Shown: piece by piece, positions 1 to 64,000 of the stretch
How positions within the stretch are numbered: the first letter of the stretch is position 1
Layout: each line of letters opens with the position of its first letter
NCBI GenBank assembly: GCA_963833985.1
Contig: CAWIAD010000001.1
Span: 2,688,001-2,752,000, forward strand
DNA: 64,000 bases
Reading direction: 5' to 3'
From: an uncultured Planctomycetaceae bacterium
GTDB lineage: Bacteria; Planctomycetota; Planctomycetia; Isosphaerales; Isosphaeraceae
The notes under the pieces: generated by a model
The model's database searches: none
What the model saw: only the letters and a program-made list of their open reading frames with translations
Told to the model about the DNA's origin: nothing
Made by a program: the position numbers and the translations under genes

Positions 1-235
1 GTTGGAGTTCGAGCGCACCAGTTCGGCCAGGCGGCGCTCTCCTTCCCTGGCAAGTCGGTCGAGCACGCGCTTGTGGGCGGCATGCGCGGCGAGATAAGTC
101 ATCTTCAGGGCCTCGGCGGTCTCACGCGTGGTCCAGCCGTCGATCGAGATATGCCAGAATACCTCCCAGGATTGAGAGTGGACCTTCTCGCGGACAATGG
201 ATTGAACCTCTCCGGCAAGATCCAGCAAGATCAAT
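1..235 (-). pseudogene. 3' part (sigma region 4) of an ECF sigma-70 factor split by IS1634; runs off the window edge
   Basis: Removing IS 236..2479 and one ATCAAT copy joins ...SSEQLI to LLDLAGEVQSIVREKVHSQSWEVFWHISIDGWTTRETAEALKMTYLAAHAAHKRVLDRL in frame, a planctomycete ECF region-4 pattern. Confidence 0.85.
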
Positions 236-2479
236 CCTACTTTCCGCACATCTCCCTTTGATTTCCCCGAATTCGACCTGAGGCCATCTTCTCAGACGCG
301 GCCCCAGGGTCGGTAAACATCTACAAGTCGATCGGCACGGGGAATTTGTTCGGTTCAGATGGTTCGCCAACCGGACCGTTCCTGAACTCAAGCCATTCTT
401 CGCCTTGTCTTATGACTTGGCAATGTCCAACCGCGCGCAGCGATTCTCGCCGCGACGACTTGTGACACGGGCTATGAGCGTAAGTTGAGCGGCTCACAAC
501 TTATGTCAAGGCACATTGTTATAAGTGAATCGCAAGATTTTTTGTCCTTGACGTCCCGATCTCCTCCGCCATCATTGCGGCAAGCCCTGCGGCGGTCGGC
601 CTGCTCCCCTCACGGCCCTGGAAGGCCCGGCGGCGGACACCGGCCAACTCGCTGCAAACCCTCCGGAGATGATCCGCATGAACGAACCTCAACGACCGCG
701 CCAACCCGGCGAGACGGCACGCTCGAAGGGACGCACGCGCACGCTCAACACGCGGCGGATTGCCGCCGTGCCCATCCTGGAACACTTCCTGAGTCGGCTC
801 CGCCTTCGCGAGTTTCTCTGCGACCACCTGCCCCATGAGGACGGCCGCACTCGGGTCCCCACGGCCACGGCCTTGCTCGTCCTGCTGCGCAACCTGCTGA
901 TCTCGCGTGAGCCACTCTATGGTGTCGGTGAGTGGGTGGCCCGCCATGAGCCGAAACTGTTCGGGTTGTCCGATGTCCAAGTCGCCGCAATGAACGACGA
1001 TCGAGTTGGCCGGGCCCTCGACCGTCTCTTCGACGCCAATCTCTCGGGGTTGGCCCTGAAGGTCGCGGCCCATGCCGTACGCGAATTCGACGTCAGCCTC
1101 GACCAGTTACACAACGACTCGACCACCATCACTTTCCACGGTGACTACGAGTCGGCGGAGGCGGAGCGAACCCTGCGGGGACAATTGCGGTTGGCGGTGA
1201 CCTGGGGTCATAACAAAGACCACCGCCCCGACCTCAAGCAGCTACTCTACATCCTCACCGTGACCGGCGACGGTGCCGTCCCGGTGCACTTTCGCGTCGA
1301 GAGCGGCAACGCCACCGACGACCGCTCTCACCAGGAGACCTGGGAGTTGCTCTGTCAACTGACCGGACGCCGAGACTTTCTCTACATCGCCGACTGCAAG
1401 CTGGCCACCACCGAGAACATGGCCTATCTGCATCAGCGCGGCGGTCGGTTCCTCAGCGTGCTGCCGCGAACTCGCAGTGAGGACGGTGCCTTCCGCGGCG
1501 CCGTACTCCGGGGAGAGATCCAGTGGCGATGGACCCACGACAAGTACGACGACAAGGGACAGTTGACCGACCGCTTCTCGATCTGCAAACCTGCGAGCCA
1601 GACCACCGAGGGTTACCGGCTGATCTGGTATCACAGCACACGCAAGGCCGAGTTGGATGCGGAGGTACGGCTGACCCGGCTGGAGAAGGCGTTGAAACGA
1701 CTGGACGAACTGCGTGCCAAGCTCGCCTCGTCCCGAACCCGGTACCGCAGTCGAGCCAAGGTCGCCGAGGCGGTCGAGGAGCTGCTCCGGGACTGTGAGG
1801 TCACCGAGTGGATCTCGGTCGAGATCGAGGAGCAGGTCACCGAAAAGTTCCGCCAGGAGCGACGCGGCCGGCCTGGACAGGACACGCGGTACGTCCGAGA
1901 GGAGAAGCTCCGTTACTCGTTGAAGCATCGGATTGAGTTGGAGCGACTGGATGAGGAGGCCCGCTGTGATGGCATTTTCCCGCTGGTGAGCAACGAATCG
2001 AAGATGACGGAGCAGGATCTGCTCTTGGCCTACAAACAGCAACCGGCCATCGAACGACGGTTCGAGCACCTGAAGACTGACTTCGTGGTAGCGCCGATGT
2101 ACCTGAAGGAGGTGAGTCGGATTCAGGCCTTGCTCTGCGTGTACTTCTTCGTGTTGCTGGTCGAGGCGCTGTTGGAGCGAGAACTCCGCCGCGCGATGGA
2201 ACGAGAGGGAATCGAGAGTCTGCCACTGTATTCCGAAGGTCGGGCCTGCCGACGCCCGACGGCTCGAAAAGTGATCGACCTGTACGAGGACGTTCAAGAG
2301 CATTCCCTGAAGGCTGGGAAACGCCCTCTTGAGGTGTTCAGCACAGAGTTAACTCGGCTCCAGAAGAGAATCCTGCGCCTGCTGGGGATACCCAAAGCCT
2401 ACGAGATTTGAGCCTGACTGGCCGAAAGAGGGCACACGGAAATTACGAGATAGTCAAGGCGAGATGTGCGGAAAGTAGG
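236..2479 (+). mobile_element. IS1634-family insertion sequence, copy A (2244 bp)
   Basis: Terminal inverted repeat CCTACTTTCCGCACATCTC (19 bp perfect, about 28 bp imperfect); 6-bp target duplication ATCAAT at 230-235 and 2480-2485; DDE transposase inside. Confidence 0.93.
669..2411 (+). CDS. IS1634-family DDE transposase
   Basis: 580 aa; NDDRVGRALD, HNDST, GHNKDHRPDLKQ, IADCK and Y..Q..IERRF..LK motifs. Confidence 0.92.
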   Translation: MIRMNEPQRPRQPGETARSKGRTRTLNTRRIAAVPILEHFLSRLRLREFLCDHLPHEDGRTRVPTATALLVLLRNLLISREPLYGVGEWVARHEPKLFGLSDVQVAAMNDDRVGRALDRLFDANLSGLALKVAAHAVREFDVSLDQLHNDSTTITFHGDYESAEAERTLRGQLRLAVTWGHNKDHRPDLKQLLYILTVTGDGAVPVHFRVESGNATDDRSHQETWELLCQLTGRRDFLYIADCKLATTENMAYLHQRGGRFLSVLPRTRSEDGAFRGAVLRGEIQWRWTHDKYDDKGQLTDRFSICKPASQTTEGYRLIWYHSTRKAELDAEVRLTRLEKALKRLDELRAKLASSRTRYRSRAKVAEAVEELLRDCEVTEWISVEIEEQVTEKFRQERRGRPGQDTRYVREEKLRYSLKHRIELERLDEEARCDGIFPLVSNESKMTEQDLLLAYKQQPAIERRFEHLKTDFVVAPMYLKEVSRIQALLCVYFFVLLVEALLERELRRAMEREGIESLPLYSEGRACRRPTARKVIDLYEDVQEHSLKAGKRPLEVFSTELTRLQKRILRLLGIPKAYEI

Positions 2480-2886
2480 ATCAATTGCTCAGAAGAAGGT
2501 TCGTTATCTTCATAAAGCGGCTCGCGAGAGAGGGGTGAGTCTTCAATCCGAGCCAGCGACGGATCATCGAGCGCACGGACCGTTCCTTCCTCCCGACGAC
2601 GCTCGCGGATGGCATCGACGACACGCCAGTGGAAGCATCTTCGGATCCAGCCCCGGAACCTGCGGCTGGGATCGTATTGAAACGATCGCATCTTCTCTGC
2701 AAGTTCCAGCCAGAAGATCTGCGAGACGTCCGCCGCGAACTCGTCATCGAGTCGATATTCCCGGCACCAGGTTCGGAGGTAAGGCTCATATCTTGCGACG
2801 AATTCCCGCCAAGCGTCCTGGTCGCGCCAGTCGGCAGTTCGTCTCAAGAGCGTGGAGCTGGTCCTGGTGTCATCGGAATTCATCAT
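2480..2886 (-). pseudogene. 5' part (sigma region 2) of the IS-interrupted ECF sigma factor
   Basis: MMNSDDTRTSSTLLRR...DQDAWREFVARYEPYL...FQYDPSRRFRGWI, typical planctomycete ECF N-terminus, truncated at the IS end. Confidence 0.85.
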
Positions 2887-3169
2887 CGAATCCTTGTGAA
2901 TTCGAGTGCGCAGGCGACCGGTGTAAAGGGCGATGACAGGGTTCTGGCGAAAGCGTGTAGATGGTCCTCGTAGGACTGGTAGAGACATCGAGAAAGTCCG
3001 GGGCACATGGAATCCTGGATCATCGTATCCATGGAGGGAACGTTTGCACAATGGGCTGGCATTAACAAAGCAAGGCATTGGATCGTTCGCCCCACGGGCG
3101 ATCGACGGCCATCAATACAACGGCGTGGGCCGCGCAATGTATTCCTCGGTGGATGGAAAGGGGACGACG

Positions 3170-3868
3170 ATGCGTGTGTCGATAGTCACGGTGGTCGGAC
3201 TGCTGGTGGCGACGTTCGCGTTCTGGATTGGCGACGCGGAGTCCCAGCATGGCGCGGGCAAGGGCAAGGCGGCACCGCCTAGCCCTCCAAGAAAAGTGGC
3301 CGCGGCCATCGTGCCAAAGGCGCACCCGCCACAGCCCCAGCCGAAGGCCCATCCAAAGGCGAAGGCAGCGGTTTCGAAGGAGGCGCAGAAGAAGGCCGCC
3401 GCATCAAACGGGGCACAGAAGAAACAGAGCGGTTCGCCGAAGCAGGAAAACAAAGCAAAGAAGAATCAGGCGCACACCAAGAAAGCGGCGACGAACAAAG
3501 TGGCCAGGGCCGCCGGGGTACCGGCCCTTACTCCCCAGGACAGCATCGCATTGCTGAACACGGCGTATCAAAAGCTCAAGGAAGTGAATAACGGCTATGG
3601 CGGACACCCCGCTTCGGCCATGAAGCACGTCGGGGCGGCCCTCGGCCATCTCGGCTCTCCGTTGCCCCTACAGATCGAAGGCGTCAGCGGCTTGGTGACT
3701 GCGCCGCGCACGGTATCCGACGCATCACTGAGGCAGGCCAGGGCGAGTCTGGAGAAAGTCAGCCATCACTTCGCCGCGAATTCCGTCCCCACCCCGGGCA
3801 GTGGAGCAGCACATCGCGCCGTGAACAACGCCATCCGTGAGCTTGATGCGGCGTTGATCACCCGATGA
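3170..3868 (+). CDS. Hypothetical exported protein with Lys/Ala/Pro-rich linker and helical C-terminal domain (YGGH motif)
   Basis: AAGGGGA RBS before ATG 3170; hydrophobic N-terminus; coherent ORF. Confidence 0.7.
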   Translation: MRVSIVTVVGLLVATFAFWIGDAESQHGAGKGKAAPPSPPRKVAAAIVPKAHPPQPQPKAHPKAKAAVSKEAQKKAAASNGAQKKQSGSPKQENKAKKNQAHTKKAATNKVARAAGVPALTPQDSIALLNTAYQKLKEVNNGYGGHPASAMKHVGAALGHLGSPLPLQIEGVSGLVTAPRTVSDASLRQARASLEKVSHHFAANSVPTPGSGAAHRAVNNAIRELDAALITR

Positions 3869-4257
3869 GCGGGGAGGAGCTTCGCGCAGCGCTGCTGAGA
3901 AGAAGCTCGAGCTGGCCTCATTGAAGTTGAGCAAGTGGCCCGAGAACTCTCTGCCTGGCCGCACGGCCGCACGCTTCGCGCAAGTCAACCAGCACGCGGC
4001 CAGGGATGCCATTGAACACGGATTCCGCGTCCGTGTGCTCGCTCACGCGCAGGCAAACGTAAGCCCGCGGACAGGAAATGAAAACCCATTAGAGAAACCA
4101 GAACCCCGGCTTTCCCGGTATCAGCACAGTCCGAGGCAACTGGCCTGGCCTCTCAGCACACCGCTGGACCAGCAAGCGTGTGCAGGCAGACAAGCAGTTC
4201 AAAACCTCAACGTCTCTCGCTCGCACCAGATCAGCTCCCTGAAAGGAAGCCTGACCA

Positions 4258-4833
4258 ATGGGACTCGCACTCGCTCTCTCGCTGTCTCTCATCACGCAGC
4301 AGGCCCCGACAATGGTCTACCAGGTCAGCGGGCCCGTCCAGAAGTTTCAGTTGTACTGGACTTTCGACCCGTCCGAGCTGATCCTCGGCCTGGATGGCGT
4401 CTCGGTCAACTCCATCAACGACAACCCTCCCTCCGCACCCATCTCGATCAAATTCGCTTCGGCCCAGCTCCAGCCGATTCCCTCCAACCCCAACTTGTGC
4501 TCCTTGTCAGATCAAAATGGAGACGCCATCATTTCCTATCAGTGGACCAGCGTCGGCTACGGCAGCGGAGCCGTAGAACTGGGATTCGAAACGGGGTTCG
4601 CCCTCGAGGACCAGATGTCGCCCTTCACCTTCGTAGGATTCGACTATGGCGCCTTCGTGCTGGTCACCCTCGTTCCCTCGTCTGGGAGAGTTCAGGATAT
4701 CCAGGACGTGATGAATGGAAAATCGCTCACGGTCAGCGGGACCGCGAACTTCGAGTTGGTCCTCGCGCCCTACAACACGCTCGTTTACCCCAGGCCGAAC
4801 CTGAGAGTTTTCATCCCGGCAGTGCGCTACTGA
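4258..4833 (+). CDS. Hypothetical secreted beta-rich protein, paralog of 12542..13117
   Basis: 191 aa, signal-like N-terminus, colinear paralog in the window. Confidence 0.85.
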   Translation: MGLALALSLSLITQQAPTMVYQVSGPVQKFQLYWTFDPSELILGLDGVSVNSINDNPPSAPISIKFASAQLQPIPSNPNLCSLSDQNGDAIISYQWTSVGYGSGAVELGFETGFALEDQMSPFTFVGFDYGAFVLVTLVPSSGRVQDIQDVMNGKSLTVSGTANFELVLAPYNTLVYPRPNLRVFIPAVRY

Positions 4834-4921
4834 TCGACACGACCCGAGCGCCTGACTGAAAGCTTCCGCCCGTCCGCAGCCATGGTGCCGAGTGGTGTTC
4901 CGCTCTTCCAGGATACTTGAT

Positions 4922-7900
4922 ATGGCCACACTGAATCCCAGGCTTGCCGACCTCGCCGACGACGACCGTCAGATGCTCGAATCATGGCTCGTCGAGTTCG
5001 ATGAGAAATGGGATGAGGGCTCGCTGTCAAGCCGCCTGGACCAGATCCCGCCGGGAAGTTCCTGGCGCCTGCCCGCACTGTGCGAGATGGTCAAGATCGA
5101 CCTTCAGCGGCAGTGGAAGAGCGGCCGGCAGGTCAGCCTCGAATCGTACCTGGAGCAGTATCCCGAGCTGGGCAGCCCTGGCGACGTCTCCGCCGACCTG
5201 ATCCAGGCCGAGTACGAGGTCCGGCGCCAGTTCGGCGCTCCCGTCACCCTCGACGACTACGTCCGCCGTTTCCCGCACCAGGCCGAGGAACTCGCTCGCC
5301 TGATCACGCCGGGCGGCTCGACGTTCTCGCGACGCTCGCCTGCCCCCGGTTCCTCGCACAAGTCTTCTCGTGTCCCAAAATCCGCGGAGCCGCCCCAGCC
5401 GCCTCCCGAGCAGTTCGGCCGCTACCGGATCATCAAGCGCTTGGGGCAGGGTGGGATGGGCTCGGTCTACCTGGCCCAGGATACTCATCTCCAACGCGCC
5501 GTGGCTCTGAAAGTACCGGAGTTTGGAGAACACGACGATCCTGAGGCGCGGAAGCGGTTCCTGGAAGAGGCGCGCACCGCCGCCACGCTCGACCACCCTT
5601 ACCTCTGTCCCGTGTATGACGCCGGGGAAATCGATGGGCAGCTTTACCTGACGATGGCGTACATCGAGGGCCAGTCGCTGGCGGACCTGATCGGCGATGC
5701 GGGCTGGCCGCAGCGCCAGGTCGCGGCGCTGGTAGGCAAGCTCGCGCTGGCGTTGCAGGAAGCGCACACCCGCAAGGTCGTCCACCGCGACCTCAAGCCG
5801 GCGAACATCATGATCAAGACGACCGGTTCCCGGCGCGAGCCGGTGATCGTCGATTTCGGCCTGGCCCGGCGGGAGAATCCGCAGGACCAGCGCCTGACGA
5901 AGTCGGGCCAGGTCATGGGCACGCTCGGCTACATGGCGCCCGAGCAGATCCGCGGCGATCTGAAGGAGATTGGGCCGGCCTGCGACATCTACGCGCTCGG
6001 AGTGATCCTCTACGAGCTACTGACCGGCCGGCTGCCGTTTTCCGGTTCGGGGCTGGCGATTGCGGGCCAGATCCTGACCCAGGCGCCGTTGCCGCCGTCG
6101 ACGCATCGGGCCGACCTCAACCCCGCCCTCGAGGCCATCTGCCTGAAGGCGATGGCCAAGGTCATCGGAGACCGCTACACCTCAATGGCCGAGCTGGCCG
6201 CGGACTTGACGGGTTTTCTTCAATCGGCATCAGCCACTCAGAGGTCAACTACGTCAGCCGGACCACCTGCCATACTCTCGCCGATCTCACGAGAGCGGCC
6301 TCAGCCGACTGGGAGCAACTCTCTGGTCGGCCAGTTCCTCGATCGGTTGGCCGGGACCAACGCGTTGCCTCCTCCCATCCCGACTCCGGAGCCGGTCGCT
6401 TCTGCAGCGCCGTTGAGGGGACGTCGCCGGCCGCCGTGGCCATTGATCGTCGCGGCCAGGGCGCTCGGTGTCATGATGCTCGGCGTGATCATCCTGGCCC
6501 GAGTCCCGTCGGCGCCCGACGTGGAGAAGGTTCCGGGAACCGTTCCGGGAGTCGCCAAGAGCGTTGAGGGCAAGCCACAAGGCCCAGTCGCCGCTGGCAC
6601 CGCCGAAAGTCCCGCTCAGACAGTGGGAGGCAAGCCACCAGCGCCGCCCGCGACGACTCCGTCCTCGGCGAAAGAGCTCGCCTCGCCGTCTACAGTCGGG
6701 ACAGCGAGCACGAAAGGCGACTTCCAGCCCCTGTTCAACGGCAGGAACACGGCCGGGTGGAAAGTACATCCGAATCAGAGGGGCAACTGGCATGTTGCGA
6801 ACGGCGTCCTGATCGGCTCCGGTCCGGCGCTCAGCCACATCTACACGGAACGCGGTGATTTCACTGATTTTCACCTGCGCCTGGAGGCACGCTTCAACCG
6901 TGGCGGCAGTAGCGGAGTCTACCTGCGATGTCCGTTCGGCCCGAGTCTCCCCTCGGCGGACGATCCGAAATGGCCCGATGGATACGAGGCCACGATTAAC
7001 AATTCACGAGTCGCTCGCAACATCACCGGGGGCCTCTACCCGGGCGTGGGCAACGCCTTGATTGTTACCAAGTCTACCACGGTAACCTTCGGACAGTGGT
7101 TCACGCTGGAAGTGATCGCAGACGGCGGCGCTCTCACCGTCCTGGTGGACGGGAGATCAAGCGCATACAAATTCGCTCAGGAAAGACTCCATTCGAGCGG
7201 CCATATCGCCTTGCAACAGTACAGCCCCGAATCCGTGATCGAGTTCCGCAGGATCGAAATCAAAGAACTGAACCGCCCCGATCAGAAAGACCCAAAAGAG
7301 ATAGAGCGCTTCCCGGTTGGCTCAGACCGGGTGGCTCGCGTTGCCTTTATACCGGACGGATCGGGCATCCTATCGGGGTCATTTGACTGGACCCATACCA
7401 AAAGAAAAGATGGAGGGGACTACTTTTGGTTCGACCACAATTACGTGCTACGATTGCAGGCTGCGGAGGCGAACGGACGAAACCTATACACCAGGCAGGG
7501 AGAGGGAGCGATTGGCGGACCCCTTGCGTTTTCTGCCGACGGCCGGTTCGCAGCCTCGTCCGATTCTTCACTCTCAAAGCATCCAATTCTGGTCTGGGAT
7601 CTGAAGCTGGGAAAACGCATAAAGAGATTGATGTTAAAGGATAAAAGCAAGGAATTGGAGTGCTCCGCTCTGTCCTTTTCTGCAGATGACCGCCGCGTCA
7701 TGGCCGCGTCGACGAACGGCGCCGTGTTGTCGTGGGATCTGGCCACAGAAGAGGAGCAACCCGTAGTCACTCTCGAGGCGGGGCCGATCAAGCAGAATGA
7801 ATTCCCATGCGCGGCTTTCGGTGCCGACCGACAGCATCTGGCCACGGGGAGTCAATCAGGGCTGGTCGAGCTCTGGGACCCGCAGAGCGGCAAGAAGTTG

Positions 7901-8269
7901 CAGACATTCACTGGTCACAGGGGAGTGGTTGGAAGGGTGGCTTGTTCGGCGGACGGACGCCTCATCCTTTCCGCTGGCAGCGACCACAGCGTTCGCTTAT
8001 GGGACGTGGCCAGCGGGAAACAAATCCACCACTTGGAGAGTGATGACAGACAGGTCAGGTGCATCGCGTTCTCGCCGGACAACCGGCGAGCCTTGTCCGG
8101 TGGTCTCGATGGGCCCGTCCATTTGTGGGACCTTGCGAGCGGCAAGGAAGTATGCTGCATGGAAGGGCATAGCATGGGGGTGAACTCCGTGGCTTTCTCT
8201 CCTGACGGCCGCAGGGCGGTCTCGGGAAGCGACGACACAACCGTGCGTCTCTGGCAACTGCCGGAATAG
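4922..8269 (+). CDS. Ser/Thr protein kinase with TM segment, DUF1080-like domain and WD40 repeats
   Basis: LGQGGMGSV, VALK, HRDLKPANI, DFG, YMAPEQ; FQPLFNG...GHIALQ (DUF1080); repeated VRLWD/GH WD40 motifs. Confidence 0.93.
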   Translation: MATLNPRLADLADDDRQMLESWLVEFDEKWDEGSLSSRLDQIPPGSSWRLPALCEMVKIDLQRQWKSGRQVSLESYLEQYPELGSPGDVSADLIQAEYEVRRQFGAPVTLDDYVRRFPHQAEELARLITPGGSTFSRRSPAPGSSHKSSRVPKSAEPPQPPPEQFGRYRIIKRLGQGGMGSVYLAQDTHLQRAVALKVPEFGEHDDPEARKRFLEEARTAATLDHPYLCPVYDAGEIDGQLYLTMAYIEGQSLADLIGDAGWPQRQVAALVGKLALALQEAHTRKVVHRDLKPANIMIKTTGSRREPVIVDFGLARRENPQDQRLTKSGQVMGTLGYMAPEQIRGDLKEIGPACDIYALGVILYELLTGRLPFSGSGLAIAGQILTQAPLPPSTHRADLNPALEAICLKAMAKVIGDRYTSMAELAADLTGFLQSASATQRSTTSAGPPAILSPISRERPQPTGSNSLVGQFLDRLAGTNALPPPIPTPEPVASAAPLRGRRRPPWPLIVAARALGVMMLGVIILARVPSAPDVEKVPGTVPGVAKSVEGKPQGPVAAGTAESPAQTVGGKPPAPPATTPSSAKELASPSTVGTASTKGDFQPLFNGRNTAGWKVHPNQRGNWHVANGVLIGSGPALSHIYTERGDFTDFHLRLEARFNRGGSSGVYLRCPFGPSLPSADDPKWPDGYEATINNSRVARNITGGLYPGVGNALIVTKSTTVTFGQWFTLEVIADGGALTVLVDGRSSAYKFAQERLHSSGHIALQQYSPESVIEFRRIEIKELNRPDQKDPKEIERFPVGSDRVARVAFIPDGSGILSGSFDWTHTKRKDGGDYFWFDHNYVLRLQAAEANGRNLYTRQGEGAIGGPLAFSADGRFAASSDSSLSKHPILVWDLKLGKRIKRLMLKDKSKELECSALSFSADDRRVMAASTNGAVLSWDLATEEEQPVVTLEAGPIKQNEFPCAAFGADRQHLATGSQSGLVELWDPQSGKKLQTFTGHRGVVGRVACSADGRLILSAGSDHSVRLWDVASGKQIHHLESDDRQVRCIAFSPDNRRALSGGLDGPVHLWDLASGKEVCCMEGHSMGVNSVAFSPDGRRAVSGSDDTTVRLWQLPE

Positions 8270-8290
8270 GGTCTTGCCGAGAGAACCCTA
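8267..8290. terminator. Hairpin at the end of the kinase gene (terminator or REP remnant)
   Basis: TAGGGT...ACCCTA inverted repeat between convergent regions. Confidence 0.4.
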
Positions 8291-8319
8291 CCCAACACCG
8301 CTGATACATTGGTCTTTGA

Positions 8320-8530
8320 TCACCCGGTGAAGGGCCAGCGCCCGGCGCATCTCCCGCACGTTCGTGTATCGGGCCTGCGGATCGCGGGCCAGCTCACGAT
8401 GGATGATTCCGGCCAAGCCATCGGGAAGAGCGGGGCGGCGATCGCGGATCGGCACGGGGTATTCCAGCAAGATCTTCATGATCTTCGCGTGCAGCTTCGT
8501 GGGAAAGTCGTCGATGACCGGCCGTCGGTC
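8320..8530 (-). pseudogene. Degenerate duplicate (copy C) of the 3' end of the FHA-kinase gene
   Basis: Aligns to 10414..10626 ([26 protein letters not shown]...NVREMRRAL) with small indels. Confidence 0.88.
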
Positions 8531-8676
8531 CAACGCCAGGGTTTGGAGACCCTTGCAGAACGAAGGCGTGGGACAGCGGGGTCGGGAAACCCTCGCCGAA
8601 CAAAACAAGCTTGCAACGGAAGCAGCGGGGGGATCAAAGGGGGGTAAAGACAAACGTCGCGGCATGCCGGGCCACC

Positions 8677-8922
8677 CTACAGTCCCAGTCGTCGCTTCGC
8701 TTCCTCCAGGGATACGGTTGTGGTTTGTTTGGCGCGAGTCTCCAGTAGGGCCATCAGCCTGGGATTGGCGCGAGTCCGGGCGATCTCGCGGTCAAAATCG
8801 TCGACGGCTACAAGCAGAAATTCGCTGCCATCCGCGATCCGGACGACGATGTCGTCAACTCGAGCCTGATCGAGCAGGTTCACGATGTCAGGTGAGGCAT
8901 CAGTCAGTTCTACAGTCTTCAT
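8677..8922 (-). CDS. Putative antitoxin (Phd/YefM-like)
   Basis: 81 aa, ATGA overlap with the upstream toxin, C-terminal VSLEEAKRRLGL. Confidence 0.75.
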   Translation of the reverse strand: MKTVELTDASPDIVNLLDQARVDDIVVRIADGSEFLLVAVDDFDREIARTRANPRLMALLETRAKQTTTVSLEEAKRRLGL

Positions 8923-9212
8923 AGCTCGTGTTCTTCACCATGGATAAAGAGGCTGTTGCCAACCTTGCTGCCTACAGCCACAACCTTGACAACGGAATCC
9001 TCGAGAGAGACATCATGGAAGACACGAAAACTTTCGACTCGAAGCTCGCATTCGGCGAGTTGGTTCGGGCGGAGGCGTTTTCGTTTTCTCGTTTCGCGCG
9101 CCGGTTCATCTTTCAGTTGAACCTCGGTCTCGTCGACGACGCGTCTTGAATCGACATTTCGCAGAGAAGCCAGATCCTCCAGAGCTTCCGGCGTAAACTC
9201 AATGCGGTACAT
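8919..9212 (-). CDS. RelE/ParE-family toxin
   Basis: MYRIEFTPEALEDL...ELRVESFRVFHDV...VKVVAVG pattern. Confidence 0.85.
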   Translation of the reverse strand: MYRIEFTPEALEDLASLRNVDSRRVVDETEVQLKDEPARETRKRKRLRPNQLAECELRVESFRVFHDVSLEDSVVKVVAVGSKVGNSLFIHGEEHEL

Positions 9213-9380
9213 GCTGCCGCCAGGGACACTGAGGAGGCAATAAAGGGGGAGCCTCCATCCACCCCGTCGCCAGCTGCAATTCTACTCGGCGTATGGTCAA
9301 ACACGCGAGGTGTGCGCCATGGCCGCCGCCCGTTCCTTCAATGCCGTCATGACGACTAAATAGATCCTCGCCTCTTGGAA

Positions 9381-9434
9381 TGTGGGCCAGCCGCCCTCGG
9401 CTGGCTCAGGACGGCCGAGGGCGGCCGTTCCACA
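9381..9434. repeat. REP/REPIN-like palindromic doublet
   Basis: TGTGGGCCAGCCGCCCTCGGCTG...CGGCCGAGGGCGGCCGTTCCACA: two inverted GTGG-initiated palindromes. Confidence 0.7.
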
Positions 9435-9589
9435 CTTTCCCTCTTACGGGGAGCTATTTAGCTACTGGGAAATCGCCAGGCGAACCGACCAGGGGCAAGG
9501 GGCGCGCCGATCACGGCAAGCAGCTCGTGACCCGTCCGGCGCAGGGTCTGACCAGCAGAGGTGGGCGGGGATTCTGGTATCGAATTCTC

Positions 9590-9802
9590 TCACCTGGCAA
9601 AGGGTAGCAGCGCACGCCGCATTTCTCGCACGTTCGCGTACCGGGCCTGCGGATCGCGGGCCAGCGCACGATGGATGACCCAGGCCAATCCCACCGGTAT
9701 GTCGGGGCGGCGATCGCGGATCGGCACGGGGTCCTCCAGCAGGATCTTCATGATCTTCGCGTGCAGATTCCTGGGAAAGTCGTAGATGAACTGGTCGGTC
9801 AG
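9590..9802 (-). pseudogene. Duplicate (copy B) of the last 70 codons plus stop of the FHA-kinase gene
   Basis: 213 bp, about 20 mismatches to 10414..10626, no indels, stop retained, no start codon. Confidence 0.92.
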
Positions 9803-9875
9803 CAGCTACCAAAACAACGGCGAATGGATCCGTCGGTTACCACGAGTGTCCACTTCACTTTCTACGGCGTTTCCG

Positions 9876-10076
9876 TCACGCGCTTTGCTTGCGGGCAAGC
9901 AGCGCCCGAACCTCCGGAACCAGTTCGGTGGGGATGGCCATGAGCGTGATGTCCTCGGCCTCGCGCGCCGCCTCGATGTCGGCGAACTCCTCATCCTCGG
10001 TTTGGTTTTCGTAGTGCGCGATCATCTCCTTGACGCGCTTCTCATCCCAGCCAGGGGGAAACTTTTGCGTGCTCAT
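9876..10076 (-). CDS. Putative antitoxin, acidic 66 aa
   Basis: ATGA overlap with a BrnT/DUF4258-like toxin; FPPGWDE.RV...HYE motif. Confidence 0.75.
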   Translation of the reverse strand: MSTQKFPPGWDEKRVKEMIAHYENQTEDEEFADIEAAREAEDITLMAIPTELVPEVRALLARKQSA

Positions 10077-10357
10077 TTCGGTTTCCTCCGTTGTCGCCGC
10101 CGGAAGGCTTTCCTGGCCTTGCCTTGCGGTTCATATGCAGTAATCACAAATACGCTGTCGGGATCTTCGTCAGGCACGTAGAAGACTTGCAACAAGCGGC
10201 CGGCCGCAGTTTGGCCGATCTTCCGACGCGAGTTTCCCGTCGCGCGCAGGTCTTCACCCGGTCCGCGCAGGACTTCCCCAACTTCTCGTTCAGTGACCCC
10301 GTGCCCATGAATATGCGGCTGGCCGGTGTCTGGATCCTCGTAGAAGCGGAATTCCAT
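10073..10357 (-). CDS. BrnT/DUF4258-like toxin
   Basis: HGVTEREVGEVL...GQTAAGRLLQV...VFVITAY; GGAGG RBS. Confidence 0.82.
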   Translation of the reverse strand: MEFRFYEDPDTGQPHIHGHGVTEREVGEVLRGPGEDLRATGNSRRKIGQTAAGRLLQVFYVPDEDPDSVFVITAYEPQGKARKAFRRRQRRKPK

Positions 10358-10382
10358 GCCAACCCCTCCCTACCCGATTACG

Positions 10383-10388
10383 ATTCTA
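10383..10388 (-). promoter_or_regulatory. Putative -10 box (TAGAAT) of the TA cassette
   Basis: GGTAGAAT 25 nt downstream of the kinase stop and upstream of the toxin RBS. Confidence 0.55.
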
Positions 10389-10413
10389 CCGTGAAGGGAG
10401 TCTTGTGTAGTGA

Positions 10414-11846
10414 TCATCTGGTAAAGGGCAGCAGCGCCCGGCGCATTTCTCGCACGTTCGCGTACCGGGCCTGGGGATCGCGGGCGAGCGCGCGATGGAT
10501 GACCGCGGCCAGGCCTGCGGGTATGTCGGGGCGACGATCGCGGATCGGCACGGGGTCCTCGAGCAGGATCTTCATGATCTTCGCATGCAGCTTCTTGGGA
10601 AAGTCGTAGATGAACTGGTCGGTCAGGAAGTTGTAAAGCGTTGCGGCGGCGCTGTACTGGTCGGCGGCGGGCCTGGCCGCGCGCAGGTCGTTGATCTGTT
10701 CGGGCGCCATGAAAGGGGCCGTTCCGCCGCCCCCGTCACTCGAGCTCAGGCCGCTCATCTTGCTGGTCAGGTAGATGCGGGCGAGGCCGAAGTCAGACAG
10801 CTTGACCACCTCGCGGCCGCCTTCCGTGGTCACCAGCATGTTGGATGGTTTGACGTCGAGGTGGACGAAGCCCTTGGCGTGGGCGTAATCGAGCGCTTGC
10901 AGCACCTGGCAGACCAGTCCGATCGCGCGGGGGTCGGCAAGGGGCCGCGATGCTGCTTCAGCAAGTGCGCCGTATCGGTCCCCGGCACATAATCCATCGC
11001 CAGGTAGAGAAGTCCGCTCGCCTCGCCCAGCTCATGAAACGCCACGATATGCGGGTGATCCAGCTCGCTCAAAATCTGTGCCTCGCGAAGGAAGCGGTTC
11101 AGCTCCACAGGCGTGGGGTCGATGGCCGGCTTGATCGTCTTGATCGCCACAAGCGAGCCGTCGGCCGAGCGGATCGCCTGGTAGACGACACCCATGCCGC
11201 CCCGGCCCAGCTCGCGGACGATCTGGTAACCCGGGATGGGCTGGGGCAGAGTTGCAGTCTGTCCCAGGCAGGCCGGGCAGAGCGAGGTCGCCTCGACGTT
11301 CGTCTTCTGTCCCTCCGAACCACCTGACTCGACCTCACCCTCCGTAAGGCTTTTTCCGCACAGGCGGCAACTGCGTGAGGTTTTTGCGGCCAGCCGAGAC
11401 TGCGACGAAACATCCACCGTGGAGAGCGAGTGCCCGGTACGCGGGGCGCTTGAAACAGGTCGAGGAGCGGTCGGGAGCGGGGCAGCGGGCCCCGTGGACC
11501 CTGAAGTCAGGACCGTCTCGACCGAGGTAGCCACGGGCACATCGCTGTCGATTACAGAAACGATCAGGACGGTCTTCCCCGCCGTGATTCGATCGCCGTC
11601 CTTGAGGTCGGCCATGGCGACTTTCCGGCCGTTGACCCTGGTTCCGTTAGTGCTGTCCATGTCGGTCAGCCGGCACTGGGGCGGGTTCATCTCGATCATG
11701 AAATGCAGACGCGAGATGCTGTTATCGTTGACCGGAAGCCGGAAGCTGGCACGTTCCGACCGCCCCACGATGAAGAAGGCGCGTTCCTGGAACTCGAACA
11801 CCTCTCCCTGGTGCGGGCCTGCTTTGACCGTGAGGCTGATGCGCAT
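10414..11846 (-). CDS. FHA-domain Ser/Thr kinase with CxxC...CxxC motif; frameshift near 10930 (probably sequencing error)
   Basis: VGRS...SISRLH...DMDSTNGT (FHA); [30 protein letters not shown]; adding one base to the G run at 10929-10933 joins the two ORFs. Confidence 0.88.
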
Positions 11847-12541
11847 GGCCTGTGATCGACCCCCCAGGTTCGAATGACTCTCATCCCAAGGAGACAGGCA
11901 TTCATCATAGTCGTTGATGCAAGCTCTCACAAGCGTTTCAGCGCGCCCAGGCGGTAACGATCCGAAGAGATCTTTTTAGCGGTGCGTTCGGTGTCCGGCG
12001 GCGAAGCCGCGGGCGTGACCGGTTCGTCGTCGCCTTGGTCTGGGAAGTGGCGCGATCGCCCCGAGCGCCGTGGAGCGCGTGCGACCGTCCGCGGGAAAAA
12101 CTCACGTATCGACCCCGCGGCCCGCTTCCGAATTCTCGTCCAGGCGATGCTCACGGCGCTCGTTCCGGCCGTCCAGGCGGGTGTTTGCTCGAATTTCAGA
12201 ATCCACTGCGAATCTCTGAAAAAAAGCGGCGGCTTCACCACGTCTTGAATGGAAACCCGACCGATTCGTTCCAGAAAGCCTCTCCGCGGCCGGCGATCCA
12301 GGTCAATCGAAGTCCAGGGCAAGTCAGCTCGCCCCAGGGCAAAGGAAGCCTCGTCCCCGTGACGAGACGGGCACCAACGATCACCGCCTGAACCGGTGCA
12401 TCGCCTTGATTCAAACCACTTCCAGCAACCGGCCAGAAAGCCATCACCTGGTCGCCGGGCCGAACCGGCCGTTGAAGAACCCAGAACGACGCCATTTCCG
12501 AGGTGATGGACCAGGCTCGCTCACTACAAGGAGATAGGAAC

Positions 12542-13117
12542 ATGGGACTCGCTCTTGCGCTTTCGCTGGCGCTGGCCGCACAGCAGACCACGACGTTGGT
12601 GAACCAGGTTGACGGAACGGCCCAGAAATTCGAGCTTTACTGGACTTTTGCTCCGACGACGCTCGCGCTCACGATGAATGGAGCGACAGTATCCGCAGTC
12701 AACAACAATGCACCGTCCACGCCCGTCTCAATCGCCTTCAACCCGGCCCAGATCAATCCCATTCCGAAAAATCCCAACCTGTGCGTGGTGTCGGATCAGA
12801 ATGGGGTCGCACTCTTATCCTACCAATGGAACAGTGTGCTTTACAGCGATCAGCAAGCCAGGTTGGGTTTCGAGGTCGCCTATGCCCTCGAGGACCAGAT
12901 GTCGCCCTATACCTTCATCGCCTTCGACTACGGGGCTTTCTATGAAGTTGTTCTCACTCCGGCGTCCGGCAAGGTACAAGATATTCAAGATGTCATGAAC
13001 GGGAAGCTATTCTCGGTCTCCGGGACCGCAACCTTCGAGCTCCTGGTCGCGCCTTACAATGGCTATCTGAATCCCAGACCGGATCTGAGAGTGTTCTTCC
13101 CGGCTGTACGCTTCTGA
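12542..13117 (+). CDS. Hypothetical secreted beta-rich protein, paralog of 4258..4833
   Basis: 191 aa, AAGGAG RBS, shared ALEDQMSP, FDYGAF and VQDIQDVMNGK motifs. Confidence 0.85.
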   Translation: MGLALALSLALAAQQTTTLVNQVDGTAQKFELYWTFAPTTLALTMNGATVSAVNNNAPSTPVSIAFNPAQINPIPKNPNLCVVSDQNGVALLSYQWNSVLYSDQQARLGFEVAYALEDQMSPYTFIAFDYGAFYEVVLTPASGKVQDIQDVMNGKLFSVSGTATFELLVAPYNGYLNPRPDLRVFFPAVRF

Positions 13118-13277
13118 CTGGCGACTGACCACGCGAATCGGATCCTTTCTTGAGGTGGTTCCCGAACTGGCAGTCTGAGGGCCGGGTGCCGGTGACCCGC
13201 GCAAAAAGTGCCGCCCGTGGCACGACGCGTGACCCGGGCGGATTCCTCGTCGGTGCCTGCGGTCTGCTGGCCGGTCG

Positions 13278-13943
13278 TCAGTGGGGATCACCCAGGCGTA
13301 TGCGATGTCGTTCCGCAACGGCTTCGCCCGATGTGCCTGGGAACGGCTCGGCGGAGGTTCCGGCGGCCGTGGTGCTCCGGCCGATGGTCGCGGCCGTCGC
13401 GGTCGTCACGGCCGGGCGGGTGCTCTCCCGGTCCAGGTCGTAACCGCCGTTGCGGTGCAGGATCTGAAGGGCCTCGTCATGTCGCGATCCCGCTTTCACC
13501 GTCACGATTGTGCGGCCGGCCTCGAACTCGCGTTCGTAGTATTCGCTCTCCTCCGTTCGCAAGGTTTCCCCGGTCGCCGCGCCGAGCACCCCGCCGATGG
13601 CAGCACCGCCGGCGGTGTTGGCCAGGACCAGCGCCAGAGTTCCTCCGGCGATGACCGGTCCGATCACGGGAATGACGCCCGAGGAGAGCCCCAGCGCCAC
13701 GAGCCCACCAAGCGATGCCCCGGCCACCGCACCGGTCACGGCGCCCGATGCCGTGGCGGGAGACGACTGTTCGGTCCCGGAATCCGGTACCGGAGCGACC
13801 CCCGCGCCGGCGTCACGTCCGGCGATGCCGATCTGGTCTGCCCCGAAGCCTGCATCGGTCAACTCCCTGATGGCACTCTCGGCGTGAGCTCGATCCTCGA
13901 AAACTCCAATCAGCGTTGCGCGTTGCCCAGCGATCGCGGCCAT
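13278..13943 (-). CDS. General stress protein (YflT/17M-like) with glycine zipper
   Basis: GVFEDRAHAESAIRELTDAGF..DQI; IPVIGPVIAGG; YYEREFEAGRTIVTV. Confidence 0.82.
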   Translation of the reverse strand: MAAIAGQRATLIGVFEDRAHAESAIRELTDAGFGADQIGIAGRDAGAGVAPVPDSGTEQSSPATASGAVTGAVAGASLGGLVALGLSSGVIPVIGPVIAGGTLALVLANTAGGAAIGGVLGAATGETLRTEESEYYEREFEAGRTIVTVKAGSRHDEALQILHRNGGYDLDRESTRPAVTTATAATIGRSTTAAGTSAEPFPGTSGEAVAERHRIRLGDPH

Positions 13944-14020
13944 GAGAGTCTCCATGTTCCAAGGATTTCGTAGCGAACGGCGCAAGGTTTAATGAGTCTA
14001 CCTGTTAGAGAACAAGTCAC

Positions 14021-14036
14021 TGCAAAGCAGATGCCA
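14021..14036 (-). promoter_or_regulatory. Sigma-54 (-24/-12) promoter of the general stress gene
   Basis: TGGCATCTGCTTTGCA with exact GG-N10-GC spacing, about 80 nt upstream of the start. Confidence 0.7.
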
Positions 14037-15211
14037 TGGCGGTCATGAGGGAAACGATTGTCCGTGTGCCCCGGGATCGACTGGCCACCGGATTCTGGAA
14101 AAAAATCCCCAGGTTTTTGTCATCGCGCGAACCGGATCCGCCCGTAGAATGTCTGTGAGTCGAACGCCCCGGCCGCGTGCCCTGAACTGGTGCGCCCGGG
14201 GAGGCAACTGGACGTTTTTTTGGTCCAGTCGTGCCGACGGCCGTACATGGTGTCCGGCCGCATCGAGATCTCGGGAGCCATCAGGAACCCATGACTCGGT
14301 AGGTGATCCCGATGGACGTCCGGGCGACGTCCTACCCCCGTGAGGCACTGCTGCAACGATCGGAACGGGCCAGGGTTTCATGCACCCCGGTCCAGGTCTG
14401 GAAATGCTTTGCAGCGAATTCGAGCCTCACCCTGTGATCCCGCCTTCACCGGCGGATGTGAGGGTCTTGCCATGTTGAACCGCACGAACCTGACGCAGTC
14501 AGCTCTGACCAACCGGCTGAACCTCGGGACGCGGGCGCTCGCACTGAACGCGATTGCGAGCCATGGCAAGCGAACCCAGCGCATCCGTCACGTCCATCTT
14601 GATGTCATGCGCCAGAAGCCCATGTGGCGTGACGTAAGCCCATTTTCCAAAGTGGATTACGACATTCCGCATGTGCCCGGATCGATTCTCCCTGGCTCGC
14701 AGCAACGCCCCATTCGCTGCTCGAGCCAGCGTCCCAGGCGAACGCAGGGTTGCAGATCGGCCGCTCCAGCGGCGGTCGCCGCACCCGGCTGAGGAAGGAT
14801 CGGCGGGTTCGTCCGCGGCGCTGGATTCCGGCCACGCGATACGCGTTCACCCCGGAGCCGTTCGGCTCTCGTGGTTGACGTGGGTCCCGGCTGGGTCCGG
14901 ATTGCGCAGCGAGCTTCCCAGGGCAGACCGTTGTGGCTCCGGGCGGACGATTCGTACCGGACGGACGAAATGGCCGCTCTCGCGCACAGACATCGTCGCC
15001 GCGCCCGGCCCGTGCTCGCCGGAGGCCGCGTCTCACGCCACTGGAGCGTGGGCGCCGTTCCGCCTCACCGTCTCGGGCACAACCGGGCGTGGCTCATGGA
15101 CTTTCATGATGACACCCGACGGCCCCCTGAGCTGCCGTGCCGCGTGCACGTACCAAGCAGCAGCGCAGGGGCGACGCCGGTTCGATTCCCGGACTCGGGA
15201 AGGTGGGTTCC

Positions 15212-15880
15212 GTGGCAACCCTGGAGATGGACGAGACACGAAGTTCGGGCTGGACCGAGGTGGCAAGCCTGGTCCAGCAGGCGCAGGAGGGGGATCGGGA
15301 GGCGTTCGGCCTGCTGGTCGAGCAGTTCCAGTCCACGGTCCAGGCGATCGCCCTGCGCCGGCTGGGCAACGCCAGCGAGGCCGTGGAGCTGACCCAGGAA
15401 GTGTTCCTGCACGTCCTGCGGCGCATTCACCAGCTTCGCGAGCCGGAGCGGTTCGCCGGCTGGCTGCGCCAGGTCACCGTGCGCATGGCCATCAATCGGG
15501 CCACCCGGAAGACCGCCCCCGCGACAGCGGATGCCGGCGTGCTCGAAGGGTCGTACGAGCAGGCGCGTCAGCCGGTGGAGGAGTTGATCCGACGGGAGCG
15601 CGCCGAGCGTCTCTGGGCGGCCCTCAGGCGGCTCAAGCCACTCGATCGCGATGCGCTGGTGGCCTTCTACATCCGGGGGCTGTCGCTGGTGGAGATGGTC
15701 GGCGAGCTCCAGGTTCCCCTGGGTACGATCAAGCGCCGGCTGCACACCGCGCGGAAACGATTGCGGCTGGAGCTGGAGGCCTCGGCGGCCGATGCGGAAG
15801 AATGGGGTCTTGGCCGACCAGCCGAGCATGAAATGAGCGAGACCGACGACGTGGAGGCCGGTTGCCTGGCCGCGTGCTGA
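15212..15880 (+). CDS. ECF sigma-70 factor
   Basis: AQEGDREAFGLLV, ELTQEVFL, FAGWL, LSLVEM...VPLGTIKRRLHTARKRL; start uncertain (GTG 15212 or ATG 15227). Confidence 0.9.
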   Translation: MATLEMDETRSSGWTEVASLVQQAQEGDREAFGLLVEQFQSTVQAIALRRLGNASEAVELTQEVFLHVLRRIHQLREPERFAGWLRQVTVRMAINRATRKTAPATADAGVLEGSYEQARQPVEELIRRERAERLWAALRRLKPLDRDALVAFYIRGLSLVEMVGELQVPLGTIKRRLHTARKRLRLELEASAADAEEWGLGRPAEHEMSETDDVEAGCLAAC

Positions 15881-15935
15881 TGCCTACAGCACGCCACCAG
15901 GTCGCCGGTCCCGCCTGCGCGGAAGCAGCCGGCCG

Positions 15936-16322
15936 TCACAATACGGACGTCGGCAGCGTCGATTCCATCAGCCTGCGCCGATCCAATTCATACTTCGCCC
16001 GGTCGTCCAGATACGCCCTGGCTCGCCGCTGTAACCTTGCGAAGCCCACCAGCGGTGAAACGATCATGGGCGCGAAGAGGATGAGCACGACGGCAAGGCC
16101 GATATCCGGCCGGCCGAAGGCGGTGAAGAGCGACAGCACCATCAAGGCGATGCCGCTGGGCACGAGAGCCAGTAACCACGCCGCGCGCCGATGGCGGGCG
16201 AGCTGCTCCTCAACCGGCTCAACTCCCAGCCTGAGGCGGCCCAGGCGGCTTACCCAGCGTCTCTCGCTTGCTTTCCAGCGCTCATCCAGCTCTGCCAGTG
16301 AGTCACTTCCAGGCTCATCCAT
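15936..16322 (-). CDS. Hypothetical membrane protein (2 TM)
   Basis: Two hydrophobic segments; fills the intergenic space. Confidence 0.6.
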   Translation of the reverse strand: MDEPGSDSLAELDERWKASERRWVSRLGRLRLGVEPVEEQLARHRRAAWLLALVPSGIALMVLSLFTAFGRPDIGLAVVLILFAPMIVSPLVGFARLQRRARAYLDDRAKYELDRRRLMESTLPTSVL

Positions 16323-16451
16323 CAACGATCTTTCGTGAATCATCTCCTGCTCGCTGGCCCCGCGATCGCGGTGCATCATTTGTTATTCTAGACTCAGCCT
16401 CGCCGATCGTAAACGGACCTCACCCTTGCCCCGGCCAGCGAGAACCCAACC

Positions 16452-17639
16452 ATGATGCGGACCAGCTCCCGGTGCTTTGCACTCTCATGGATGTTGCTTG
16501 CGTGCTCACCTGCGACCACCCCGTCCCTGGCACAAACGCCGAGTTCCGCTCCCTCCCCGGCCGTCACGAAGGCCCTGCAACCCCTGGTTGACAGCCACTG
16601 CCTGGCCGGCGCGGTCACGCTGGTGGCCGACAAGGAGAGGATCCTCAGCGTCAACACGGTGGGCTACTCGGATATCGCCGCGCGCAGGCCGATGTCCGCA
16701 GACGCGCTCTTCTGGATCGCCTCGCAGTCCAAGCCCATCACGGCCACGGCTCTCATGATGCTGGTGGACGAGGGCAAGCTGAGCCTCGACGACCCCGTCG
16801 CCAACATCCTTCCCGAGTTTCGCGGCCAGTGGCTGGCCGTGGAACAGGACCGCGATCGAGTTTACCTGAAGAGGCCCCAGCGGCCGATCACCGTTCGCGA
16901 CATCCTCAGCCATACCAGCGGCTTGCCCTTCGCCTCAGCCGCCGAGCAGCCCACGCTCGACCTCTTGCCCCTGCGCGTCACCGCGCTCACCTACGCCATG
17001 ACCCCTCTCCAGTTCGAGCCGGGAAGCAAATACCAGTACTCCAACGCCGGCATCAACACGGCGGGACGGATCATCGAGGTGAAAAGCGGCATGCCTTACG
17101 AGGAGTTCCTCGAAACGCGGCTGTTCCATCCTTTGGGAATGAAGGACACCACGTTCTGGCCCAGCGGGGAGCAGCTCTCACGGCTGGCGAAGTCATACAA
17201 GCCGGGCAAGGACGGCAAGGGACTCGAGGAAACGGTCGTGACCCAGCTCAAGTATCCCCTGAGCGACCGCACGCGTCAGCCCGTGCCCGCGGGCGGCCTG
17301 TTCTCCACGGCCCATGACCTGGCGCGGTTCTGTCAGATGATGCTTGGAGAGGGTGTGTTCGAGGGCAAGCGGTACGTGTCTCAGAACGCGGTGCATGAGC
17401 TCACCCGCAGGCAAACGCCCGCTCCGCTCAAGGAGAGCTACGGACTGGGCTGGTCGGCGGGCGGGGGCACGTTCGGCCACGGAGGCGCATACTCCACCAA
17501 CATGACCATCGATCGCGATCGCGGTTTGATCTACATCTTCATGGTCCAGCATGCGGGTTTTCCCGGCAATGGCGGCACCAGCTTCGAGGCGTTCAAGAAG
17601 GCCGCCCTCGAGGCGTTCGGCAAAGCGCCCCGTTCCTGA
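16452..17639 (+). CDS. Serine hydrolase, beta-lactamase class C-like, exported
   Basis: IASQSK (SxxK), LSHTSG, YSN and FGHGG motifs; signal peptide. Confidence 0.9.
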   Translation: MMRTSSRCFALSWMLLACSPATTPSLAQTPSSAPSPAVTKALQPLVDSHCLAGAVTLVADKERILSVNTVGYSDIAARRPMSADALFWIASQSKPITATALMMLVDEGKLSLDDPVANILPEFRGQWLAVEQDRDRVYLKRPQRPITVRDILSHTSGLPFASAAEQPTLDLLPLRVTALTYAMTPLQFEPGSKYQYSNAGINTAGRIIEVKSGMPYEEFLETRLFHPLGMKDTTFWPSGEQLSRLAKSYKPGKDGKGLEETVVTQLKYPLSDRTRQPVPAGGLFSTAHDLARFCQMMLGEGVFEGKRYVSQNAVHELTRRQTPAPLKESYGLGWSAGGGTFGHGGAYSTNMTIDRDRGLIYIFMVQHAGFPGNGGTSFEAFKKAALEAFGKAPRS

Positions 17640-17834
17640 CAGAGACGGGACAATTCTCAAGGCCGCGCATGAATGCGTGGCTCAAGCACGCGGTTCTCAT
17701 GGGGATTGACCGACAGGCCGACCCCAAAAAAGCTGGGCCGCTTTTCAAGAAAGTTGTATGGCGCGTTCCGGTCGCTGCATATCCGAGGTGGAGCGTCGAT
17801 CTGAAAGACTCTTGCGATCATCCGGGAGTGGTTC

Positions 17835-19487
17835 ATGGCCACGGGAGAATCACGTCCGCTCGGCCACCAACTGGAACGGCTCTGGGGCACCGGAACCCTT
17901 TCCGGGTTGAGCGATGCGGACCTGGTGAAGCGGTTCACTGGCCCGAGAGAGCCAGCCGCCGAGCAGGCCTTCGAAACCTTGCTCGACCGGCACGGACCGA
18001 TGGTTCTGGGCGTGTGCCGCCACATCCTGAGACGACCGCAAGACGTGGACGATGCCTTTCAAGCTACCTTCCTGGTCCTGGTCAAAAAGGCCCGATCGGT
18101 CCGGATTGACCAGTCGCTCGGCCCCTGGCTGTACGGAGTGGCGTATCGCACGGCGCTCCGGTCCCGGTCAAGGTCCGCGCGACATCGATTGGAAGAGATG
18201 GACGACCTGGAAGGACCGGCGGCCGATCCGGCCAGCGGAACCCTGGCGTGGGAGATCCGGCCCATGCTCCACGAGGAGCTGAACCGGCTTCCCGACAAGT
18301 ACCGCTCGCCGATCGTCCTCTGCCATCTGGAAGGGAAAAGCCATGAGGAGGCCGCGCGCATGCTCGACTGGCCGGTGGGCACGCTCAGCGGCCGGCTGTC
18401 CCGCGGGCGCCAGCTTCTCAAGGATCGACTCGAGCGAAGAGGTCTGACGGCATCGTCCGGAGTGCTCATCGCCCGGTTCCCTGGCGAAGCGCTCACGGCC
18501 CTGCCCATGCGGCTTGCCAGACAGACCATCCAGTCCGCGCTTGGCTCCGGCGCCGGGACGATCGTTTCCACCTCGGTCCTCACACTGACTCAAGGAGTCC
18601 TGAACGCCATGTTCCTGCACAGCTTCAAGAAAGCGGCACTCGTCTTCGTTTCCGTCGCGGCCATCACCGGGGCCTTTGGCTGGCGGTCGGGCTGGTTGAA
18701 CGCCATTCGAGGTGCCGATGATCCCCCCAGCCTGCCGCAGGCGGCTCAACCCAGGACAGCGCCCGCGCCATCTCCTCCTGCCGCATTGCCGGCCGGGCAG
18801 CCCGCTCTCTCTCAGACTGCGCCGGACCGCAAGCTTTACCAACCGCCCGGAGACGGGGCGATGAAATACACGCCCCTGAAGAACTCCCCGAACCTGACCG
18901 GCGTCCGCGACCAGTACCCGATGGCGCGCACGGGGTCCATCCTCATGGTCGAGACTCCCGATCACGGCTTCGCCGCGATCAGCGAGACAAGCGGCCGCGG
19001 CGAGTGGAGACGGTACAAACCGCCGGCGGGGCAAACCGCGACCTGGATTGCCGGTGCGGACGTGCTCAGCTTCATGATGAAGGGTGACACGATCACCGAG
19101 ATCGCGGCCTTCAGCGCCGAGACCGATCAGTGGGCCACACAGAAGCTCCTCAAGCCCGCCACCGAGCAGATTTCCCCGGTGATCGGCCCGGGTTGCGCCC
19201 TCTTCCAGGAAGGGAACAACTTCTATGCGTTCAGTGCCCCCAAGGGCGCCTGGGATGTGCTCAGCCTGCCGGAGGGCGAGAAGCCCGTGGCGTCCCTGTC
19301 TGGAACTGACGTGATTGTGCAGCAGGGCGACACGATCCACGTCTTCCCCATCAAGCTGGGCAAGTGGTCGCAGGGGATCCAGGGGAAACCCTCCATCCGC
19401 CCGGCTCAGCCTCAATCTCAACCTCAGCCTCAACCCCAGCCTCGGCCTGAACCCCAACCTCAGCCTCAGCCGGGAATCAGGCCATAG
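17835..19487 (+). CDS. Extended ECF sigma factor with TM and C-terminal extracytoplasmic domain
   Basis: RHGPMVLGVC, DDAFQATFLVL, GPWLYGVA, WPVGTLSGRLSRGR; TM; QP-rich tail. Confidence 0.92.
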   Translation: MATGESRPLGHQLERLWGTGTLSGLSDADLVKRFTGPREPAAEQAFETLLDRHGPMVLGVCRHILRRPQDVDDAFQATFLVLVKKARSVRIDQSLGPWLYGVAYRTALRSRSRSARHRLEEMDDLEGPAADPASGTLAWEIRPMLHEELNRLPDKYRSPIVLCHLEGKSHEEAARMLDWPVGTLSGRLSRGRQLLKDRLERRGLTASSGVLIARFPGEALTALPMRLARQTIQSALGSGAGTIVSTSVLTLTQGVLNAMFLHSFKKAALVFVSVAAITGAFGWRSGWLNAIRGADDPPSLPQAAQPRTAPAPSPPAALPAGQPALSQTAPDRKLYQPPGDGAMKYTPLKNSPNLTGVRDQYPMARTGSILMVETPDHGFAAISETSGRGEWRRYKPPAGQTATWIAGADVLSFMMKGDTITEIAAFSAETDQWATQKLLKPATEQISPVIGPGCALFQEGNNFYAFSAPKGAWDVLSLPEGEKPVASLSGTDVIVQQGDTIHVFPIKLGKWSQGIQGKPSIRPAQPQSQPQPQPQPRPEPQPQPQPGIRP

Positions 19488-19612
19488 CAGAGCGGCTGCT
19501 GGGAATCGATCCGTAAACCCTTCTCCGGGGTGAAGTTCTGAGAAAGTTGTATGAGAAACGTCATCCCGGCACATTCTTCTTCAGGACGGATCAGCCAGAG
19601 GTCCAGTGGAGA

Positions 19613-19647
19613 ATGACGTCGCAATGGTCGTCCCAGCTTCGGAATGC
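19613..19647 (+). pseudogene. Detached first codons (MTSQWSSQLR..) of the ECF gene that continues at 23909
   Basis: GGAG RBS; when joined, the N-terminus aligns without gaps to the paralog at 17835. Confidence 0.7.
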
Positions 19648-21099
19648 CCTAGCCCATGTTTGGGGTGAGATCGCCTTCCGCGCGACTGCTGCCACGCATA
19701 ATTCCTCTATTTTCCAGGGGTTGGCGAGCGGCATACCCGTTTTTTTCCGAAAAGTGTAGTGACAATATCGACGCGATTACTTCGGAATTTACCTTGATTT
19801 CGCCTTGAAATCGGCGCGTTCCGTCGTGATACTTCACGACATGTACCTGAGAACCATAAAAGTCCGGTCGTCCAGCGGTGCGCTGAACGAGTACGTCCGC
19901 GTCGTCGAAGCCTATCGCGACAACGGTAAGGTCAAGCAACGCACCGTGGCCGATCTGGGACGCAAGGACCTGCTTGCGGAATTGTTTCCCAAGCTAAAAC
20001 GCTTGCTCGGTCAAGATGTCGAGTCGGAGTCCGCTGGGGACGAGGATCTCGACATCCTGGACGCTTCCACCTGGGGGCCGGTCCTCGCCGTCCGGGCCTT
20101 GTTCGACCAACTCGGGCTCTGGACCATCCTCGACGAATCACTCGGCAAAGCCAAAGGCGTGCCGTTTACTGACCGGGCCTTCGTGCTCATTGCCAATCGC
20201 CTGATTCACCCCGCCAGCGAACACGGCTTGGCGGGGTGGCTGGAGACCGACTTCGTCTGTGATCGCCAAGGCCGCCGTTTTGTTCCTCGCTGGCACCAGC
20301 ACAAGCGGGTTCGCGTCGACTTTCGCCAACTGGAGTCCTGGTACCGGACCCTCAATCAACTCGTGGACGCCAAGGAACGGATCGAGGTGGCTCTTTATCA
20401 CCGCCTTCGCGACCTGTTCAGTATCAAGCCGGACCTGGTGCTCTATGACATCACGAGCACCTACTTCGAGGGAGCTGGACCGGCCAACTTCGCCAAGCAT
20501 GGCTACAGTCGGGACGGCAAGCCGCACAACGTCCAGGTGATCGTCGGAGTGGTGATGGTGGGCGGCTGGCCGATCGCTCATCACGTTTGGGCCGGCAACG
20601 AAGTCGACCACCAGACCGTGCAGAAAGCCATTCGTGATCTGCACCAGCGATTTGGTTTCAGCCGCCTCGTTTTTGTCGGCGATCGAGGCATGATCACCAA
20701 TGACAATCTGGAAGCGATCACTGGCGACAAGCATGGCTATCTTGTGGGCGTGAAGCGAAGGCGGAATGCAAAGTTGACCAAGTGGCTGGCTGCCCTCGAC
20801 GATGCCAAGTGGATTTCTTGCCCGGTAGGGATCACCGCCCGGGAAAAGACCAATCCACCGCGCACTCGGGCGCAAGAGGTGCCGTCAGGAGTTGAAGGTT
20901 TGCGGATAATCATCGTCGATTCCGACGAGCGCCGCGAATACGAGCAAGCCATGCGTCAGAAGGCCATGGAGCGGACACATCAATCGCTCGAAGAAGTTGC
21001 AGGGGCGTGTGGCGGCAGGGAAGTTGAAACAGCCCGAGAAGATTGGCGCCGCAGCCGAGCACCTCCTGCAACGAAACCATGGCTATCGTTACTATTCGT

Positions 21100-23343
21100 C
21101 CTACTTTCCGCACATCTCGCCTTGACTATCTCGTAATTTCCGTGTGCCCTCTTTCGGCCAGTCAGGCTCAAATCTCGTAGGCTTTGGGTATCCCCAGCAG
21201 GCGCAGGATTCTCTTCTGGAGCCGAGTTAACTCTGTGCTGAACACCTCAAGAGGGCGTTTCCCAGCCTTCAGGGAATGCTCTTGAACGTCCTCGTACAGG
21301 TCGATCACTTTTCGAGCCGTCGGGCGTCGGCAGGCCCGACCTTCGGAATACAGTGGCAGGCTCTCGATTCCCGCTCGTTCCATCGCGCGGCGGAGTTCTC
21401 GCTCCAACAGCGCCTCGACCAGCAACACGAAGAAGTACACGCAGAGCAAGGCCTGAATCCGACTCACCTCCTTCAGGTACATAGGCGCTACCACGAAGTC
21501 AGTCTTCAGGTGCTCGAACCGTCGTTCGATGGCCGGTTGCTGTTTGTAGGCCAAGAGCAGATCCTGCTCCGTCATCTTCGATTCGTTGCTCACCAGCGGG
21601 AAAATGCCATCACAGCGGGCCTCCTCATCCAGTCGCTCCAACTCAATCCGATGCTTCAACGAGTAACGGAGCTTCTCCTCTCGGACGTACCGCGTGTCCT
21701 GTCCAGGCCGGCCGCGTCGCTCCTGGCGGAACTTTTCGGTGACCTGCTCCTCGATCTCGACCGAGATCCACTCGGTGACCTCACAGTCCCGGAGCAGCTC
21801 CTCGACCGCCTCGGCGACCTTGGCTCGACTGCGGTACCGGGTTCGGGACGAGGCGAGCTTGGCACGCAGTTCGTCCAGTCGTTTCAACGCCTTCTCCAGC
21901 CGGGTCAGCCGTACCTCCGCATCCAACTCGGCCTTGCGTGTGCTGTGATACCAGATCAGCCGGTAACCCTCGGTGGTCTGGCTCGCAGGTTTGCAGATCG
22001 AGAAGCGGTCGGTCAACTGTCCCTTGTCGTCGTACTTGTCGTGGGTCCATCGCCACTGGATCTCTCCCCGGAGTACGGCGCCGCGGAAGGCACCGTCCTC
22101 ACTGCGAGTTCGCGGCAGCACGCTGAGGAACCGACCGCCGCGCTGATGCAGATAGGCCATGTTCTCGGTGGTGGCCAGCTTGCAGTCGGCGATGTAGAGA
22201 AAGTCTCGGCGTCCGGTCAGTTGACAGAGCAACTCCCAGGTCTCCTGGTGAGAGCGGTCGTCGGTGGCGTTGCCGCTCTCGACGCGAAAGTGCACCGGGA
22301 CGGCACCGTCGCCGGTCACGGTGAGGATGTAGAGTAGCTGCTTGAGGTCGGGGCGGTGGTCTTTGTTATGACCCCAGGTCACCGCCAACCGCAATTGTCC
22401 CCGCAGGGTTCGCTCCGCCTCCGCCGACTCGTAGTCACCGTGGAAAGTGATGGTGGTCGAGTCGTTGTGTAACTGGTCGAGGCTGACGTCGAATTCGCGT
22501 ACGGCATGGGCCGCGACCTTCAGGGCCAACCCCGAGAGATTGGCGTCGAAGAGACGGTCGAGGGCCCGGCCAACTCGATCGTCGTTCATTGCGGCGACTT
22601 GGACATCGGACAACCCGAACAGTTTCGGCTCATGGCGGGCCACCCACTCACCGACACCATAGAGTGGCTCACGCGAGATCAGCAGGTTGCGCAGCAGGAC
22701 GAGCAAGGCCGTGGCCGTGGGGACCCGAGTGCGGCCGTCCTCATGGGGCAGGTGGTCGCAGAGAAACTCGCGAAGGCGGAGCCGACTCAGGAAGTGTTGC
22801 AGGATGGGCACGGCGGCAATCCGCCGCGTGTTGAGCGTGCGCTTGCGTCCCTTCGAGCGGGCCGTCTCGCCGGGTTGGCGCGGTCGTTGAGGTTCGTTCA
22901 TGCGGATCATCTCCGGAGGGTTTGCAGCGAGTTGGCCGGTGTCCGCCGCCGGGCCTTCCAGGGCCGTGAGGGGAGCAGGCCGACCGCCGCAGGGCTTGCC
23001 GCAATGATGGCGGAGGAGATCGGGACGTCAAGGACAAAAAATCTTGTGATTCACTTATGACAATTTGCCTTGACGTAAGTTGTGAGCCGCTCAACTTACG
23101 CTCATAGCCCGTGTCACAAGTCGTCGCGGCGAGAATCGCGGCGCACGGCTGGACATTGCCAAGTCATAAGACAAGGCGAAGAATGGCTCGAGTTCAGGAA
23201 CGGTCCGGTTGGCGAACCATCTGAACCGAACAAGGTCCCCGTGCCGATCGACTTGTAGATGTTTACCGACCCTGGGGCCGCGTCTGAGAAGATGGCCTCA
23301 GGTCGAATTCGGGGAAATCAAAGGGAGATGTGCGGAAAGTAGG
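21100..23343 (-). mobile_element. IS1634-family element copy B (2244 bp), about 99% identical to copy A and inverted relative to it
   Basis: Same TIRs; 6-bp target duplication ATTCGT at 21094-21099 and 23344-23349. Confidence 0.94.
21168..22910 (-). CDS. IS1634-family DDE transposase
   Basis: 580 aa, 3 amino-acid differences from 669..2411. Confidence 0.92.
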   Translation of the reverse strand: MIRMNEPQRPRQPGETARSKGRKRTLNTRRIAAVPILQHFLSRLRLREFLCDHLPHEDGRTRVPTATALLVLLRNLLISREPLYGVGEWVARHEPKLFGLSDVQVAAMNDDRVGRALDRLFDANLSGLALKVAAHAVREFDVSLDQLHNDSTTITFHGDYESAEAERTLRGQLRLAVTWGHNKDHRPDLKQLLYILTVTGDGAVPVHFRVESGNATDDRSHQETWELLCQLTGRRDFLYIADCKLATTENMAYLHQRGGRFLSVLPRTRSEDGAFRGAVLRGEIQWRWTHDKYDDKGQLTDRFSICKPASQTTEGYRLIWYHSTRKAELDAEVRLTRLEKALKRLDELRAKLASSRTRYRSRAKVAEAVEELLRDCEVTEWISVEIEEQVTEKFRQERRGRPGQDTRYVREEKLRYSLKHRIELERLDEEARCDGIFPLVSNESKMTEQDLLLAYKQQPAIERRFEHLKTDFVVAPMYLKEVSRIQALLCVYFFVLLVEALLERELRRAMERAGIESLPLYSEGRACRRPTARKVIDLYEDVQEHSLKAGKRPLEVFSTELTRLQKRILRLLGIPKAYEI

Positions 23344-23908
23344 ATTCGTGGGACCTCGACAAGGGGATTTTCCGCTACTTTGAGAACACGAAGGGTCTGA
23401 CCAATGAGCAGGGAATCGAAGGCAAGTATGTGATCGCCACGAGTGAAGCAGCGCTCAGCGTGCTTGAGGTCGTGGCGATCTACAAGGACCTGAGCGATGT
23501 CGAGCGCGGGTTTCGCCAGCTCAAGGACGTGCTGGCCATGCGGCCGATTTATCATCAGATTGAGGAACGAGTAAAAGCACATATTTTCGTAGCTGCACTG
23601 GCATTACTGGTCCAGCGGCTATTGCACCGCCGACTTGAGCACGCTGGGATAGATTTCTCTCCAGAGAGGGCGATGCAAGCTCTCTCCACGCTCCGGGTGG
23701 TGACCCTCCGTCTCGACGATCAGCCCGAACGGCAAGGAGTCAGTGGAGGCTGCCCCGATGCGCGGCGGGTCCTGAAGGCGCTGGGCTTAACCGAGCTCAG
23801 GCCGCCAGCACCACCGGAAGACGAAAAAACCGTGATGTAGTGACAATCTGAAAAATCGCCCCTTGCGCCGCAAGGACTTAGGGCGACCCACCCCAAACAT
23901 GGGCTAGG

Positions 23909-25270
23909 TCGTCTCTGGAGCTCGTGTTGTCAGCGGGATCGGTTGCCGGCTATCCGGACGCCCACCTCCTGAAACTGGTGGCCGGCAGCATCGATGGAAC
24001 GAGAGATCTTGCCCTGCGGGCGCTGCTTGACCGTCATGGACCGATGGTCTGGGGCGTCTGCCGCCAGCTCCTCGAGCAGTCGCATGACGCGGACGATGCG
24101 TTTCAGGCCACGTTCCTGGTCCTGATCCGCAAGGCGGCGTCGCTCAGGGTGAACGGATCGCTGGGCCCCTGGCTCTACCAGGTCGCCTCGCGCGTGGCAC
24201 GACAGGCGCGGTCACGCCGCCGTGAAGAACCGTCGAGCGGGTTCCTGGAGCAACTCTCCATTGTGGATGAGAGCGACGGGCCACGCGGGGCGACACCGGA
24301 GCAGCTTGCCGTGCTGCATGGAGAGGTGAACCGCCTGCCCGCCCGGTATCGCCTGCCGATCGTGCTCTGCCATCTCGAGGGGAAATCCCACGAAGAAGCC
24401 GCCCGTGCGCTGCGCTGGCCAGTGGGCACCGTGAGCGGCCGGCTGTCGCGTGGGCGATCTCTGCTCCGTGCACGCCTGGAACGCCGGGGCTGGAAGACCC
24501 CCGACGACCTCATCGGAGCAACGCTTCCCGCGGGTTGCTGGTCACGCGTCCCCCCGCCGCTCCTCGAGCACGGCCTCCGGGCAGCCGTTCGTCTCGCGTC
24601 CGGCGGTGCTGCCACCGGCGCGTCGACACTTTTCATGAAAGGAGTGTTGCGATCCATGATGTGGAATCAAATGAAAGCAACGGCAATCATGCTCGCCGCG
24701 GTTGCGTGCCTGACCGGTACGGCCGGGCTGCTGGTGCAAGCCTCCCTGGCGTCCTCGGATGCGGCCCGGACAGAGCGGCCGACCACTTCCGCGGGCAATG
24801 CGTCGGGCCAGGTTGCGAACGATCGATCACCGGCACCCGCGCAAGCGGCGGAGGAGCTGGGCCTGGCAGACCCGCAAGCCGGCGGACAGCGTGCTCGCTC
24901 AACCCGCAAACCCGCCACTGACGCTTCCGGCGAGATCACGGTCGAGAATGCTTCTCCGGTCGTGGTGAAGACGATCCGCCAGTCTGGCGCTACCGATGTG
25001 GACCCCGCTCTGAGTGAAATCCGGGTGACGTTCTCGAAAGACATGATCGATAAGAGCTGGTCCTGGACCACACTCTCGAAGGAGACGTTTCCCGAGGCCG
25101 CGGGCGCGGTCCACTTTCTCGAAGTCCATCGGACCTGCATCATGCCTGTGAAGCTCAAGCCCGGCCGGACGTACGCCACCTGGATCAACTCCAGCCGGTT
25201 CACCAACTTCATGGACCGCGACCGCCACTCCGCCGTCCCTTACCTGCTGGTCTTCCGCACCAGACCCTGA
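23909..25270 (+). pseudogene. Extended ECF sigma factor with TM and C-terminal Ig-like (Big_5-type) domain, 5' end cut off by IS
   Basis: RHGPMVWGVC, DDAFQATFLVL, WPVGTVSGRL; C-terminal PVVVKT..GATDVDP...VTFSKDM. Confidence 0.85.
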
Positions 25271-25484
25271 CCGAGCACTCCTCCTGTTTCCGCTTGCAGC
25301 CTGTTCCACCGGCTGGAACGACCCGGCTTCATCAGCAAGCCGGGACCGTTCCGGCCGGAACACATCTTCTTCAGCCTCTGCCGTTCCCGCCGGAACTCAC
25401 GGTCTTCAGCCTCTGCCGTTACCGTCTCTTTCTCGCCCCGAGACACGTCTTCGCCGCCACTCGAGAATTCTTCCACTTTTCTTC

Positions 25485-25536
25485 TTGACACTCTTAGACG
25501 GCCTGTCTCTAATACTTCTTAGACAACTCGTCTCTA
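25485..25536 (+). promoter_or_regulatory. blaI promoter with two tandem operators
   Basis: TTGACA at 25485; TCTTAGAC-N5-GTCTCTA at 25492 and 25517. Confidence 0.75.
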
Positions 25537-25551
25537 TTGTGCGAGCCGCCA

Positions 25552-25959
25552 ATGGGCCGGTCGATTGGTGATGTGACGGACGCGGAGCTGATGGTCTTGC
25601 AGGAGCTCTGGGAGCTCGGAGCGACCAGTGTTCGCCAGCTTGTCGAGAGGCTTTACCCGGCGGGCGGTCCTTCGGCGGCGCCGACGGTGCAGAAGCTGCT
25701 CGAGCGGCTGGAAGCCAAGGGTTATGTGGCGCGTGACCGGAGCGGCCACGTTCAGACCTTTCGCGCCACGGTCGATCGCGGGGACCTGATCAAGCGCCGG
25801 CTGCGGGGGCTGGCCGAAGCGCTCTGCGGCGGTTCGCTGAGCTCGCTGCTGACGCACCTGGTGCAGGACGAGGGCCTGGACGCGAACCAGCGCAAGGCAC
25901 TGCGCAAGCTGGTTGACGAGTGGGATTCGAAGCAGCAAAAACCGGGCAGAAAATCCTGA
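25552..25959 (+). CDS. BlaI/MecI/CopY family repressor
   Basis: TDAELMVLQELW...TVQKLLERLEAKGYV...GGSLSSLL; adjacent M56 gene. Confidence 0.92.
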   Translation: MGRSIGDVTDAELMVLQELWELGATSVRQLVERLYPAGGPSAAPTVQKLLERLEAKGYVARDRSGHVQTFRATVDRGDLIKRRLRGLAEALCGGSLSSLLTHLVQDEGLDANQRKALRKLVDEWDSKQQKPGRKS

Positions 25960-25981
25960 GCAACGTTCAGAGGTGCCGGTT

Positions 25982-28303
25982 GTGGATGCGCTCTTCTCGA
26001 TCATCCTCAGCAATTCGTTCGCGGCCCTGGTGCTCGCGCTGAGCGCGTCGCTTGCCGGCCGCCTCACACGCCGGCCGCAGGTGGTGCACTGGCTCTGGGT
26101 GCTCGTGCTGGTGAAGCTGATCACGCCCCCCTTATGGAGGATTCCCGTCTCCCGGCCTGTGGCTCCGGGGCCTGCCGCGGTTGCCACGGCGGCAAGTTCA
26201 GAACAGCAGGGAGCGCCGGCTCCTCTCTCCCCGGCGGAGCCGAGCGGCCAGGGGGCGACCCGGCACTCCAGTCTCCGGCTTGGTGCACCCTCGCCGCCCG
26301 TGGCGGATCCGCCCTTGCCGCTCGCCTCAAACGGAGGAATAGAGTCCTGGCTGAGCCACCAGATCGACGTTTTTGTGATTGCTTCGTGGCTCGGTGGCGC
26401 GGTCTTCCTGGGCTGGCACACATGCTCGCGAATCCGCAGGTTCCAGCGGCTGTTACGCGAGTGCGTGCCCGCCTGCGATGCAATTCAAGCCAGGACGCAG
26501 GAGCTCGCGAGCCGTCTGGGAACACGTCGCGCTCCGCAGGTCTGGATGAGTCTCGCCTCGGTTTCTCCGCTGCTCTGGGCCATGGGCTGCCGACCCCGGC
26601 TGGTCGTTCCATCCTCACTCTGGGAGCGACTCGAAGACGGCCAGCGCAACGCGCTTCTGCTGCACGAACTGGCTCACTGGAAGCGCTGCGATCACCGGGT
26701 GCGTGTGCTCGAGATCCTCTCGACCTGCCTCTACTGGTGGCATCCTGTCGTGTGGTGGGCGCGGCGAAGCCTGCGCGAGGCCGAGGAGCACTGCTGCGAC
26801 GACCTCGTGCTACACGTACTGGGCGGGAAATCAAAGACATACGCTTACACGTTGCTGGACACCCTTGATTTCCTCGCCGGTGGCCCGGCGATCCAGCCCC
26901 TGGGCGGCAGCGGTCTGATCGAGGAATCGCAGGTCAAGCGCAGGCTGGTACGCATCCTGAACGGTGCGGCCGTGTTCCGTTTGACCCTGGCGGGCGGACT
27001 GTGCCTGTTCGGCCTTTCGATGTGCGCGCTTTGCACTGGACCGTTCCTGAGACCGGCGGTTCCGCGTTTTCGCATACTGGAGCTGGGCACGCTGGGTGGC
27101 CTGTCCACCGAGGGGATGAAGCTGAACGGCGCGGGGTGGGTGATCGGCTACTCCGCGGCCCGGCCGGGCGATCGCGGATATCCCAGCTCGATGCGTGCCT
27201 TCCGCGCCGCTCCGCATCGCCCGATTGATCCCCGCACGGACGATCTGGCCGCGCTGGTCGCGGCCTTCGACCCGCGGGCAAGACGGGTCGAGCCGATGAC
27301 GATCAACGCGGCCGGCCAGATCGTCATGGTGGCTCACGGCGGCGCGCCCATGGACCCCAAACAGCCAAGCTACAACTACCGGCTCGACGCGGATCGCCTG
27401 GTGGATCTCGATCTCGACCCGGCGCTCGACCGGCCGACCGTCACCGGGCTGAACGACCCTGGCCAGATGATCGGTTACTACGGCCGATGGCTTCCCGGAC
27501 CGGGCGGAAGGCGCGGGCCGGATCGCTCGTTTCACAGCTTCAGGACGCTCCCGGCTGAGGTGCCAGACCTGGCTCGAGACGACCTGGGCAGCCTCGGCGG
27601 CGACCGCACCTATGCCTGGAGCATCAATGCCGGTGGACAGGTCGCCGGTGAATCCGCCACACCGCGGCAGCTTCACCATGCCTTCCGCACGGCTGCGAAC
27701 CGGCCCATCGATCCGGCCACTGACGACCTGGGCACCCTCGGCGGCCTCACCAGCAGCGCGCACGGAATCAACGATCGCGGCGAGGTGGTCGGAGAGTCGT
27801 CCACCGCCGGACAGGGGTCTCTGCACGCCTTCCACACGGCTCCGAACCGGCCCATCGATCCGGCCAGCGACGACCTGGGCACCCTCGGCGGCGATACCAG
27901 CCGCGCCAACGCGATCAACAACCAAGGGGACGTCGTCGGTACCTCGGAGACTCCTGTCCCGGGCCAGCCGCACGCATTCCTGTTCCAGGCTGGCAAGATG
28001 ATCGACCTGCATTCGCTCGTGGGGCTCGATCGTCACTGGTTTCTGGAAGACGCGCGCGACATCAATGATCGGGGGGAAATCCTCGCGATCGCCAGGGCCG
28101 ACTGGCCCCATCCCGCGGGCCCGATCCGCCGGACGTTCGTGCTCACGCCGGTGCCCGACCTCACGGTCCTGGCTGTGCTCATGATGGGTACGGTCGCCGG
28201 CGCATCGGGACTGGCCGTCTCGAAGTGCGTCCGGCTGAAATCTCTTCAATCGAGGTCCCATTTCCGTGTACATAACCCGATGAGACTGCCGGAAGAGGCG
28301 TGA
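25982..28303 (+). CDS. BlaR1-like M56 peptidase with HAF-repeat extracytoplasmic domain
   Basis: HWLWVLVLVKL, LLHELAH, YWWHP, EEHCCD; repeated DLGTLGG..S.A..IN..G.VVG.S...HAF. Confidence 0.9.
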   Translation: MDALFSIILSNSFAALVLALSASLAGRLTRRPQVVHWLWVLVLVKLITPPLWRIPVSRPVAPGPAAVATAASSEQQGAPAPLSPAEPSGQGATRHSSLRLGAPSPPVADPPLPLASNGGIESWLSHQIDVFVIASWLGGAVFLGWHTCSRIRRFQRLLRECVPACDAIQARTQELASRLGTRRAPQVWMSLASVSPLLWAMGCRPRLVVPSSLWERLEDGQRNALLLHELAHWKRCDHRVRVLEILSTCLYWWHPVVWWARRSLREAEEHCCDDLVLHVLGGKSKTYAYTLLDTLDFLAGGPAIQPLGGSGLIEESQVKRRLVRILNGAAVFRLTLAGGLCLFGLSMCALCTGPFLRPAVPRFRILELGTLGGLSTEGMKLNGAGWVIGYSAARPGDRGYPSSMRAFRAAPHRPIDPRTDDLAALVAAFDPRARRVEPMTINAAGQIVMVAHGGAPMDPKQPSYNYRLDADRLVDLDLDPALDRPTVTGLNDPGQMIGYYGRWLPGPGGRRGPDRSFHSFRTLPAEVPDLARDDLGSLGGDRTYAWSINAGGQVAGESATPRQLHHAFRTAANRPIDPATDDLGTLGGLTSSAHGINDRGEVVGESSTAGQGSLHAFHTAPNRPIDPASDDLGTLGGDTSRANAINNQGDVVGTSETPVPGQPHAFLFQAGKMIDLHSLVGLDRHWFLEDARDINDRGEILAIARADWPHPAGPIRRTFVLTPVPDLTVLAVLMMGTVAGASGLAVSKCVRLKSLQSRSHFRVHNPMRLPEEA

Positions 28304-28484
28304 TCACCGGCGAGTCGAGTTCCGGCCTTCATCGACGTCATTCGACCCTTCTTCGTTTTTGCCATCATCAGCCCCACCGTGGGAAAGGAGCCTCTCCCCC
28401 CGCGCCGATCGTGGTGCGCATCAATCTTGTGCGTTTCTTCCGTTGTTATCTTCTTACCTTCACATCGCAACGAGGAGTTCTTTC

Positions 28485-30206
28485 ATGCGCTCGTTTCACT
28501 CCCTGAGATCCCGATCGGATTCGTTCAACGCCATGCCGCGGAGTGCCCGACGGCGCGGCTTCCGGCCCGGCGTCAATCCGCTTGAAGGCCGCCAGTTGCT
28601 CAGCACGCTCGTGGTCCAGAATCTGAACGACAGCGGCACCGGCTCGCTGCGCGCCGAGATCGGGCTGGCGCAAAGCGGCGACGTGATCCGCTTCGCCAAG
28701 GGGCTCGCCGGCACGATCACGCTTTCGAGCGGGCCGCTCACCATCACGAGTGGACTCACCATCCGAGGGCCAGGAGCCGGCACGATCAACGTCAGCGGCG
28801 GTGGAACGAGCGGCGTCTTCCTGGTCGAAAGCCCCTACGGCACGCCCCCTCCGCCACCCATCGTGGTCAACTTGTCGGGCCTGACCATCTCGGGCAGTGA
28901 CGTCTATGATCCCGGCTTGACCAACTTCGGCGCCACGATGACGCTCACGAACGTCGTCGTGACCGGCAACCAGGGAAGCGGTATCGGCAACTACGGGATC
29001 ATGACCTTGAAGAGTTCCCAGGTCACGGGGAACACCTCGGGAACGGTGGGTTCCGGGCTCGGACTGGCAGGCGGCATCTTCAACTTCGCCACATTGAATG
29101 TCGTGAACAGTTCCATCTCGAACAACACGGTTCAGGGCACCGAAGCTGTGGGCGGAGGCATCTTGAGCACGTTCAACAGCGTGCTCAGCATCACGAACAG
29201 CAGTTTCACCGGCAACACCGCCAGCGGCGACGGCGGAGGAGGCTACGGCGGCGCGATCCATACCGACTCGGGTTCCATCGGGACAATCACGAACAGCACC
29301 TTCACGGGCAACGTGGCCAGCGATGCCTTGAACGTCGGCCAGGGTGGCGCGATCGACATGAACTTCCAGTCGAGTGTGACCGTGAAGAACAGCACTTTCA
29401 GCGGCAACCAGGCATCGGGCGCAACGGTGATCAACGACGGGGGCTCCGGTAACGGCGGTGCCATCAGCGACGGCGGCAGCCTCAGCGCCAGCAACTCCAC
29501 ATTCGCAAGCAACCAGGCTGTGGGAGGTGGCGGCGGAGGCTTCGCCCTCGGTGGTGCGATGCTCGTGAATGGCACAGGGGCGTCGGTCTTCCTGGCGAAC
29601 GATCTGCTCGTCGGCAATTCCGCCACGGCCGGCTCGAGCACGAATGGCTATGGCTATGGGGGCATTGCGGCAGGCGGCGCGATCGACGATTTCTATGGCG
29701 ACCCGTCAACCATTCGGAACTGCACCTTGCTTGACAACGTCGCGACGGGAGGCGGGGGCATCGGCACCGGAAACGTGGGAGGCCAGGCTCTGGGGGGTGC
29801 GATCCAGAACTTTGGCAGCATGCTCTCGATCACCAATAGCACGATCTCGGGCAACCAGGCGATCGGTGGCGGAGGCTACAACGGTGGCACGGGCGGCAAC
29901 GGCGCGGGCGGTGGCATCGAGAACGACGGCGGAGCGACGCTGACCGTGACCGGCGGTACCATCAACGCCAACCTCGCCCAGGGCGGCCTTTACGCTGACG
30001 GCCTGGGTGGCGGCATCTACAGCAACCAGTCCACGGCAACAGTCACGGATACGCTGTTCACGCTTGACTCCGCTCTGGGCGGCTACGGCGGACAGGGCAT
30101 CGGCGGTGGGGTGTACACGCTCGGCGGAGGCACCACGCTGCAAGGTAAGACCCGGGTGTTCGGCAATTTCGCGAGCACCTCGAACAACAACATCTTCAGC
30201 GGGTGA
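28485..30206 (+). CDS. Gly/Asn-rich beta-helix (Pmp-like GGAI/FxxN repeat) extracellular protein
   Basis: PLEGRQLLS N-terminal motif, NLNDSGTGSLR, repeated GGAI and FTGN. Confidence 0.88.
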   Translation: MRSFHSLRSRSDSFNAMPRSARRRGFRPGVNPLEGRQLLSTLVVQNLNDSGTGSLRAEIGLAQSGDVIRFAKGLAGTITLSSGPLTITSGLTIRGPGAGTINVSGGGTSGVFLVESPYGTPPPPPIVVNLSGLTISGSDVYDPGLTNFGATMTLTNVVVTGNQGSGIGNYGIMTLKSSQVTGNTSGTVGSGLGLAGGIFNFATLNVVNSSISNNTVQGTEAVGGGILSTFNSVLSITNSSFTGNTASGDGGGGYGGAIHTDSGSIGTITNSTFTGNVASDALNVGQGGAIDMNFQSSVTVKNSTFSGNQASGATVINDGGSGNGGAISDGGSLSASNSTFASNQAVGGGGGGFALGGAMLVNGTGASVFLANDLLVGNSATAGSSTNGYGYGGIAAGGAIDDFYGDPSTIRNCTLLDNVATGGGGIGTGNVGGQALGGAIQNFGSMLSITNSTISGNQAIGGGGYNGGTGGNGAGGGIENDGGATLTVTGGTINANLAQGGLYADGLGGGIYSNQSTATVTDTLFTLDSALGGYGGQGIGGGVYTLGGGTTLQGKTRVFGNFASTSNNNIFSG

Positions 30207-30251
30207 GTATCCGGTGCGCCGTCGCTGCGATTGACGCAACCTACGATGGCT
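30204..30251 (+). repeat. About 45-bp direct repeat starting at the stop codon; second copy at 31718
   Basis: TGAGTATCCGGTGCGCCGTCGCTGC..TTGACGCA present at 30204 and 31718. Confidence 0.8.
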
Positions 30252-30296
30252 AGGGCGTTTTTCTGAGGGTTTCAGGCAGCTGCTGAGTTCTGTAAA

Positions 30297-30362
30297 GGGG
30301 GGGCAGACATTCCTGTCTGCCAGGGCAGGACTGCTCCGGCAGGCAGGAATGCCTGCCCCCCC
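30297..30362. repeat. REP/REPIN-like palindromic doublet
   Basis: GGGGCAGACATTCCTGTCTGCC...GGCAGGCAGGAATGCCTGCCCC. Confidence 0.75.
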
Positions 30363-30398
30363 GGTCTCAGTCTGCGATCCAAGTGAAAACCGCACTGA

Positions 30399-31717
30399 GG
30401 AACCGCGAAAAAATAACTTGAGCAATTATTTTGTGGGACGGATGGTGTAGTTCCATTCGCCGTGGAACTTGGCACGCGTCAATCTCAGGTGAGCGAGTTG
30501 CTCGTCGCTGACCTCAATCCCTATTTCATATTCATTGGTATCCAGGGCTGCTTGCACCGTCAATCCCGTCTCTTTGGTCGTGCTAGCGATGAGGTTGACG
30601 ATCACCTCGTAACTGGTCAACGGTCGGCCCCGCCAGTTCTTGGTGATGAAGCAGAAGAGGCGATGCTCGATCTTGTTCCACTTACTCGTTCCCGGTGGGA
30701 AGTGACAGACACGAAGGATCAGACCCAAGTCGTTTGCCAAGCCTTGCAGGGCAACCTTCCACAAGCGGTTACGACTGCTGTTGCTCCCCCCACCATCGGC
30801 TGTGATCATCAACTCGGTCGCTCGCGGATAACGGCTGGCCCCCAACTCGTGCCACCAGCGACCGATGCTTGCCGCGGCGAACTGGGCCGTATCATGATCA
30901 ATCCCCACGCTGACCCAACCCTCGTTGCGGGCCATGTCGTACACACCGTAGGGGATCGCTTTGCCGAGTTTCTTGTCTGGGAAGTCGTGCACTTTGACTT
31001 TCTCGGGCTTCCCCTTCGGCTGCCACTCCTCGCCCACATTCTTGAACTCGCCCACCAACTCCTTCTTTTTCGTGTCGACGGAGACCACCGGCTGGTAGCG
31101 CCTTTGGCACGCAACGACCTGTCGATTGATATACTCAAACTGTGCGTTGCGATCCGGATGCGAAGAGCCTTCCTTGGTCTTTCGATTGGCCTGCAAGCTG
31201 TAGCCCGACTGCTTCAGGAGGGCCGCGACGGTGCGGTCTGTTACGGGGTGGTTCTGCCGTTGAAGTTCCTCTGCCAACCTGCGTGTGCTCTTACACGTCC
31301 AGCGCAAGGGAGATTCTGGGTGCCCTCGAGTAACCGGATCAACCAAAGCATTCAGAGCCTTCAACAATCCGGGGTCAATCTCCGTCAGCGGCTTGCGACC
31401 ACCCCCGATACACCGCAGGCGGACACCAACGGCCTCGCCCGGATTTGCCTGGCGATGCTCAAGTTCACGGACACCGGTCGCGATGGTATTGCGCCGAGCC
31501 CTGTAGCAGCCGAGACAACGGTGACGCCACCCCAACCAAGCGCGGCGGCTTCAGCGGCAGCCCATTGTCTACGCATCCGCTCGTCCATCACAGGAGAGAT
31601 CGCCAGGTATTTCTGTCGTATCCGTTCGATTGCTTTTGCATCCTGCATGCAGCAAGTATCGTCAAAATATCCACTTCCCACAATACGAACTTGCTTAAGT
31701 TATTTTTTCGCGGTTCC
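30399..31717 (-). mobile_element. ISAzo13-family insertion sequence
   Basis: 27-bp TIR GGAACCGCGAAAAAATAACTTRAGCAA; 3-bp TGA target duplication. Confidence 0.88.
30426..31648 (-). CDS. ISAzo13-family transposase, frameshift near 31495
   Basis: SVDTKKKE, ITADGGGSN, GTSKWNKIEHRLF; N-terminus MQDAK...AATGL lies in another frame. Confidence 0.88.
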
Positions 31718-31780
31718 TGAGTATCCGGTGCGCCGTCGCTGCACTTGACGCACATTATGATGGCTTGCTACCTCACGTTT

Positions 31781-34396
31781 TTATCCTGCAAGCTCGCGGA
31801 GGCGCTTGATCAGCTCGAGCGCCTCCGCGGGGGCGAGCTGTGCGGGGTCGAGGCGCCGCAGTTCCTCGAGCAGCGGATCGGGAAGGGCCGCGAACAGGCT
31901 GCCGGTGAGCGCTCGCCCGGTCTTCACCTTGCGACGGATCGGGCCTTCGGGCAGGCCAGGGTCGGGACCGTGCTGTTTTTCCAGGAAGGCCAGGATCTCG
32001 CGCGCCCGGTCGAGCACCGGAGCCGGCACGCCGGCCAGCCGGGCCACGTGGATGCCGTAACTTTGATCGGCGCCGCCGGGGACGATGCGGTGCAGGAAGA
32101 CGATCTCGCCCTGGTTCTGGCTCACCGCCACGTTGGCGTTACGGAGCCGCGGCCTGGTCTTCTCGAGCTCGACCAGCTCATGATAGTGAGTGGCGAAGAG
32201 CGTGCGGCAGCCGATCGCGTCGTGGATGTGCTCGGTGATGGCCCAGGCCAGCGAGATGCCGTCGAAGGTGCTGGTGCCACGCCCGATCTCGTCCAGGATC
32301 ACCAGGCTGCGCGGGGTCGCGTTGTTGAGGATGTTCGCCGTCTCAGTCATTTCCACCATGAACGTGGACTGGCCCCGGCTCAGCTCATCGGTGGCGCCGA
32401 CGCGGGCGAACAGGCGGTCGACGACGCCGATCCGCGCCCGCTTCGCCGGGACGAAGCTGCCGATCTGGGCGAGGATGGTCATGAGCGCGACCTGGCGGAT
32501 GTAGGTGCTCTTGCCGGCCATGTTCGGGCCGGTGATGAGCACGATCGAGCCGCCATCGCCGCCGAGGCGGGTGTCGTTGGGGACGAAGTCGCCCGGCGGC
32601 AGGAGCGCGTCCAGGACCGGATGGCGGCCGGCCTCGACCTCGAACAGCGGTTCCTCCGTCAGCTCCGGCCGGCAGTACCCGTGGCGCGCCGCCAGCTCCG
32701 CAAGCGCAGCGAGGACGTCGAGCTGGGCCAGCACCGACCCCGCCTGGATCAATCGGGGCGCGTCGGCCGAGACGCGGTCGCGCAGCGTCGTGAACAGCTC
32801 ATACTCCAGTGCGTTGGCCCGCTCATGGGCGGTGCGGACCTCGTTCTCGAACTCCTTGAGCTCGGGGGTGAAGTAGCGTTCGGCGTTCTTGACGGTCTGC
32901 TTGCGGATGTAGTCCGCCGGTACCTCGCCACGCTGGGCCTGGGCGTGCGTGATCTCGATGTAATAGCCGAAGACCTGGTTGAACCCGACCTTCAGCCCCG
33001 GAATTCCGGTGCGGCGGACCTGCTCGGCCTGGTAGCTGGCAATCCAGCCCTTGCCATCTCTGGAGACCGAATGCAGGCGGTCGAGCTCGGGGTGATAACC
33101 CTTACGAATGAGGCCGCCCTCCTTGAGGGTCAGCGGCGGATCGTCGACCAGGGCCGACTCGATGGCCGCCCGGACCTCGGGGCAGAGCTCCAGCGCCCCC
33201 TCGAGCTGCGTCAGCCGCGCGGAGCGGCGTGCCGTCAGCCGCGCCTTCACCCGCGGCAGCAGAGCCAGCGTACGCGCCAGCGCGGCCAGGTCACGCGGGG
33301 TGGCGCGGGCAGTGGCCACGCGGGCGGCCAGACGCTCCAGGTCGTATCCTTCACCCAGCAGGTCGCGCAGCTCCCCGCGCAGGGCCGAATCGCGCACCAG
33401 CTCCTCCACGGCCCCGGAGCGCTCGGCAATCAGCTCCACGGAGGTCAGGGGCGAGGTCAGGTAATCGGCCAGCAAGCGCGCGCCCATCGGCGTCACGGTC
33501 CGGTCGATCACGTGCAGCAGCGAACCCTCGCGCCTGGCCTCGCGCAGGGTGCGTGTCAGCTCCAGGCTGCGGCGGGTCATCTCGTCAAGGCCCAGCGTGT
33601 CTGCCTTGCGGTAGGGAGTCAAGCGGATGATGTGTCCCAGCGACGCTTTCTGGGTCTCACGCAGGTAGGCGATCAGTGCGCCGGCCGCCTGCACTTCGAG
33701 CGCCCGGTCGTCCACGCCGAAGCCGTCCAGGGTGGTGGTGCCGAACTGCTCGTAGAGTGTCTTGCGCGCCTCTTCAGGCTGGAAGTCCCATGAAGGGCGG
33801 ATCGTCACCGGCCGTGCCGAGGATGCGCGCAGGGCACGCAGCCAGGGGGCCTCGACGGAAAGCTCGGAGACGAGAGTCTCGGCGGGGCTCAGGCGTCCCA
33901 TCTCGTCGGCAAGCTCATGCCGGAGCAGCCCGGTCAGGGAGAACCGCCCGGTGGAGAGCTCGACCCAGGCCAGGCCCAGCTTCGTCCCGGACTCCACCAC
34001 CGCGGCGAGGTAATTGGACGTCCGCGGATCGAGCAAGGCCTCGTCGGTCAGGGTGCCGGGCGTCACGATGCGCACGATGTCTCGCTTGACGAGCCCCTTG
34101 GCCAGCCTGGGATCCTCCAGTTGCTCGCAAACCGCGGCACGAAGCCCGGCCTGGACAATGCGGGCCAGGTACGATTCCAGCGCGGGGTGGGGAAAACCCG
34201 CCATGGGAATGGCTTGCTCGCCCTTGTCGCGGTCGCGCGTGGTCAGCGCGATACCCAGCAGGGCCGACGCACGCTCGGCATCCTCGCCGAAGAGCTCGTA
34301 GAAATCTCCCATCCGGAAGAGCAGCAACGCATCGGGATCGCGCGCCTTGAGCTCGCGATACTGCTGCATCATCGGCGTGATGGAGGGCTCGCTCAT
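31781..34396 (-). CDS. mutS: DNA mismatch repair protein MutS
   Basis: TPMMQQY, FRMGDFYELF, TGPNMAGKST, STFMVEM, DEIGRGTST, SYGIHVA. Confidence 0.98.
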   Translation of the reverse strand: MSEPSITPMMQQYRELKARDPDALLLFRMGDFYELFGEDAERASALLGIALTTRDRDKGEQAIPMAGFPHPALESYLARIVQAGLRAAVCEQLEDPRLAKGLVKRDIVRIVTPGTLTDEALLDPRTSNYLAAVVESGTKLGLAWVELSTGRFSLTGLLRHELADEMGRLSPAETLVSELSVEAPWLRALRASSARPVTIRPSWDFQPEEARKTLYEQFGTTTLDGFGVDDRALEVQAAGALIAYLRETQKASLGHIIRLTPYRKADTLGLDEMTRRSLELTRTLREARREGSLLHVIDRTVTPMGARLLADYLTSPLTSVELIAERSGAVEELVRDSALRGELRDLLGEGYDLERLAARVATARATPRDLAALARTLALLPRVKARLTARRSARLTQLEGALELCPEVRAAIESALVDDPPLTLKEGGLIRKGYHPELDRLHSVSRDGKGWIASYQAEQVRRTGIPGLKVGFNQVFGYYIEITHAQAQRGEVPADYIRKQTVKNAERYFTPELKEFENEVRTAHERANALEYELFTTLRDRVSADAPRLIQAGSVLAQLDVLAALAELAARHGYCRPELTEEPLFEVEAGRHPVLDALLPPGDFVPNDTRLGGDGGSIVLITGPNMAGKSTYIRQVALMTILAQIGSFVPAKRARIGVVDRLFARVGATDELSRGQSTFMVEMTETANILNNATPRSLVILDEIGRGTSTFDGISLAWAITEHIHDAIGCRTLFATHYHELVELEKTRPRLRNANVAVSQNQGEIVFLHRIVPGGADQSYGIHVARLAGVPAPVLDRAREILAFLEKQHGPDPGLPEGPIRRKVKTGRALTGSLFAALPDPLLEELRRLDPAQLAPAEALELIKRLRELAG

Positions 34397-34592
34397 GCAA
34401 GGGAGAGCTGAAGGGAACGAGAGAGACACGCGCCTCCGCGAATCCGGCGAAGGAAGAATCGGCCGGGAGCCGGATCGGTGCAGGCACCGGAAAAGCTAAT
34501 GACGACCCACACCCTGGAGGGGGTGGACCGTCATGTTCAATAAAGCCTGCCGGGTTGTGCCAGAAAACGACAAGGTGACCACGCGCGGGAGA

Positions 34593-34952
34593 TCAAAACT
34601 TGTCGAGCGCCGACTGCTCTTCCGGATAGATCTCGAAAACCTGGTCGAGCCTGGTGATCCGGAAGACTTCGAGCAGGTCCGGATGGATACAGCAGAGCTT
34701 CAGCTTGCCCTTGACCGCGGCAACTTTCTTCTTGAGGTTGATCAGCTTGCCAAGCGCGGCACTGGAGAGATACTGCACATTACCGAAATTGAGCAGGATG
34801 TTCTTGTGACCCTCGTCCTCGACCAGGCTGTAAAGCTGCTCGCCCACTTCCTGGATCTGTTCTTCGGTCACGATCTTGGTATCGACAAAACTGACAACCG
34901 TCACTCCGTCGACGTTTTCCAGTCGGAGGAGACGGCGAGGGCCTTGCGACAT
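34593..34952 (-). CDS. STAS-domain anti-sigma factor antagonist
   Basis: LLNFGNVQYLSSAALGKL...VFRITRLDQVF. Confidence 0.9.
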   Translation of the reverse strand: MSQGPRRLLRLENVDGVTVVSFVDTKIVTEEQIQEVGEQLYSLVEDEGHKNILLNFGNVQYLSSAALGKLINLKKKVAAVKGKLKLCCIHPDLLEVFRITRLDQVFEIYPEEQSALDKF

Positions 34953-35188
34953 CGGGAAACTCCTGTCGGGGACGGGAACCGAACCAGACCCAGCCAATTG
35001 GACTTTTGTGAAGGCCGGTCCCGCACGCGGGCCTCGAAGGCGCAGCACCGGAAAAGAATCGAAGAACCCACCGAGGCGAGAACCCTGCGTTCACACCACA
35101 CTTACCAGAAAGCGCCGGGGAATCAAGAGTCCACCCGGAAAAGATGTTCCGGCGACGCAGGCTGGCGCGATTGCCGCCGGAATGCGGT

Positions 35189-35548
35189 TCAGAACTTGTT
35201 CAGCGCGGCCTGCTCCTCGGCATAGATCTCGAACACCTTGTCCAGACCGGTAAGCTTGAAAGGTACCATCAGGTCCGGGTGAATACAGCAGAACTTGAGC
35301 TTACCCTTGGTTGCATCAACGCGCCTTTTCAGGCTGACCAGCTTGCCCAGGAAGGTCGAGGAGCAGTACTGCACGTTGCCAAAATTGAGCAGGATCTTCT
35401 TCTTGCTTCCCTCTTCAGGCAATGCGTAGAGCTCGTCGCCGGTTTCCTGAATCTGATCCTCCGTGACGATCTTCGTTTCGGTGAAGCTGACGACGTGGAC
35501 GCCGTCCACATTCTCGACCCGGAGGCGGGGACGCGGACCCGAGGACAT
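35189..35548 (-). CDS. STAS-domain anti-sigma factor antagonist (paralog)
   Basis: LLNFGNVQYCSSTFLGKL...FKLTGLDKVF. Confidence 0.9.
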   Translation of the reverse strand: MSSGPRPRLRVENVDGVHVVSFTETKIVTEDQIQETGDELYALPEEGSKKKILLNFGNVQYCSSTFLGKLVSLKRRVDATKGKLKFCCIHPDLMVPFKLTGLDKVFEIYAEEQAALNKF

Positions 35549-35881
35549 GGGAAAATTCTCCTGCGGACCATGATGAAGCATGCGGCGTGCGCGGCGGTCA
35601 CTCCGGAGCGAACCGGAAACGGCCTCACAACCCGGGGCATTCCACGATTGTAACCCAAGGAGCACCACGCCGTCTGCCTGCTTTCACAACAAGAACGCAA
35701 GCGGCGCGCACCGCCGGCCGCGCCTCGGCAACATCCAGGAAATTCAGACCCGATCCAGGAACTTCAGACCCGGGGCCTTTCCGGGTAGAATGAGAAATGG
35801 CCCCTTCCCTTGCGGTCGAAGGTCACGGCTGCGGCCGGGTCGGTGCCGGGTGCATCAACGTCGGAGGATGGGTTCAATCGC

Positions 35882-36232
35882 ATGGCATCCGCAGTGGAAT
35901 CGTTTCCCAACCAGTTCCCGGACCGCGAGTATGAGATCGAGATCACGGCTCCGGAGTTCACCGCCGTCTGTCCCAAGACCGGTCAGCCCGATTTTGGAAC
36001 CATCGTCGTCACGTATGTGCCGTCCAAACATTGCCTGGAACTGAAGAGCCTGAAGCTGTACTTGTTCGGCTATCGCGACCGCGGCATCTTCTACGAGCAT
36101 TCCGTGAACACGATCCTGGACGACCTGGTCGCCTCTTGCCAGCCGGTTCGGATGAAGGTTGTCGGGCATTTCAACCCGCGCGGGGGTATGACCTCGCGCA
36201 TCACAGCCGCCTACGAGGCGGCCCGGGAGTGA
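35882..36232 (+). CDS. queF: NADPH-dependent preQ0 reductase
   Basis: EFTAVCPKTGQPDF, ELKSLKLYL, FNPRGG. Confidence 0.95.
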   Translation: MASAVESFPNQFPDREYEIEITAPEFTAVCPKTGQPDFGTIVVTYVPSKHCLELKSLKLYLFGYRDRGIFYEHSVNTILDDLVASCQPVRMKVVGHFNPRGGMTSRITAAYEAARE

Positions 36233-36314
36233 TCGCCCGCGGAAGGTCAGCAACGCGGAAGGGTGGGAAGATTCGGCCCGGCACCTGGTCATGATCTCAC
36301 AAGGCGTTTCATCC

Positions 36315-37118
36315 ATGAAAGCCGGAATTCTCACCCTGACGACCGACTTCGGTATCAGCGGTCCCTACGTGGCGGCCATCAAGGGAGTGCTGCTCGGGCT
36401 GGCCCCGGACGCCCAGCTCGTGGACGTCTGCCACACCATCTCACCTCAGAATATCCTGGAAGGTGCCTTCGTGCTGGCCGGAATCGTCGACGCCTTCCCC
36501 GCGGGGGCCGTCCACCTGGCCGTCGTCGATCCGGGCGTGGGGACGGACCGTCGCCTGGTTGCGGCCAGGCTCGCTGATCAATGGTTCGTTCTGCCCGACA
36601 ATGGACTCATCACCGGGCTGGCACAGAACCGTCCCTACCAGGGAATCTGGGAGCTCGCCAACCCCGACCTGCGTCGGCCTACCGTGTCCAATACCTTCCA
36701 TGGCCGCGACATCCTGGCGCCAGCGGCCGCTCATCTGCTGCTCGGCGGCGACCCTGATATGCTGGGACCTCGGCTCTCGTCGCTCATCACCTTGCGCAAC
36801 TTTCAACCCATGGCCGACGGATCCAGCTTCGTGGGCGAGGTGATCTTTCGTGATACGTTCGGCAACCTCATCACCAACGTGCACGTGAGCCAGCTCACCG
36901 GGCCGCCTGATGACTGGATGGTCGAGATCGCTGGCGAACGCATCGACGGCCTCGCGCGCACCTATGGCGAGAAGCACACCGGTGCGCTCGTGGCCCTGGC
37001 CGGCAGCTCCGGGTGGATCGAGGTCGCGATCGTCAACGGCGACGCGGCCAGACACCTCACCGCGGGGGCGGGCACAACTGTCTGGCTGCGACGCAAGTGT
37101 GGAACTGCCGCTTCCTGA
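36315..37118 (+). CDS. SAM hydroxide adenosyltransferase / chlorinase family (DUF62)
   Basis: LTTDFG, VVDPGVGT, PDNG, TFHGRDI, DTFGNL. Confidence 0.92.
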   Translation: MKAGILTLTTDFGISGPYVAAIKGVLLGLAPDAQLVDVCHTISPQNILEGAFVLAGIVDAFPAGAVHLAVVDPGVGTDRRLVAARLADQWFVLPDNGLITGLAQNRPYQGIWELANPDLRRPTVSNTFHGRDILAPAAAHLLLGGDPDMLGPRLSSLITLRNFQPMADGSSFVGEVIFRDTFGNLITNVHVSQLTGPPDDWMVEIAGERIDGLARTYGEKHTGALVALAGSSGWIEVAIVNGDAARHLTAGAGTTVWLRRKCGTAAS

Positions 37119-37193
37119 CGCCAGGGGAGTGGTCAGGGTGAGCGAACGACTGATTCTTTCACCAGGCCAACCCGCCCGAACGGGTTCGCTCGC

Positions 37194-38333
37194 ATGAACA
37201 GGAGCCAGACGCCGATGTCGGCCAGCTCGATGAACTCATCCTCCTCGACGCCTTTCCCGGACCAGGCCCCGGCGAGCCACTCCGGCGAGGAACCGGCGCC
37301 AGTGACGATCCGGCAGGTTTCCCCGCGACCGCCCCAGGACATTTCCAAGCCGGCCACCTCCAGCGCCGACGACCTGAGCCTGCTGCTCGCTCAGTCGGCA
37401 CCCGACCCCTATCTGGCCGAGGGCGGCGGGCCCGGCGAGCCGGCGAGCGGCGGGCGCCCGGGCGGCGAGGCGAGTGGCATCGAACCGGTCTCGCCACTCG
37501 ATCCGCTCAGCACTCCGGCATCGGCGATTGACGTCGCTTTCGCTCCGTCGCCGGACGCGGACGTTCATCCGCAGCTCAAATCGCATCGGGCCGGCTCGCG
37601 CTCGCCTCGACAACCGGAACCGGACGAGCCCGAAACGGTGCGCATTTCCTGGCCGATGCTGTTGATCTCCAGCTACGCGAGTGCTCTCACCCTGGCCATC
37701 GCTTATCTGCTCTTCACCGGACGGAGCCTGCCGCGCATCGTCTTCGGTCCCGCCACGGAGCCGGCGGCAGCCGTTCCGGAACCCCGCGGCAAGTCGGCAC
37801 CCAGGGCCGCCATTCATCTCGATCCTCTGCCCGCCTCGAACATCACCGACCTGACCAGGTCGACGCGCCTGGGAGACCTGGAGATCAAGCCGCGGTCGAT
37901 CGCCCACCGCCCCATCGATCTGATCCGGCTGCAAGGAACCGCCGAGGGCGAACGCCAGACGCCGGCCACTTTGGTGCTCACGCTCGAGTTCACCAACGTC
38001 TCCAGCGACCAGAGCTTCGCTCCGCTCGATCCCGCCATGGTACGCGAGACCTCGCCGGGCCCGGCGGAGTCGTTCATCGAGCTTGGCTCCGGGCGCAGGC
38101 TCACTCTGTTCCGGCTGGCCATGGAAAGCGAATGGTCGATCCCGGACCAGTCGTTCCCGACACTCCGCCCGGGAGAGTCGGTTGAGACCGTTCTGGTGAG
38201 CGAGCCGGTCGAGATGACTGACCTGGCCGGGACGATGACCTGGCGGATCAAGCTGCGCACCGCCCCCTACCGGACCGACGTGCTCGGCGTCCGGTTTGAC
38301 TCCGACCAGGTGGCCGTAGAAAGCCTTGATTGA
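37194..38333 (+). CDS. Hypothetical membrane-anchored protein
   Basis: Pro/Ser-rich N-terminus, single TM (LLISSYASALTLAIAYLL), beta-rich C-terminus. Confidence 0.75.
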   Translation: MNRSQTPMSASSMNSSSSTPFPDQAPASHSGEEPAPVTIRQVSPRPPQDISKPATSSADDLSLLLAQSAPDPYLAEGGGPGEPASGGRPGGEASGIEPVSPLDPLSTPASAIDVAFAPSPDADVHPQLKSHRAGSRSPRQPEPDEPETVRISWPMLLISSYASALTLAIAYLLFTGRSLPRIVFGPATEPAAAVPEPRGKSAPRAAIHLDPLPASNITDLTRSTRLGDLEIKPRSIAHRPIDLIRLQGTAEGERQTPATLVLTLEFTNVSSDQSFAPLDPAMVRETSPGPAESFIELGSGRRLTLFRLAMESEWSIPDQSFPTLRPGESVETVLVSEPVEMTDLAGTMTWRIKLRTAPYRTDVLGVRFDSDQVAVESLD

Positions 38334-38895
38334 GCGCCTTTGCGGTCGGCCGGCTGCTGAGGAGTGTGCCGCGCGGTCGAACTCGGCGTGACGACCTCGG
38401 CGCCGTCCTGAACCGCTGCTGCAAGTTCTGTTGCCACTCCGCCCATCCGGGCAGTCGCTCCCGAAGCTCCTCGGCCTGGCCGTTCTGCGGCGGACTGGCG
38501 AACTTCCAGCGATCGGCCGTGACCAGAAGCTGGATGAGCGTTGCGAAGTGCTCCTCGCCGAGCGCCTGCCTGACCGCGCCGTCGCCGGAAATCTCCTCCG
38601 TGGTGCGGGCTCGCAACGCCGGGCCGAACCGTGACGCCAGCGTCTCCCGCGCCTGCAAGGCCAGGCTCACAAGCTGACCGTCGGCCGTCTCTGGAACGGG
38701 AACCGGGACGACCGACACCGGCAGGCCCCGCGCCCGACGCCTGCGGATCCAGATCCAGAACGCCAGGGCCAGCAGTGCAATCAGCAGTGACCCGGCGGGG
38801 AGCAAGCGCCCACCGACGGACCTGGCCTCGGACCACGGCTCGGGACCGGGATTGGGGCGGGGAAGGACAATGACGCGCGCGTTCTCTTCGTTCAA
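38248..38895 (-). CDS. Hypothetical membrane protein coupled to DUF58
   Basis: TTG start overlaps the DUF58 stop; one TM; start and 3' overlap uncertain. Confidence 0.6.
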   Translation of the reverse strand: MNEENARVIVLPRPNPGPEPWSEARSVGGRLLPAGSLLIALLALAFWIWIRRRRARGLPVSVVPVPVPETADGQLVSLALQARETLASRFGPALRARTTEEISGDGAVRQALGEEHFATLIQLLVTADRWKFASPPQNGQAEELRERLPGWAEWQQNLQQRFRTAPRSSRRVRPRGTLLSSRPTAKALNQGFLRPPGRSQTGRRARRSGRGRCAA

Positions 38896-39824
38896 TGGAC
38901 ACCTCGGCGAGTCGATCGGCGGGAGAACAGCTCGATCAGGGAAAGGATCGGCTCGACCTCCGTGGACAGGGAATAGCCATCCACGCCAACGCTGGCGCAC
39001 CAGCGATGAAACGTCTGCTGCCGTTCACGCGCCCGCCGCGCGTAGTCGGCCCGTTGCGACTTGAGCGAGGAATCGATGAGCTGGACCTTGCCGGTCTCGG
39101 CTTCCTCCAGTGCCAGCAGCCCGGCGGCGGGAAGCTGCTGCTCCAGCCCGCTGACGATACGCATCGCGATGGCATCGTGCCGCCGAGCCGTGCGCCGCCA
39201 GAGGCCGACCGGCTCGTCCGTGTCGAAATCGCTGAGGACGATGACCATGGACCGGTGCGCCGCCCGGCGCACCCGCGAGAGCCCGACCCCGAGCTGCGTC
39301 TTGAGCGAGGTGGTCGGCGTGGCGACGAGGGCGCGGACGATCTGCGAGAGATGGCGGATGCCGCCGGCGGGCGCCAGCTCGACCTCGATGCGATCGCTGA
39401 CCATGAGCAGACCCACGCGGTCACCGTTGTGCACGGCCGCGGTGGCCAGCAGGGCGGCGGCCTGAGCGGCCCGGTCGGCCTTGGTGCGGCCCTCCAGGCC
39501 GAACCGCATGCTGGCGGAGACGTCGAGCACCAACCAGAGCGTGAGCGACCGCTCCTCGACGAACCGGCGCACGAACGGCTTGCCCTGCCGGGCCGTGACG
39601 TTCCAGTCGATGTGCCGGACGTCGTCTCCAGGCTCATAAGCACGCAACTCGGCAAACGTCAGCCCCACGCCGGGCCGTGCTCCATGATAGGCCCCCGCCA
39701 GTTGCGTGACCGCCTCCGGCCGCACCCGGAACCGCAGTCGCCGCGCCCTGCGGATGATCTGTGCGGCATCGATGGCGGAAACGGCGGGCTGCTTTGGTCT
39801 TTTGCTGCGGAACGGCCAGATCAT
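38892..39824 (-). CDS. DUF58 family (vWA-like) protein
   Basis: FAELRAYEPGDDVRHIDWNVTAR, DVSASM, LSDF. Confidence 0.92.
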   Translation of the reverse strand: MIWPFRSKRPKQPAVSAIDAAQIIRRARRLRFRVRPEAVTQLAGAYHGARPGVGLTFAELRAYEPGDDVRHIDWNVTARQGKPFVRRFVEERSLTLWLVLDVSASMRFGLEGRTKADRAAQAAALLATAAVHNGDRVGLLMVSDRIEVELAPAGGIRHLSQIVRALVATPTTSLKTQLGVGLSRVRRAAHRSMVIVLSDFDTDEPVGLWRRTARRHDAIAMRIVSGLEQQLPAAGLLALEEAETGKVQLIDSSLKSQRADYARRARERQQTFHRWCASVGVDGYSLSTEVEPILSLIELFSRRSTRRGVH

Positions 39825-40147
39825 GGTGGGCCCAGGTCGAGGTTGCCGAAATGCGGTCCAGGAGATGCTCAGCACCATCGGGCAGCCAAAGCACGCCCTG
39901 GTCCATCCTAACCAGTTCGGTCCCTGTGAGCGACTGCCTCCAGAGACCCTGACCGAGCGCATACGCTCTCGCCCTGTTGGGACAGGGTTATCGCCCGAGC
40001 CGAAATGGCGACGTCGCGTCTCACTTGAATCTGGCGGCCCGGCCTCCCCACCCCTCGCGAAGCGATCGCGTCCTCGCTTCGGATCGTTCGCCTCATGAAA
40101 TGACGGGTCATGACTGCATTAGTCTAGCCGAGAGGGATCAGGAGCGA

Positions 40148-40768
40148 TCAGGAAGGTCCTGGCCCGTTCGGGTCGGCCGGGGTGGCACGCGGCTCTTCGG
40201 CAGAAATGCGGCGTGGCAGGATGTCGCTCAGGGCACAGCGGAAGCCCGGAATCACGTCCTCGCCGGAGAGGACGTCGGCCTCGTCCAGCCGGACGGGCGG
40301 TCCGTCGGGGCGGAAGACCCATGCCCTGCGTGCTTTCGGGTAGATGACCCAGACCAGGGGCACGCCGGCCTGCTGGTAGTCCTCCAGCTTCTCCTCGAGT
40401 TCCTCGGCCGCATCGTGGGGAGAGACGACCTCGACGGCCAGGTCGGGGGGGATCCTCACCCAGCCCTCCGGCGAGACATCGCCGGGCAAGCGCCCACGCC
40501 GGACGAACGAGACATCGGGCTTGCGCACCCGGCCGGGAGCGTGAGCGAAGCACTGGTAGCCGTTGTCGGCACCCCAGACCAGCCCCAGGCGAGACTCGTC
40601 GCAGAACCGATCCAGACGAGAACAGAGTTGCGTTCCAACCCGGCTCGATTCCGCTCCCATGTTTCGCTCCACCAGTCGGCCATCGACCAGTTCATAACTC
40701 TTGCCATCAGGCATGGCCAGCAGGTCTTCCGGCGTGTAGCGGGTTTGGGTGGCAACGGCCGTGCTCAT
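40148..40768 (-). CDS. Uma2 family endonuclease, copy 1
   Basis: YELVDG, RKPDVSF, PDLAVEVVSP, AGVPLVWVI. Confidence 0.92.
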   Translation of the reverse strand: MSTAVATQTRYTPEDLLAMPDGKSYELVDGRLVERNMGAESSRVGTQLCSRLDRFCDESRLGLVWGADNGYQCFAHAPGRVRKPDVSFVRRGRLPGDVSPEGWVRIPPDLAVEVVSPHDAAEELEEKLEDYQQAGVPLVWVIYPKARRAWVFRPDGPPVRLDEADVLSGEDVIPGFRCALSDILPRRISAEEPRATPADPNGPGPS

Positions 40769-40932
40769 GGTCCGGCTCCGTCGTGACGGGAGTCATAGTG
40801 CGAACAACAGCATTCTACCATCGCCCCGCTCCACCCGGGAGACGCACGGCGCATTCGCTCTCTGGCATCCCACAACGCGGGCGGCCCCAACCGTGCCAAA
40901 CGTGCGCCATGACCAGTTCGAGCGGGGAGCGA

Positions 40933-41553
40933 TCAGGAAGGTCCCGGCCCGTTCGGGTCGGCCGGGGTGGCACGCGGCTCTTCGGCAGAAATGCGGCGTG
41001 GCAGGATGTCGCTCAGGGGACAGCGGAAGCCCGGAATCACGTCCTCGCCGGAGAGGACGTCGGCCTCGTCCAGCCGGACGGGCGGTCCGTCGGGGCGGAA
41101 GACCCATGCCCTGCGTGTTTTCGGGTAGATGACCCAGACCAGGGGCACGCCGGCCTGCTGGTAGTCCTCCAGCTTCTCCTCGAGTTCCTCGGCCGCATCG
41201 TGGGGAGAGACGACTTCGACGGCTAGGTCGGGGGGGATCCTCACCCAGCCCTCCGGCGAGACATCGCCGGGCAACCGCCCGCGCCGGACGAACGAGACAT
41301 CGGGCTTGCGGACCCGGCCGGGAGCGTGAGCGAAGCACTGGTAGCCGTTGTCGGCCGGCCAGAAATGCCCCAGGTGGTGCTCCTCGCAGAACGATCCAAG
41401 GCGCAGCAGCAAGCGCCCCGCGACCTCACTCGATTCCGCTCCCATGTTTCGCTCCACCAGTCGGCCATCGACCAGTTCATAACTCTGACCATCGGGCATG
41501 GCCAGCAGGTCTTCCGGCGTGTAGCGGGTTCGGGTGGCAACGGCCGTGCTCAT
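40933..41553 (-). CDS. Uma2 family endonuclease, copy 2
   Basis: Same motifs as copy 1. Confidence 0.92.
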   Translation of the reverse strand: MSTAVATRTRYTPEDLLAMPDGQSYELVDGRLVERNMGAESSEVAGRLLLRLGSFCEEHHLGHFWPADNGYQCFAHAPGRVRKPDVSFVRRGRLPGDVSPEGWVRIPPDLAVEVVSPHDAAEELEEKLEDYQQAGVPLVWVIYPKTRRAWVFRPDGPPVRLDEADVLSGEDVIPGFRCPLSDILPRRISAEEPRATPADPNGPGPS

Positions 41554-41839
41554 GGTCCGGCTCCGTCGTGACGGGAGTCATAGTGCGAACAACAGCATTC
41601 TACCATCGCTTCGCTCCACCCGGGAGACGCACGGCGCACTCGCTCTCTTGCATCCCGCAACGCGGGCGGCCCCATATCTCCGTTACAAATCTGCCTCCGC
41701 CGGGCGTGAGGTACGCTCTCCCAACGCAGGCAGGTGGTGAGACTGTAAGCAGAAACGACTCAGAGTAGACACTGGGGGCCACCTACGCCTCGGGATCGCG
41801 GTGCGTGGGTGGCCCCGTCTGATCGCGTCTGATTGCCCT

Positions 41840-42202
41840 TTACGAGCAACGCTCGACACGGACATGAAGGTTGTCCGGGGCCGTATCGAAGTACCGGAAC
41901 AATGCGGGGCAGAGCCAACCTTGAGCCTTGGTCACCGATTCCTCATACCAGTTGCCGCCTCCCTCTTCCTTGACTCGCCTGGCGGTTAGCTGGTGGCCAG
42001 GGAACGGGATGGCAGAAAAAATCAGGCGAAAGCCCTTTTCAGCCTCCTCGATTGGGATACCTTGCTGTACCAGGAGGGCTTCCAGGATCTCGGGCACGCC
42101 TGCCACAAATGGTTCCCGCACAAGACCTGTCCGGTCGTCGTCGAAGACCCACAAGCCCTCCCATCTGTAGGGCTTCACGACCATGATGCTATTCTGATGC
42201 AT
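41840..42202 (-). CDS. DUF6717-like hypothetical protein
   Basis: PY...WVFDD...L.REPFVAG, FS..PFPG, GWLCPALF.YF. Confidence 0.75.
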   Translation of the reverse strand: MHQNSIMVVKPYRWEGLWVFDDDRTGLVREPFVAGVPEILEALLVQQGIPIEEAEKGFRLIFSAIPFPGHQLTARRVKEEGGGNWYEESVTKAQGWLCPALFRYFDTAPDNLHVRVERCS

Positions 42203-42449
42203 CGCTGGATCCGCCTGAAATCAGTACCTCGCCGTCAGGCGTCGTACCCAGTTACGACGGACCTGGACCCATTGTTGCCGCTCTCTCCGGCTGCCAGGTT
42301 GAGGGCTTATTGACCTCTTGAGACTTGTCCTATGTCCGCTGCCCTGTGAATACGTATGTCCTTCCAGAATCTTACGGGATGAGGATCGGACGGGGCCATC
42401 TACTCTCGCGCAGCGCAGGACGTGGCTGGCCCCATCTGTCGACTCTCGA

Positions 42450-44120
42450 TTAACGACGTCCGTGACGTCCCATCCGGCGAAACCCGTGCCGGACGATTCC
42501 CGCAGTGGTCAAGGTCGGCGATGGGGATGACGTGCTCGAGGGTGTCGATGCGGTGGTCGTCGATGACGAGGATGGGAAAGTGACCGGCGTGGTACCGGAG
42601 GCGGACGTGGCCGTGGAGGCGGGGACGGGGGCGGTGCTCTTCAGGTTGGTCATGTCCGTCTGGATGGCCGCCTTGTCGGCGGCGATCGTCGACAATTCGG
42701 TCGAGGTGATCTTCGAGTCAGTCATCGTCTGGGTCAGGTCAGTAAAAGTCTGGCTGATCGTGTTCGAGCTCACCGATGTTCCGTTGAAGAGCGCCGTGAA
42801 ATCGCTCTGGGCCTGCGTGGTGTCCGCGCCCGAGGCTACCGCCGTGGCCAGCTCGGAGATTGCCTTTGCCAGTGCTGTCTGGTCGACAGTCGTTCCGGTC
42901 TGGGCAATCGCCAGAGCGTCGGCATTCAGCTTGGTCAAATCGGCGGCCGTCACGCCCGAGGCGCTCGCCACGGTCTTGAGGTCGGTCTGGAGCTTCTGGG
43001 TATCCGTCTGAAGCTGCGTCGCGGCCGTGCTGGTGGTTGAGCTTGTGCTTTGGGGCAAGCCGCTCAAGCCGCCGGCACCTCCCGCACTCAGGACGTCGCC
43101 GCCGGCCAGCCCCACTCCTGTGCCCGAGAGGACACCCAGATCACCCAGGTTCTGAACGAACCCGCCGCCACCGGGCAGGCCCATCGGCGAGCTGGCCTCA
43201 AGTATCGTCTGGTCCTTCTGCACGGCCGCCTGATCGGCGGTGATACCGGAGAGCTGCGCCGAGGTGATCTTGGAATCGGTGATCGTCTGGGTCAGGTCAG
43301 TGAAGGCCTTGTCGACGGTCGTGGAGCTGACCGACGAGCCGCTGAAGAGGGCGGTGAAATCGGTCTGAGCCTGCGCGGTGCTGGCGCCGGAGGTGATGGC
43401 GGTGGCCAGTTCGGTCATCACCTTCTGGAGCGCAGTCGGGTCAATCTGAGCCCCGGCTTGCATGATGGCCTGGTCATCCGAAGTCAGCTTATTCCAGTCG
43501 GCAACCGTAACGCCCGATGACGTCGCGACAGCCTGGATGTCGGTCTGGAGCTTCTGCAAATCCGTCTGAAGCTGGGTCGCCTGAGAGCTGGATGCAGCCG
43601 TGTCCGGCGCCATTACCTGAGCACCACCTCCCGATGGGGCGCCAGTCACACCGATGGACGCCAGGCTGCCCATCAGGCTGCCGCCTCCGATTTCCGCCAT
43701 GCCGCCGACAGGGGCTCCCATGCCACTTGAAAGCGTCACCGGCCCTCCCATGCCGTCCGCGATACTGAGCGACCCTGCCATCCCTCCTGCGATCGCGACC
43801 GGCCCCCCCATTCCACCCGAGATTGCCTGCGACGCCCCGCCACCTGCGGGAGCAGTGACCTGTCCTCCCATTGCCCCCGAAAGTCCAAGCCCTCCGATGT
43901 CTGCGCCGCCTCCGAAGCCGCCGGAGCCACCCATCTCTCTGGCACGCATGAGGACTGGCATCGCACCGCCGATGCCGCCACCGAAACCAGACATCACCAC
44001 TCGGCCTTCAAGCTGCTCGCAGGTCCGTTCCGCCCGTAATGATCTCTTCTTGCGACGATTCCGGGCCGCTTCGCGTGCGTCGGAAAGCGGACCACTCAGG
44101 TCGAACAGGCGTGACGCCAT
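42450..44120 (-). CDS. Planctomycete extracellular protein with Gly/Met-rich region and two ~120-aa helical repeats
   Basis: CEQLEGRVVMS motif; internal repeat ATQLQTD...DFTALF...DSKITS. Confidence 0.8.
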   Translation of the reverse strand: MASRLFDLSGPLSDAREAARNRRKKRSLRAERTCEQLEGRVVMSGFGGGIGGAMPVLMRAREMGGSGGFGGGADIGGLGLSGAMGGQVTAPAGGGASQAISGGMGGPVAIAGGMAGSLSIADGMGGPVTLSSGMGAPVGGMAEIGGGSLMGSLASIGVTGAPSGGGAQVMAPDTAASSSQATQLQTDLQKLQTDIQAVATSSGVTVADWNKLTSDDQAIMQAGAQIDPTALQKVMTELATAITSGASTAQAQTDFTALFSGSSVSSTTVDKAFTDLTQTITDSKITSAQLSGITADQAAVQKDQTILEASSPMGLPGGGGFVQNLGDLGVLSGTGVGLAGGDVLSAGGAGGLSGLPQSTSSTTSTAATQLQTDTQKLQTDLKTVASASGVTAADLTKLNADALAIAQTGTTVDQTALAKAISELATAVASGADTTQAQSDFTALFNGTSVSSNTISQTFTDLTQTMTDSKITSTELSTIAADKAAIQTDMTNLKSTAPVPASTATSASGTTPVTFPSSSSTTTASTPSSTSSPSPTLTTAGIVRHGFRRMGRHGRR

Positions 44121-44612
44121 TGATTCCCCCCTTCCTTGAATCCACGTGCGGGACGTGTAGCGCCCAAATCCAGGATCTGAGCTTGGGCGGTCGAGGACTC
44201 CTTCCTCTTCCACCTAACGAACGGGAGACGGGCACGCCAAGCGCGCGCGGTTCAGGGGGAGAAAGAGCCTGAAATGGAAAAGGCCATCAATCCCACTATT
44301 TTCAAGGGTTTTCTCAAGAAAACGCCACCTTGAGTCGACGCGGCTCACGACCTGGGACGGCCCGAGCGGTTCGCACGCGGTGCCTGCCGAAATGCTCGGC
44401 CGGCGCGTCCCCAGCGCCGTCGCGGAATATCCCGGCCAGGGCAGCATCACACTGTCCGGTTCCTCTGCCGTTGCCGGCCCCGACCCGAACTGCGAGTCCT
44501 GATCAAATCGCAGCGCCACATCATCGCTGCGCCTGAAACCGAGGTCGCTGTGCGAGTGCTCGAGCTTGCCCGCAACGCGCGCCGTCGCGCGGGCGGAACG
44601 GAACTCATGCGC

Positions 44613-45294
44613 TCACACCCGCGCCAGGCTTTCGCCGTGGCGGGGGAGGGGGACGACCGCGGCGCGGAAGGGCTCGGCGGCGAGGCGGATCCGCACGTCC
44701 CAGCGACCCGTCTCATCGGCCGTGACGTGCCAGTGGGGGACGACGGCCGAGGACTGGTAAACGCCCTCGAAGCCTCCCTCGCTCTGGCTCACCGTCTCGA
44801 TGGGGTAGCACCAGAGACCCCCCGGACGCGACCAGGAGAGGCCCACCGCGAGGTCCAGCCACTCGTCCGTGAGCGACAGGCCCTCGGTGTGCGGCGCGTC
44901 GATACGCGCATCGAGCATTCCCAGCCGGGCGCCCTGCGTGTCGGAATAGTAGCGGTCCGTCGCATGCCCGGCCATGGCCGCCAGGTTGAGCTCAACGGCA
45001 AAGTGCAAGCAGACGCCGGGGGGCAGATCGAGAAGCTCGTAATGCACGTCCAGGGCCGGCGCTCCGGCAGCCAGAGCGATCGATTTCTTGATCCGGATGG
45101 CGTGGCCGGAGGCCATTCCCGGGCGCTCCATCGCCAGCAGCACGCGCCTGGAGTCGCGCTGGGCACGCGCCAGGTAAGTACCCGTGACAAAGTCTCCGCG
45201 CTCCACATCGCCACACGCCGCCAGGTCTTCCAGCGTCACGTCGACAGGGTAGAAGTGATCCACGAGCGCCTTGCGCGGATGGCGATCGTAGACA
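44613..45294 (-). pseudogene. Duplicate of the 3' end of the 4-alpha-glucanotransferase gene
   Basis: 44609..45294 matches 46762..47447 at about 99%; begins mid-gene. Confidence 0.95.
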
Positions 45295-45392
45295 CGCGGC
45301 GGCTATGAGGACATCCTCCGCGGTCGCGTTGCGGAGGCGACGGGCGATTCGAATGCAGATGATGACACGACCGCGCGCAATCACGCCACGCC

Positions 45393-45421
45393 TTGGCAAC
45401 GCCACCTCGCTGTGCTATTCT
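45393..45421 (+). promoter_or_regulatory. Sigma-70 promoter of the TA operon
   Basis: TTGGCA-N17-TATTCT with extended TG, followed by purine-rich RBS. Confidence 0.7.
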
Positions 45422-45445
45422 GAAAATCGAAGGAGATACCGGAGC

Positions 45446-45757
45446 ATGACGATTCGTTTACCCGACCATCTCCAACGATATGTCCACGACCAGGTCGAGG
45501 CGGGTCACTTCCGCAGCGAGGACGATGTGATCCTCGATGCCCTGGAGCGGCACCGTCAAGCTCAGCAGCAGCCCTCCCCGCCGGCCATTCGCCCCGACAA
45601 GCTCAGCAGCCAGGAGGTGCAACAACGCTTGTTCGACGCCGGCCTCATCAGCGAAATCAGGCCGCCGATCACCGACCTTGCCCTCTACCAAAACCGCCGG
45701 GCTATCCCCATCCAGGGTGAGCCCATCTCCGCAACCGCACTCCGCGAGCGGCGTTAA
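45446..45757 (+). CDS. Antitoxin with ParD-like RHH N-terminus
   Basis: MTIRLPDHLQRYVHDQVEAGHFRSEDDVILDAL; C-terminal GEPISATALRERR. Confidence 0.8.
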   Translation: MTIRLPDHLQRYVHDQVEAGHFRSEDDVILDALERHRQAQQQPSPPAIRPDKLSSQEVQQRLFDAGLISEIRPPITDLALYQNRRAIPIQGEPISATALRERR

Positions 45758-45759
45758 CG

Positions 45760-46209
45760 GTGCCGGAATTCTTTCTCGACACCAGCGCGGCCTTGAAGCG
45801 ATACGTCCTGGAACCCGGCACTCCTTGGGTACAGGCACTGGCCGCACCCGCGGCTGGTCATTCCCTCATCATCGTACGAATCACCCTGGCCGAGACCGCC
45901 GCCGCCATCACCCGGCGGGAGCGGGACGGCTCGATCACGCCCATGGACGCCGCGACCGCACTGGCCGACTTCCAGCTCGATTTCGCGCGCCAGTACTTCA
46001 TCATCGAGGTGTCTGCTCCCCTGGTAGACCAGGCCGCCACCCTGGTGAGAAAGCACGGGCTGCGGGGCTATGACGCCGTGCAGCTTGCAGCAGCCCTAGA
46101 AACGCAGGCTCGGCTCCCAACGCTGACGCTGCTTTCGTCCGACGTTGAGCTCAATGCCGCCGCGTTGGCCGAGGGCCTGGCCGTTGACGATCCCAGCAGC
46201 CATCCCTGA
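45760..46209 (+). CDS. vapC: VapC-family PIN domain toxin
   Basis: FLDTSAALKRY..E.G, LRGYDAVQLAAA, SSD..L..AA. Confidence 0.9.
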   Translation: MPEFFLDTSAALKRYVLEPGTPWVQALAAPAAGHSLIIVRITLAETAAAITRRERDGSITPMDAATALADFQLDFARQYFIIEVSAPLVDQAATLVRKHGLRGYDAVQLAAALETQARLPTLTLLSSDVELNAAALAEGLAVDDPSSHP

Positions 46210-46765
46210 TCGTCTGGTCGTGCATCGATCAGAGATCTAATTCCCGTGTTCTCTGGCAGTTTTTAGGAGGGCTGTGAACAAGGGACCGAGAAGGGCAAGG
46301 GCCGGGAACAGGCCGCACTTCCTGCGGCATACAAGCATACCAGGACGGACATAAATGGAACCTTGACCCGGGAGGTGGCCTACAACCCTTCCTCAGAGAT
46401 GAAGGTATCGTCGGCCTCCACCTCGCACTCAGCGAGGAACTCGCGATCAATGAAGTCGTCGCGGGGTCACGTTCGCTCAATCGACTGCTGGTCCCGGGTG
46501 CTATCCTTGCGGGAATTCAAGATATGGTCCCGATGAGACTTTGAATGTACCGGCCGGGATCGCTCGCTCTCTCGGGACTGCTCAATGAGCCTGTTCTGCG
46601 TCAGGCTTTAGTACGATGCGGATGGTGATTGGCTGCCTCTCGTTTGATCACGCACCGGTGAGCCTACCCGAATGGCCACATCCTGCCCGTGTCACTTCTC
46701 TCTCCCGGAGGAACAGGGCGTACCATGTGGTTCGCAAGGTCCCACACCGGATCAGAGAAGCGCGC

Positions 46766-48960
46766 TCACACCCGCGCGAGGCTTTCGCCGTGGCGGGGGA
46801 GGGGGACGACCGCGGCGCGGAAGGGCTCGGCGGCGAGGCGGATCCGCACGTCCCAGCGACCCGTCTCATCGGCTGTGACGTGCCAGTGGGGGACGACGGC
46901 CGAGGACTGGTAAACGCCCTCGAAGCCTCCCTCGCTCTGGCTCACCGTCTCGATGGGGTAGCACCAGAGACCCCCCGGACGCGACCAGGAGAGGCCCACC
47001 GCGAGGTCCAGCCACTCGTCCGTGAGCGACAGGCCCTCGGTGTGCGGCGCGTCGATGCGCGCATCGAGCATGCCCAGCCGGGCGCCCTGCGTGTCGGAAT
47101 AGTAGCGGTCCGTCGCATGCCCGGCCATGGCCGCCAGGTTGAGCTCAACGGCAAAGTGCAAGCAGACGCCGGGGGGCAGATCGAGAAGCTCGTAATGCAC
47201 GTCCAGGGCCGGCGCTCCGGCAGCCAGAGCGATCGATTTCTTGATCCGGATGGCGTGGCCGGAGGCCATTCCCGGGGCATCCATCGCCAGCAGCACGCGC
47301 CTGGAGTCGCGCTGGGCACGCGCCAGGTAAGTGCCCGTGACAAAGTCTCCGCGCTCCACATCGCCACACGCCGCCAGGTCTTCCAGCGTCACGTCGACAG
47401 GGTAGAAGTGATCCACGAGCGCCTTGCGCGGATGGCGATCGTAGACAAGCATCCGGTCCAGGCCCTCCTGCTTGAGGACGACGCGGTCGTGGATGCTCGC
47501 CGGCCCATTCGTCGCGGCGTGCTCGTCTTGCTTCGCGTGGATGGCCTCGGCGATGGCCCGGTGATAGGCCTCGGGCCGGCGGTCGAGCGTCGCCAGTACG
47601 TTGACGGCCGCCTGCCGCACATCCAGCTCGTAGAGATGCCCGCCCTGCGCAGGTCTGATGAAGGCGACCAGGTTCTCGTTCTCGAGCAGCACTTCCTGGC
47701 GGGCGTCCAGGTTGAAGTCGGCTGCCTCGAGCGAGACGTGCGGCGCGGCTTTTCCGCCGGCCTCATCCAGTGCATTGTGAGCGTTGATCAGGCTGCGATA
47801 GATCGCGTTGCGGAGATGCGGCAAGTAGAGCCCGCCGAAGGCGCCATGCCAGTACGGGCAGTTGCACTGCCCGCGGTAAAGCTCGCGGCGCGCGATTTCC
47901 AGGTAATCCGGATCGGCACCGTCGCGGGCCGAAACCTCCGCCAGCCGGCGCGAGACGCCGAGCATGCGGGCGTACATCTCGTCGCTCTCGGGGTAGCGCG
48001 CCTTGAAGTTCCGCCAGAACCCGCCGGCGCGGAAGAACGGCCTGAGCGGCTCGGCCAGCTCACTGGCGGCCACGCGGGCCTTCGTCTGCTCGTAGTCCTG
48101 ATGCAAGCCGGCGGGAAGCACCCACTCGGTCATCTCGCGGTAGGAGCCGTCCGGGATGTAGACCTTTCCCTGGGGAAGCGTCGAGTCCACAGCGCGCCGA
48201 GCGTCGTCACCTCCAGCCAGTCGCGATTGGCCACCAGCATGTCGCAGAAATGACGCAGCCAGCCGTGGGTGTAGACATGGTCAAACGTATCGGGCCAGGT
48301 GCCAAACTTCTCACCGTCGTCGGCGAAGACCACGGTGGCGCCCGGGCGGCGATCGGCCAGGCGGCGGAGGAACTCGTAGGTGGCGTGCGGCTCCTGGAAC
48401 GGCACGGTGTAGCGGAGGGTTTCCGAGCCTGGGAAAACCTTGAGCAGCCGGCCCTCGTCCTCGGTGAGGTAGTAGCCGAAGAGGTCGTCGCCGCGCACGG
48501 CGGATCGCTGGAAGTGGAAGTCGTCGAGGATGGTGAACTCGATGCCCGCCTCGGCGACGGCCGCCACCAGGTGCTGCTCCCAGACCCGCTCGGGAACCCA
48601 CATGCCGCGGACCTTCGTGGGGAAGAGCTGTTCCAGGTAAGCCGAATAGTCGCGGATCTGCCCCACGCGGTCGCGGTGCGGGATCATCGTCATGATCGGC
48701 TCGTAGAACCCGCCGCCGAGGATCTCGACCCTGCCCGCTTCCACCAGCCCGCGCACCAGTGCGATGTACTCGGGATGGTGCTCGACCAGCCATTCAAGAA
48801 GCGGACCGGAGGTGTGCAGCGAGAAGGGGATCTCCGGGTAGCTCCCGAGCACCTCCAGGAACGGCGCGTAACTTTCGCGATAGGCCGCCTCGAAGACGCC
48901 GTCGAAGTTGCCGACGGGCTGGTGGTTGTGGAGCGCGAGGATCAGGCGCACGGTGGACAT
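46766..48960 (-). CDS. GH57 alpha-amylase/4-alpha-glucanotransferase; frameshift near 48195
   Basis: HNHQPVGNF, GMWVPERVWE, DDGEKFG, YREMTEW, YWHGAFGGLY, SQSEGGFE..YQ. Confidence 0.9.
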
Positions 48961-49190
48961 AGAGACGCCTCATGTGAGCCCAGGGCCGCCCGATGCCACT
49001 GACGGTGCGCTCGGCCACGCCGATACCGGGAACGGGAGCCGGGTTGTCATGATGGATTATCGCCCAAGCCGACCGTGAACCCAAGCCCGCTTTGGCCAGC
49101 GCCCGTTCCGGGCGGGACGGTTGGTCGCTGAGCGTCGACCTTGCAGAGGACAGAAGCAGTAGGGAGCGGCCTTCCGCCTCACCCGCCGGT

Positions 49191-50270
49191 TCACGAGGCA
49201 TGAACGGGCGTGGCGGGCAGCCGGCTGGCGCCTCCGCGGTCGAACAGGGGCAGGGGCGGGAACGAGGCTCCCACCTCGACCTCCCGCAGGAAAGCGGCCG
49301 CATCCTCGGGGGGAACCGGGTTGATGTAAAAACCCGAGCCCCACTCGAAGCCCGCCACCTTGTTGAGCCGCGGGATCACCTCGATATGCCAGTGGTAGTG
49401 CGGCAGTTCCACATGGTCAAAGGGCGCGGTGTGAATGATGTAGTTGTACGAAGGCCGGTCGAGTGCCAGCTCCAGCTTGTTGAGCACCTGGTGCAGCACG
49501 TGCGCCAGGTCATCAACGCCCGGCTTGGGAATGTTCTCGAAGTGGCTGGCGTGGTTCCGTGGCAGGATCCAGGTCTCGAACGGGAAGCGGCTGGCAAACG
49601 GGCAAAACGCGGTGAAGTGCGTGGAATCAAAGACGATGCGCTTCTCGACGGCCAGCTCCTGCTGCACCATGTCGCAGAAGATACAGCGCCCGCGATAGTT
49701 GTAAAACTCGAGCGCGCCGGTCATCTCTTCCCAGACGGAAACCGGCACGATGGGCGTGACGATGAGCTGGCTGTGGCTGTGGTCGAGGCCGGCCCCGCCA
49801 CCCTCGCCGACGTTCTTGAACAGCATGCCGTGGACCAGGCGGGAGTCTTTCTTGAGGTCGACGAGCCGGTCGCGGTAGACCCAGAGCACCTCGCGGATAT
49901 TCTCCTCGCTCAGGGTCGCCATGCTGGTATGGTGGCGTGGGCTCTCGATGATCACCTCATGGGCGCCGATGCCGGCCATCATGTCGTAGATGCCGTCGCC
50001 GCGCTTGTTCAGGTTGCCTTCGATCTTCAAGGCTGGGAACCGGTTGGGGACCACGCGAATGCGCCAGCCGGGTCCATTGGGCCGGCTGCCGAACTCTCGG
50101 TAAGCGATGATCTCCGGCGGTGTCTTGTCTTCCTGGCCCTCGCAGAAGGGGCAGGCCCGGGGCTCGCCGGAGCTCTGGCCCTCGGCCTTGAAGTCGTACG
50201 GCCGCTTGGCGCGCTCGTTGGCGATGATCACCCACCGGCCCACGATCGGATCTTTTCTCAGCTCAGGCAT
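49191..50270 (-). CDS. galT: Galactose-1-phosphate uridylyltransferase family
   Basis: [33 protein letters not shown]. Confidence 0.93.
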
Positions 50271-50283
50271 CGATCTGGTCCTT

Positions 50284-52471
50284 TCACACCTGCCACATGA
50301 TCCGCTCGAAATCCGCGGACGGGACGGTGAGCTCGAAGATGCCCTCGCGAGGTGCTCGATCGAGGCTGGTCTCACCCTTCACGAGCTCGACGTAGAACCG
50401 GATGGAATCACCGGGCTGGCATTCCAGACGCGCGAAGGGGACAGCCAGCTCGAGAATCATGCCGGTCGCTACGGAGACCGTGGTACCGTTCACGAGCGGC
50501 TTGCCCGCGTGATTCAGATAGGCGACCGGATGCCGCAGAGCCGGCTGCACTACGACGATCTCGCGGTCGGGCGGATCGACGAAGCCGATGCGCAGCCGGT
50601 CCACGTCGATGAGCCGATCCGCGGCCGGGCCGCCCTCGGTATCCACGCGCACCAGGAAGCGCTCGGCGTCGAAACCGAACCAGACGGACTGGAGCAAGCC
50701 CCTGGTCACCAGCGTCATGGTCCCGCGATCGTTGCCGCAGTGATAGCGCGTGCCGTCGATCCACTCGAAGTAAGTGGCCCGCCCGTCAACCTTGACATTC
50801 AGGAAGCTGGTGGGCTGGTCGTTGATCGGCCGGTGGGCGCCGGCCTGCGAGATCGCCGTGAACAGGAACCCGGGCGGATCAGAGGCCAGCAGGCTGTAGA
50901 CGTTGCGCAGGTGCTTGCGGAAGAGGTGATCGAAGAGGCTGTCCTGGGCGCTGGAGTGATCGTCGCCGTACCACCAGAACCAGTCGGAGCCCTCGGCGAT
51001 GTAGATCTCTTCCCAGGCCCTGGCCAGGACCGCCGGATCATGGCGGCCGGAGCGTTCCTCGGCAACCAGGAACTGACGCGTGGTGTGGAGTGCGTCCCAG
51101 CCGCGGTTGTCTTCCGGATGGCCGATCCAGATGGCGAAGTTGTGGCTGATCCAGCTTCCGGCGAAGAGCCGCGGCAGGGTGTCGGCCGGCGGGTGTTCGC
51201 GGATGAACTCGCCTGCCTTCACCGGCAGGATCCGGGGGTCGCGCAGCGCCCTGGTAGAGCGAGCGAAGGAACGAGACGCCACCATCGGGATAGTATTCCC
51301 AGCAGTTCTCGCCGTCGAGAATCACCGAGACAAGCGTTGCCGGGTTGTGGCGGCAGGCGTCACCGATGGCGTGCAGCTTACCCAGGAAGTCCGCGGCAGC
51401 GTTCGGTCCGGGACTGCGCTGGTAGTGGAAGCCGACCTGGTCGGACATGGAGTGGTCGCGGAAGATGATCGACAGCTTGTCGTCGCCCTCGCGCAGGTTC
51501 CAGGCACGGTAGAGCAGGTCCGGATGGCGGACGTACCCGCGGCTGTCGCGGCCGACCTTGCCGCCGGTCGAGCAGCCGAGGATCTCCTCGTCGGTGGCAA
51601 TCCACTCGATGCCATGACGGGCGAGCAGGGGGATGAGCGACTGGCATACCGAGCCCTCGCTGGGCCACATACCGCGCGGGGCACTGCCGAAGCGGCGCAG
51701 ATGGCTCTCGACCGCCCTGCGGACGTGCACGTCGGCGTCCTCGGGGTAGCCATCGCGATACCCCGGCAAGGCCACGTCGGGCATCGCCTCACGCGCCAGC
51801 TTCTTGTCCAGGAGCAGGGGCAAGATGGGGTGGTAGTACGGTGTGGTGGTGAGCTCGACCTGCCCCCGCTCGGCCAGGCTGCGGTGCAGGGGGATCACCA
51901 TCGCCAGCAGGTCCCTCTGCTTGTCCAGCAGCCACTGCTTCTCCTCCTCGGTGTAATGCCGGCCCTTGTCCTTGAACTCGGCAAGTTCCTTGTCGCGCTC
52001 GAAGAGCAGTGGATGGATCCACGCCAGGTTCGACCAGACCTGGAGGTCGCGCAGGTCGCGCGGGCGGAACCGCTTGAGCGCCTGGTCCGCGGGCGTCGAC
52101 CACCACGAGCGCAGCATGTACAGCTCATGGTAGCGCGGGTGCGGCCGGATCATCGAGTCCGCGAACGCCATGAAGAAGTTATCGAGCAAATAGCAGGCAT
52201 CATCCTGCTCCAGGCCGTCCACGGGCCTGCGCGAGATCGTCAGGTGCTTGTCGGTGGCTCCCGCGACGTAGGCCTCGAGCTGGGTGAGCAGGCTGGGGAC
52301 CAGGTTGATGGTGCAGCGAAACTCCGGCACTTCCTGGATGTGCAACGCCATGCCAAGATAGTCCTTGGTGGCGTGCAGCCGGACCCAGGGCATCGGGTTC
52401 TCGCCGGCGAGGTCATCGGGATAATAAGGCTGATGCTGATGCCACATGAGGGCAAGAGATACCGCTGCCAT
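50284..52471 (-). CDS. GH57 glycoside hydrolase (amylopullulanase-like); frameshift near 51250
   Basis: [41 protein letters not shown]. Confidence 0.9.
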
Positions 52472-52676
52472 CGCTCGTCCTTGGCCTGAGAAGGGGGCAT
52501 TCAAGCAAGGCAAGTCCCCGACTCGATATATGCTCGGAACATCGAGCGGCCAACTTAAGAGCTTCTCTGGCTGGCGCAAGGGGTGCGCCTGTGCCGCGAT
52601 GGATTGCGCGGGCGGGGTCTGAACAGAACGGACGAAATCCCTCGGACAGCCGCCGGGAAGCAGCAATGGGCAGCAC

Positions 52677-53564
52677 TCAGCGGCCGCGTGACTGCCGTGG
52701 TGGACTCGACCCGCGTGGCGGCCGAGGTGCGGATTCCTGGGCCTCAGCCTCGCCACCGCGTGCTCCGGCCGGCTCGTTCGTCGCCGCACCCGGCCGGGCC
52801 CGATTACGGGAACCGTTCCACCCATTGGGCCGGTCCGCCGGCTGACCGCCCGCGCCGGCCGCGACCGGCTCCTGCCGGGTCGCCTCGATGGCCGCCAGGG
52901 CCTCGCCGAACGCCGCCTGCACCTGCTGAGCGTTCCACTGCACCATGCGCGTGGGGAAGTCCTGGCGCTGGGCCCAGTCGCTGATCGTCTTCAGCAGCCC
53001 CGCGCCGTGCTTTTCCTCTTGCTGCTTGATCCAGGCGAAAAGGGACTTACCGGTCTGGGGCACGCCGGCCCCCTCCTTCTGACGGGCGGGCGCGGAGGCT
53101 GGCTGCGCTGGGGGTGCCACCGGTTCTGCCGCCTTCCCCTGCGGCGAGTGCGCGGGATCGGCCGCGAGGGATGGGTGCCGCATCCGTTCATGCACGAAAC
53201 GCGGCACGCCGTCGCGGTAGAGGTAGCGGCCGATGCCAAACTTGACCGCCGCGCGTTTGAAGGCGTCGGAGAAGCCGCTCTTGTCGTCGTCGCCATGGTC
53301 GGCCATTCCCGCGTAGCCGCCGGCATCGGACTTGGTGAGCGTGGTGCCATCCGGCAGGCGGATGGTGAGCCGGCAGATCACGGAGTTCTCCAGGGGCATG
53401 TACTCGTCCCACCAGTTCGCCGGGCCGAGCACGTCGTCCAGGCGATTCATCACCGTGCGGGCGGTGATGTACTGAAGCTGGCGTCCTCCCTGCGGTCGGA
53501 TCCGAACCTCGTCCGCCCCGAAGGGAGCGGCCAGGCCGGCAAAGAGGTCCTGCAACGGGTCCAT
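52677..53564 (-). CDS. Rad52/Rad22-family single-strand annealing protein (DdrA/Sak-like)
   Basis: [36 protein letters not shown]. Confidence 0.88.
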
Positions 53565-53688
53565 GGTGATTCTCGGCAGTAGAAGGAACTGGATTGGTAC
53601 AACCAGTTACTTGTGCAACTCCTGGACCGGCCACGTCGCCAGCGTGCACTCTCTGCTCAATTGTGTACGGTACGGAGCAGAAATGGAA

Positions 53689-53716
53689 GAAGCCACGCCC
53701 TATCGGACGTGGCTTC
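53689..53716 (-). terminator. Putative intrinsic terminator
   Basis: GAAGCCACG/CGTGGCTTC stem followed by a T-rich tail on the minus strand. Confidence 0.55.
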
Positions 53717-53761
53717 AGGGAACTCGAGCCAGAAGCGGTGCGGTGCCGGCGGCCAGAGGGA

Positions 53762-54076
53762 TCATGTGCGTGAGCACAGGACCAGGCCGGCCGGCGGAGC
53801 CACTGGGTGACCGGCGACGATGACGCGCTGAGCACCCGGGTCGGCGGCAGCCAGCTTGGCGTTGACCTTGAAGTCAAAGCGCCAGAGGATCAGCAGCATC
53901 AGCAAGCAGGACAGCAGGATCGCCCCGAGTGCGACAGCCAGCATGGCCACGAAGATGTCGCTCTTGGGGGCCTGGACGAAGACGCCAGGCCGGCGGCCGG
54001 CAGCGGCACCAGCAGCAGGGCGGGAGCCTCCCCGGGTGGGCGCGCTAGATCCGCGGCTTGATCGTAGACGAGACAA
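53762..54076 (-). CDS. Small membrane protein
   Basis: PKSDIFVAML + TM; overlaps the upstream gene end. Confidence 0.65.
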   Translation of the reverse strand: MSRLRSSRGSSAPTRGGSRPAAGAAAGRRPGVFVQAPKSDIFVAMLAVALGAILLSCLLMLLILWRFDFKVNAKLAAADPGAQRVIVAGHPVAPPAGLVLCSRT

Positions 54077-54902
54077 TGTCGCCCTCCTTTATCTTCTTGC
54101 CCTGGTAGGTTGTACCGATCACCCGGCCGACGGCCTGGTCCGCGTCCACCGCGATCACCGAGATCTTGCCGAGATACTCGGGCCGGGGAACCTGGCGGAA
54201 GAGATAGAGCTCATGGCCTACTTGCAGGCCATCATCCGAGCCGATGGTCAGCTCCACCTGACGGTTCGTGGGATCCACCCGCCGGACCTCGCCCACCACG
54301 GGAGGCGGACTTTCCATTCCCTTGATCCGGCTGATGTCGTCGGAGAGCCCGTTCTGACGCAGCAGCACCGAGAACTTGGCCACCTGCTCACGCAGGTCGG
54401 TGTTGTGCTTGGTGGCCGATTCCAGCACCCGCTCGAGCTCGCGGATCCGGTCGTTCAGCTCGGCCTGGCGGAGCTTGAACTCGTTGGCCTGCTTCTCGAC
54501 GGCCGACTTCTGATCACGGACCAGGAGGTCGTCCTTGCGCCGCGCCTCCGCCTCAACCAGCGCCACCTTGGCGTTTTCCTGGGCCGTCTGGACCTCGGTG
54601 CGGGCCTGGGTGATCTGGTCCTGGGCCTGCTTGATCTGGGCTTCCTGAGCCTGGATCTGGTTATTCAGGTTCTTGGTGAGCGCGTCGTAACTGCCCTTGG
54701 CGGCGTCGAGATCTTTCTTCGCCGCGTCCACGGCAGCCTGGGCGTCGTTGAGTTTCTTGGTGAGCTCGCTGACCTTCTTCTTCTGGGCTTCCGTTTCGGT
54801 TCTCCAGTTCTTCGCTGTCGTGAACGTGACGGTGGAGATTCCCAGGAAGACCAGGGAGAAGGCCATGATGACGATGACGAGGATCTTGCCTACGAAGGTC
54901 AT
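54045..54902 (-). CDS. Membrane-anchored coiled-coil protein with C-terminal beta domain
   Basis: N-terminal TM, long heptad region, TIGSDDGL..G motif. Confidence 0.85.
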   Translation of the reverse strand: MTFVGKILVIVIMAFSLVFLGISTVTFTTAKNWRTETEAQKKKVSELTKKLNDAQAAVDAAKKDLDAAKGSYDALTKNLNNQIQAQEAQIKQAQDQITQARTEVQTAQENAKVALVEAEARRKDDLLVRDQKSAVEKQANEFKLRQAELNDRIRELERVLESATKHNTDLREQVAKFSVLLRQNGLSDDISRIKGMESPPPVVGEVRRVDPTNRQVELTIGSDDGLQVGHELYLFRQVPRPEYLGKISVIAVDADQAVGRVIGTTYQGKKIKEGDIVSSTIKPRI

Positions 54903-55304
54903 GGTCCCATCCTACCATTCAAAGTAAGACGGCCGGCCGACCATCCTCGCCGCGTCACCGCCGCGAGTCAAAGAAGGGATGGGGCTTGGACCGTGTGAAT
55001 CATGGAGGTGAGCCGGTACGCGCTGAAACGCAAGCCGGAGATTCGACATTCCTTGATTCAATGTAACGCCGCCGGAGCGCCAGCGGCAAGCGTTTTTCCA
55101 CATCAAAATGCGAACGATGCGGAGTGAAGCGATCCTCTCCACACCACTTGCGGCTTGAGCTTGCCCAAATTTACCCCACGCCCGGGACAATGGCAAGCTG
55201 CCCAGACTGGAGATTTGTGGACAGCCTGCCGCCAGCCCCGCAAATCGTACCCAAAAGCTCGCGCTGGGCCGTATGGGCCCGGTCGTGGTTCGCGTTCTCC
55301 TTCG

Positions 55305-58300
55305 TCATCCGGCCCCGTTCGGGTCGTGCGGATCAGGCTTGCTGGTCCGTCCGCGGCGGATGACATGGAAGAACACGGGGGTGAGGAAGATACCGAAAAA
55401 CGTGACGCCGAGCATACCGCTGAAGACGGCCACACCCAGGGCATGCCGCATCTCGGCACCGGCACCGAAAGCCAGCACCAGGGGCACCACGCCGAAGATG
55501 AACGCGAAGGAGGTCATGAGGATGGGCCGCAGCCGGAGCTGGCAGGCCTGGAGCGTCGCCTCACGCACATCGACTCCTTCTTCCTGCCTTTGCTTGGCGA
55601 ACTCGACGATCAGGATCGCGTTCTTGCTGGCGAGCCCCACCAGCACGACGAATCCGATCTGGGTGAAGATGTTGACGTCCATGCCCGCCAGGTTCAGGCC
55701 GGCGAGCGAGCAGAAGAGGCACATCGGCACCACCAGGATGACCGCCAGCGGGAGCGACCAGCTCTCGTACTGCGCCGCCAGGACCAGGAAGACGAACGCG
55801 ACGGCCAGCGCGAAGATGAAGATCGCCGCCTGGCCCGCCTGGAGCTGCATGTACGCCAGCTCGGTCCAGTCTGTCGCCATCGCAAGGGGCAACTCCTGGC
55901 TGGCGAGCTCCTGAAGGAGGGCGATCGCCTGGCCGGAGCTGGTCCCCGGCGCCGCGTTGCCGGTGATGGCCGTCGCCGAGTACATGTTATAGCGCATGAC
56001 CATCACCGGCCCGCTCACACTCCGCAGCGACAGAAGGGTTCCCAGGCGGATCATCTCACCGCGGCTGTTGCGCACCTTGAGCTGGCGGATGTCGCGTCCG
56101 TGCTCGCGGAAGTACTGGTCTGCCTGGATGTTCACCTGCCAGGTGCGGCCGAATTCATTGAAGTTATTGACGTAGTACGATCCCAGGTAGACCTGAAGCG
56201 TATTGAAGACCTCGCTCACCGGCACCCCGAGGGCCATGCACTTGGTGCGGTCGATGTCCAGGTAGAGCCAGGGTGTGTTCGCTCGCGAGCTGTTGAAGAG
56301 CCCCTGGAGCCCCGGCGTGCGGTTGCCCCGCGCGACGATCTGGTCGCTCACGCGCTGCAACTCGTCGAGCCCGAAGTTGCCCCGGTCCTCGATGATCATC
56401 TTGAAACCGCCGGTGGTGCCCAGCCCGTCGATCGGCGGCCCGCCGAAGGCCGAGACAATGGCGTCGCGCACCTCGCGACGGCACCGCGCCTCGATCGAGG
56501 ACGCGATCGCGTCGGCGCTCAGCTCCGCGCCGTGCCGGTGGTCGAACTCCTTGAGCAGCACGTACATGGAGCCGAGGTTCGGCGCGTTGGCGCCGAGGAT
56601 CAGCGACACGCCCGAGACGCCGACGGTGTGCGCCACGCCGGGCGTCGACCGGGCCAGGCTCTCGATGCGGGCCATCACCGTCTCGGTCCGCTCGACCGAG
56701 GCCGAGTCAGGGAGCTGCACGTTCAGCAGCAGGTATCCCTTGTCCTGCTGGGGAATGAAGCCGCTCGGCGTGCTCACGAATTGCAGGTACGTGCACACCA
56801 GCAGCCCGCCATAGGCCAGCAGGACCAGCACGCTCACCCGCAGCAGCCTGCCCACGAGCCGGCCGTAGACCAGGGTCATGCGGTCGAAGAGCCGATTGAA
56901 GCCCTGAAAGAGCCAGCCGAGGAGGGAGTTCACCGGTGCGATCACGAGCCATCCGACGAGACCGCCGGCGAGTGCGCCCGGCAGGAAGGCCGCCAGCCAG
57001 ACGGCCCAGCCGAGCCATTCACCGTCGCCATGGGCGGCAGCTTCCCCCACCGGTACCGGCAGGCCGAGCCGGCTGGCGGCCAGACCGGCCAGCCGATCCT
57101 GCCAGAAATACGCGGTGAGCAGGCCACCGAGGATGCCGATGAACCACCACGGCAGCGCCTCGCGCTTCAGCTCGTGGCCGTGCTCCCCCTGCTCGGTCTT
57201 GAAGATGAGCACGGCGCGGGAGGGCGTCATGGTCAGGGCGTTGATCGCCGAGATGATCGTGGAGACGGCGATGGTCACCGCGAACTGGCGGAAGAACTGG
57301 CCGCTGATCCCCCCCAGGAAGCAGCAGGGGATGAAGACCGAGCTGAGCACCAGCGTGATGGCGAGGATGGGCCCGGTGATCTCCTCCATGGCCCTGATGG
57401 TGGCCGAGCGGGCATCGAGGCCCGTGGCGATCAGCCGCTCGATGTTCTCGAGCACCACGATGGCGTCGTCCACCACGATGCCGATCGCCAGGACCAGGCC
57501 GAAGAGGGTGAGGTTGTTGAGCGAGAAGCCCATGGCCGCCATGACGGCGAAGGTGCCGATGAGCGACACCGGCACGTCGATCATCGGCAGGATCATCGCC
57601 TTCCAGTCCTGCAAGAACACGAGCACCACGATGCCGACCAGGATCACCGCGTCGCGCAGGGTCTTGAAGACCTCGTTCACCGACTCGCGAATAAACGGGG
57701 TGGTGTCGTAGACGATCTCGTACTCCAGGCCGTCAGGAAATCGCGTGCGCAGCGCGCGCATCTTGGCATAGACGCCGGAGGCGGTGTTCAGTGCGTTCGT
57801 GCCGGGAAGCTGGTAGATCGAGACGGCGACGGAGGGCTTACCATCGAGGGTGCACGACTGATCGTACTGGCGTGAGCCGAGCTCCACGCGGGCGACGTCG
57901 CGGAGGCGAACGATGCCGATGGCCTGCGGTTGCGGACCCGTCTGCCCGGTGGCCGCCAGCGTGGTGCTGGAGCTGGCCGGGGCCGTCGTCGTGCTCGGTG
58001 AGTTCTGGCTGGGCGAGTAATCCGTGCCCGCCTTGAGGATGATGTCCGCGAACTGCTCGGGCTCTGTAAGCCGGCCCAGCGTGTTGATGGCCAGTTGCAA
58101 CTGCTGCCCCCTGGGCACCGGCTGCTGTCCAACCTGCCCTGCGGCCACCTGGATATTCTGCTGCGCAATGGCGTTGACCACGTCCATGGCACTCAGGTTG
58201 TGCGCCGCCAGTTTCTCGGGGTCGAGCCAGCGCGCAGGCTGTAATCGCGCTGGCCCAGATACGTGATGCCGGCCACGCCGGGCAGGCGGCCGAGCTCGTC

Positions 58301-58792
58301 CTTGATGTAGATCGTCGCGTAGTTGCTCAGGTAGTTGCTGTCGTAGCGGCCGTCCGGCGAGATCAGGTTCACGATCATCATCGTGTTCGGCGACATCTTC
58401 TTGACGCTGATGCCCTCGTTCTGCACCAGGGCCGGAATCACCGGCAAGGCCAGCGAGACCCGGTTCTGCACCAGCACCTGGGCCATGTCCGTGTCCATGC
58501 CCAGCCGGAACGTCACCACCAGGCTGTATGAGCCGTCGTTGGTGGACGTCGAGGACATGTAGAGCATGTTCTCGACGCCGCTGACCTGCTCTTCGATGGG
58601 GGCCGCGACGGTGTTCCGCACGGTCGTTGCGTTCGCCCCCGGATAGATGGCCGTCACCAGCACGGTGGGGGGAGTGACGTCGGGATACTGCGCCACCGGC
58701 AGGGTGAAGACGGCCACGCCGCCGGCCAGCACGAAGACCAGCGAGAGCACGATGGCGAAGACCGGCCTGTCGATGAAGAAGCGGGGAATCAT
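55305..58792 (-). CDS. HAE1 RND efflux permease 2; frameshift near 58230
   Basis: MIPRFFIDRP start; AIGIVVDDAIVVLEN; LRLRPILMTS; one missing C in CGC GC(C) TGG joins the frames. Confidence 0.88.
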
Positions 58793-61700
58793 GGATCTTC
58801 AACTCCCTGCGGCGCGTCACCCCCGTGCTCTCCGCGGGGGCCACTATTCCCCTCGGCGCGTCATCCCCGGCGCTCTCCGCGGAAGCCGCCCTGCCGTCTG
58901 AGCGCCAGGGCATGATCTGGCGGTGCACGCCCAGCACCGCCAGGCCGGCCAGGGACCCCGCCAGGCCGCCGACCGGCAACGCCCACGACTCCTGCACGAC
59001 CCCCAGCCGCGCCAGCAGGTAACCACTGCCCACGCCCACCAGGCTCCCCAGCACCACCGAGCCGGTCCACCGCACGGAGGCGCTCGCAAAGAGCCTCGTC
59101 TCGGAGAGGCCCTGGATCACGTAGAAGAAGACCGGCGTGAGAAAGATTCCGAAGATCGTCACGCCCAGCATCCCGCCGAAGACCGCGGTCCCCAGCGAGC
59201 GGCGCATCTCCGCGCCGGCGCCCGAGGCGAAGACCAGCGGCAACACGCCGAAGACGAAGGCGAAGGAGGTCATGAGAATCGGCCGCAGACGCAGCCGGGA
59301 CGCCTCGCAAGTCACCTCGAAGACCGGTCGGCCCTGCTCGTGCAGCTGCCGTGCGTACTCGACGACCAGGATCGCGTTCTTGCAGGCCAACCCCACCAGC
59401 ACCACCAGACCAATCTGCACGAATATGTTCACATCTCGATTTGTATAGAGGATCCCCGCCACCGAGCAGAGCAGGCAGAGCGGAACCACCAGGATCACGG
59501 CCAGCGGCAGGGTCCAGCTCTCGTAGAGTGCGGCCAGCGCCATGAAGACGCAGAGGATCGACAGCAAGAAGACGTAGATCGCGGTGTTTCCCGCGCGGAG
59601 CTGCATGAACATCAGCTCGGTCCATTCCGTCTTCATCGACAGCGGCAGGCTCTCATCCGCGATGGTATTGATCCGGGAGATGGCCGTGCCGGTGCTCACG
59701 CCCTGGATGCTGCCTCTCATGGTGGCAGCCTGGTAAAGGTTGTACCGGGTCACCGAGATCGGCCCGCCAACCTCGCGAGGCTGCACCAATGTGCCCAGCG
59801 GCACCATCTGCTGCCACCGGTTCCGTACCTGGAAGAGGCTGAGCTCCTCGATCCGGTCGCGATAGCGGCCGTCAGCCTGCACGGTGACCTGCCAGTGCCG
59901 GCCGAAGAAGTTGAAGCTGTTCACGTACAGCGAGCCCATGTACATCGACAGCGTCTGATTCAGGTCATTGAACGACACCCCCAGGCTGGCGACCTTGGTG
60001 CGGTCGATATCCAGCCAGACCTGCGGCGTGCTCGAGCGGAACTGCGTGGCCACGCTCAGGAGCCCCGGCACCTCCTGGAGCTTGCGGACCAGGCCATCAG
60101 TCTGCTGCTGCAAAGCGCTTAACCCCAGGCTGCCCCGGTCCTCCACGACCAGCTTGAAACCGCCCGCCACGCCCAGGCCCGGAATCGGCGACGCACCATA
60201 CACGGTCACCTTCACGTCCTGCACGCGGCGTGCCCACTCCCGGCGCAGCCTGGCCATGATGGCTAGATCGCCCAGCTCGGGGCGCTGCCGCCTGTCGAAC
60301 GGCTCGAGCACCACGAACATCGAGGCGAAGTTCGGGCTGTTCGCCTGGAGCAAAAACGACAACCCGGAGATGGTCACGGTGTGGGCCACCCCGGGGGTCT
60401 CCCGCGCAATCGCCTCCACCTGCGCCGCGGCTTGCCTGGTGCGCTCCAGCGAGGCCGAATCGGGTAGTTGCATGTTCACGATCAGCCGACCCTGGTCCTG
60501 CTGCGGGATGAAGCCGGTCGGGGCCTTCTGAAAGATCCAGTAGGTGGCGCCCAGCAGACCGAGATAAAGCAGGAGCACAAGCAGGCTGAGGTGGAGCAAC
60601 CGGCTCACGATGCCGCCGTAGACGTGGGTCACGGCGTCAAACCCGCGGTTGAAGCCGCGAAACAGCCATCCCAGCAGGGCGTTCACGGGACGGATGCATC
60701 GCCGGCCGATCGCCGCGCCGACCAGGACGCCGGGAATCGACCAGAGGGCATACCGGGCATAGAGGTTCGCCGGCAAGAGCCGCTCGGCCTGGCCGCTGAG
60801 ACCGGCCCATTCCAGGAACCGCGCGCTCTGCCAGATGGTGAGCAGGCCTCCCAGGACGGCGAAGGTCCACCAGGGCAGCGCCTCGCGCCGCTGTTCGTGG
60901 CTCTGACCCTCCTCGAGCTTGAAGATCATCACCGCGCGCGACGGCGTCATGGTCACGGCATTGATCGCGGAGATGATGGTGGAGACGGCAATGGTCACCG
61001 CGAACTGGCGGAAGAACTGCCCGGTGATGCCGCCGATGAAGGCACACGGCACGAACACCGCGGAGAGCACCAGCGCCACGGCGACGATCGGCCCGGTGAC
61101 CTCGTCCATGGCCTGGATCGTTGCCGAGCGAACGTCCAGGCCGGTCGCCATCAGCCGCTCCACATTCTCGAGCACCACGATGGCGTCGTCCACCACGATG
61201 CCGATCGCCAGCACCAGACCGAAGAGCGAGATGTTGTTCAGGCTGAACCCGATCGCGGCCATGACGGCGAAGGTGCCGATGAGCGACACCGGCACGTCGA
61301 TCATCGGCAGGATCATCGCCCGCCAGTCCTGCAAGAAGACGAGGACCACGATACCCACGAGAGCCACCGCTTCCAGCAGCGTCTTGAACACGTCCGAGAC
61401 CGACTCGCGGATGAACGGTGTGGTGTCGTAGGCCGTGCTGTACTCCACCCCGTCGGGAAACTTTGCCTTGAGCTCCTTCATCCGGGCCTGGACGCGCTCG
61501 GCGACGTCCAGCGCATTGGTGCCGGGGAGCTGGTAGATCGACAGGCCCACCGAAGGGTGGCCGTCGAAGGAGCACGACTGGTTGTAATTCTGCGCGCCCA
61601 GCTCGACCCGGGCCACGTCGCGGATCCGGACCACACCGTCGGTGGGGTTGGACGTGAGCAGCGCCGTCGCGGCCGAGCCGGAGCGCAGCGTGCCCAGCGC

Positions 61701-62984
61701 GCTGGAGATCCGCTGGCTGTTGGAAACGGCCATGCCATCGCCGCCAGCCCCGCCCGAGGACAACCCCGCTGCCGACGATCCCGACGAGCTGCCCGAACCG
61801 GGAGTCGCGCCGCCACCGGTTGTTCCGCCACCGCTGGTGGTGACACCGCCAAAGGTGGTGCCCTGAGCCGGCAGGACGCTCGTCAGCCCTGTGATGGACA
61901 TGGACGCCGTGGACGTCGCCGAGCTGGTCGTCCCGGCCCCGTGCATCGTGCCCAGCCGCCTGGACGACGCGATTGTCGGCGGACTGACGGACCCGGCCGT
62001 CGCGTCGACGGACGACATGCCGCCCATCGCGTCAACCAGAGATGTGTCGATCTGCATCATCGCCCCGGCTCCGTCACCACCCGAACCGCCGCCAGCGCCC
62101 GAGCCGCCGCCACCGCCCGAGCTGGATTGAGAGCCTGAACCGCCGCTGGAGGTCGACTGCGTCCAGCCGTGCAGCGAATCAATGGACAGGCCGTAGCGGT
62201 TGCCGGTCACTGCCGGGTCCACCTTGACCACGATGTCGCCGAACTGCTCCGGAACCGTCAGCCGCCCGAGGGTATCGATGGGGAGCTGCGCGGATTGGCC
62301 CTGAGACGCCGGCGGCTGGCCGACCCGTCCGGCCGGCGCGTCCACGTTCTGGTCGCGTATCGCCTGTGCCACGTCCATCGCGGTCATGTTCCGCGCGGCC
62401 AGTTGCTGGGGGTCCAGCCAGACGCGGATGCTGTAATCACGCTGACCCAGGTAGTTGATGTCCGAGACCCCGTAAACCCGCAGCAGCTCATCGCGCACGA
62501 AGATGGTGGCGAAATTACTCAGGTAAATGTCGTCGTAGCGGCCATCCGGCGAGTAGAAGTTGACGATCATGAGGATGTCGGGCGTCTTCTTGCGGATGGT
62601 GATTCCCTGGTTCTGCACCGCGGTCGGTAGCTGGGGCATGGCCAGCGTCACCCGGTTCTGAACCATCACGAGGTCGGAATTGAGGTCGGTGCCGACGTCG
62701 AACGTCACGGTCAGGGCGTAAGTGCCGTCGTTGCCCATCTGCGAGGACATGTAGAGCATGCCCTCCACGCCGTTGACCTGCTGCTCGATCGGCGCGGCGA
62801 CCGTGTCGGCAACCACCGCGGCACTGGCGCCGGGGTAGCTGATGGAGATCACCACGCCGGGCGGGGTGATCCTGGGGTACTGGGCGACCGGCAGCGCCAG
62901 CACCGCAATCGCGCCGATCAGGGTGATGACGATCGATAGAACGGCGGCGAAGATGGGCCGATCAATGAAGAATCGCGCAATCAT
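58789..62984 (-). CDS. HAE1 RND efflux permease 1 with large low-complexity insertion; probable 1-nt deletion at 58820-58824
   Basis: MIARFFIDRP start; restoring one base in the homopolymer yields a TGA overlapping the next ATG (ATGA). Confidence 0.88.
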
Positions 62985-62997
62985 GGACGTGTCCCGC

Positions 62998-64000
62998 TCA
63001 CCGCCTGGTGTGGTCGTCAAGGGGTGACGCGGGCCGGCCAGTCCGTGGTGCCGCCGGAATGGAAGCCGCCGGAGGCGCGTGAGAATCGCGCTCGGGGCTT
63101 GCCTTCGCCGCGGGCAAGGAGGAAGGCGCGGGCGCCCCGGTGGCCGGCGATGCGCTGGCGGCCGCGGCCGGACTGGTCCCGGTGGAGTCGCCACCGCCGT
63201 CGCGGACCAGCGCGGGCATCGGCACATCTTCGGGAACAATCGTCATGCGGGGTCGCACCTGCTGCAAGCCGCCCACGACCACCCGGTCGTCGGGTCCCAG
63301 TCCGTCGGTGACGACGCGCAGGCCGTCGTCCTGGAGCGACGTGGTACTGATCCGGCGGTACTGGACCTTGTTCTCATGGTCCACCACGTAGACGTACTTG
63401 TTCCCCTGGTCCGAGCTGATCGCCCGATCGATCACCAGGACGGCCGGGTGCGGGTCGCCGATCGGCAGGCGAATGCGCACGAACATGCCCGGCGAGAGCA
63501 GCCGCGTGCCGCCCGGCGGCCTGGGGTTGGGAAAGATGCCCCGCACCAGGATGCTGCCAGTGGTCGGATTGAGCTGGTTGTTCACGAAATTGACGGTCCC
63601 CTCGTGCGGGAACCCGGCCTCGCCTTGCAGCCCCATGAACAGAGGCACGCGCAGGCCGTTGGCGCGCTTGGGCTTGATCTTTCCCTCGTTGATCGCCTTG
63701 CGAATGCGCAGCAGGGTTGGTTCGTCCATGTCGAAATAGGCGTACATCGGGTCCAGCGAGACGATCGTGGTCAGCAGTGTCTGGTCCTGGTTCACCAGGT
63801 TGCCCAGCGTCAAATAATAACGGCTGACCATACCGCTGATCGGTGCGACCACGCGGGTGAACTCGTGGTTCAGCTTGTAGACTTCCTTGTTCTTCTCGTA
63901 CGCCTTGACCCGGGCATCGGCCTCTTCCACGGCGGCCTCGTCCTGATCGATCTGCTGGCGGCTGATCGAGTTCGGCGTCATGTTGTTGATGGCCCGGTCC
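62998..64000 (-). CDS. RND periplasmic adaptor (MFP), 5'-partial
   Basis: APISG, GNLV, TTGSILVRG.FPNP, PGMFVRI, GL...DRVVV.GLQ. Confidence 0.92.
   Translation of the reverse strand, partial: DRAINNMTPNSISRQQIDQDEAAVEEADARVKAYEKNKEVYKLNHEFTRVVAPISGMVSRYYLTLGNLVNQDQTLLTTIVSLDPMYAYFDMDEPTLLRIRKAINEGKIKPKRANGLRVPLFMGLQGEAGFPHEGTVNFVNNQLNPTTGSILVRGIFPNPRPPGGTRLLSPGMFVRIRLPIGDPHPAVLVIDRAISSDQGNKYVYVVDHENKVQYRRISTTSLQDDGLRVVTDGLGPDDRVVVGGLQQVRPRMTIVPEDVPMPALVRDGGGDSTGTSPAAAASASPATGAPAPSSLPAAKASPERDSHAPPAASIPAAPRTGRPASPLDDHTRR

Follow-up and report, generated by a model that had tools for sequence, protein, structure and literature searches.

Toxin–antitoxin pairs between duplicated gene ends in an Isosphaeraceae genome, a variant of insertion with long target duplication

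For restriction-modification (RM) genes, insertion with long target duplication was reportedly described by Nobusato et al. in 2000. A survey by Furuta et al. (2010; PMC2853133) searched for direct repeats longer than 30 bp and unique in the genome, enclosing an insert shorter than 20 kb without integrase or transposase; in the portion of that survey drawn on here, the repeats are said to span start or stop codons often, so that the target stays intact, and the mechanism is left open. The order of gene, cargo, and truncated 3′ end also arises without an integrase in Escherichia coli where, according to the relevant part of PMC3240628, linear DNA with a gene 3′ end is trimmed, circularized, and inserted by a RecA-dependent single crossover that leaves duplications of 109–950 bp. 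In T6SS/Rhs effector–immunity modules, newcomers behind a conserved anchor push older pieces downstream by homology-facilitated illegitimate recombination, and the members of an array come from different strains (PMC5361080, in the part consulted). CIMEs, as presented in a section of PMC5704250, are integrase-less tandem units that lie behind a gene end and carry a replacement 3′ end, but they need a fixed att site and a cognate integrase.

The window analyzed here is a stretch of 64,000 nucleotides from an uncultured Planctomycetaceae bacterium (GCA_963833985.1 CAWIAD010000001.1:2688001-2752000), whose genome belongs to the Isosphaeraceae and is available as a two-contig assembly that is 96% complete and contains frameshifts. 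Repeats were detected by self-BLAST in the window and by a k-mer scan genome-wide. An earlier note, made from the sequence of the window alone, had placed toxin–antitoxin (TA) pairs between duplicated gene 3′ ends at two loci, and self-BLAST together with Pfam confirmed this arrangement (Table 1). At the kinase locus, three copies of a kinase 3′ end, 84–91% identical, surround two TA pairs; copies 1 and 2 align over 213 bp at 90.6% identity, and positions 10411–10624 align with copy 3 over 216 bp at 83.8%. At the GH57 locus, two copies of 689 bp that differ at only 9 positions flank a VapC pair. All of these repeats end no more than 4 nt from the stop codon belonging to the intact gene and are unique except for their local copies. 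The units, estimated in the earlier note at about 0.8, 1.3, and 2.15 kb, measure 824 and 1270 bp at the kinase locus and 2153 bp at the GH57 locus, with a cargo size of 0.6–1.5 kb. One frameshift near 10905–10960, likely a long-read error, splits the kinase gene into two overlapping ORFs, and the homologue of the kinase in genome G066 is a single 494-aa ORF; the GH57 frameshift at 48197, where a related public record carries an extra G, is likewise probably a sequencing error. In the Atlas, the TA1 toxin scored 0.98 to DUF4258 clusters and 0.91 to a cluster containing 23% BrnT.

Table 1. Positions, strands, and assignment of the features at the two loci of the window
Feature	Position	Strand	Basis
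Convergent kinase-WD40 gene	4892..8269	+	Kinase's downstream neighbour in relatives
Kinase 3′ end, copy 3 (oldest orphan)	8317..8530	-	Self-BLAST; 2-bp deletion near end
TA2 antitoxin, Phd/YefM-like	8677..8922	-	PF02604 E=1.5e-4, under cut-off
TA2 toxin, RelE/ParE	8919..9212	-	PF05016 27 bits, cut-off 23
106-bp MITE, 8-bp terminal inverted repeats	9356..9461	.	45 genome matches at E<=1e-20
Kinase 3′ end, copy 2 (orphan)	9590..9802	-	Self-BLAST
TA1 partner, presumed antitoxin	9876..10076	-	Similarity to G011 module
TA1 toxin, DUF4258/BrnT-like	10073..10357	-	Pfam DUF4258 E=0.0015, under cut-off
Kinase 3′ end, copy 1 (working end)	10414..10626	-	
Intact FHA-Ser/Thr kinase gene	10414..11846	-	Pfam FHA + Pkinase
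DUF58 gene	38892..39826	-	Directly 3′ of GH57 in empty-site relatives
GH57 3′ end, copy 2 (orphan)	44609..45297	-	98.7% identical; junction spanned by public record
TA3 antitoxin, ParD/CC2985-like	45446..45757	+	TIGR02606 E=2.7e-7, under cut-off
TA3 toxin, VapC/PIN	45760..46209	+	PF01850 30.4 bits, cut-off 23.6
GH57 3′ end, copy 1	46762..47450	-	Self-BLAST
Intact GH57 alpha-amylase/4-alpha-glucanotransferase gene	46766..48960	-	Pfam

The earlier note could put no name to this structure, but the layout is that of insertion with long target duplication (PMC2853133), and the finding is a variant of that known layout, not a new system. The repeat lengths, insert sizes, and empty sites of the window loci agree with the criteria of Furuta et al. 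(2010), and the likeness to the RM insertions, as far as the relevant portion of the survey describes them, extends to addictive genes, long, variable, and unique repeats, the lack of a mobility gene, empty sites in relatives, and enrichment over ordinary genes. The variant differs in its cargo, which consists of type II TA pairs (by family assignment) and other small genes where Furuta et al. dealt with RM genes, and the word "toxin" is absent from the main text of PMC2853133. Moreover, the literature searched, mostly outside subscription journals, yielded no report of TA pairs enclosed by duplicated gene ends.

That the units contain no integrase, transposase, or terminal inverted repeat, as first described, holds for recognizable integrase or transposase ORFs and for the unit ends, whose inverted-repeat scores of 12–14 compare with a null mean of 12.9 and a 95th percentile of 17, but not for the interior of the 1.27-kb unit, which harbors a MITE with such repeats. 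This MITE has its ends in common with a 1.69-kb element that carries an ORF judged ISL3-like by eye, and it is a later passenger because it is missing from the corresponding allele of G010. The closest tyrosine-recombinase matches are 205 and 241 kb away from the two loci of the window, the serine-recombinase matches among those listed about 100 kb or more, and 11 of 12 TA events have no tyrosine-recombinase match within 120 kb. Neither window locus matched a dif-like site (XerD-arm consensus, up to 2 mismatches).

Related genomes show several states of these loci and independent cases of the layout. GH57 directly precedes DUF58 in L002, L005, and L072, and a single kinase end is present in L052–L056 and L321, in both cases in other species only; the empty-site comparison proposed earlier thus found single-copy sites at both targets. 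In G010, the order kinase–spacer–RelE–Phd occurs without an orphan in 8 kb, and this native order is matched by the spacer downstream of copy 2 together with TA2, while copy 3 has a flank that corresponds to the sequence following the stop codon in G060 and borders directly on the ancestral convergent neighbour. The same architecture was seen in G004, G013, G018, and G002, at another gene in the near-complete G004 (L165), and the kinase repeats are 213 and 211 bp long here, 364 bp in the metagenome contig L324, and 123 bp in G018. Among PIN loci in the relatives, 7 of 60 are repeat-flanked against 5 of 183 control windows (P=0.011), so the pattern is rarer than in the host. TA1 itself occupies unrelated places in relatives: it stands among tandem attC-like sites in G081, and a module of 96.6% identity in G011 ends in an attC-like hairpin (z=-2.5), at the first bases of which the similarity to TA1 of the window ends. 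The window units contain no attC-like site by a loose, hand-made pattern, and the host genome has no IntI over cut-off (best TIGR02249 98.9 bits vs 265), in contrast to the attC-like sites beside TA1 in these two relatives. Integron cassette insertion creates no long duplication. Around the ParE module of G002, inspection of the repeats did not identify them as attC.

The enrichment of TA genes between repeats, which the earlier note had suggested checking across the genome, is pronounced. Direct repeats flank 25 of 56 TA loci but only 13 of 500 control small genes (P=9e-19), and long, locally unique repeats flank 13–14 of the 56, about a quarter, against 7 of the 500, which is a high frequency for one genome in comparison with the RM insertions. 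The layout is not confined to the 3′ ends and TA cargo of the earlier note because it also involves gene 5′ ends and non-TA cargo: partial copies numbered 33 for gene tails lying downstream and 34 for gene heads lying upstream, vs 9 for each control orientation, although we claim no 3′/5′ ratio since many of the head-upstream matches are paralogue families. Copies are often 80–90% identical, and some pairs reach 98–100%; at dprA the repeats measure 168 and 473 bp. No motif common to 24 events and no restriction-site palindrome was found at the junctions, and imperfect microhomology there was not in excess (12 of 24 vs a null of 10.3, P=0.22). The DNA between cargo and orphan had no useful match in the host genome or the fetched loci. 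A tadA–HicAB case 1.4 kb from an integrase was considered as an att site and, by eye, not counted because the 5′ part of a tRNA-like sequence falls inside its repeat while the island lies on the other side.

Divergence between the copies bears on their origin. In 28 gene-overlapping repeat pairs, dN/dS was 0.21 for the 14 TA pairs and 0.16 for the 14 others with no stop codon, and the synonymous fraction was 226/360 = 0.63, whereas a copy made in place and then decaying neutrally should give 0.37–0.48 and about 7 stops (P<=2e-8). Changes on the orphan branch of 6 pairs were 25 synonymous vs 20 non-synonymous (P<=9e-4 vs neutral), and of the 6 pairs with diverged tails, 5 have the stop at one and the same codon position in the two copies. 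We argue from these pooled sequences that the copies behave as alleles of two lineages, unlike a fresh copy of the target. The case rests mainly on loci outside the window because the kinase changes, 8 synonymous vs 12 non-synonymous on the orphan branches, fit neutral decay and the GH57 copies hold so few differences.

We lean toward the view that the TA units represent single-crossover capture of transferred DNA consisting of a gene end and a TA pair, with no dedicated recombinase. DNA of a related cell, with its own allele of the gene end and the neighbouring TA pair, would be closed into a circle, and the circle might enter by one homologous crossover of the RecA type; the incoming end would then complete the gene, the resident end would be displaced downstream and become the orphan, and the kinase locus would reflect two such events in series. 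The Campbell-type integration put forward in the earlier note fits the two-lineage alleles and has its precedent in PMC3240628, although the E. coli case, in the part of that report concerned, is a laboratory construct under antibiotic selection, whereas we infer the donor, the circle, and the RecA step here. The T6SS/Rhs modules resemble the window loci in the displacement of older pieces, but their anchor, in the text drawn on, is part of the toxin locus and older sequence is lost by deletion (PMC5361080), whereas here the gene is unrelated and its end duplicated. The TA pair would favor retention of the unit since loop-out by recombination between the repeats removes the antitoxin gene, and the idea that TA genes penalize loss is hinted at by a comparison with P=0.012 between groups assigned by eye. 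The host genome encodes Ku, ComEC in two pieces, and, as assigned by eye, a DprA-like protein.

In weighing capture, we counted in its favor the TA enrichment, the variable kinase and dprA boundaries, the G010 cargo with its gene end upstream, the E. coli precedent, the two-allele divergence, the lack of a common junction motif, and the distance of the tyrosine recombinases. Against it were counted the kinase orphans, which begin 2–13 bp apart, a closeness unexpected for random circle joints, as well as the fixed boundary at a HAD gene outside the window, a GH57–VapC donor arrangement not found in 121 genomes, the lack of flanking repeats at all 19 homologues of the VapC pair, the upstream position of TA1 in L321/L322, the absence of a microhomology excess, the lower frequency of the pattern in relatives, and the near-neutral kinase orphan changes.

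It is unlikely, in our judgment, that the units are instead CIME-like relics or satellites of elements targeting protein genes, in which a replacement end was carried, the integrase acted in trans, and tandem units accreted at one att site. The HAD gene is where this explanation is strongest: five places (G000, G002, G008, and twice in G009) share one orphan boundary, the DNA upstream differs in most of them, and a 20-bp arm at the boundary was found nowhere else in the 121 genomes. Because of this fixed boundary and conserved arm, the integrase-free reading, which stands for the window units, may fail for HAD. The near-identical boundaries of the two kinase orphans also suit CIMEs, a carried replacement end would equally explain synonymous divergence and same-length tails, and accretion of integrase-less CIMEs is described in the section of PMC5704250 cited above. 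The arm could, however, act as a promoter or be left over from a single ancestral event, and tblastn found no tyrosine recombinase in HAD flanks fetched from three genomes. Two matches of the arm in viral contigs had no HAD sequence beside them and were taken as chance. Beyond HAD the account loses ground: the kinase orphans have no arm in common, kinase boundaries elsewhere differ, the 24 events lack a motif, a separate specificity would be required for each of more than 20 different target genes in one genome, and ends of 300–700 bp at 98–99% identity resemble chromosomal alleles. CIMEs fit HAD only and not the window loci as tested.

True target duplication, in which a staggered break or a repair event copies the resident target around a foreign TA cassette, some cassettes being integron-derived, and gene-sparing insertions survive, appears distinctly unlikely. 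It agrees with the description of RM genes in the relevant portion of PMC2853133, and it can accommodate the pairs of highest identity, a TA1 with an attC-like site at unrelated places in relatives, and the neutral look of the kinase orphan branches, but the pooled synonymous bias, the zero stops, and the same-length alternative tails would be unexpected. We regard as even less probable a dedicated trans-acting gene-end route in the Isosphaeraceae, by which small circles with a replacement end for any of dozens of protein genes and a short recombinase arm like that at HAD would load TA cassettes, some integron-derived, behind gene ends genome-wide. The dedicated system envisaged earlier is not indicated because the junctions have no common motif and none of the 19 VapC-pair homologues lies between such repeats.

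Very doubtful is a merodiploid origin, in which a gene-plus-TA segment stood in tandem with a foreign allele, one copy eroded to a short end, and the TA pair kept the middle. TA1 adjoins the same kinase on its upstream side, not downstream, in L321/L322, a whole small gene is duplicated around a ParE pair at C2:755–757 kb, and the kinase fragment of L324 begins at the Phd stop codon, all as such an origin would allow, but the DNA between cargo and orphan matches neither kinase nor spacer sequence and extra steps would be required at every locus. An assembly artefact joining alleles of co-occurring strains, to which a two-contig assembly with frameshifts, the lack of a public record spanning a whole unit, and the unbridged kinase junctions might point, has a negligible chance of being correct, given that a 151-nt public record identical to 45221–45371 crosses the orphan junction at 45297, that copies are often 80–90% identical, and that the same architecture recurs in G004 and the three other genomes. 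Two further public runs contained little or no sequence of this strain.

How chromosomal TA pairs arrive and persist without a mobility gene has been poorly explained so far. Single-crossover capture would offer one answer, and we argue that this genome holds more than 20 natural cases in which the apparent duplication is usually a donor allele beside a resident one. Through such capture of TA pairs, fabF, selB, and the dprA-like gene have probably exchanged their own 3′ ends for those of foreign alleles.

The earlier note had described repeats bracketing toxin–antitoxin (TA) pairs at two loci, in units of about 0.8, 1.3, and 2.15 kb, and comparison of the window with itself agrees: there are three copies (84–91% identical) of the last 211 to 216 bp of an FHA-Ser/Thr kinase gene and two (98.7% identical) of the last 689 bp of GH57, a glucanotransferase gene, with every copy ending at the stop codon or at most 4 nt from it. 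The cargo between the copies is a DUF4258/BrnT-like pair (TA1), a RelE/ParE-Phd pair (TA2), and a VapC pair (TA3), in units of 824, 1270, and 2153 bp, respectively; two of the window toxins passed Pfam cut-offs, and the other TA family assignments are weaker. No recombinase or transposase gene was recognized within the three units and no inverted repeat is formed between their ends, as had been claimed, apart from one 106-bp MITE in the middle unit. A relative's allele lacks this MITE, whose family has 45 matches at E ≤ 1e-20 and whose 8-bp ends are common to a 1.69-kb element with an ORF that is ISL3-like by eye. A public record of 151 nt spans the GH57 orphan junction with zero differences, and no public record bridging the kinase junctions was found.

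Positions of the repeat copies and other features (bare coordinates, window; C1 and C2, contigs of the genome under study; L, fetched loci)
Feature	Position	Remark
Kinase 3' end, copy 1	10414-10626	
Kinase 3' end, copy 2	9590-9802	
Kinase 3' end, copy 3	8317-8530	
GH57 3' end, copy 1	46762-47450	
GH57 3' end, orphan	44609-45297	
MITE	9356-9461	
Element sharing MITE ends	C1:1425888-1427570	
HAD orphan, fixed boundary and 20-bp arm	C2:5097937-5099719 (L221); L288, L289, L290	four genomes
attC-like sites after TA1 homologues	L388 1817-1911; L393	
Insert between GH57 orphan and DUF58	39842-44608	4.8 kb; Uma2 pair, DUF6717, low-complexity protein with internal repeat
Tandem Uma2 genes	40141-40889; 40926-41674	94% identical, differences clustered in one stretch
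HicB-HicA-like pair	C2:2136074-2136766	
dprA-like competence gene	C1:1163096-1169315	several diverged partial copies downstream, differing boundaries
TA loci flanked by hairpin-like ~60-bp repeat	C2:5694701-5694989; C2:4462739-4462959; C2:3199293-3199932	~120 copies of the repeat, which adjoins RAYT-like transposase genes (by eye)
DUF4277/DDE transposase element, inverted copies	233-2480; 21099-23346	99.3%, 18.6 kb apart
Large gene, ~2600 aa	55358-62987	internal tandem duplication ~3.7 kb, 69% identity

In the whole genome (10.16 Mb in two contigs; the best named homologues of its GH57 protein are from Isosphaeraceae), the repeat-flanked layout is real and about 17-fold enriched at TA loci. 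All 57 matches to six families were taken (PIN, 27; ParE, 7; BrnT, 5; DUF433, 14; HicB, 1; TacA, 3), making 56 loci because one is common to two matches, and direct repeats with a minimum length of 35 bp and a minimum identity of 78%, sought within 2.5 kb on each side, flank 26 of the 57 matches (25 of the 56 loci), compared with 13 of 500 control small genes sampled from a pool of 2133 (P = 9e-19). The enrichment that the earlier note proposed to look for is therefore present, and the control background is if anything too high because several of the flanked control genes look TA-like by eye. Part of the flanking repeats belong to dispersed families of 5–124 copies; repeats of at least 60 bp without a distant copy are found at 13 of the 56 TA loci and 7 of the 500 controls, or at 14 of 56 if one further repeat is counted that measured 40 bp in one scan and 79 bp in another. 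These 13 loci comprise eight with gene 3' ends, two with 5' ends, and three with intergenic or unclear repeats, and a scan of 6211 genes predicted with our own gene caller found non-TA cargo in the same layout, so that the layout is not confined to 3' ends and TA cargo. Uma2 genes, also suspected between such repeats, are flanked in 19 of 61 cases, but mostly as tandem paralogues; several Uma2 tandems besides that in the window exist elsewhere in the genome.

Empty sites were found in relatives. No GH57 orphan was seen in 40 other genomes, of which 32 had a match, or in 80 further loci, and GH57 directly adjoins DUF58, its ancestral downstream neighbor, in three of the eight relatives shown. 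In several relatives the GH57-DUF58 junction carries different inserts. Kinase homologues are single-ended in five relatives and in loci L321 and L322, and three genomes (G006, G009, and G011) have an empty site at the position of a ParE unit on C2. Repeats flank 7 of 60 PIN loci of relatives, fetched from 150 listed of 339 matches with long contigs favored, compared with 5 of 183 control windows, and further independent repeat-flanked TA pairs were found in G013 and G018; homologues of the window modules have gene-fragment repeats at 2 of 20 TA1 loci and 0 of 19 VapC loci. The pattern therefore extends beyond the genome under study yet is far denser there, and short-read assemblies may hide cases.

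Among 28 gene-overlapping repeat pairs, the differences lie at third codon positions, with dN/dS of 0.21 in 14 TA pairs and 0.16 in 14 others, and no orphan contains an internal stop. Six pairs have diverged in their last codons, and in five of them the two stop codons still coincide in position, as in fabF, whose tails read YTPKGQR and YTPNSRN before the stop. The synonymous bias, the lack of internal stops, and the same-position stops indicate that each copy once served as a working gene end, the simplest case being two separate lineages. Outgroup-polarized changes on the orphan branch number 25 synonymous and 20 non-synonymous in six pairs; those of the kinase alone, 8 and 12, are compatible with neutral decay. 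The kinase case draws its support from relatives: in G010 the kinase is followed by a spacer and RelE-Phd with no orphan, the spacer matching that behind copy 2, and copy 3 retains the flank and neighbor present in G060. Judged from these sequences, the kinase locus likely passed from the ancestral end (copy 3) to copy 2 with RelE-Phd and then to copy 1 with TA1.

We lean, by a modest degree, toward homologous capture of foreign gene-end-plus-TA DNA as the origin of the units. The source would be transferred DNA, and a circle carrying a gene end and its downstream neighbor would, on integration by one crossover, give exactly the observed product. Such Campbell-type capture was one of the two mechanisms proposed in the earlier note, which the pooled two-lineage copies and a precedent in Escherichia coli fit, although we infer the transfer, circle, crossover, and retention. 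In the E. coli study, trimmed and religated linear DNA gave this product in 56 of 60 clones, with duplications of 109–950 bp in 14 sequenced clones and a need for RecA (PMC3240628). Matches to Ku and ComEC are present in the genome, recombinase genes lie far from the units, and no motif common to 24 junctions was found. Kinase repeat boundaries differ among genomes (213, 211, 364, and 123 bp, the 364-bp case being a 1-kb contig with the upstream gene unassembled).

Several observations count against homologous capture: the two kinase orphans start 2–13 bp apart, L321 and L322 have TA1 on the upstream side of the kinase, the genomes searched yielded no donor arrangement of GH57 followed by VapC, and a junction microhomology test was null. 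To these is added the HAD gene, a separate target on C2: its orphan has an identical first base at five places across four genomes, preceded by a 20-bp motif that occurs nowhere else among 121 genomes. This fixed boundary and motif resemble the end of a site-specific element, and a site-specific route is the main rival, if an improbable one; the motif could be an att site but also a promoter, and a search of the fetched HAD flanks turned up no tyrosine recombinase. Elsewhere in the genome, a large serine recombinase in ~11 near-identical copies suggests an active recombinase-encoding IS-like element, and a HicB-HicA-like pair beside an integrase island lies between 102-bp perfect repeats that take in the end of tadA and, judged by eye, the 5' portion of a sequence resembling tRNA-Ser. 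In-place duplication with neutral decay of one copy was rejected under all parameter sets tried on the 28 pooled pairs, a test in which sites of one locus are non-independent and pairs were picked up by similarity.

TA1 has an additional history. A TA1 copy in G011 (96.6% identical) ends in an attC-like hairpin, and a TA1 homologue in G081 lies among tandem attC-like sites, as recognized with a loose hand-made pattern. It is therefore likely that part of the cargo derives from the integron pool and was fixed behind a gene end later; no IntI over the cut-off was found in the genome under study. In G002 (L292 and L293), small genes, among them a ParE pair, are set apart by a dispersed ~63-bp repeat; this ParE pair is 93% identical to one in the genome under study that is followed by a degenerate copy of the repeat.

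The layout is the same as that of insertion with long target duplication, seen with restriction-modification (RM) genes and reportedly the subject of a study by Nobusato in 2000. The earlier note knew of no named element with this structure, but the TA units are a variant of this known insertion, not a separate system; with RM genes the repeats frequently include a start or stop codon, and the survey left the mechanism open (PMC2853133). The present units behave like the RM case except in carrying TA pairs instead of RM genes, and the pooled pairs are evidence against literal copying of the target. Related ideas have been described for T6SS/Rhs arrays, in which modules are displaced (PMC5361080), and for CIMEs, in the form of accretion (PMC5704250), and no report of TA pairs in such a layout was found in the literature searched. 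The TA pair would favor retention of its unit. Perfect runs are longer in TA than in non-TA units (24 versus 24 pairs chosen by eye out of 97, P = 0.012), which faintly hints that TA pairs may keep recombination-prone repeats apart.

Follow-up and report, generated by a model that had tools for sequence, protein, structure and literature searches.

Kinase gene ends alternating with predicted toxin-antitoxin pairs in an Isosphaeraceae genome, and their possible origin by integrase-free insertion

By what route chromosomal toxin-antitoxin (TA) pairs reach places outside any recognisable mobile element, and whether addiction helps them there, is a standing question. It is raised in concrete form by a 64,000-nucleotide stretch of DNA from an uncultured Planctomycetota bacterium (the whole of the analysed stretch, hereafter the window), where the 3' end of an FHA-Ser/Thr kinase gene occurs three times and a different predicted TA pair lies between successive copies. 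The array runs entirely on the minus strand, in the order kinase with tail A, TA1, tail B, TA2 and tail C, and is followed by a convergent kinase-WD40 gene. What process could have placed two TA pairs behind one gene while leaving its former ends behind them? The features concerned are the following.

10414..11846, minus strand: FHA-Ser/Thr kinase gene (Pfam FHA and Pkinase; 477 aa in orthologs)
10414..10626, minus strand: copy A, the present 3' end of the kinase (repeat search, alignment, BLASTN)
10073..10357, minus strand: TA1 predicted toxin, DUF4258/BrnT-like fold (profile search, structure model)
9876..10076, minus strand: TA1 predicted antitoxin, a 66-aa partner coupled to the toxin in homolog loci
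9803..9868, minus strand: spacer before copy B, likely the decayed left part of an attC site; attC follows TA1 in the loci L203 and L122
9590..9802, minus strand: copy B, a displaced kinase tail, in frame (alignment)
9462..9589, minus strand: flank behind copy B; its homolog in the related locus L048 follows the stop of the live kinase
9356..9461, no strand assigned: MITE-like multi-copy element with 8-bp terminal inverted repeats
8919..9212, minus strand: TA2 predicted toxin, ParE/RelE family (PF05016, 27 bits against a cut-off of 23)
8677..8922, minus strand: TA2 predicted antitoxin, Phd/YefM-like (profile match below cut-off)
8522..8672, minus strand: decayed, broken-off dispersed repeat before copy C, overlapping the start of C by 7-9 nt
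8318..8530, minus strand: copy C, frameshifted and adjoining the convergent kinase, likely the resident gene's original tail (alignment, relatives)
4892..8269, plus strand: convergent Ser/Thr kinase-WD40 gene, the kinase's neighbour in empty-site relatives too

A repeat search of the window returned the tails as one three-copy family of 213 nt, and full tail copies were found by BLASTN at these three places only in the whole 10.2-Mb genome. The initial annotation had named the same three kinase ends, with B about 91% identical and in frame and C carrying indels, and all of this was borne out: A and B are 90.6% identical (E 3e-80), free of gaps and in frame through to the stop, and A and C are 83.6% identical (E 5e-58), C being shifted out of frame by its indels. 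Divergence had also been described as rising with distance along the array; the two identities do fall in that order, but C resembles the kinase ends of L048 and of another related locus, L122, more closely (88%) than it does A or B (84-85%), so divergence is no simple clock. A tree of the tails groups A and B as sisters (bootstrap 90), support for all other groupings being low. The two units, of 824 and 1272 bp, contain TA genes and non-coding repeats only. The alignment with L048 extends beyond B into its flank (9802-9492, 83.6%). The initial annotation lacked the 106-bp MITE-like element; this element is present in tens of copies in the genome and absent in relatives, and represents a later insertion.

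The differences between A and B comprise 14 synonymous and 6 non-synonymous changes (54 and 156 sites), a bias that departs from neutrality (p=4e-5) and from the expectation for a single neutrally evolving duplicate of the gene's own tail (p=0.008). As most of the changes are synonymous (14/20), the copies look like different alleles rather than a store of new C-termini, and by their substitutions A and B appear to behave like alleles that both coded for some time. The pattern would fit a resident tail being replaced by incoming tails. The initial annotation had suggested instead that the copies act as a reservoir of alternative kinase C-termini to be swapped in, and B, being in frame, could indeed recombine with A. 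That suggestion is highly improbable, since only 5 of 70 residues differ between A and B, C is frameshifted, the C-terminal tail region is conserved across orthologs and the kinase is itself frameshifted in this assembly, being one base short near 10933-10950 relative to the intact 477-aa orthologs (a real frameshift or an assembly error).

Both units carry predicted type II TA pairs, in each of which a toxin-family gene is coupled to a small partner gene, the toxin standing first and the stop and start codons overlapping. A different toxin-first operon had been expected between each pair of copies, and a BrnT-like TA1 and a ParE-like TA2 are what the profile and structure searches suggest. 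DUF4258 was detected in 10 of 13 members of the TA1 toxin family, and the toxin model (pLDDT 85) found its best Foldseek matches in a Salmonella TA-complex chain and in Brucella BrnT at E 0.002-0.004, with none at E<=0.001. The 66-aa TA1 partner matched no Pfam or NCBIfam family, and a PDB sequence search with the TA2 toxin gave no toxin match. Over 8200-10700, nothing reached gathering level in Rfam; a promoter and terminator scan gave matches at chance level.

Comparison with relatives argues for a stepwise, polarised gain of units behind the kinase, as the initial annotation had supposed. The closest kinase orthologs belong to Planctomycetota/Isosphaeraceae, and eight distinct loci were compared (kinase about 79-85% identical at the DNA level), all from other species rather than strains; L123, identical to L122, was counted once, and L050 and L052, 98.6% alike, were both counted. 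Six of the eight (L049-L052, L122 and L124) have no unit behind the kinase stop, and in five of these empty sites the convergent gene lies next door. The kinase, a flank homologous to that of B and TA2 (92%) follow one another in a single run in L048, with no displaced tail within 5 kb behind TA2. A 1053-bp contig, L125, joins the TA2 antitoxin directly to a 364-bp kinase tail and is too short for an intact kinase, and a distant ortholog, L023 (71%), has an opposite-direction DUF433/DUF5615 pair together with a tail of about 80 bp. Sites with no, one and two units thus all occur, and these comparisons support a sequential gain. The test proposed alongside it, a 5' breakpoint shared by relatives, failed, because tails of 364 and about 80 bp stand against 213 bp in the window; L125 and L023 speak against a fixed integron-like breakpoint.

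Some relatives present other arrangements. L122 carries the same TA1 (95%) about 340 bp upstream of an intact kinase, i.e., in permuted order, and TA1 is closer to its L122 counterpart (pS 0.12-0.14) than the kinase is (pS 0.35-0.41), so the L122 kinase was not the donor of the tail. In a contig from sequencing run X1, TA2 is linked to the convergent kinase and C is missing; together with L048, this contig indicates that TA2 can sit there without a duplication. Runs X1-X3 derive from relatives (5-6% of words) and are uninformative on this strain, and no joints skipping 824 or 1272 bases were listed in them. Among 24 loci of the kinase family (L250-L273), a displaced tail lies within 1.5 kb in only one.

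The junctions bear on whether a dedicated enzyme was involved. TA1 homologs end in attC-type hairpins, which are complete in L203 (folding z -3.3), halved in L122 and partial in runs X1 and X3, and the TA1 relative L208 likewise ends in an attC site. The spacer before B shows a weak likeness to the left half of attC (p=0.006, one of 8 tests), and the window spacers show no folded hairpin (z +1.3 before B, and +0.5). TA1 seems, from its relatives' ends, to descend from an attC-bearing, integron-type cassette; the putative attC remnant and the kinase share only 4 nt at the B joint. The element before C is a dispersed repeat that is multi-copy in the genomes G003, G006 and G011, also lies behind TA2 in L229 and resembles the TIR motif of TIRtrons (PMC3733652), a likeness of motif only. 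As an alternative identity for that spacer, decayed kinase sequence was rejected, with no match above shuffles (p 0.27-0.96). The first 7-9 bases of C can be assigned equally to the kinase or to the end of the dispersed repeat, so the true edge of C lies 2-9 nt after that of B. A 7-nt match between the repeat and the kinase lies at -209. A common starting codon for the copies, as first described, holds to the extent that the B and C edges nearly coincide, but not exactly.

One explanation for this coincidence would be a site-specific recombinase (tyrosine integrase, IntI or HUH/Y1) working in trans on one fixed core close to the LTD codons. It would be consistent with the apparent attC ancestry of TA1, with the TIR-like motif before C and the 7 Y1 matches in the genome, and with the dprA locus, where three to four tails with other cargo form an array and two of them share an edge. 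Given the observed spread of tail lengths, edges within 2-9 nt have a 1-5% chance per pair, and 7-29% over the approximately seven pairs counted in the genome. Such a recombinase is nevertheless improbable: besides the unequal tails of the relatives, the two spacers do not match each other (p=0.24), and the B and C junctions abut unrelated sequences with no shared arm. Both window cargoes end in an element cut in its middle rather than at its recombination end. None of 14 matches to the integron integrase TIGR02249 exceeded the cut-off in this 96% complete genome, and no Y1 transposase gene was found beside the dispersed repeat in the 12 Y1 loci or 11 repeat loci examined.

Displaced tails recur throughout the genome. 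A scan of 6534 genes, based on our own rough gene calls, listed 47 partial tails downstream of their own gene, with some rows duplicated or paralogous. The clear cases with TA cargo include a PIN pair at fabF, HicA at a tRNA-deaminase-like gene, DUF433/DUF5615 at a HAD gene, GNAT/TacA at both a second kinase and a BON gene, and BrnT at a DUF1559 gene. Another lies in the window, where the 689-bp tail of a 4-alpha-glucanotransferase gene (46762-47450) is repeated at 44609-45297 with 99% identity:

44609..47450, minus strand: glucanotransferase tail repeat unit, bracketing a ParD-like/PIN pair at 45446-46209 on the plus strand

Some displaced tails, at genes including fabF, selB and the tRNA-deaminase-like gene, are 98-100% identical to their source, the 3' end being kept and the 5' part lost. 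Twenty displaced copies at 17 hand-picked genes (18 given) range from 60 to 685 bp, share no junction motif by eye and carry 226 synonymous and 144 non-synonymous changes, a bias that departs from the expectation for decay of the gene's own copy (p=4e-15). Among 4866 genes, 3'-only copies lie downstream of their own gene in 21 cases and upstream in 6, and 5'-only copies lie downstream in 4, a positional bias that is expected if only gene-restoring events survive.

These observations also bear on a whole-gene tandem duplication or unequal crossover (kinase-TA-kinase), followed by a deletion that removed the second copy's 5' part. A and B being sisters, the position of TA1 in front of a whole kinase in L122 and the presence of a whole near copy within 4 kb for 31 of 4866 genes would all agree with it, and paralogs kept for long would likewise yield a synonymous bias. 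Yet no kinase-TA-kinase locus was found among the orthologs compared, and the 3'-kept tails at many unrelated genes, some of them nearly identical to their source, would need a fast 5' deletion each time. This route is accordingly regarded as quite unlikely.

TA genes are strongly over-represented at such sites in this genome. Eight Pfam searches gave 62 marker matches, grouped into 60 TA loci, and a locus was counted as bracketed when it lay, within 2 kb, between low-copy direct repeats 30 bp or longer. By this measure, 23 of the 60 TA loci are bracketed; the random small genes gave 14 of 400 (odds ratio 17, p=1e-13) and the GC-matched controls 11 of 300 (p=2e-12), GC matching being a mere proxy for recent acquisition; stricter limits gave 18/62 against 3/400 and 3/300. 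More than a third of this genome's TA loci hence sit between long low-copy direct repeats, about nine of the 23 being bracketed by gene 3' ends and the others by 5' ends, intergenic repeats or short paralogs. A class-wide sample of other genomes (best match per genome, 1.5-kb flanks, with 4 short-flank and 3 own-genome loci dropped) showed bracketing in 6 of 56 TA and 3 of 58 control loci, a difference that is not significant (p=0.32); by eye, gene 3' ends accounted for three of these TA cases and no controls.

The reading that we favour, with a probability of roughly 0.5, is that the array arose through two stacked insertions without an integrase, in which incoming DNA was circularised and entered by a single crossover, the units then being kept by addiction. 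A fragment carrying a relative's kinase tail and a predicted TA pair would have been closed, probably at a few matching bases, into a small circle, which would have recombined with the tail of the resident kinase by one crossover, so that the front gene is whole and its former tail is left behind it. TA2 would have come first, pushing C back, and TA1 second, pushing back B together with TA2. The cargo would derive from unrelated mobile sources, namely an integron-type cassette for TA1 and, for TA2, a pair with a dispersed repeat behind it. Units could loop out again between their repeats, and killing by the predicted toxins after such a loss may keep them in place, which would lead TA genes to dominate sites of this kind in the genome. 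A circle would also explain the permuted TA1-kinase order in L122. A precedent comes from an experiment in Escherichia coli, where 56 of the 60 clones had lacZ-end duplications, which measured 109-950 bp in the 14 clones that were sequenced and were ascribed to recircularisation and a single crossover (PMC3240628); circular intermediates have also been proposed for rhs tips (PMC2935791).

The same scar could be left by linear one-sided capture (homology-facilitated illegitimate recombination, HFIR), in which the donor's kinase part pairs with the resident gene and the end of the cargo is attached through microhomology at a point within that gene, upstream of where it ends. Microhomology is indeed present at C, dprA and ComEC-like genes are found in the genome (the ComEC match being split over two frames), and this mechanism has been proposed for Vibrio cholerae immunity arrays and Rhs tips (PMC5361080). 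By contrast, the four HFIR clones of E. coli were deletions, the duplications there coming from circles (PMC3240628), and linear capture leaves the permuted order of L122 unexplained; we judge it unlikely, though deserving serious attention. Several observations count against the circle proposal itself: neither a circle nor a pop-out joint showed up, the three sequencing runs searched coming from relatives, the two routes leave identical scars, the B and C edges nearly coincide, TA2 occurs without a duplication and the TA excess is not significant class-wide. A bolder extension would treat a TA pair with a borrowed neighbour tail as a minimal mobile element, looping out as a circle of 0.5-2 kb, homing by single crossover into the same gene of relatives, repairing the gene it enters and persisting by addiction. 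Such a view is speculative and has the odds clearly against it; if true, an enzyme-free life cycle would lie behind a third of this genome's TA loci, stacking into arrays.

Taken alone, the kinase array is an ordinary displacement scar, and the testable part is the genome-wide TA bias. The genome supplies about 20 base-resolved TA pairs in a deletion-prone position between direct repeats, at approximately 17-fold odds over controls, which makes an anti-loss role directly testable. The pairs likely entered by ordinary recombination without an integrase, and their toxins may lock the units in place.

Among known systems, integron and CALIN cassette arrays consist of attC-closed units gained in polarised order through IntI. 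The polarised order and the attC ends of TA1 relatives recall them, but here the units are bounded by kinase tails, attC is destroyed, no intact attC closes a unit and no IntI exceeds the cut-off. Prophages and islands that integrate into gene 3' ends, such as e14 in icd, similarly bring a replacement 3' end and displace an old end of about 200 bp. Unlike e14, the present array has no integrase, its units measure only 0.8 and 1.3 kb and its edges vary between genomes, with unrelated spacers and no fixed core or shared arm. The array is thus neither an integron nor a site-specific island.

The likeness to Rhs arrays holds in the sense of working like one. As in rhs C-terminal displacement (Jackson et al. 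2009, PMC2935791), an incoming core fragment pushes the old end downstream, and as in the V. cholerae T6SS immunity arrays (Kirchberger et al. 2017, PMC5361080), the fragments vary in length and decay; these papers propose circular intermediates or HFIR. The array is not an Rhs array, because there is no toxic tip or immunity gene here, the tails are homologous through to the stop with no variable tip, as an Rhs/CDI orphan array would have, and what is new is the cargo that follows the stop. The E. coli recircularisation products (PMC3240628) share gene-end duplications of about 100-950 bp around foreign DNA; they came from a laboratory plasmid substrate, whereas the present case is known from its scar alone.

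The closest parallel is the insertion with long target duplication of restriction-modification genes (Furuta, Abe and Kobayashi 2010, PMC2853133). In that system, the insert is below 20 kb and lies between unique direct repeats of variable length above 30 bp, with no other mobility genes, an empty site in relatives and repeats enriched around a selfish gene class. The kinase locus likewise has a 213-bp repeat in three copies only, units of 824 and 1272 bp without integrase or transposase, repeats of 213, 364 and about 80 bp and an empty site in six of eight loci of other species. It differs in that R and M genes are absent, type II TA is carried instead and brings no DNA-cutting enzyme that could trigger insertion, the repeats are often gene tails with allele-like synonymous divergence and the units are stacked. 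A literature search, with subscription papers largely outside it, returned no report of TA pairs inserted with long target duplications or of TA enrichment between such repeats. Since the cargo is TA rather than restriction-modification, the array is best described as a variant of long target duplication rather than a member as defined, extending this mode from restriction-modification genes to cargo unable to cut DNA.

At L122, a locus carrying an ortholog of the kinase gene, TA1 and half an attC (3186-4059) lie upstream of an intact kinase, an order of TA1 and kinase that is the reverse of that in the window. This reversal would be explained only by circularised incoming DNA that entered through a single crossover, or by a former tandem arrangement. 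The whole two-kinase module is bracketed by two 191-aa paralogous genes (window 4258-4833 and 12542-13117) in direct orientation and 8284 bp apart, both of which are without a Pfam or NCBIfam match.

The dispersed repeat that has a decayed copy between TA2 and copy C always begins at the same point and extends for at least 150 bp at the loci compared (L234, L236, L240-L248). It is multi-copy in three other genomes (G003, G006 and G011), and no adjoining enzyme gene was found. A 106-bp element (window 9356-9461) carries terminal inverted repeats of 8 bp without mismatch, its sequence folds into a strong hairpin (z -7), and tens of near-identical copies are spread across the genome. A Uma2 gene is tandemly duplicated over 785 bp at 96-98% identity (window 40141-41674), and the window carries three transposase genes, two of which have near-identical N-terminal sequence:

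669-2411, DDE-type transposase gene
19841-21136, DDE-type transposase gene
21168-22910, DDE-type transposase gene

Elsewhere in the genome, a ComEC-family match (G000:C2:3102822-3103702) is divided between two frames, reflecting either a real break or an assembly error. Three to four displaced tails follow dprA (L029, G000:C1:1162000-1170000), accompanied by PEP-CTERM, thioredoxin-like and further cargo of no named kind; two of these tails have one edge in common, along with roughly 15 bases upstream. Intergenic three-copy arrays with differing edges occur at L108 and L109, their cargo comprising TacA/GNAT plus MazF-like pairs and a Phd/PIN pair.

A ParD-like/PIN pair bracketed by a 689-bp duplication of a glucanotransferase tail at 99% identity (window 44609-47450) is a second, very recent case of toxin-antitoxin bracketing in the window. 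At L044, a DUF433/DUF5615 pair is bracketed by a duplicated gene 5' end (167 bp, 96%; 1101-1267 and 2098-2264), which is the mirror case of 3'-tail bracketing.
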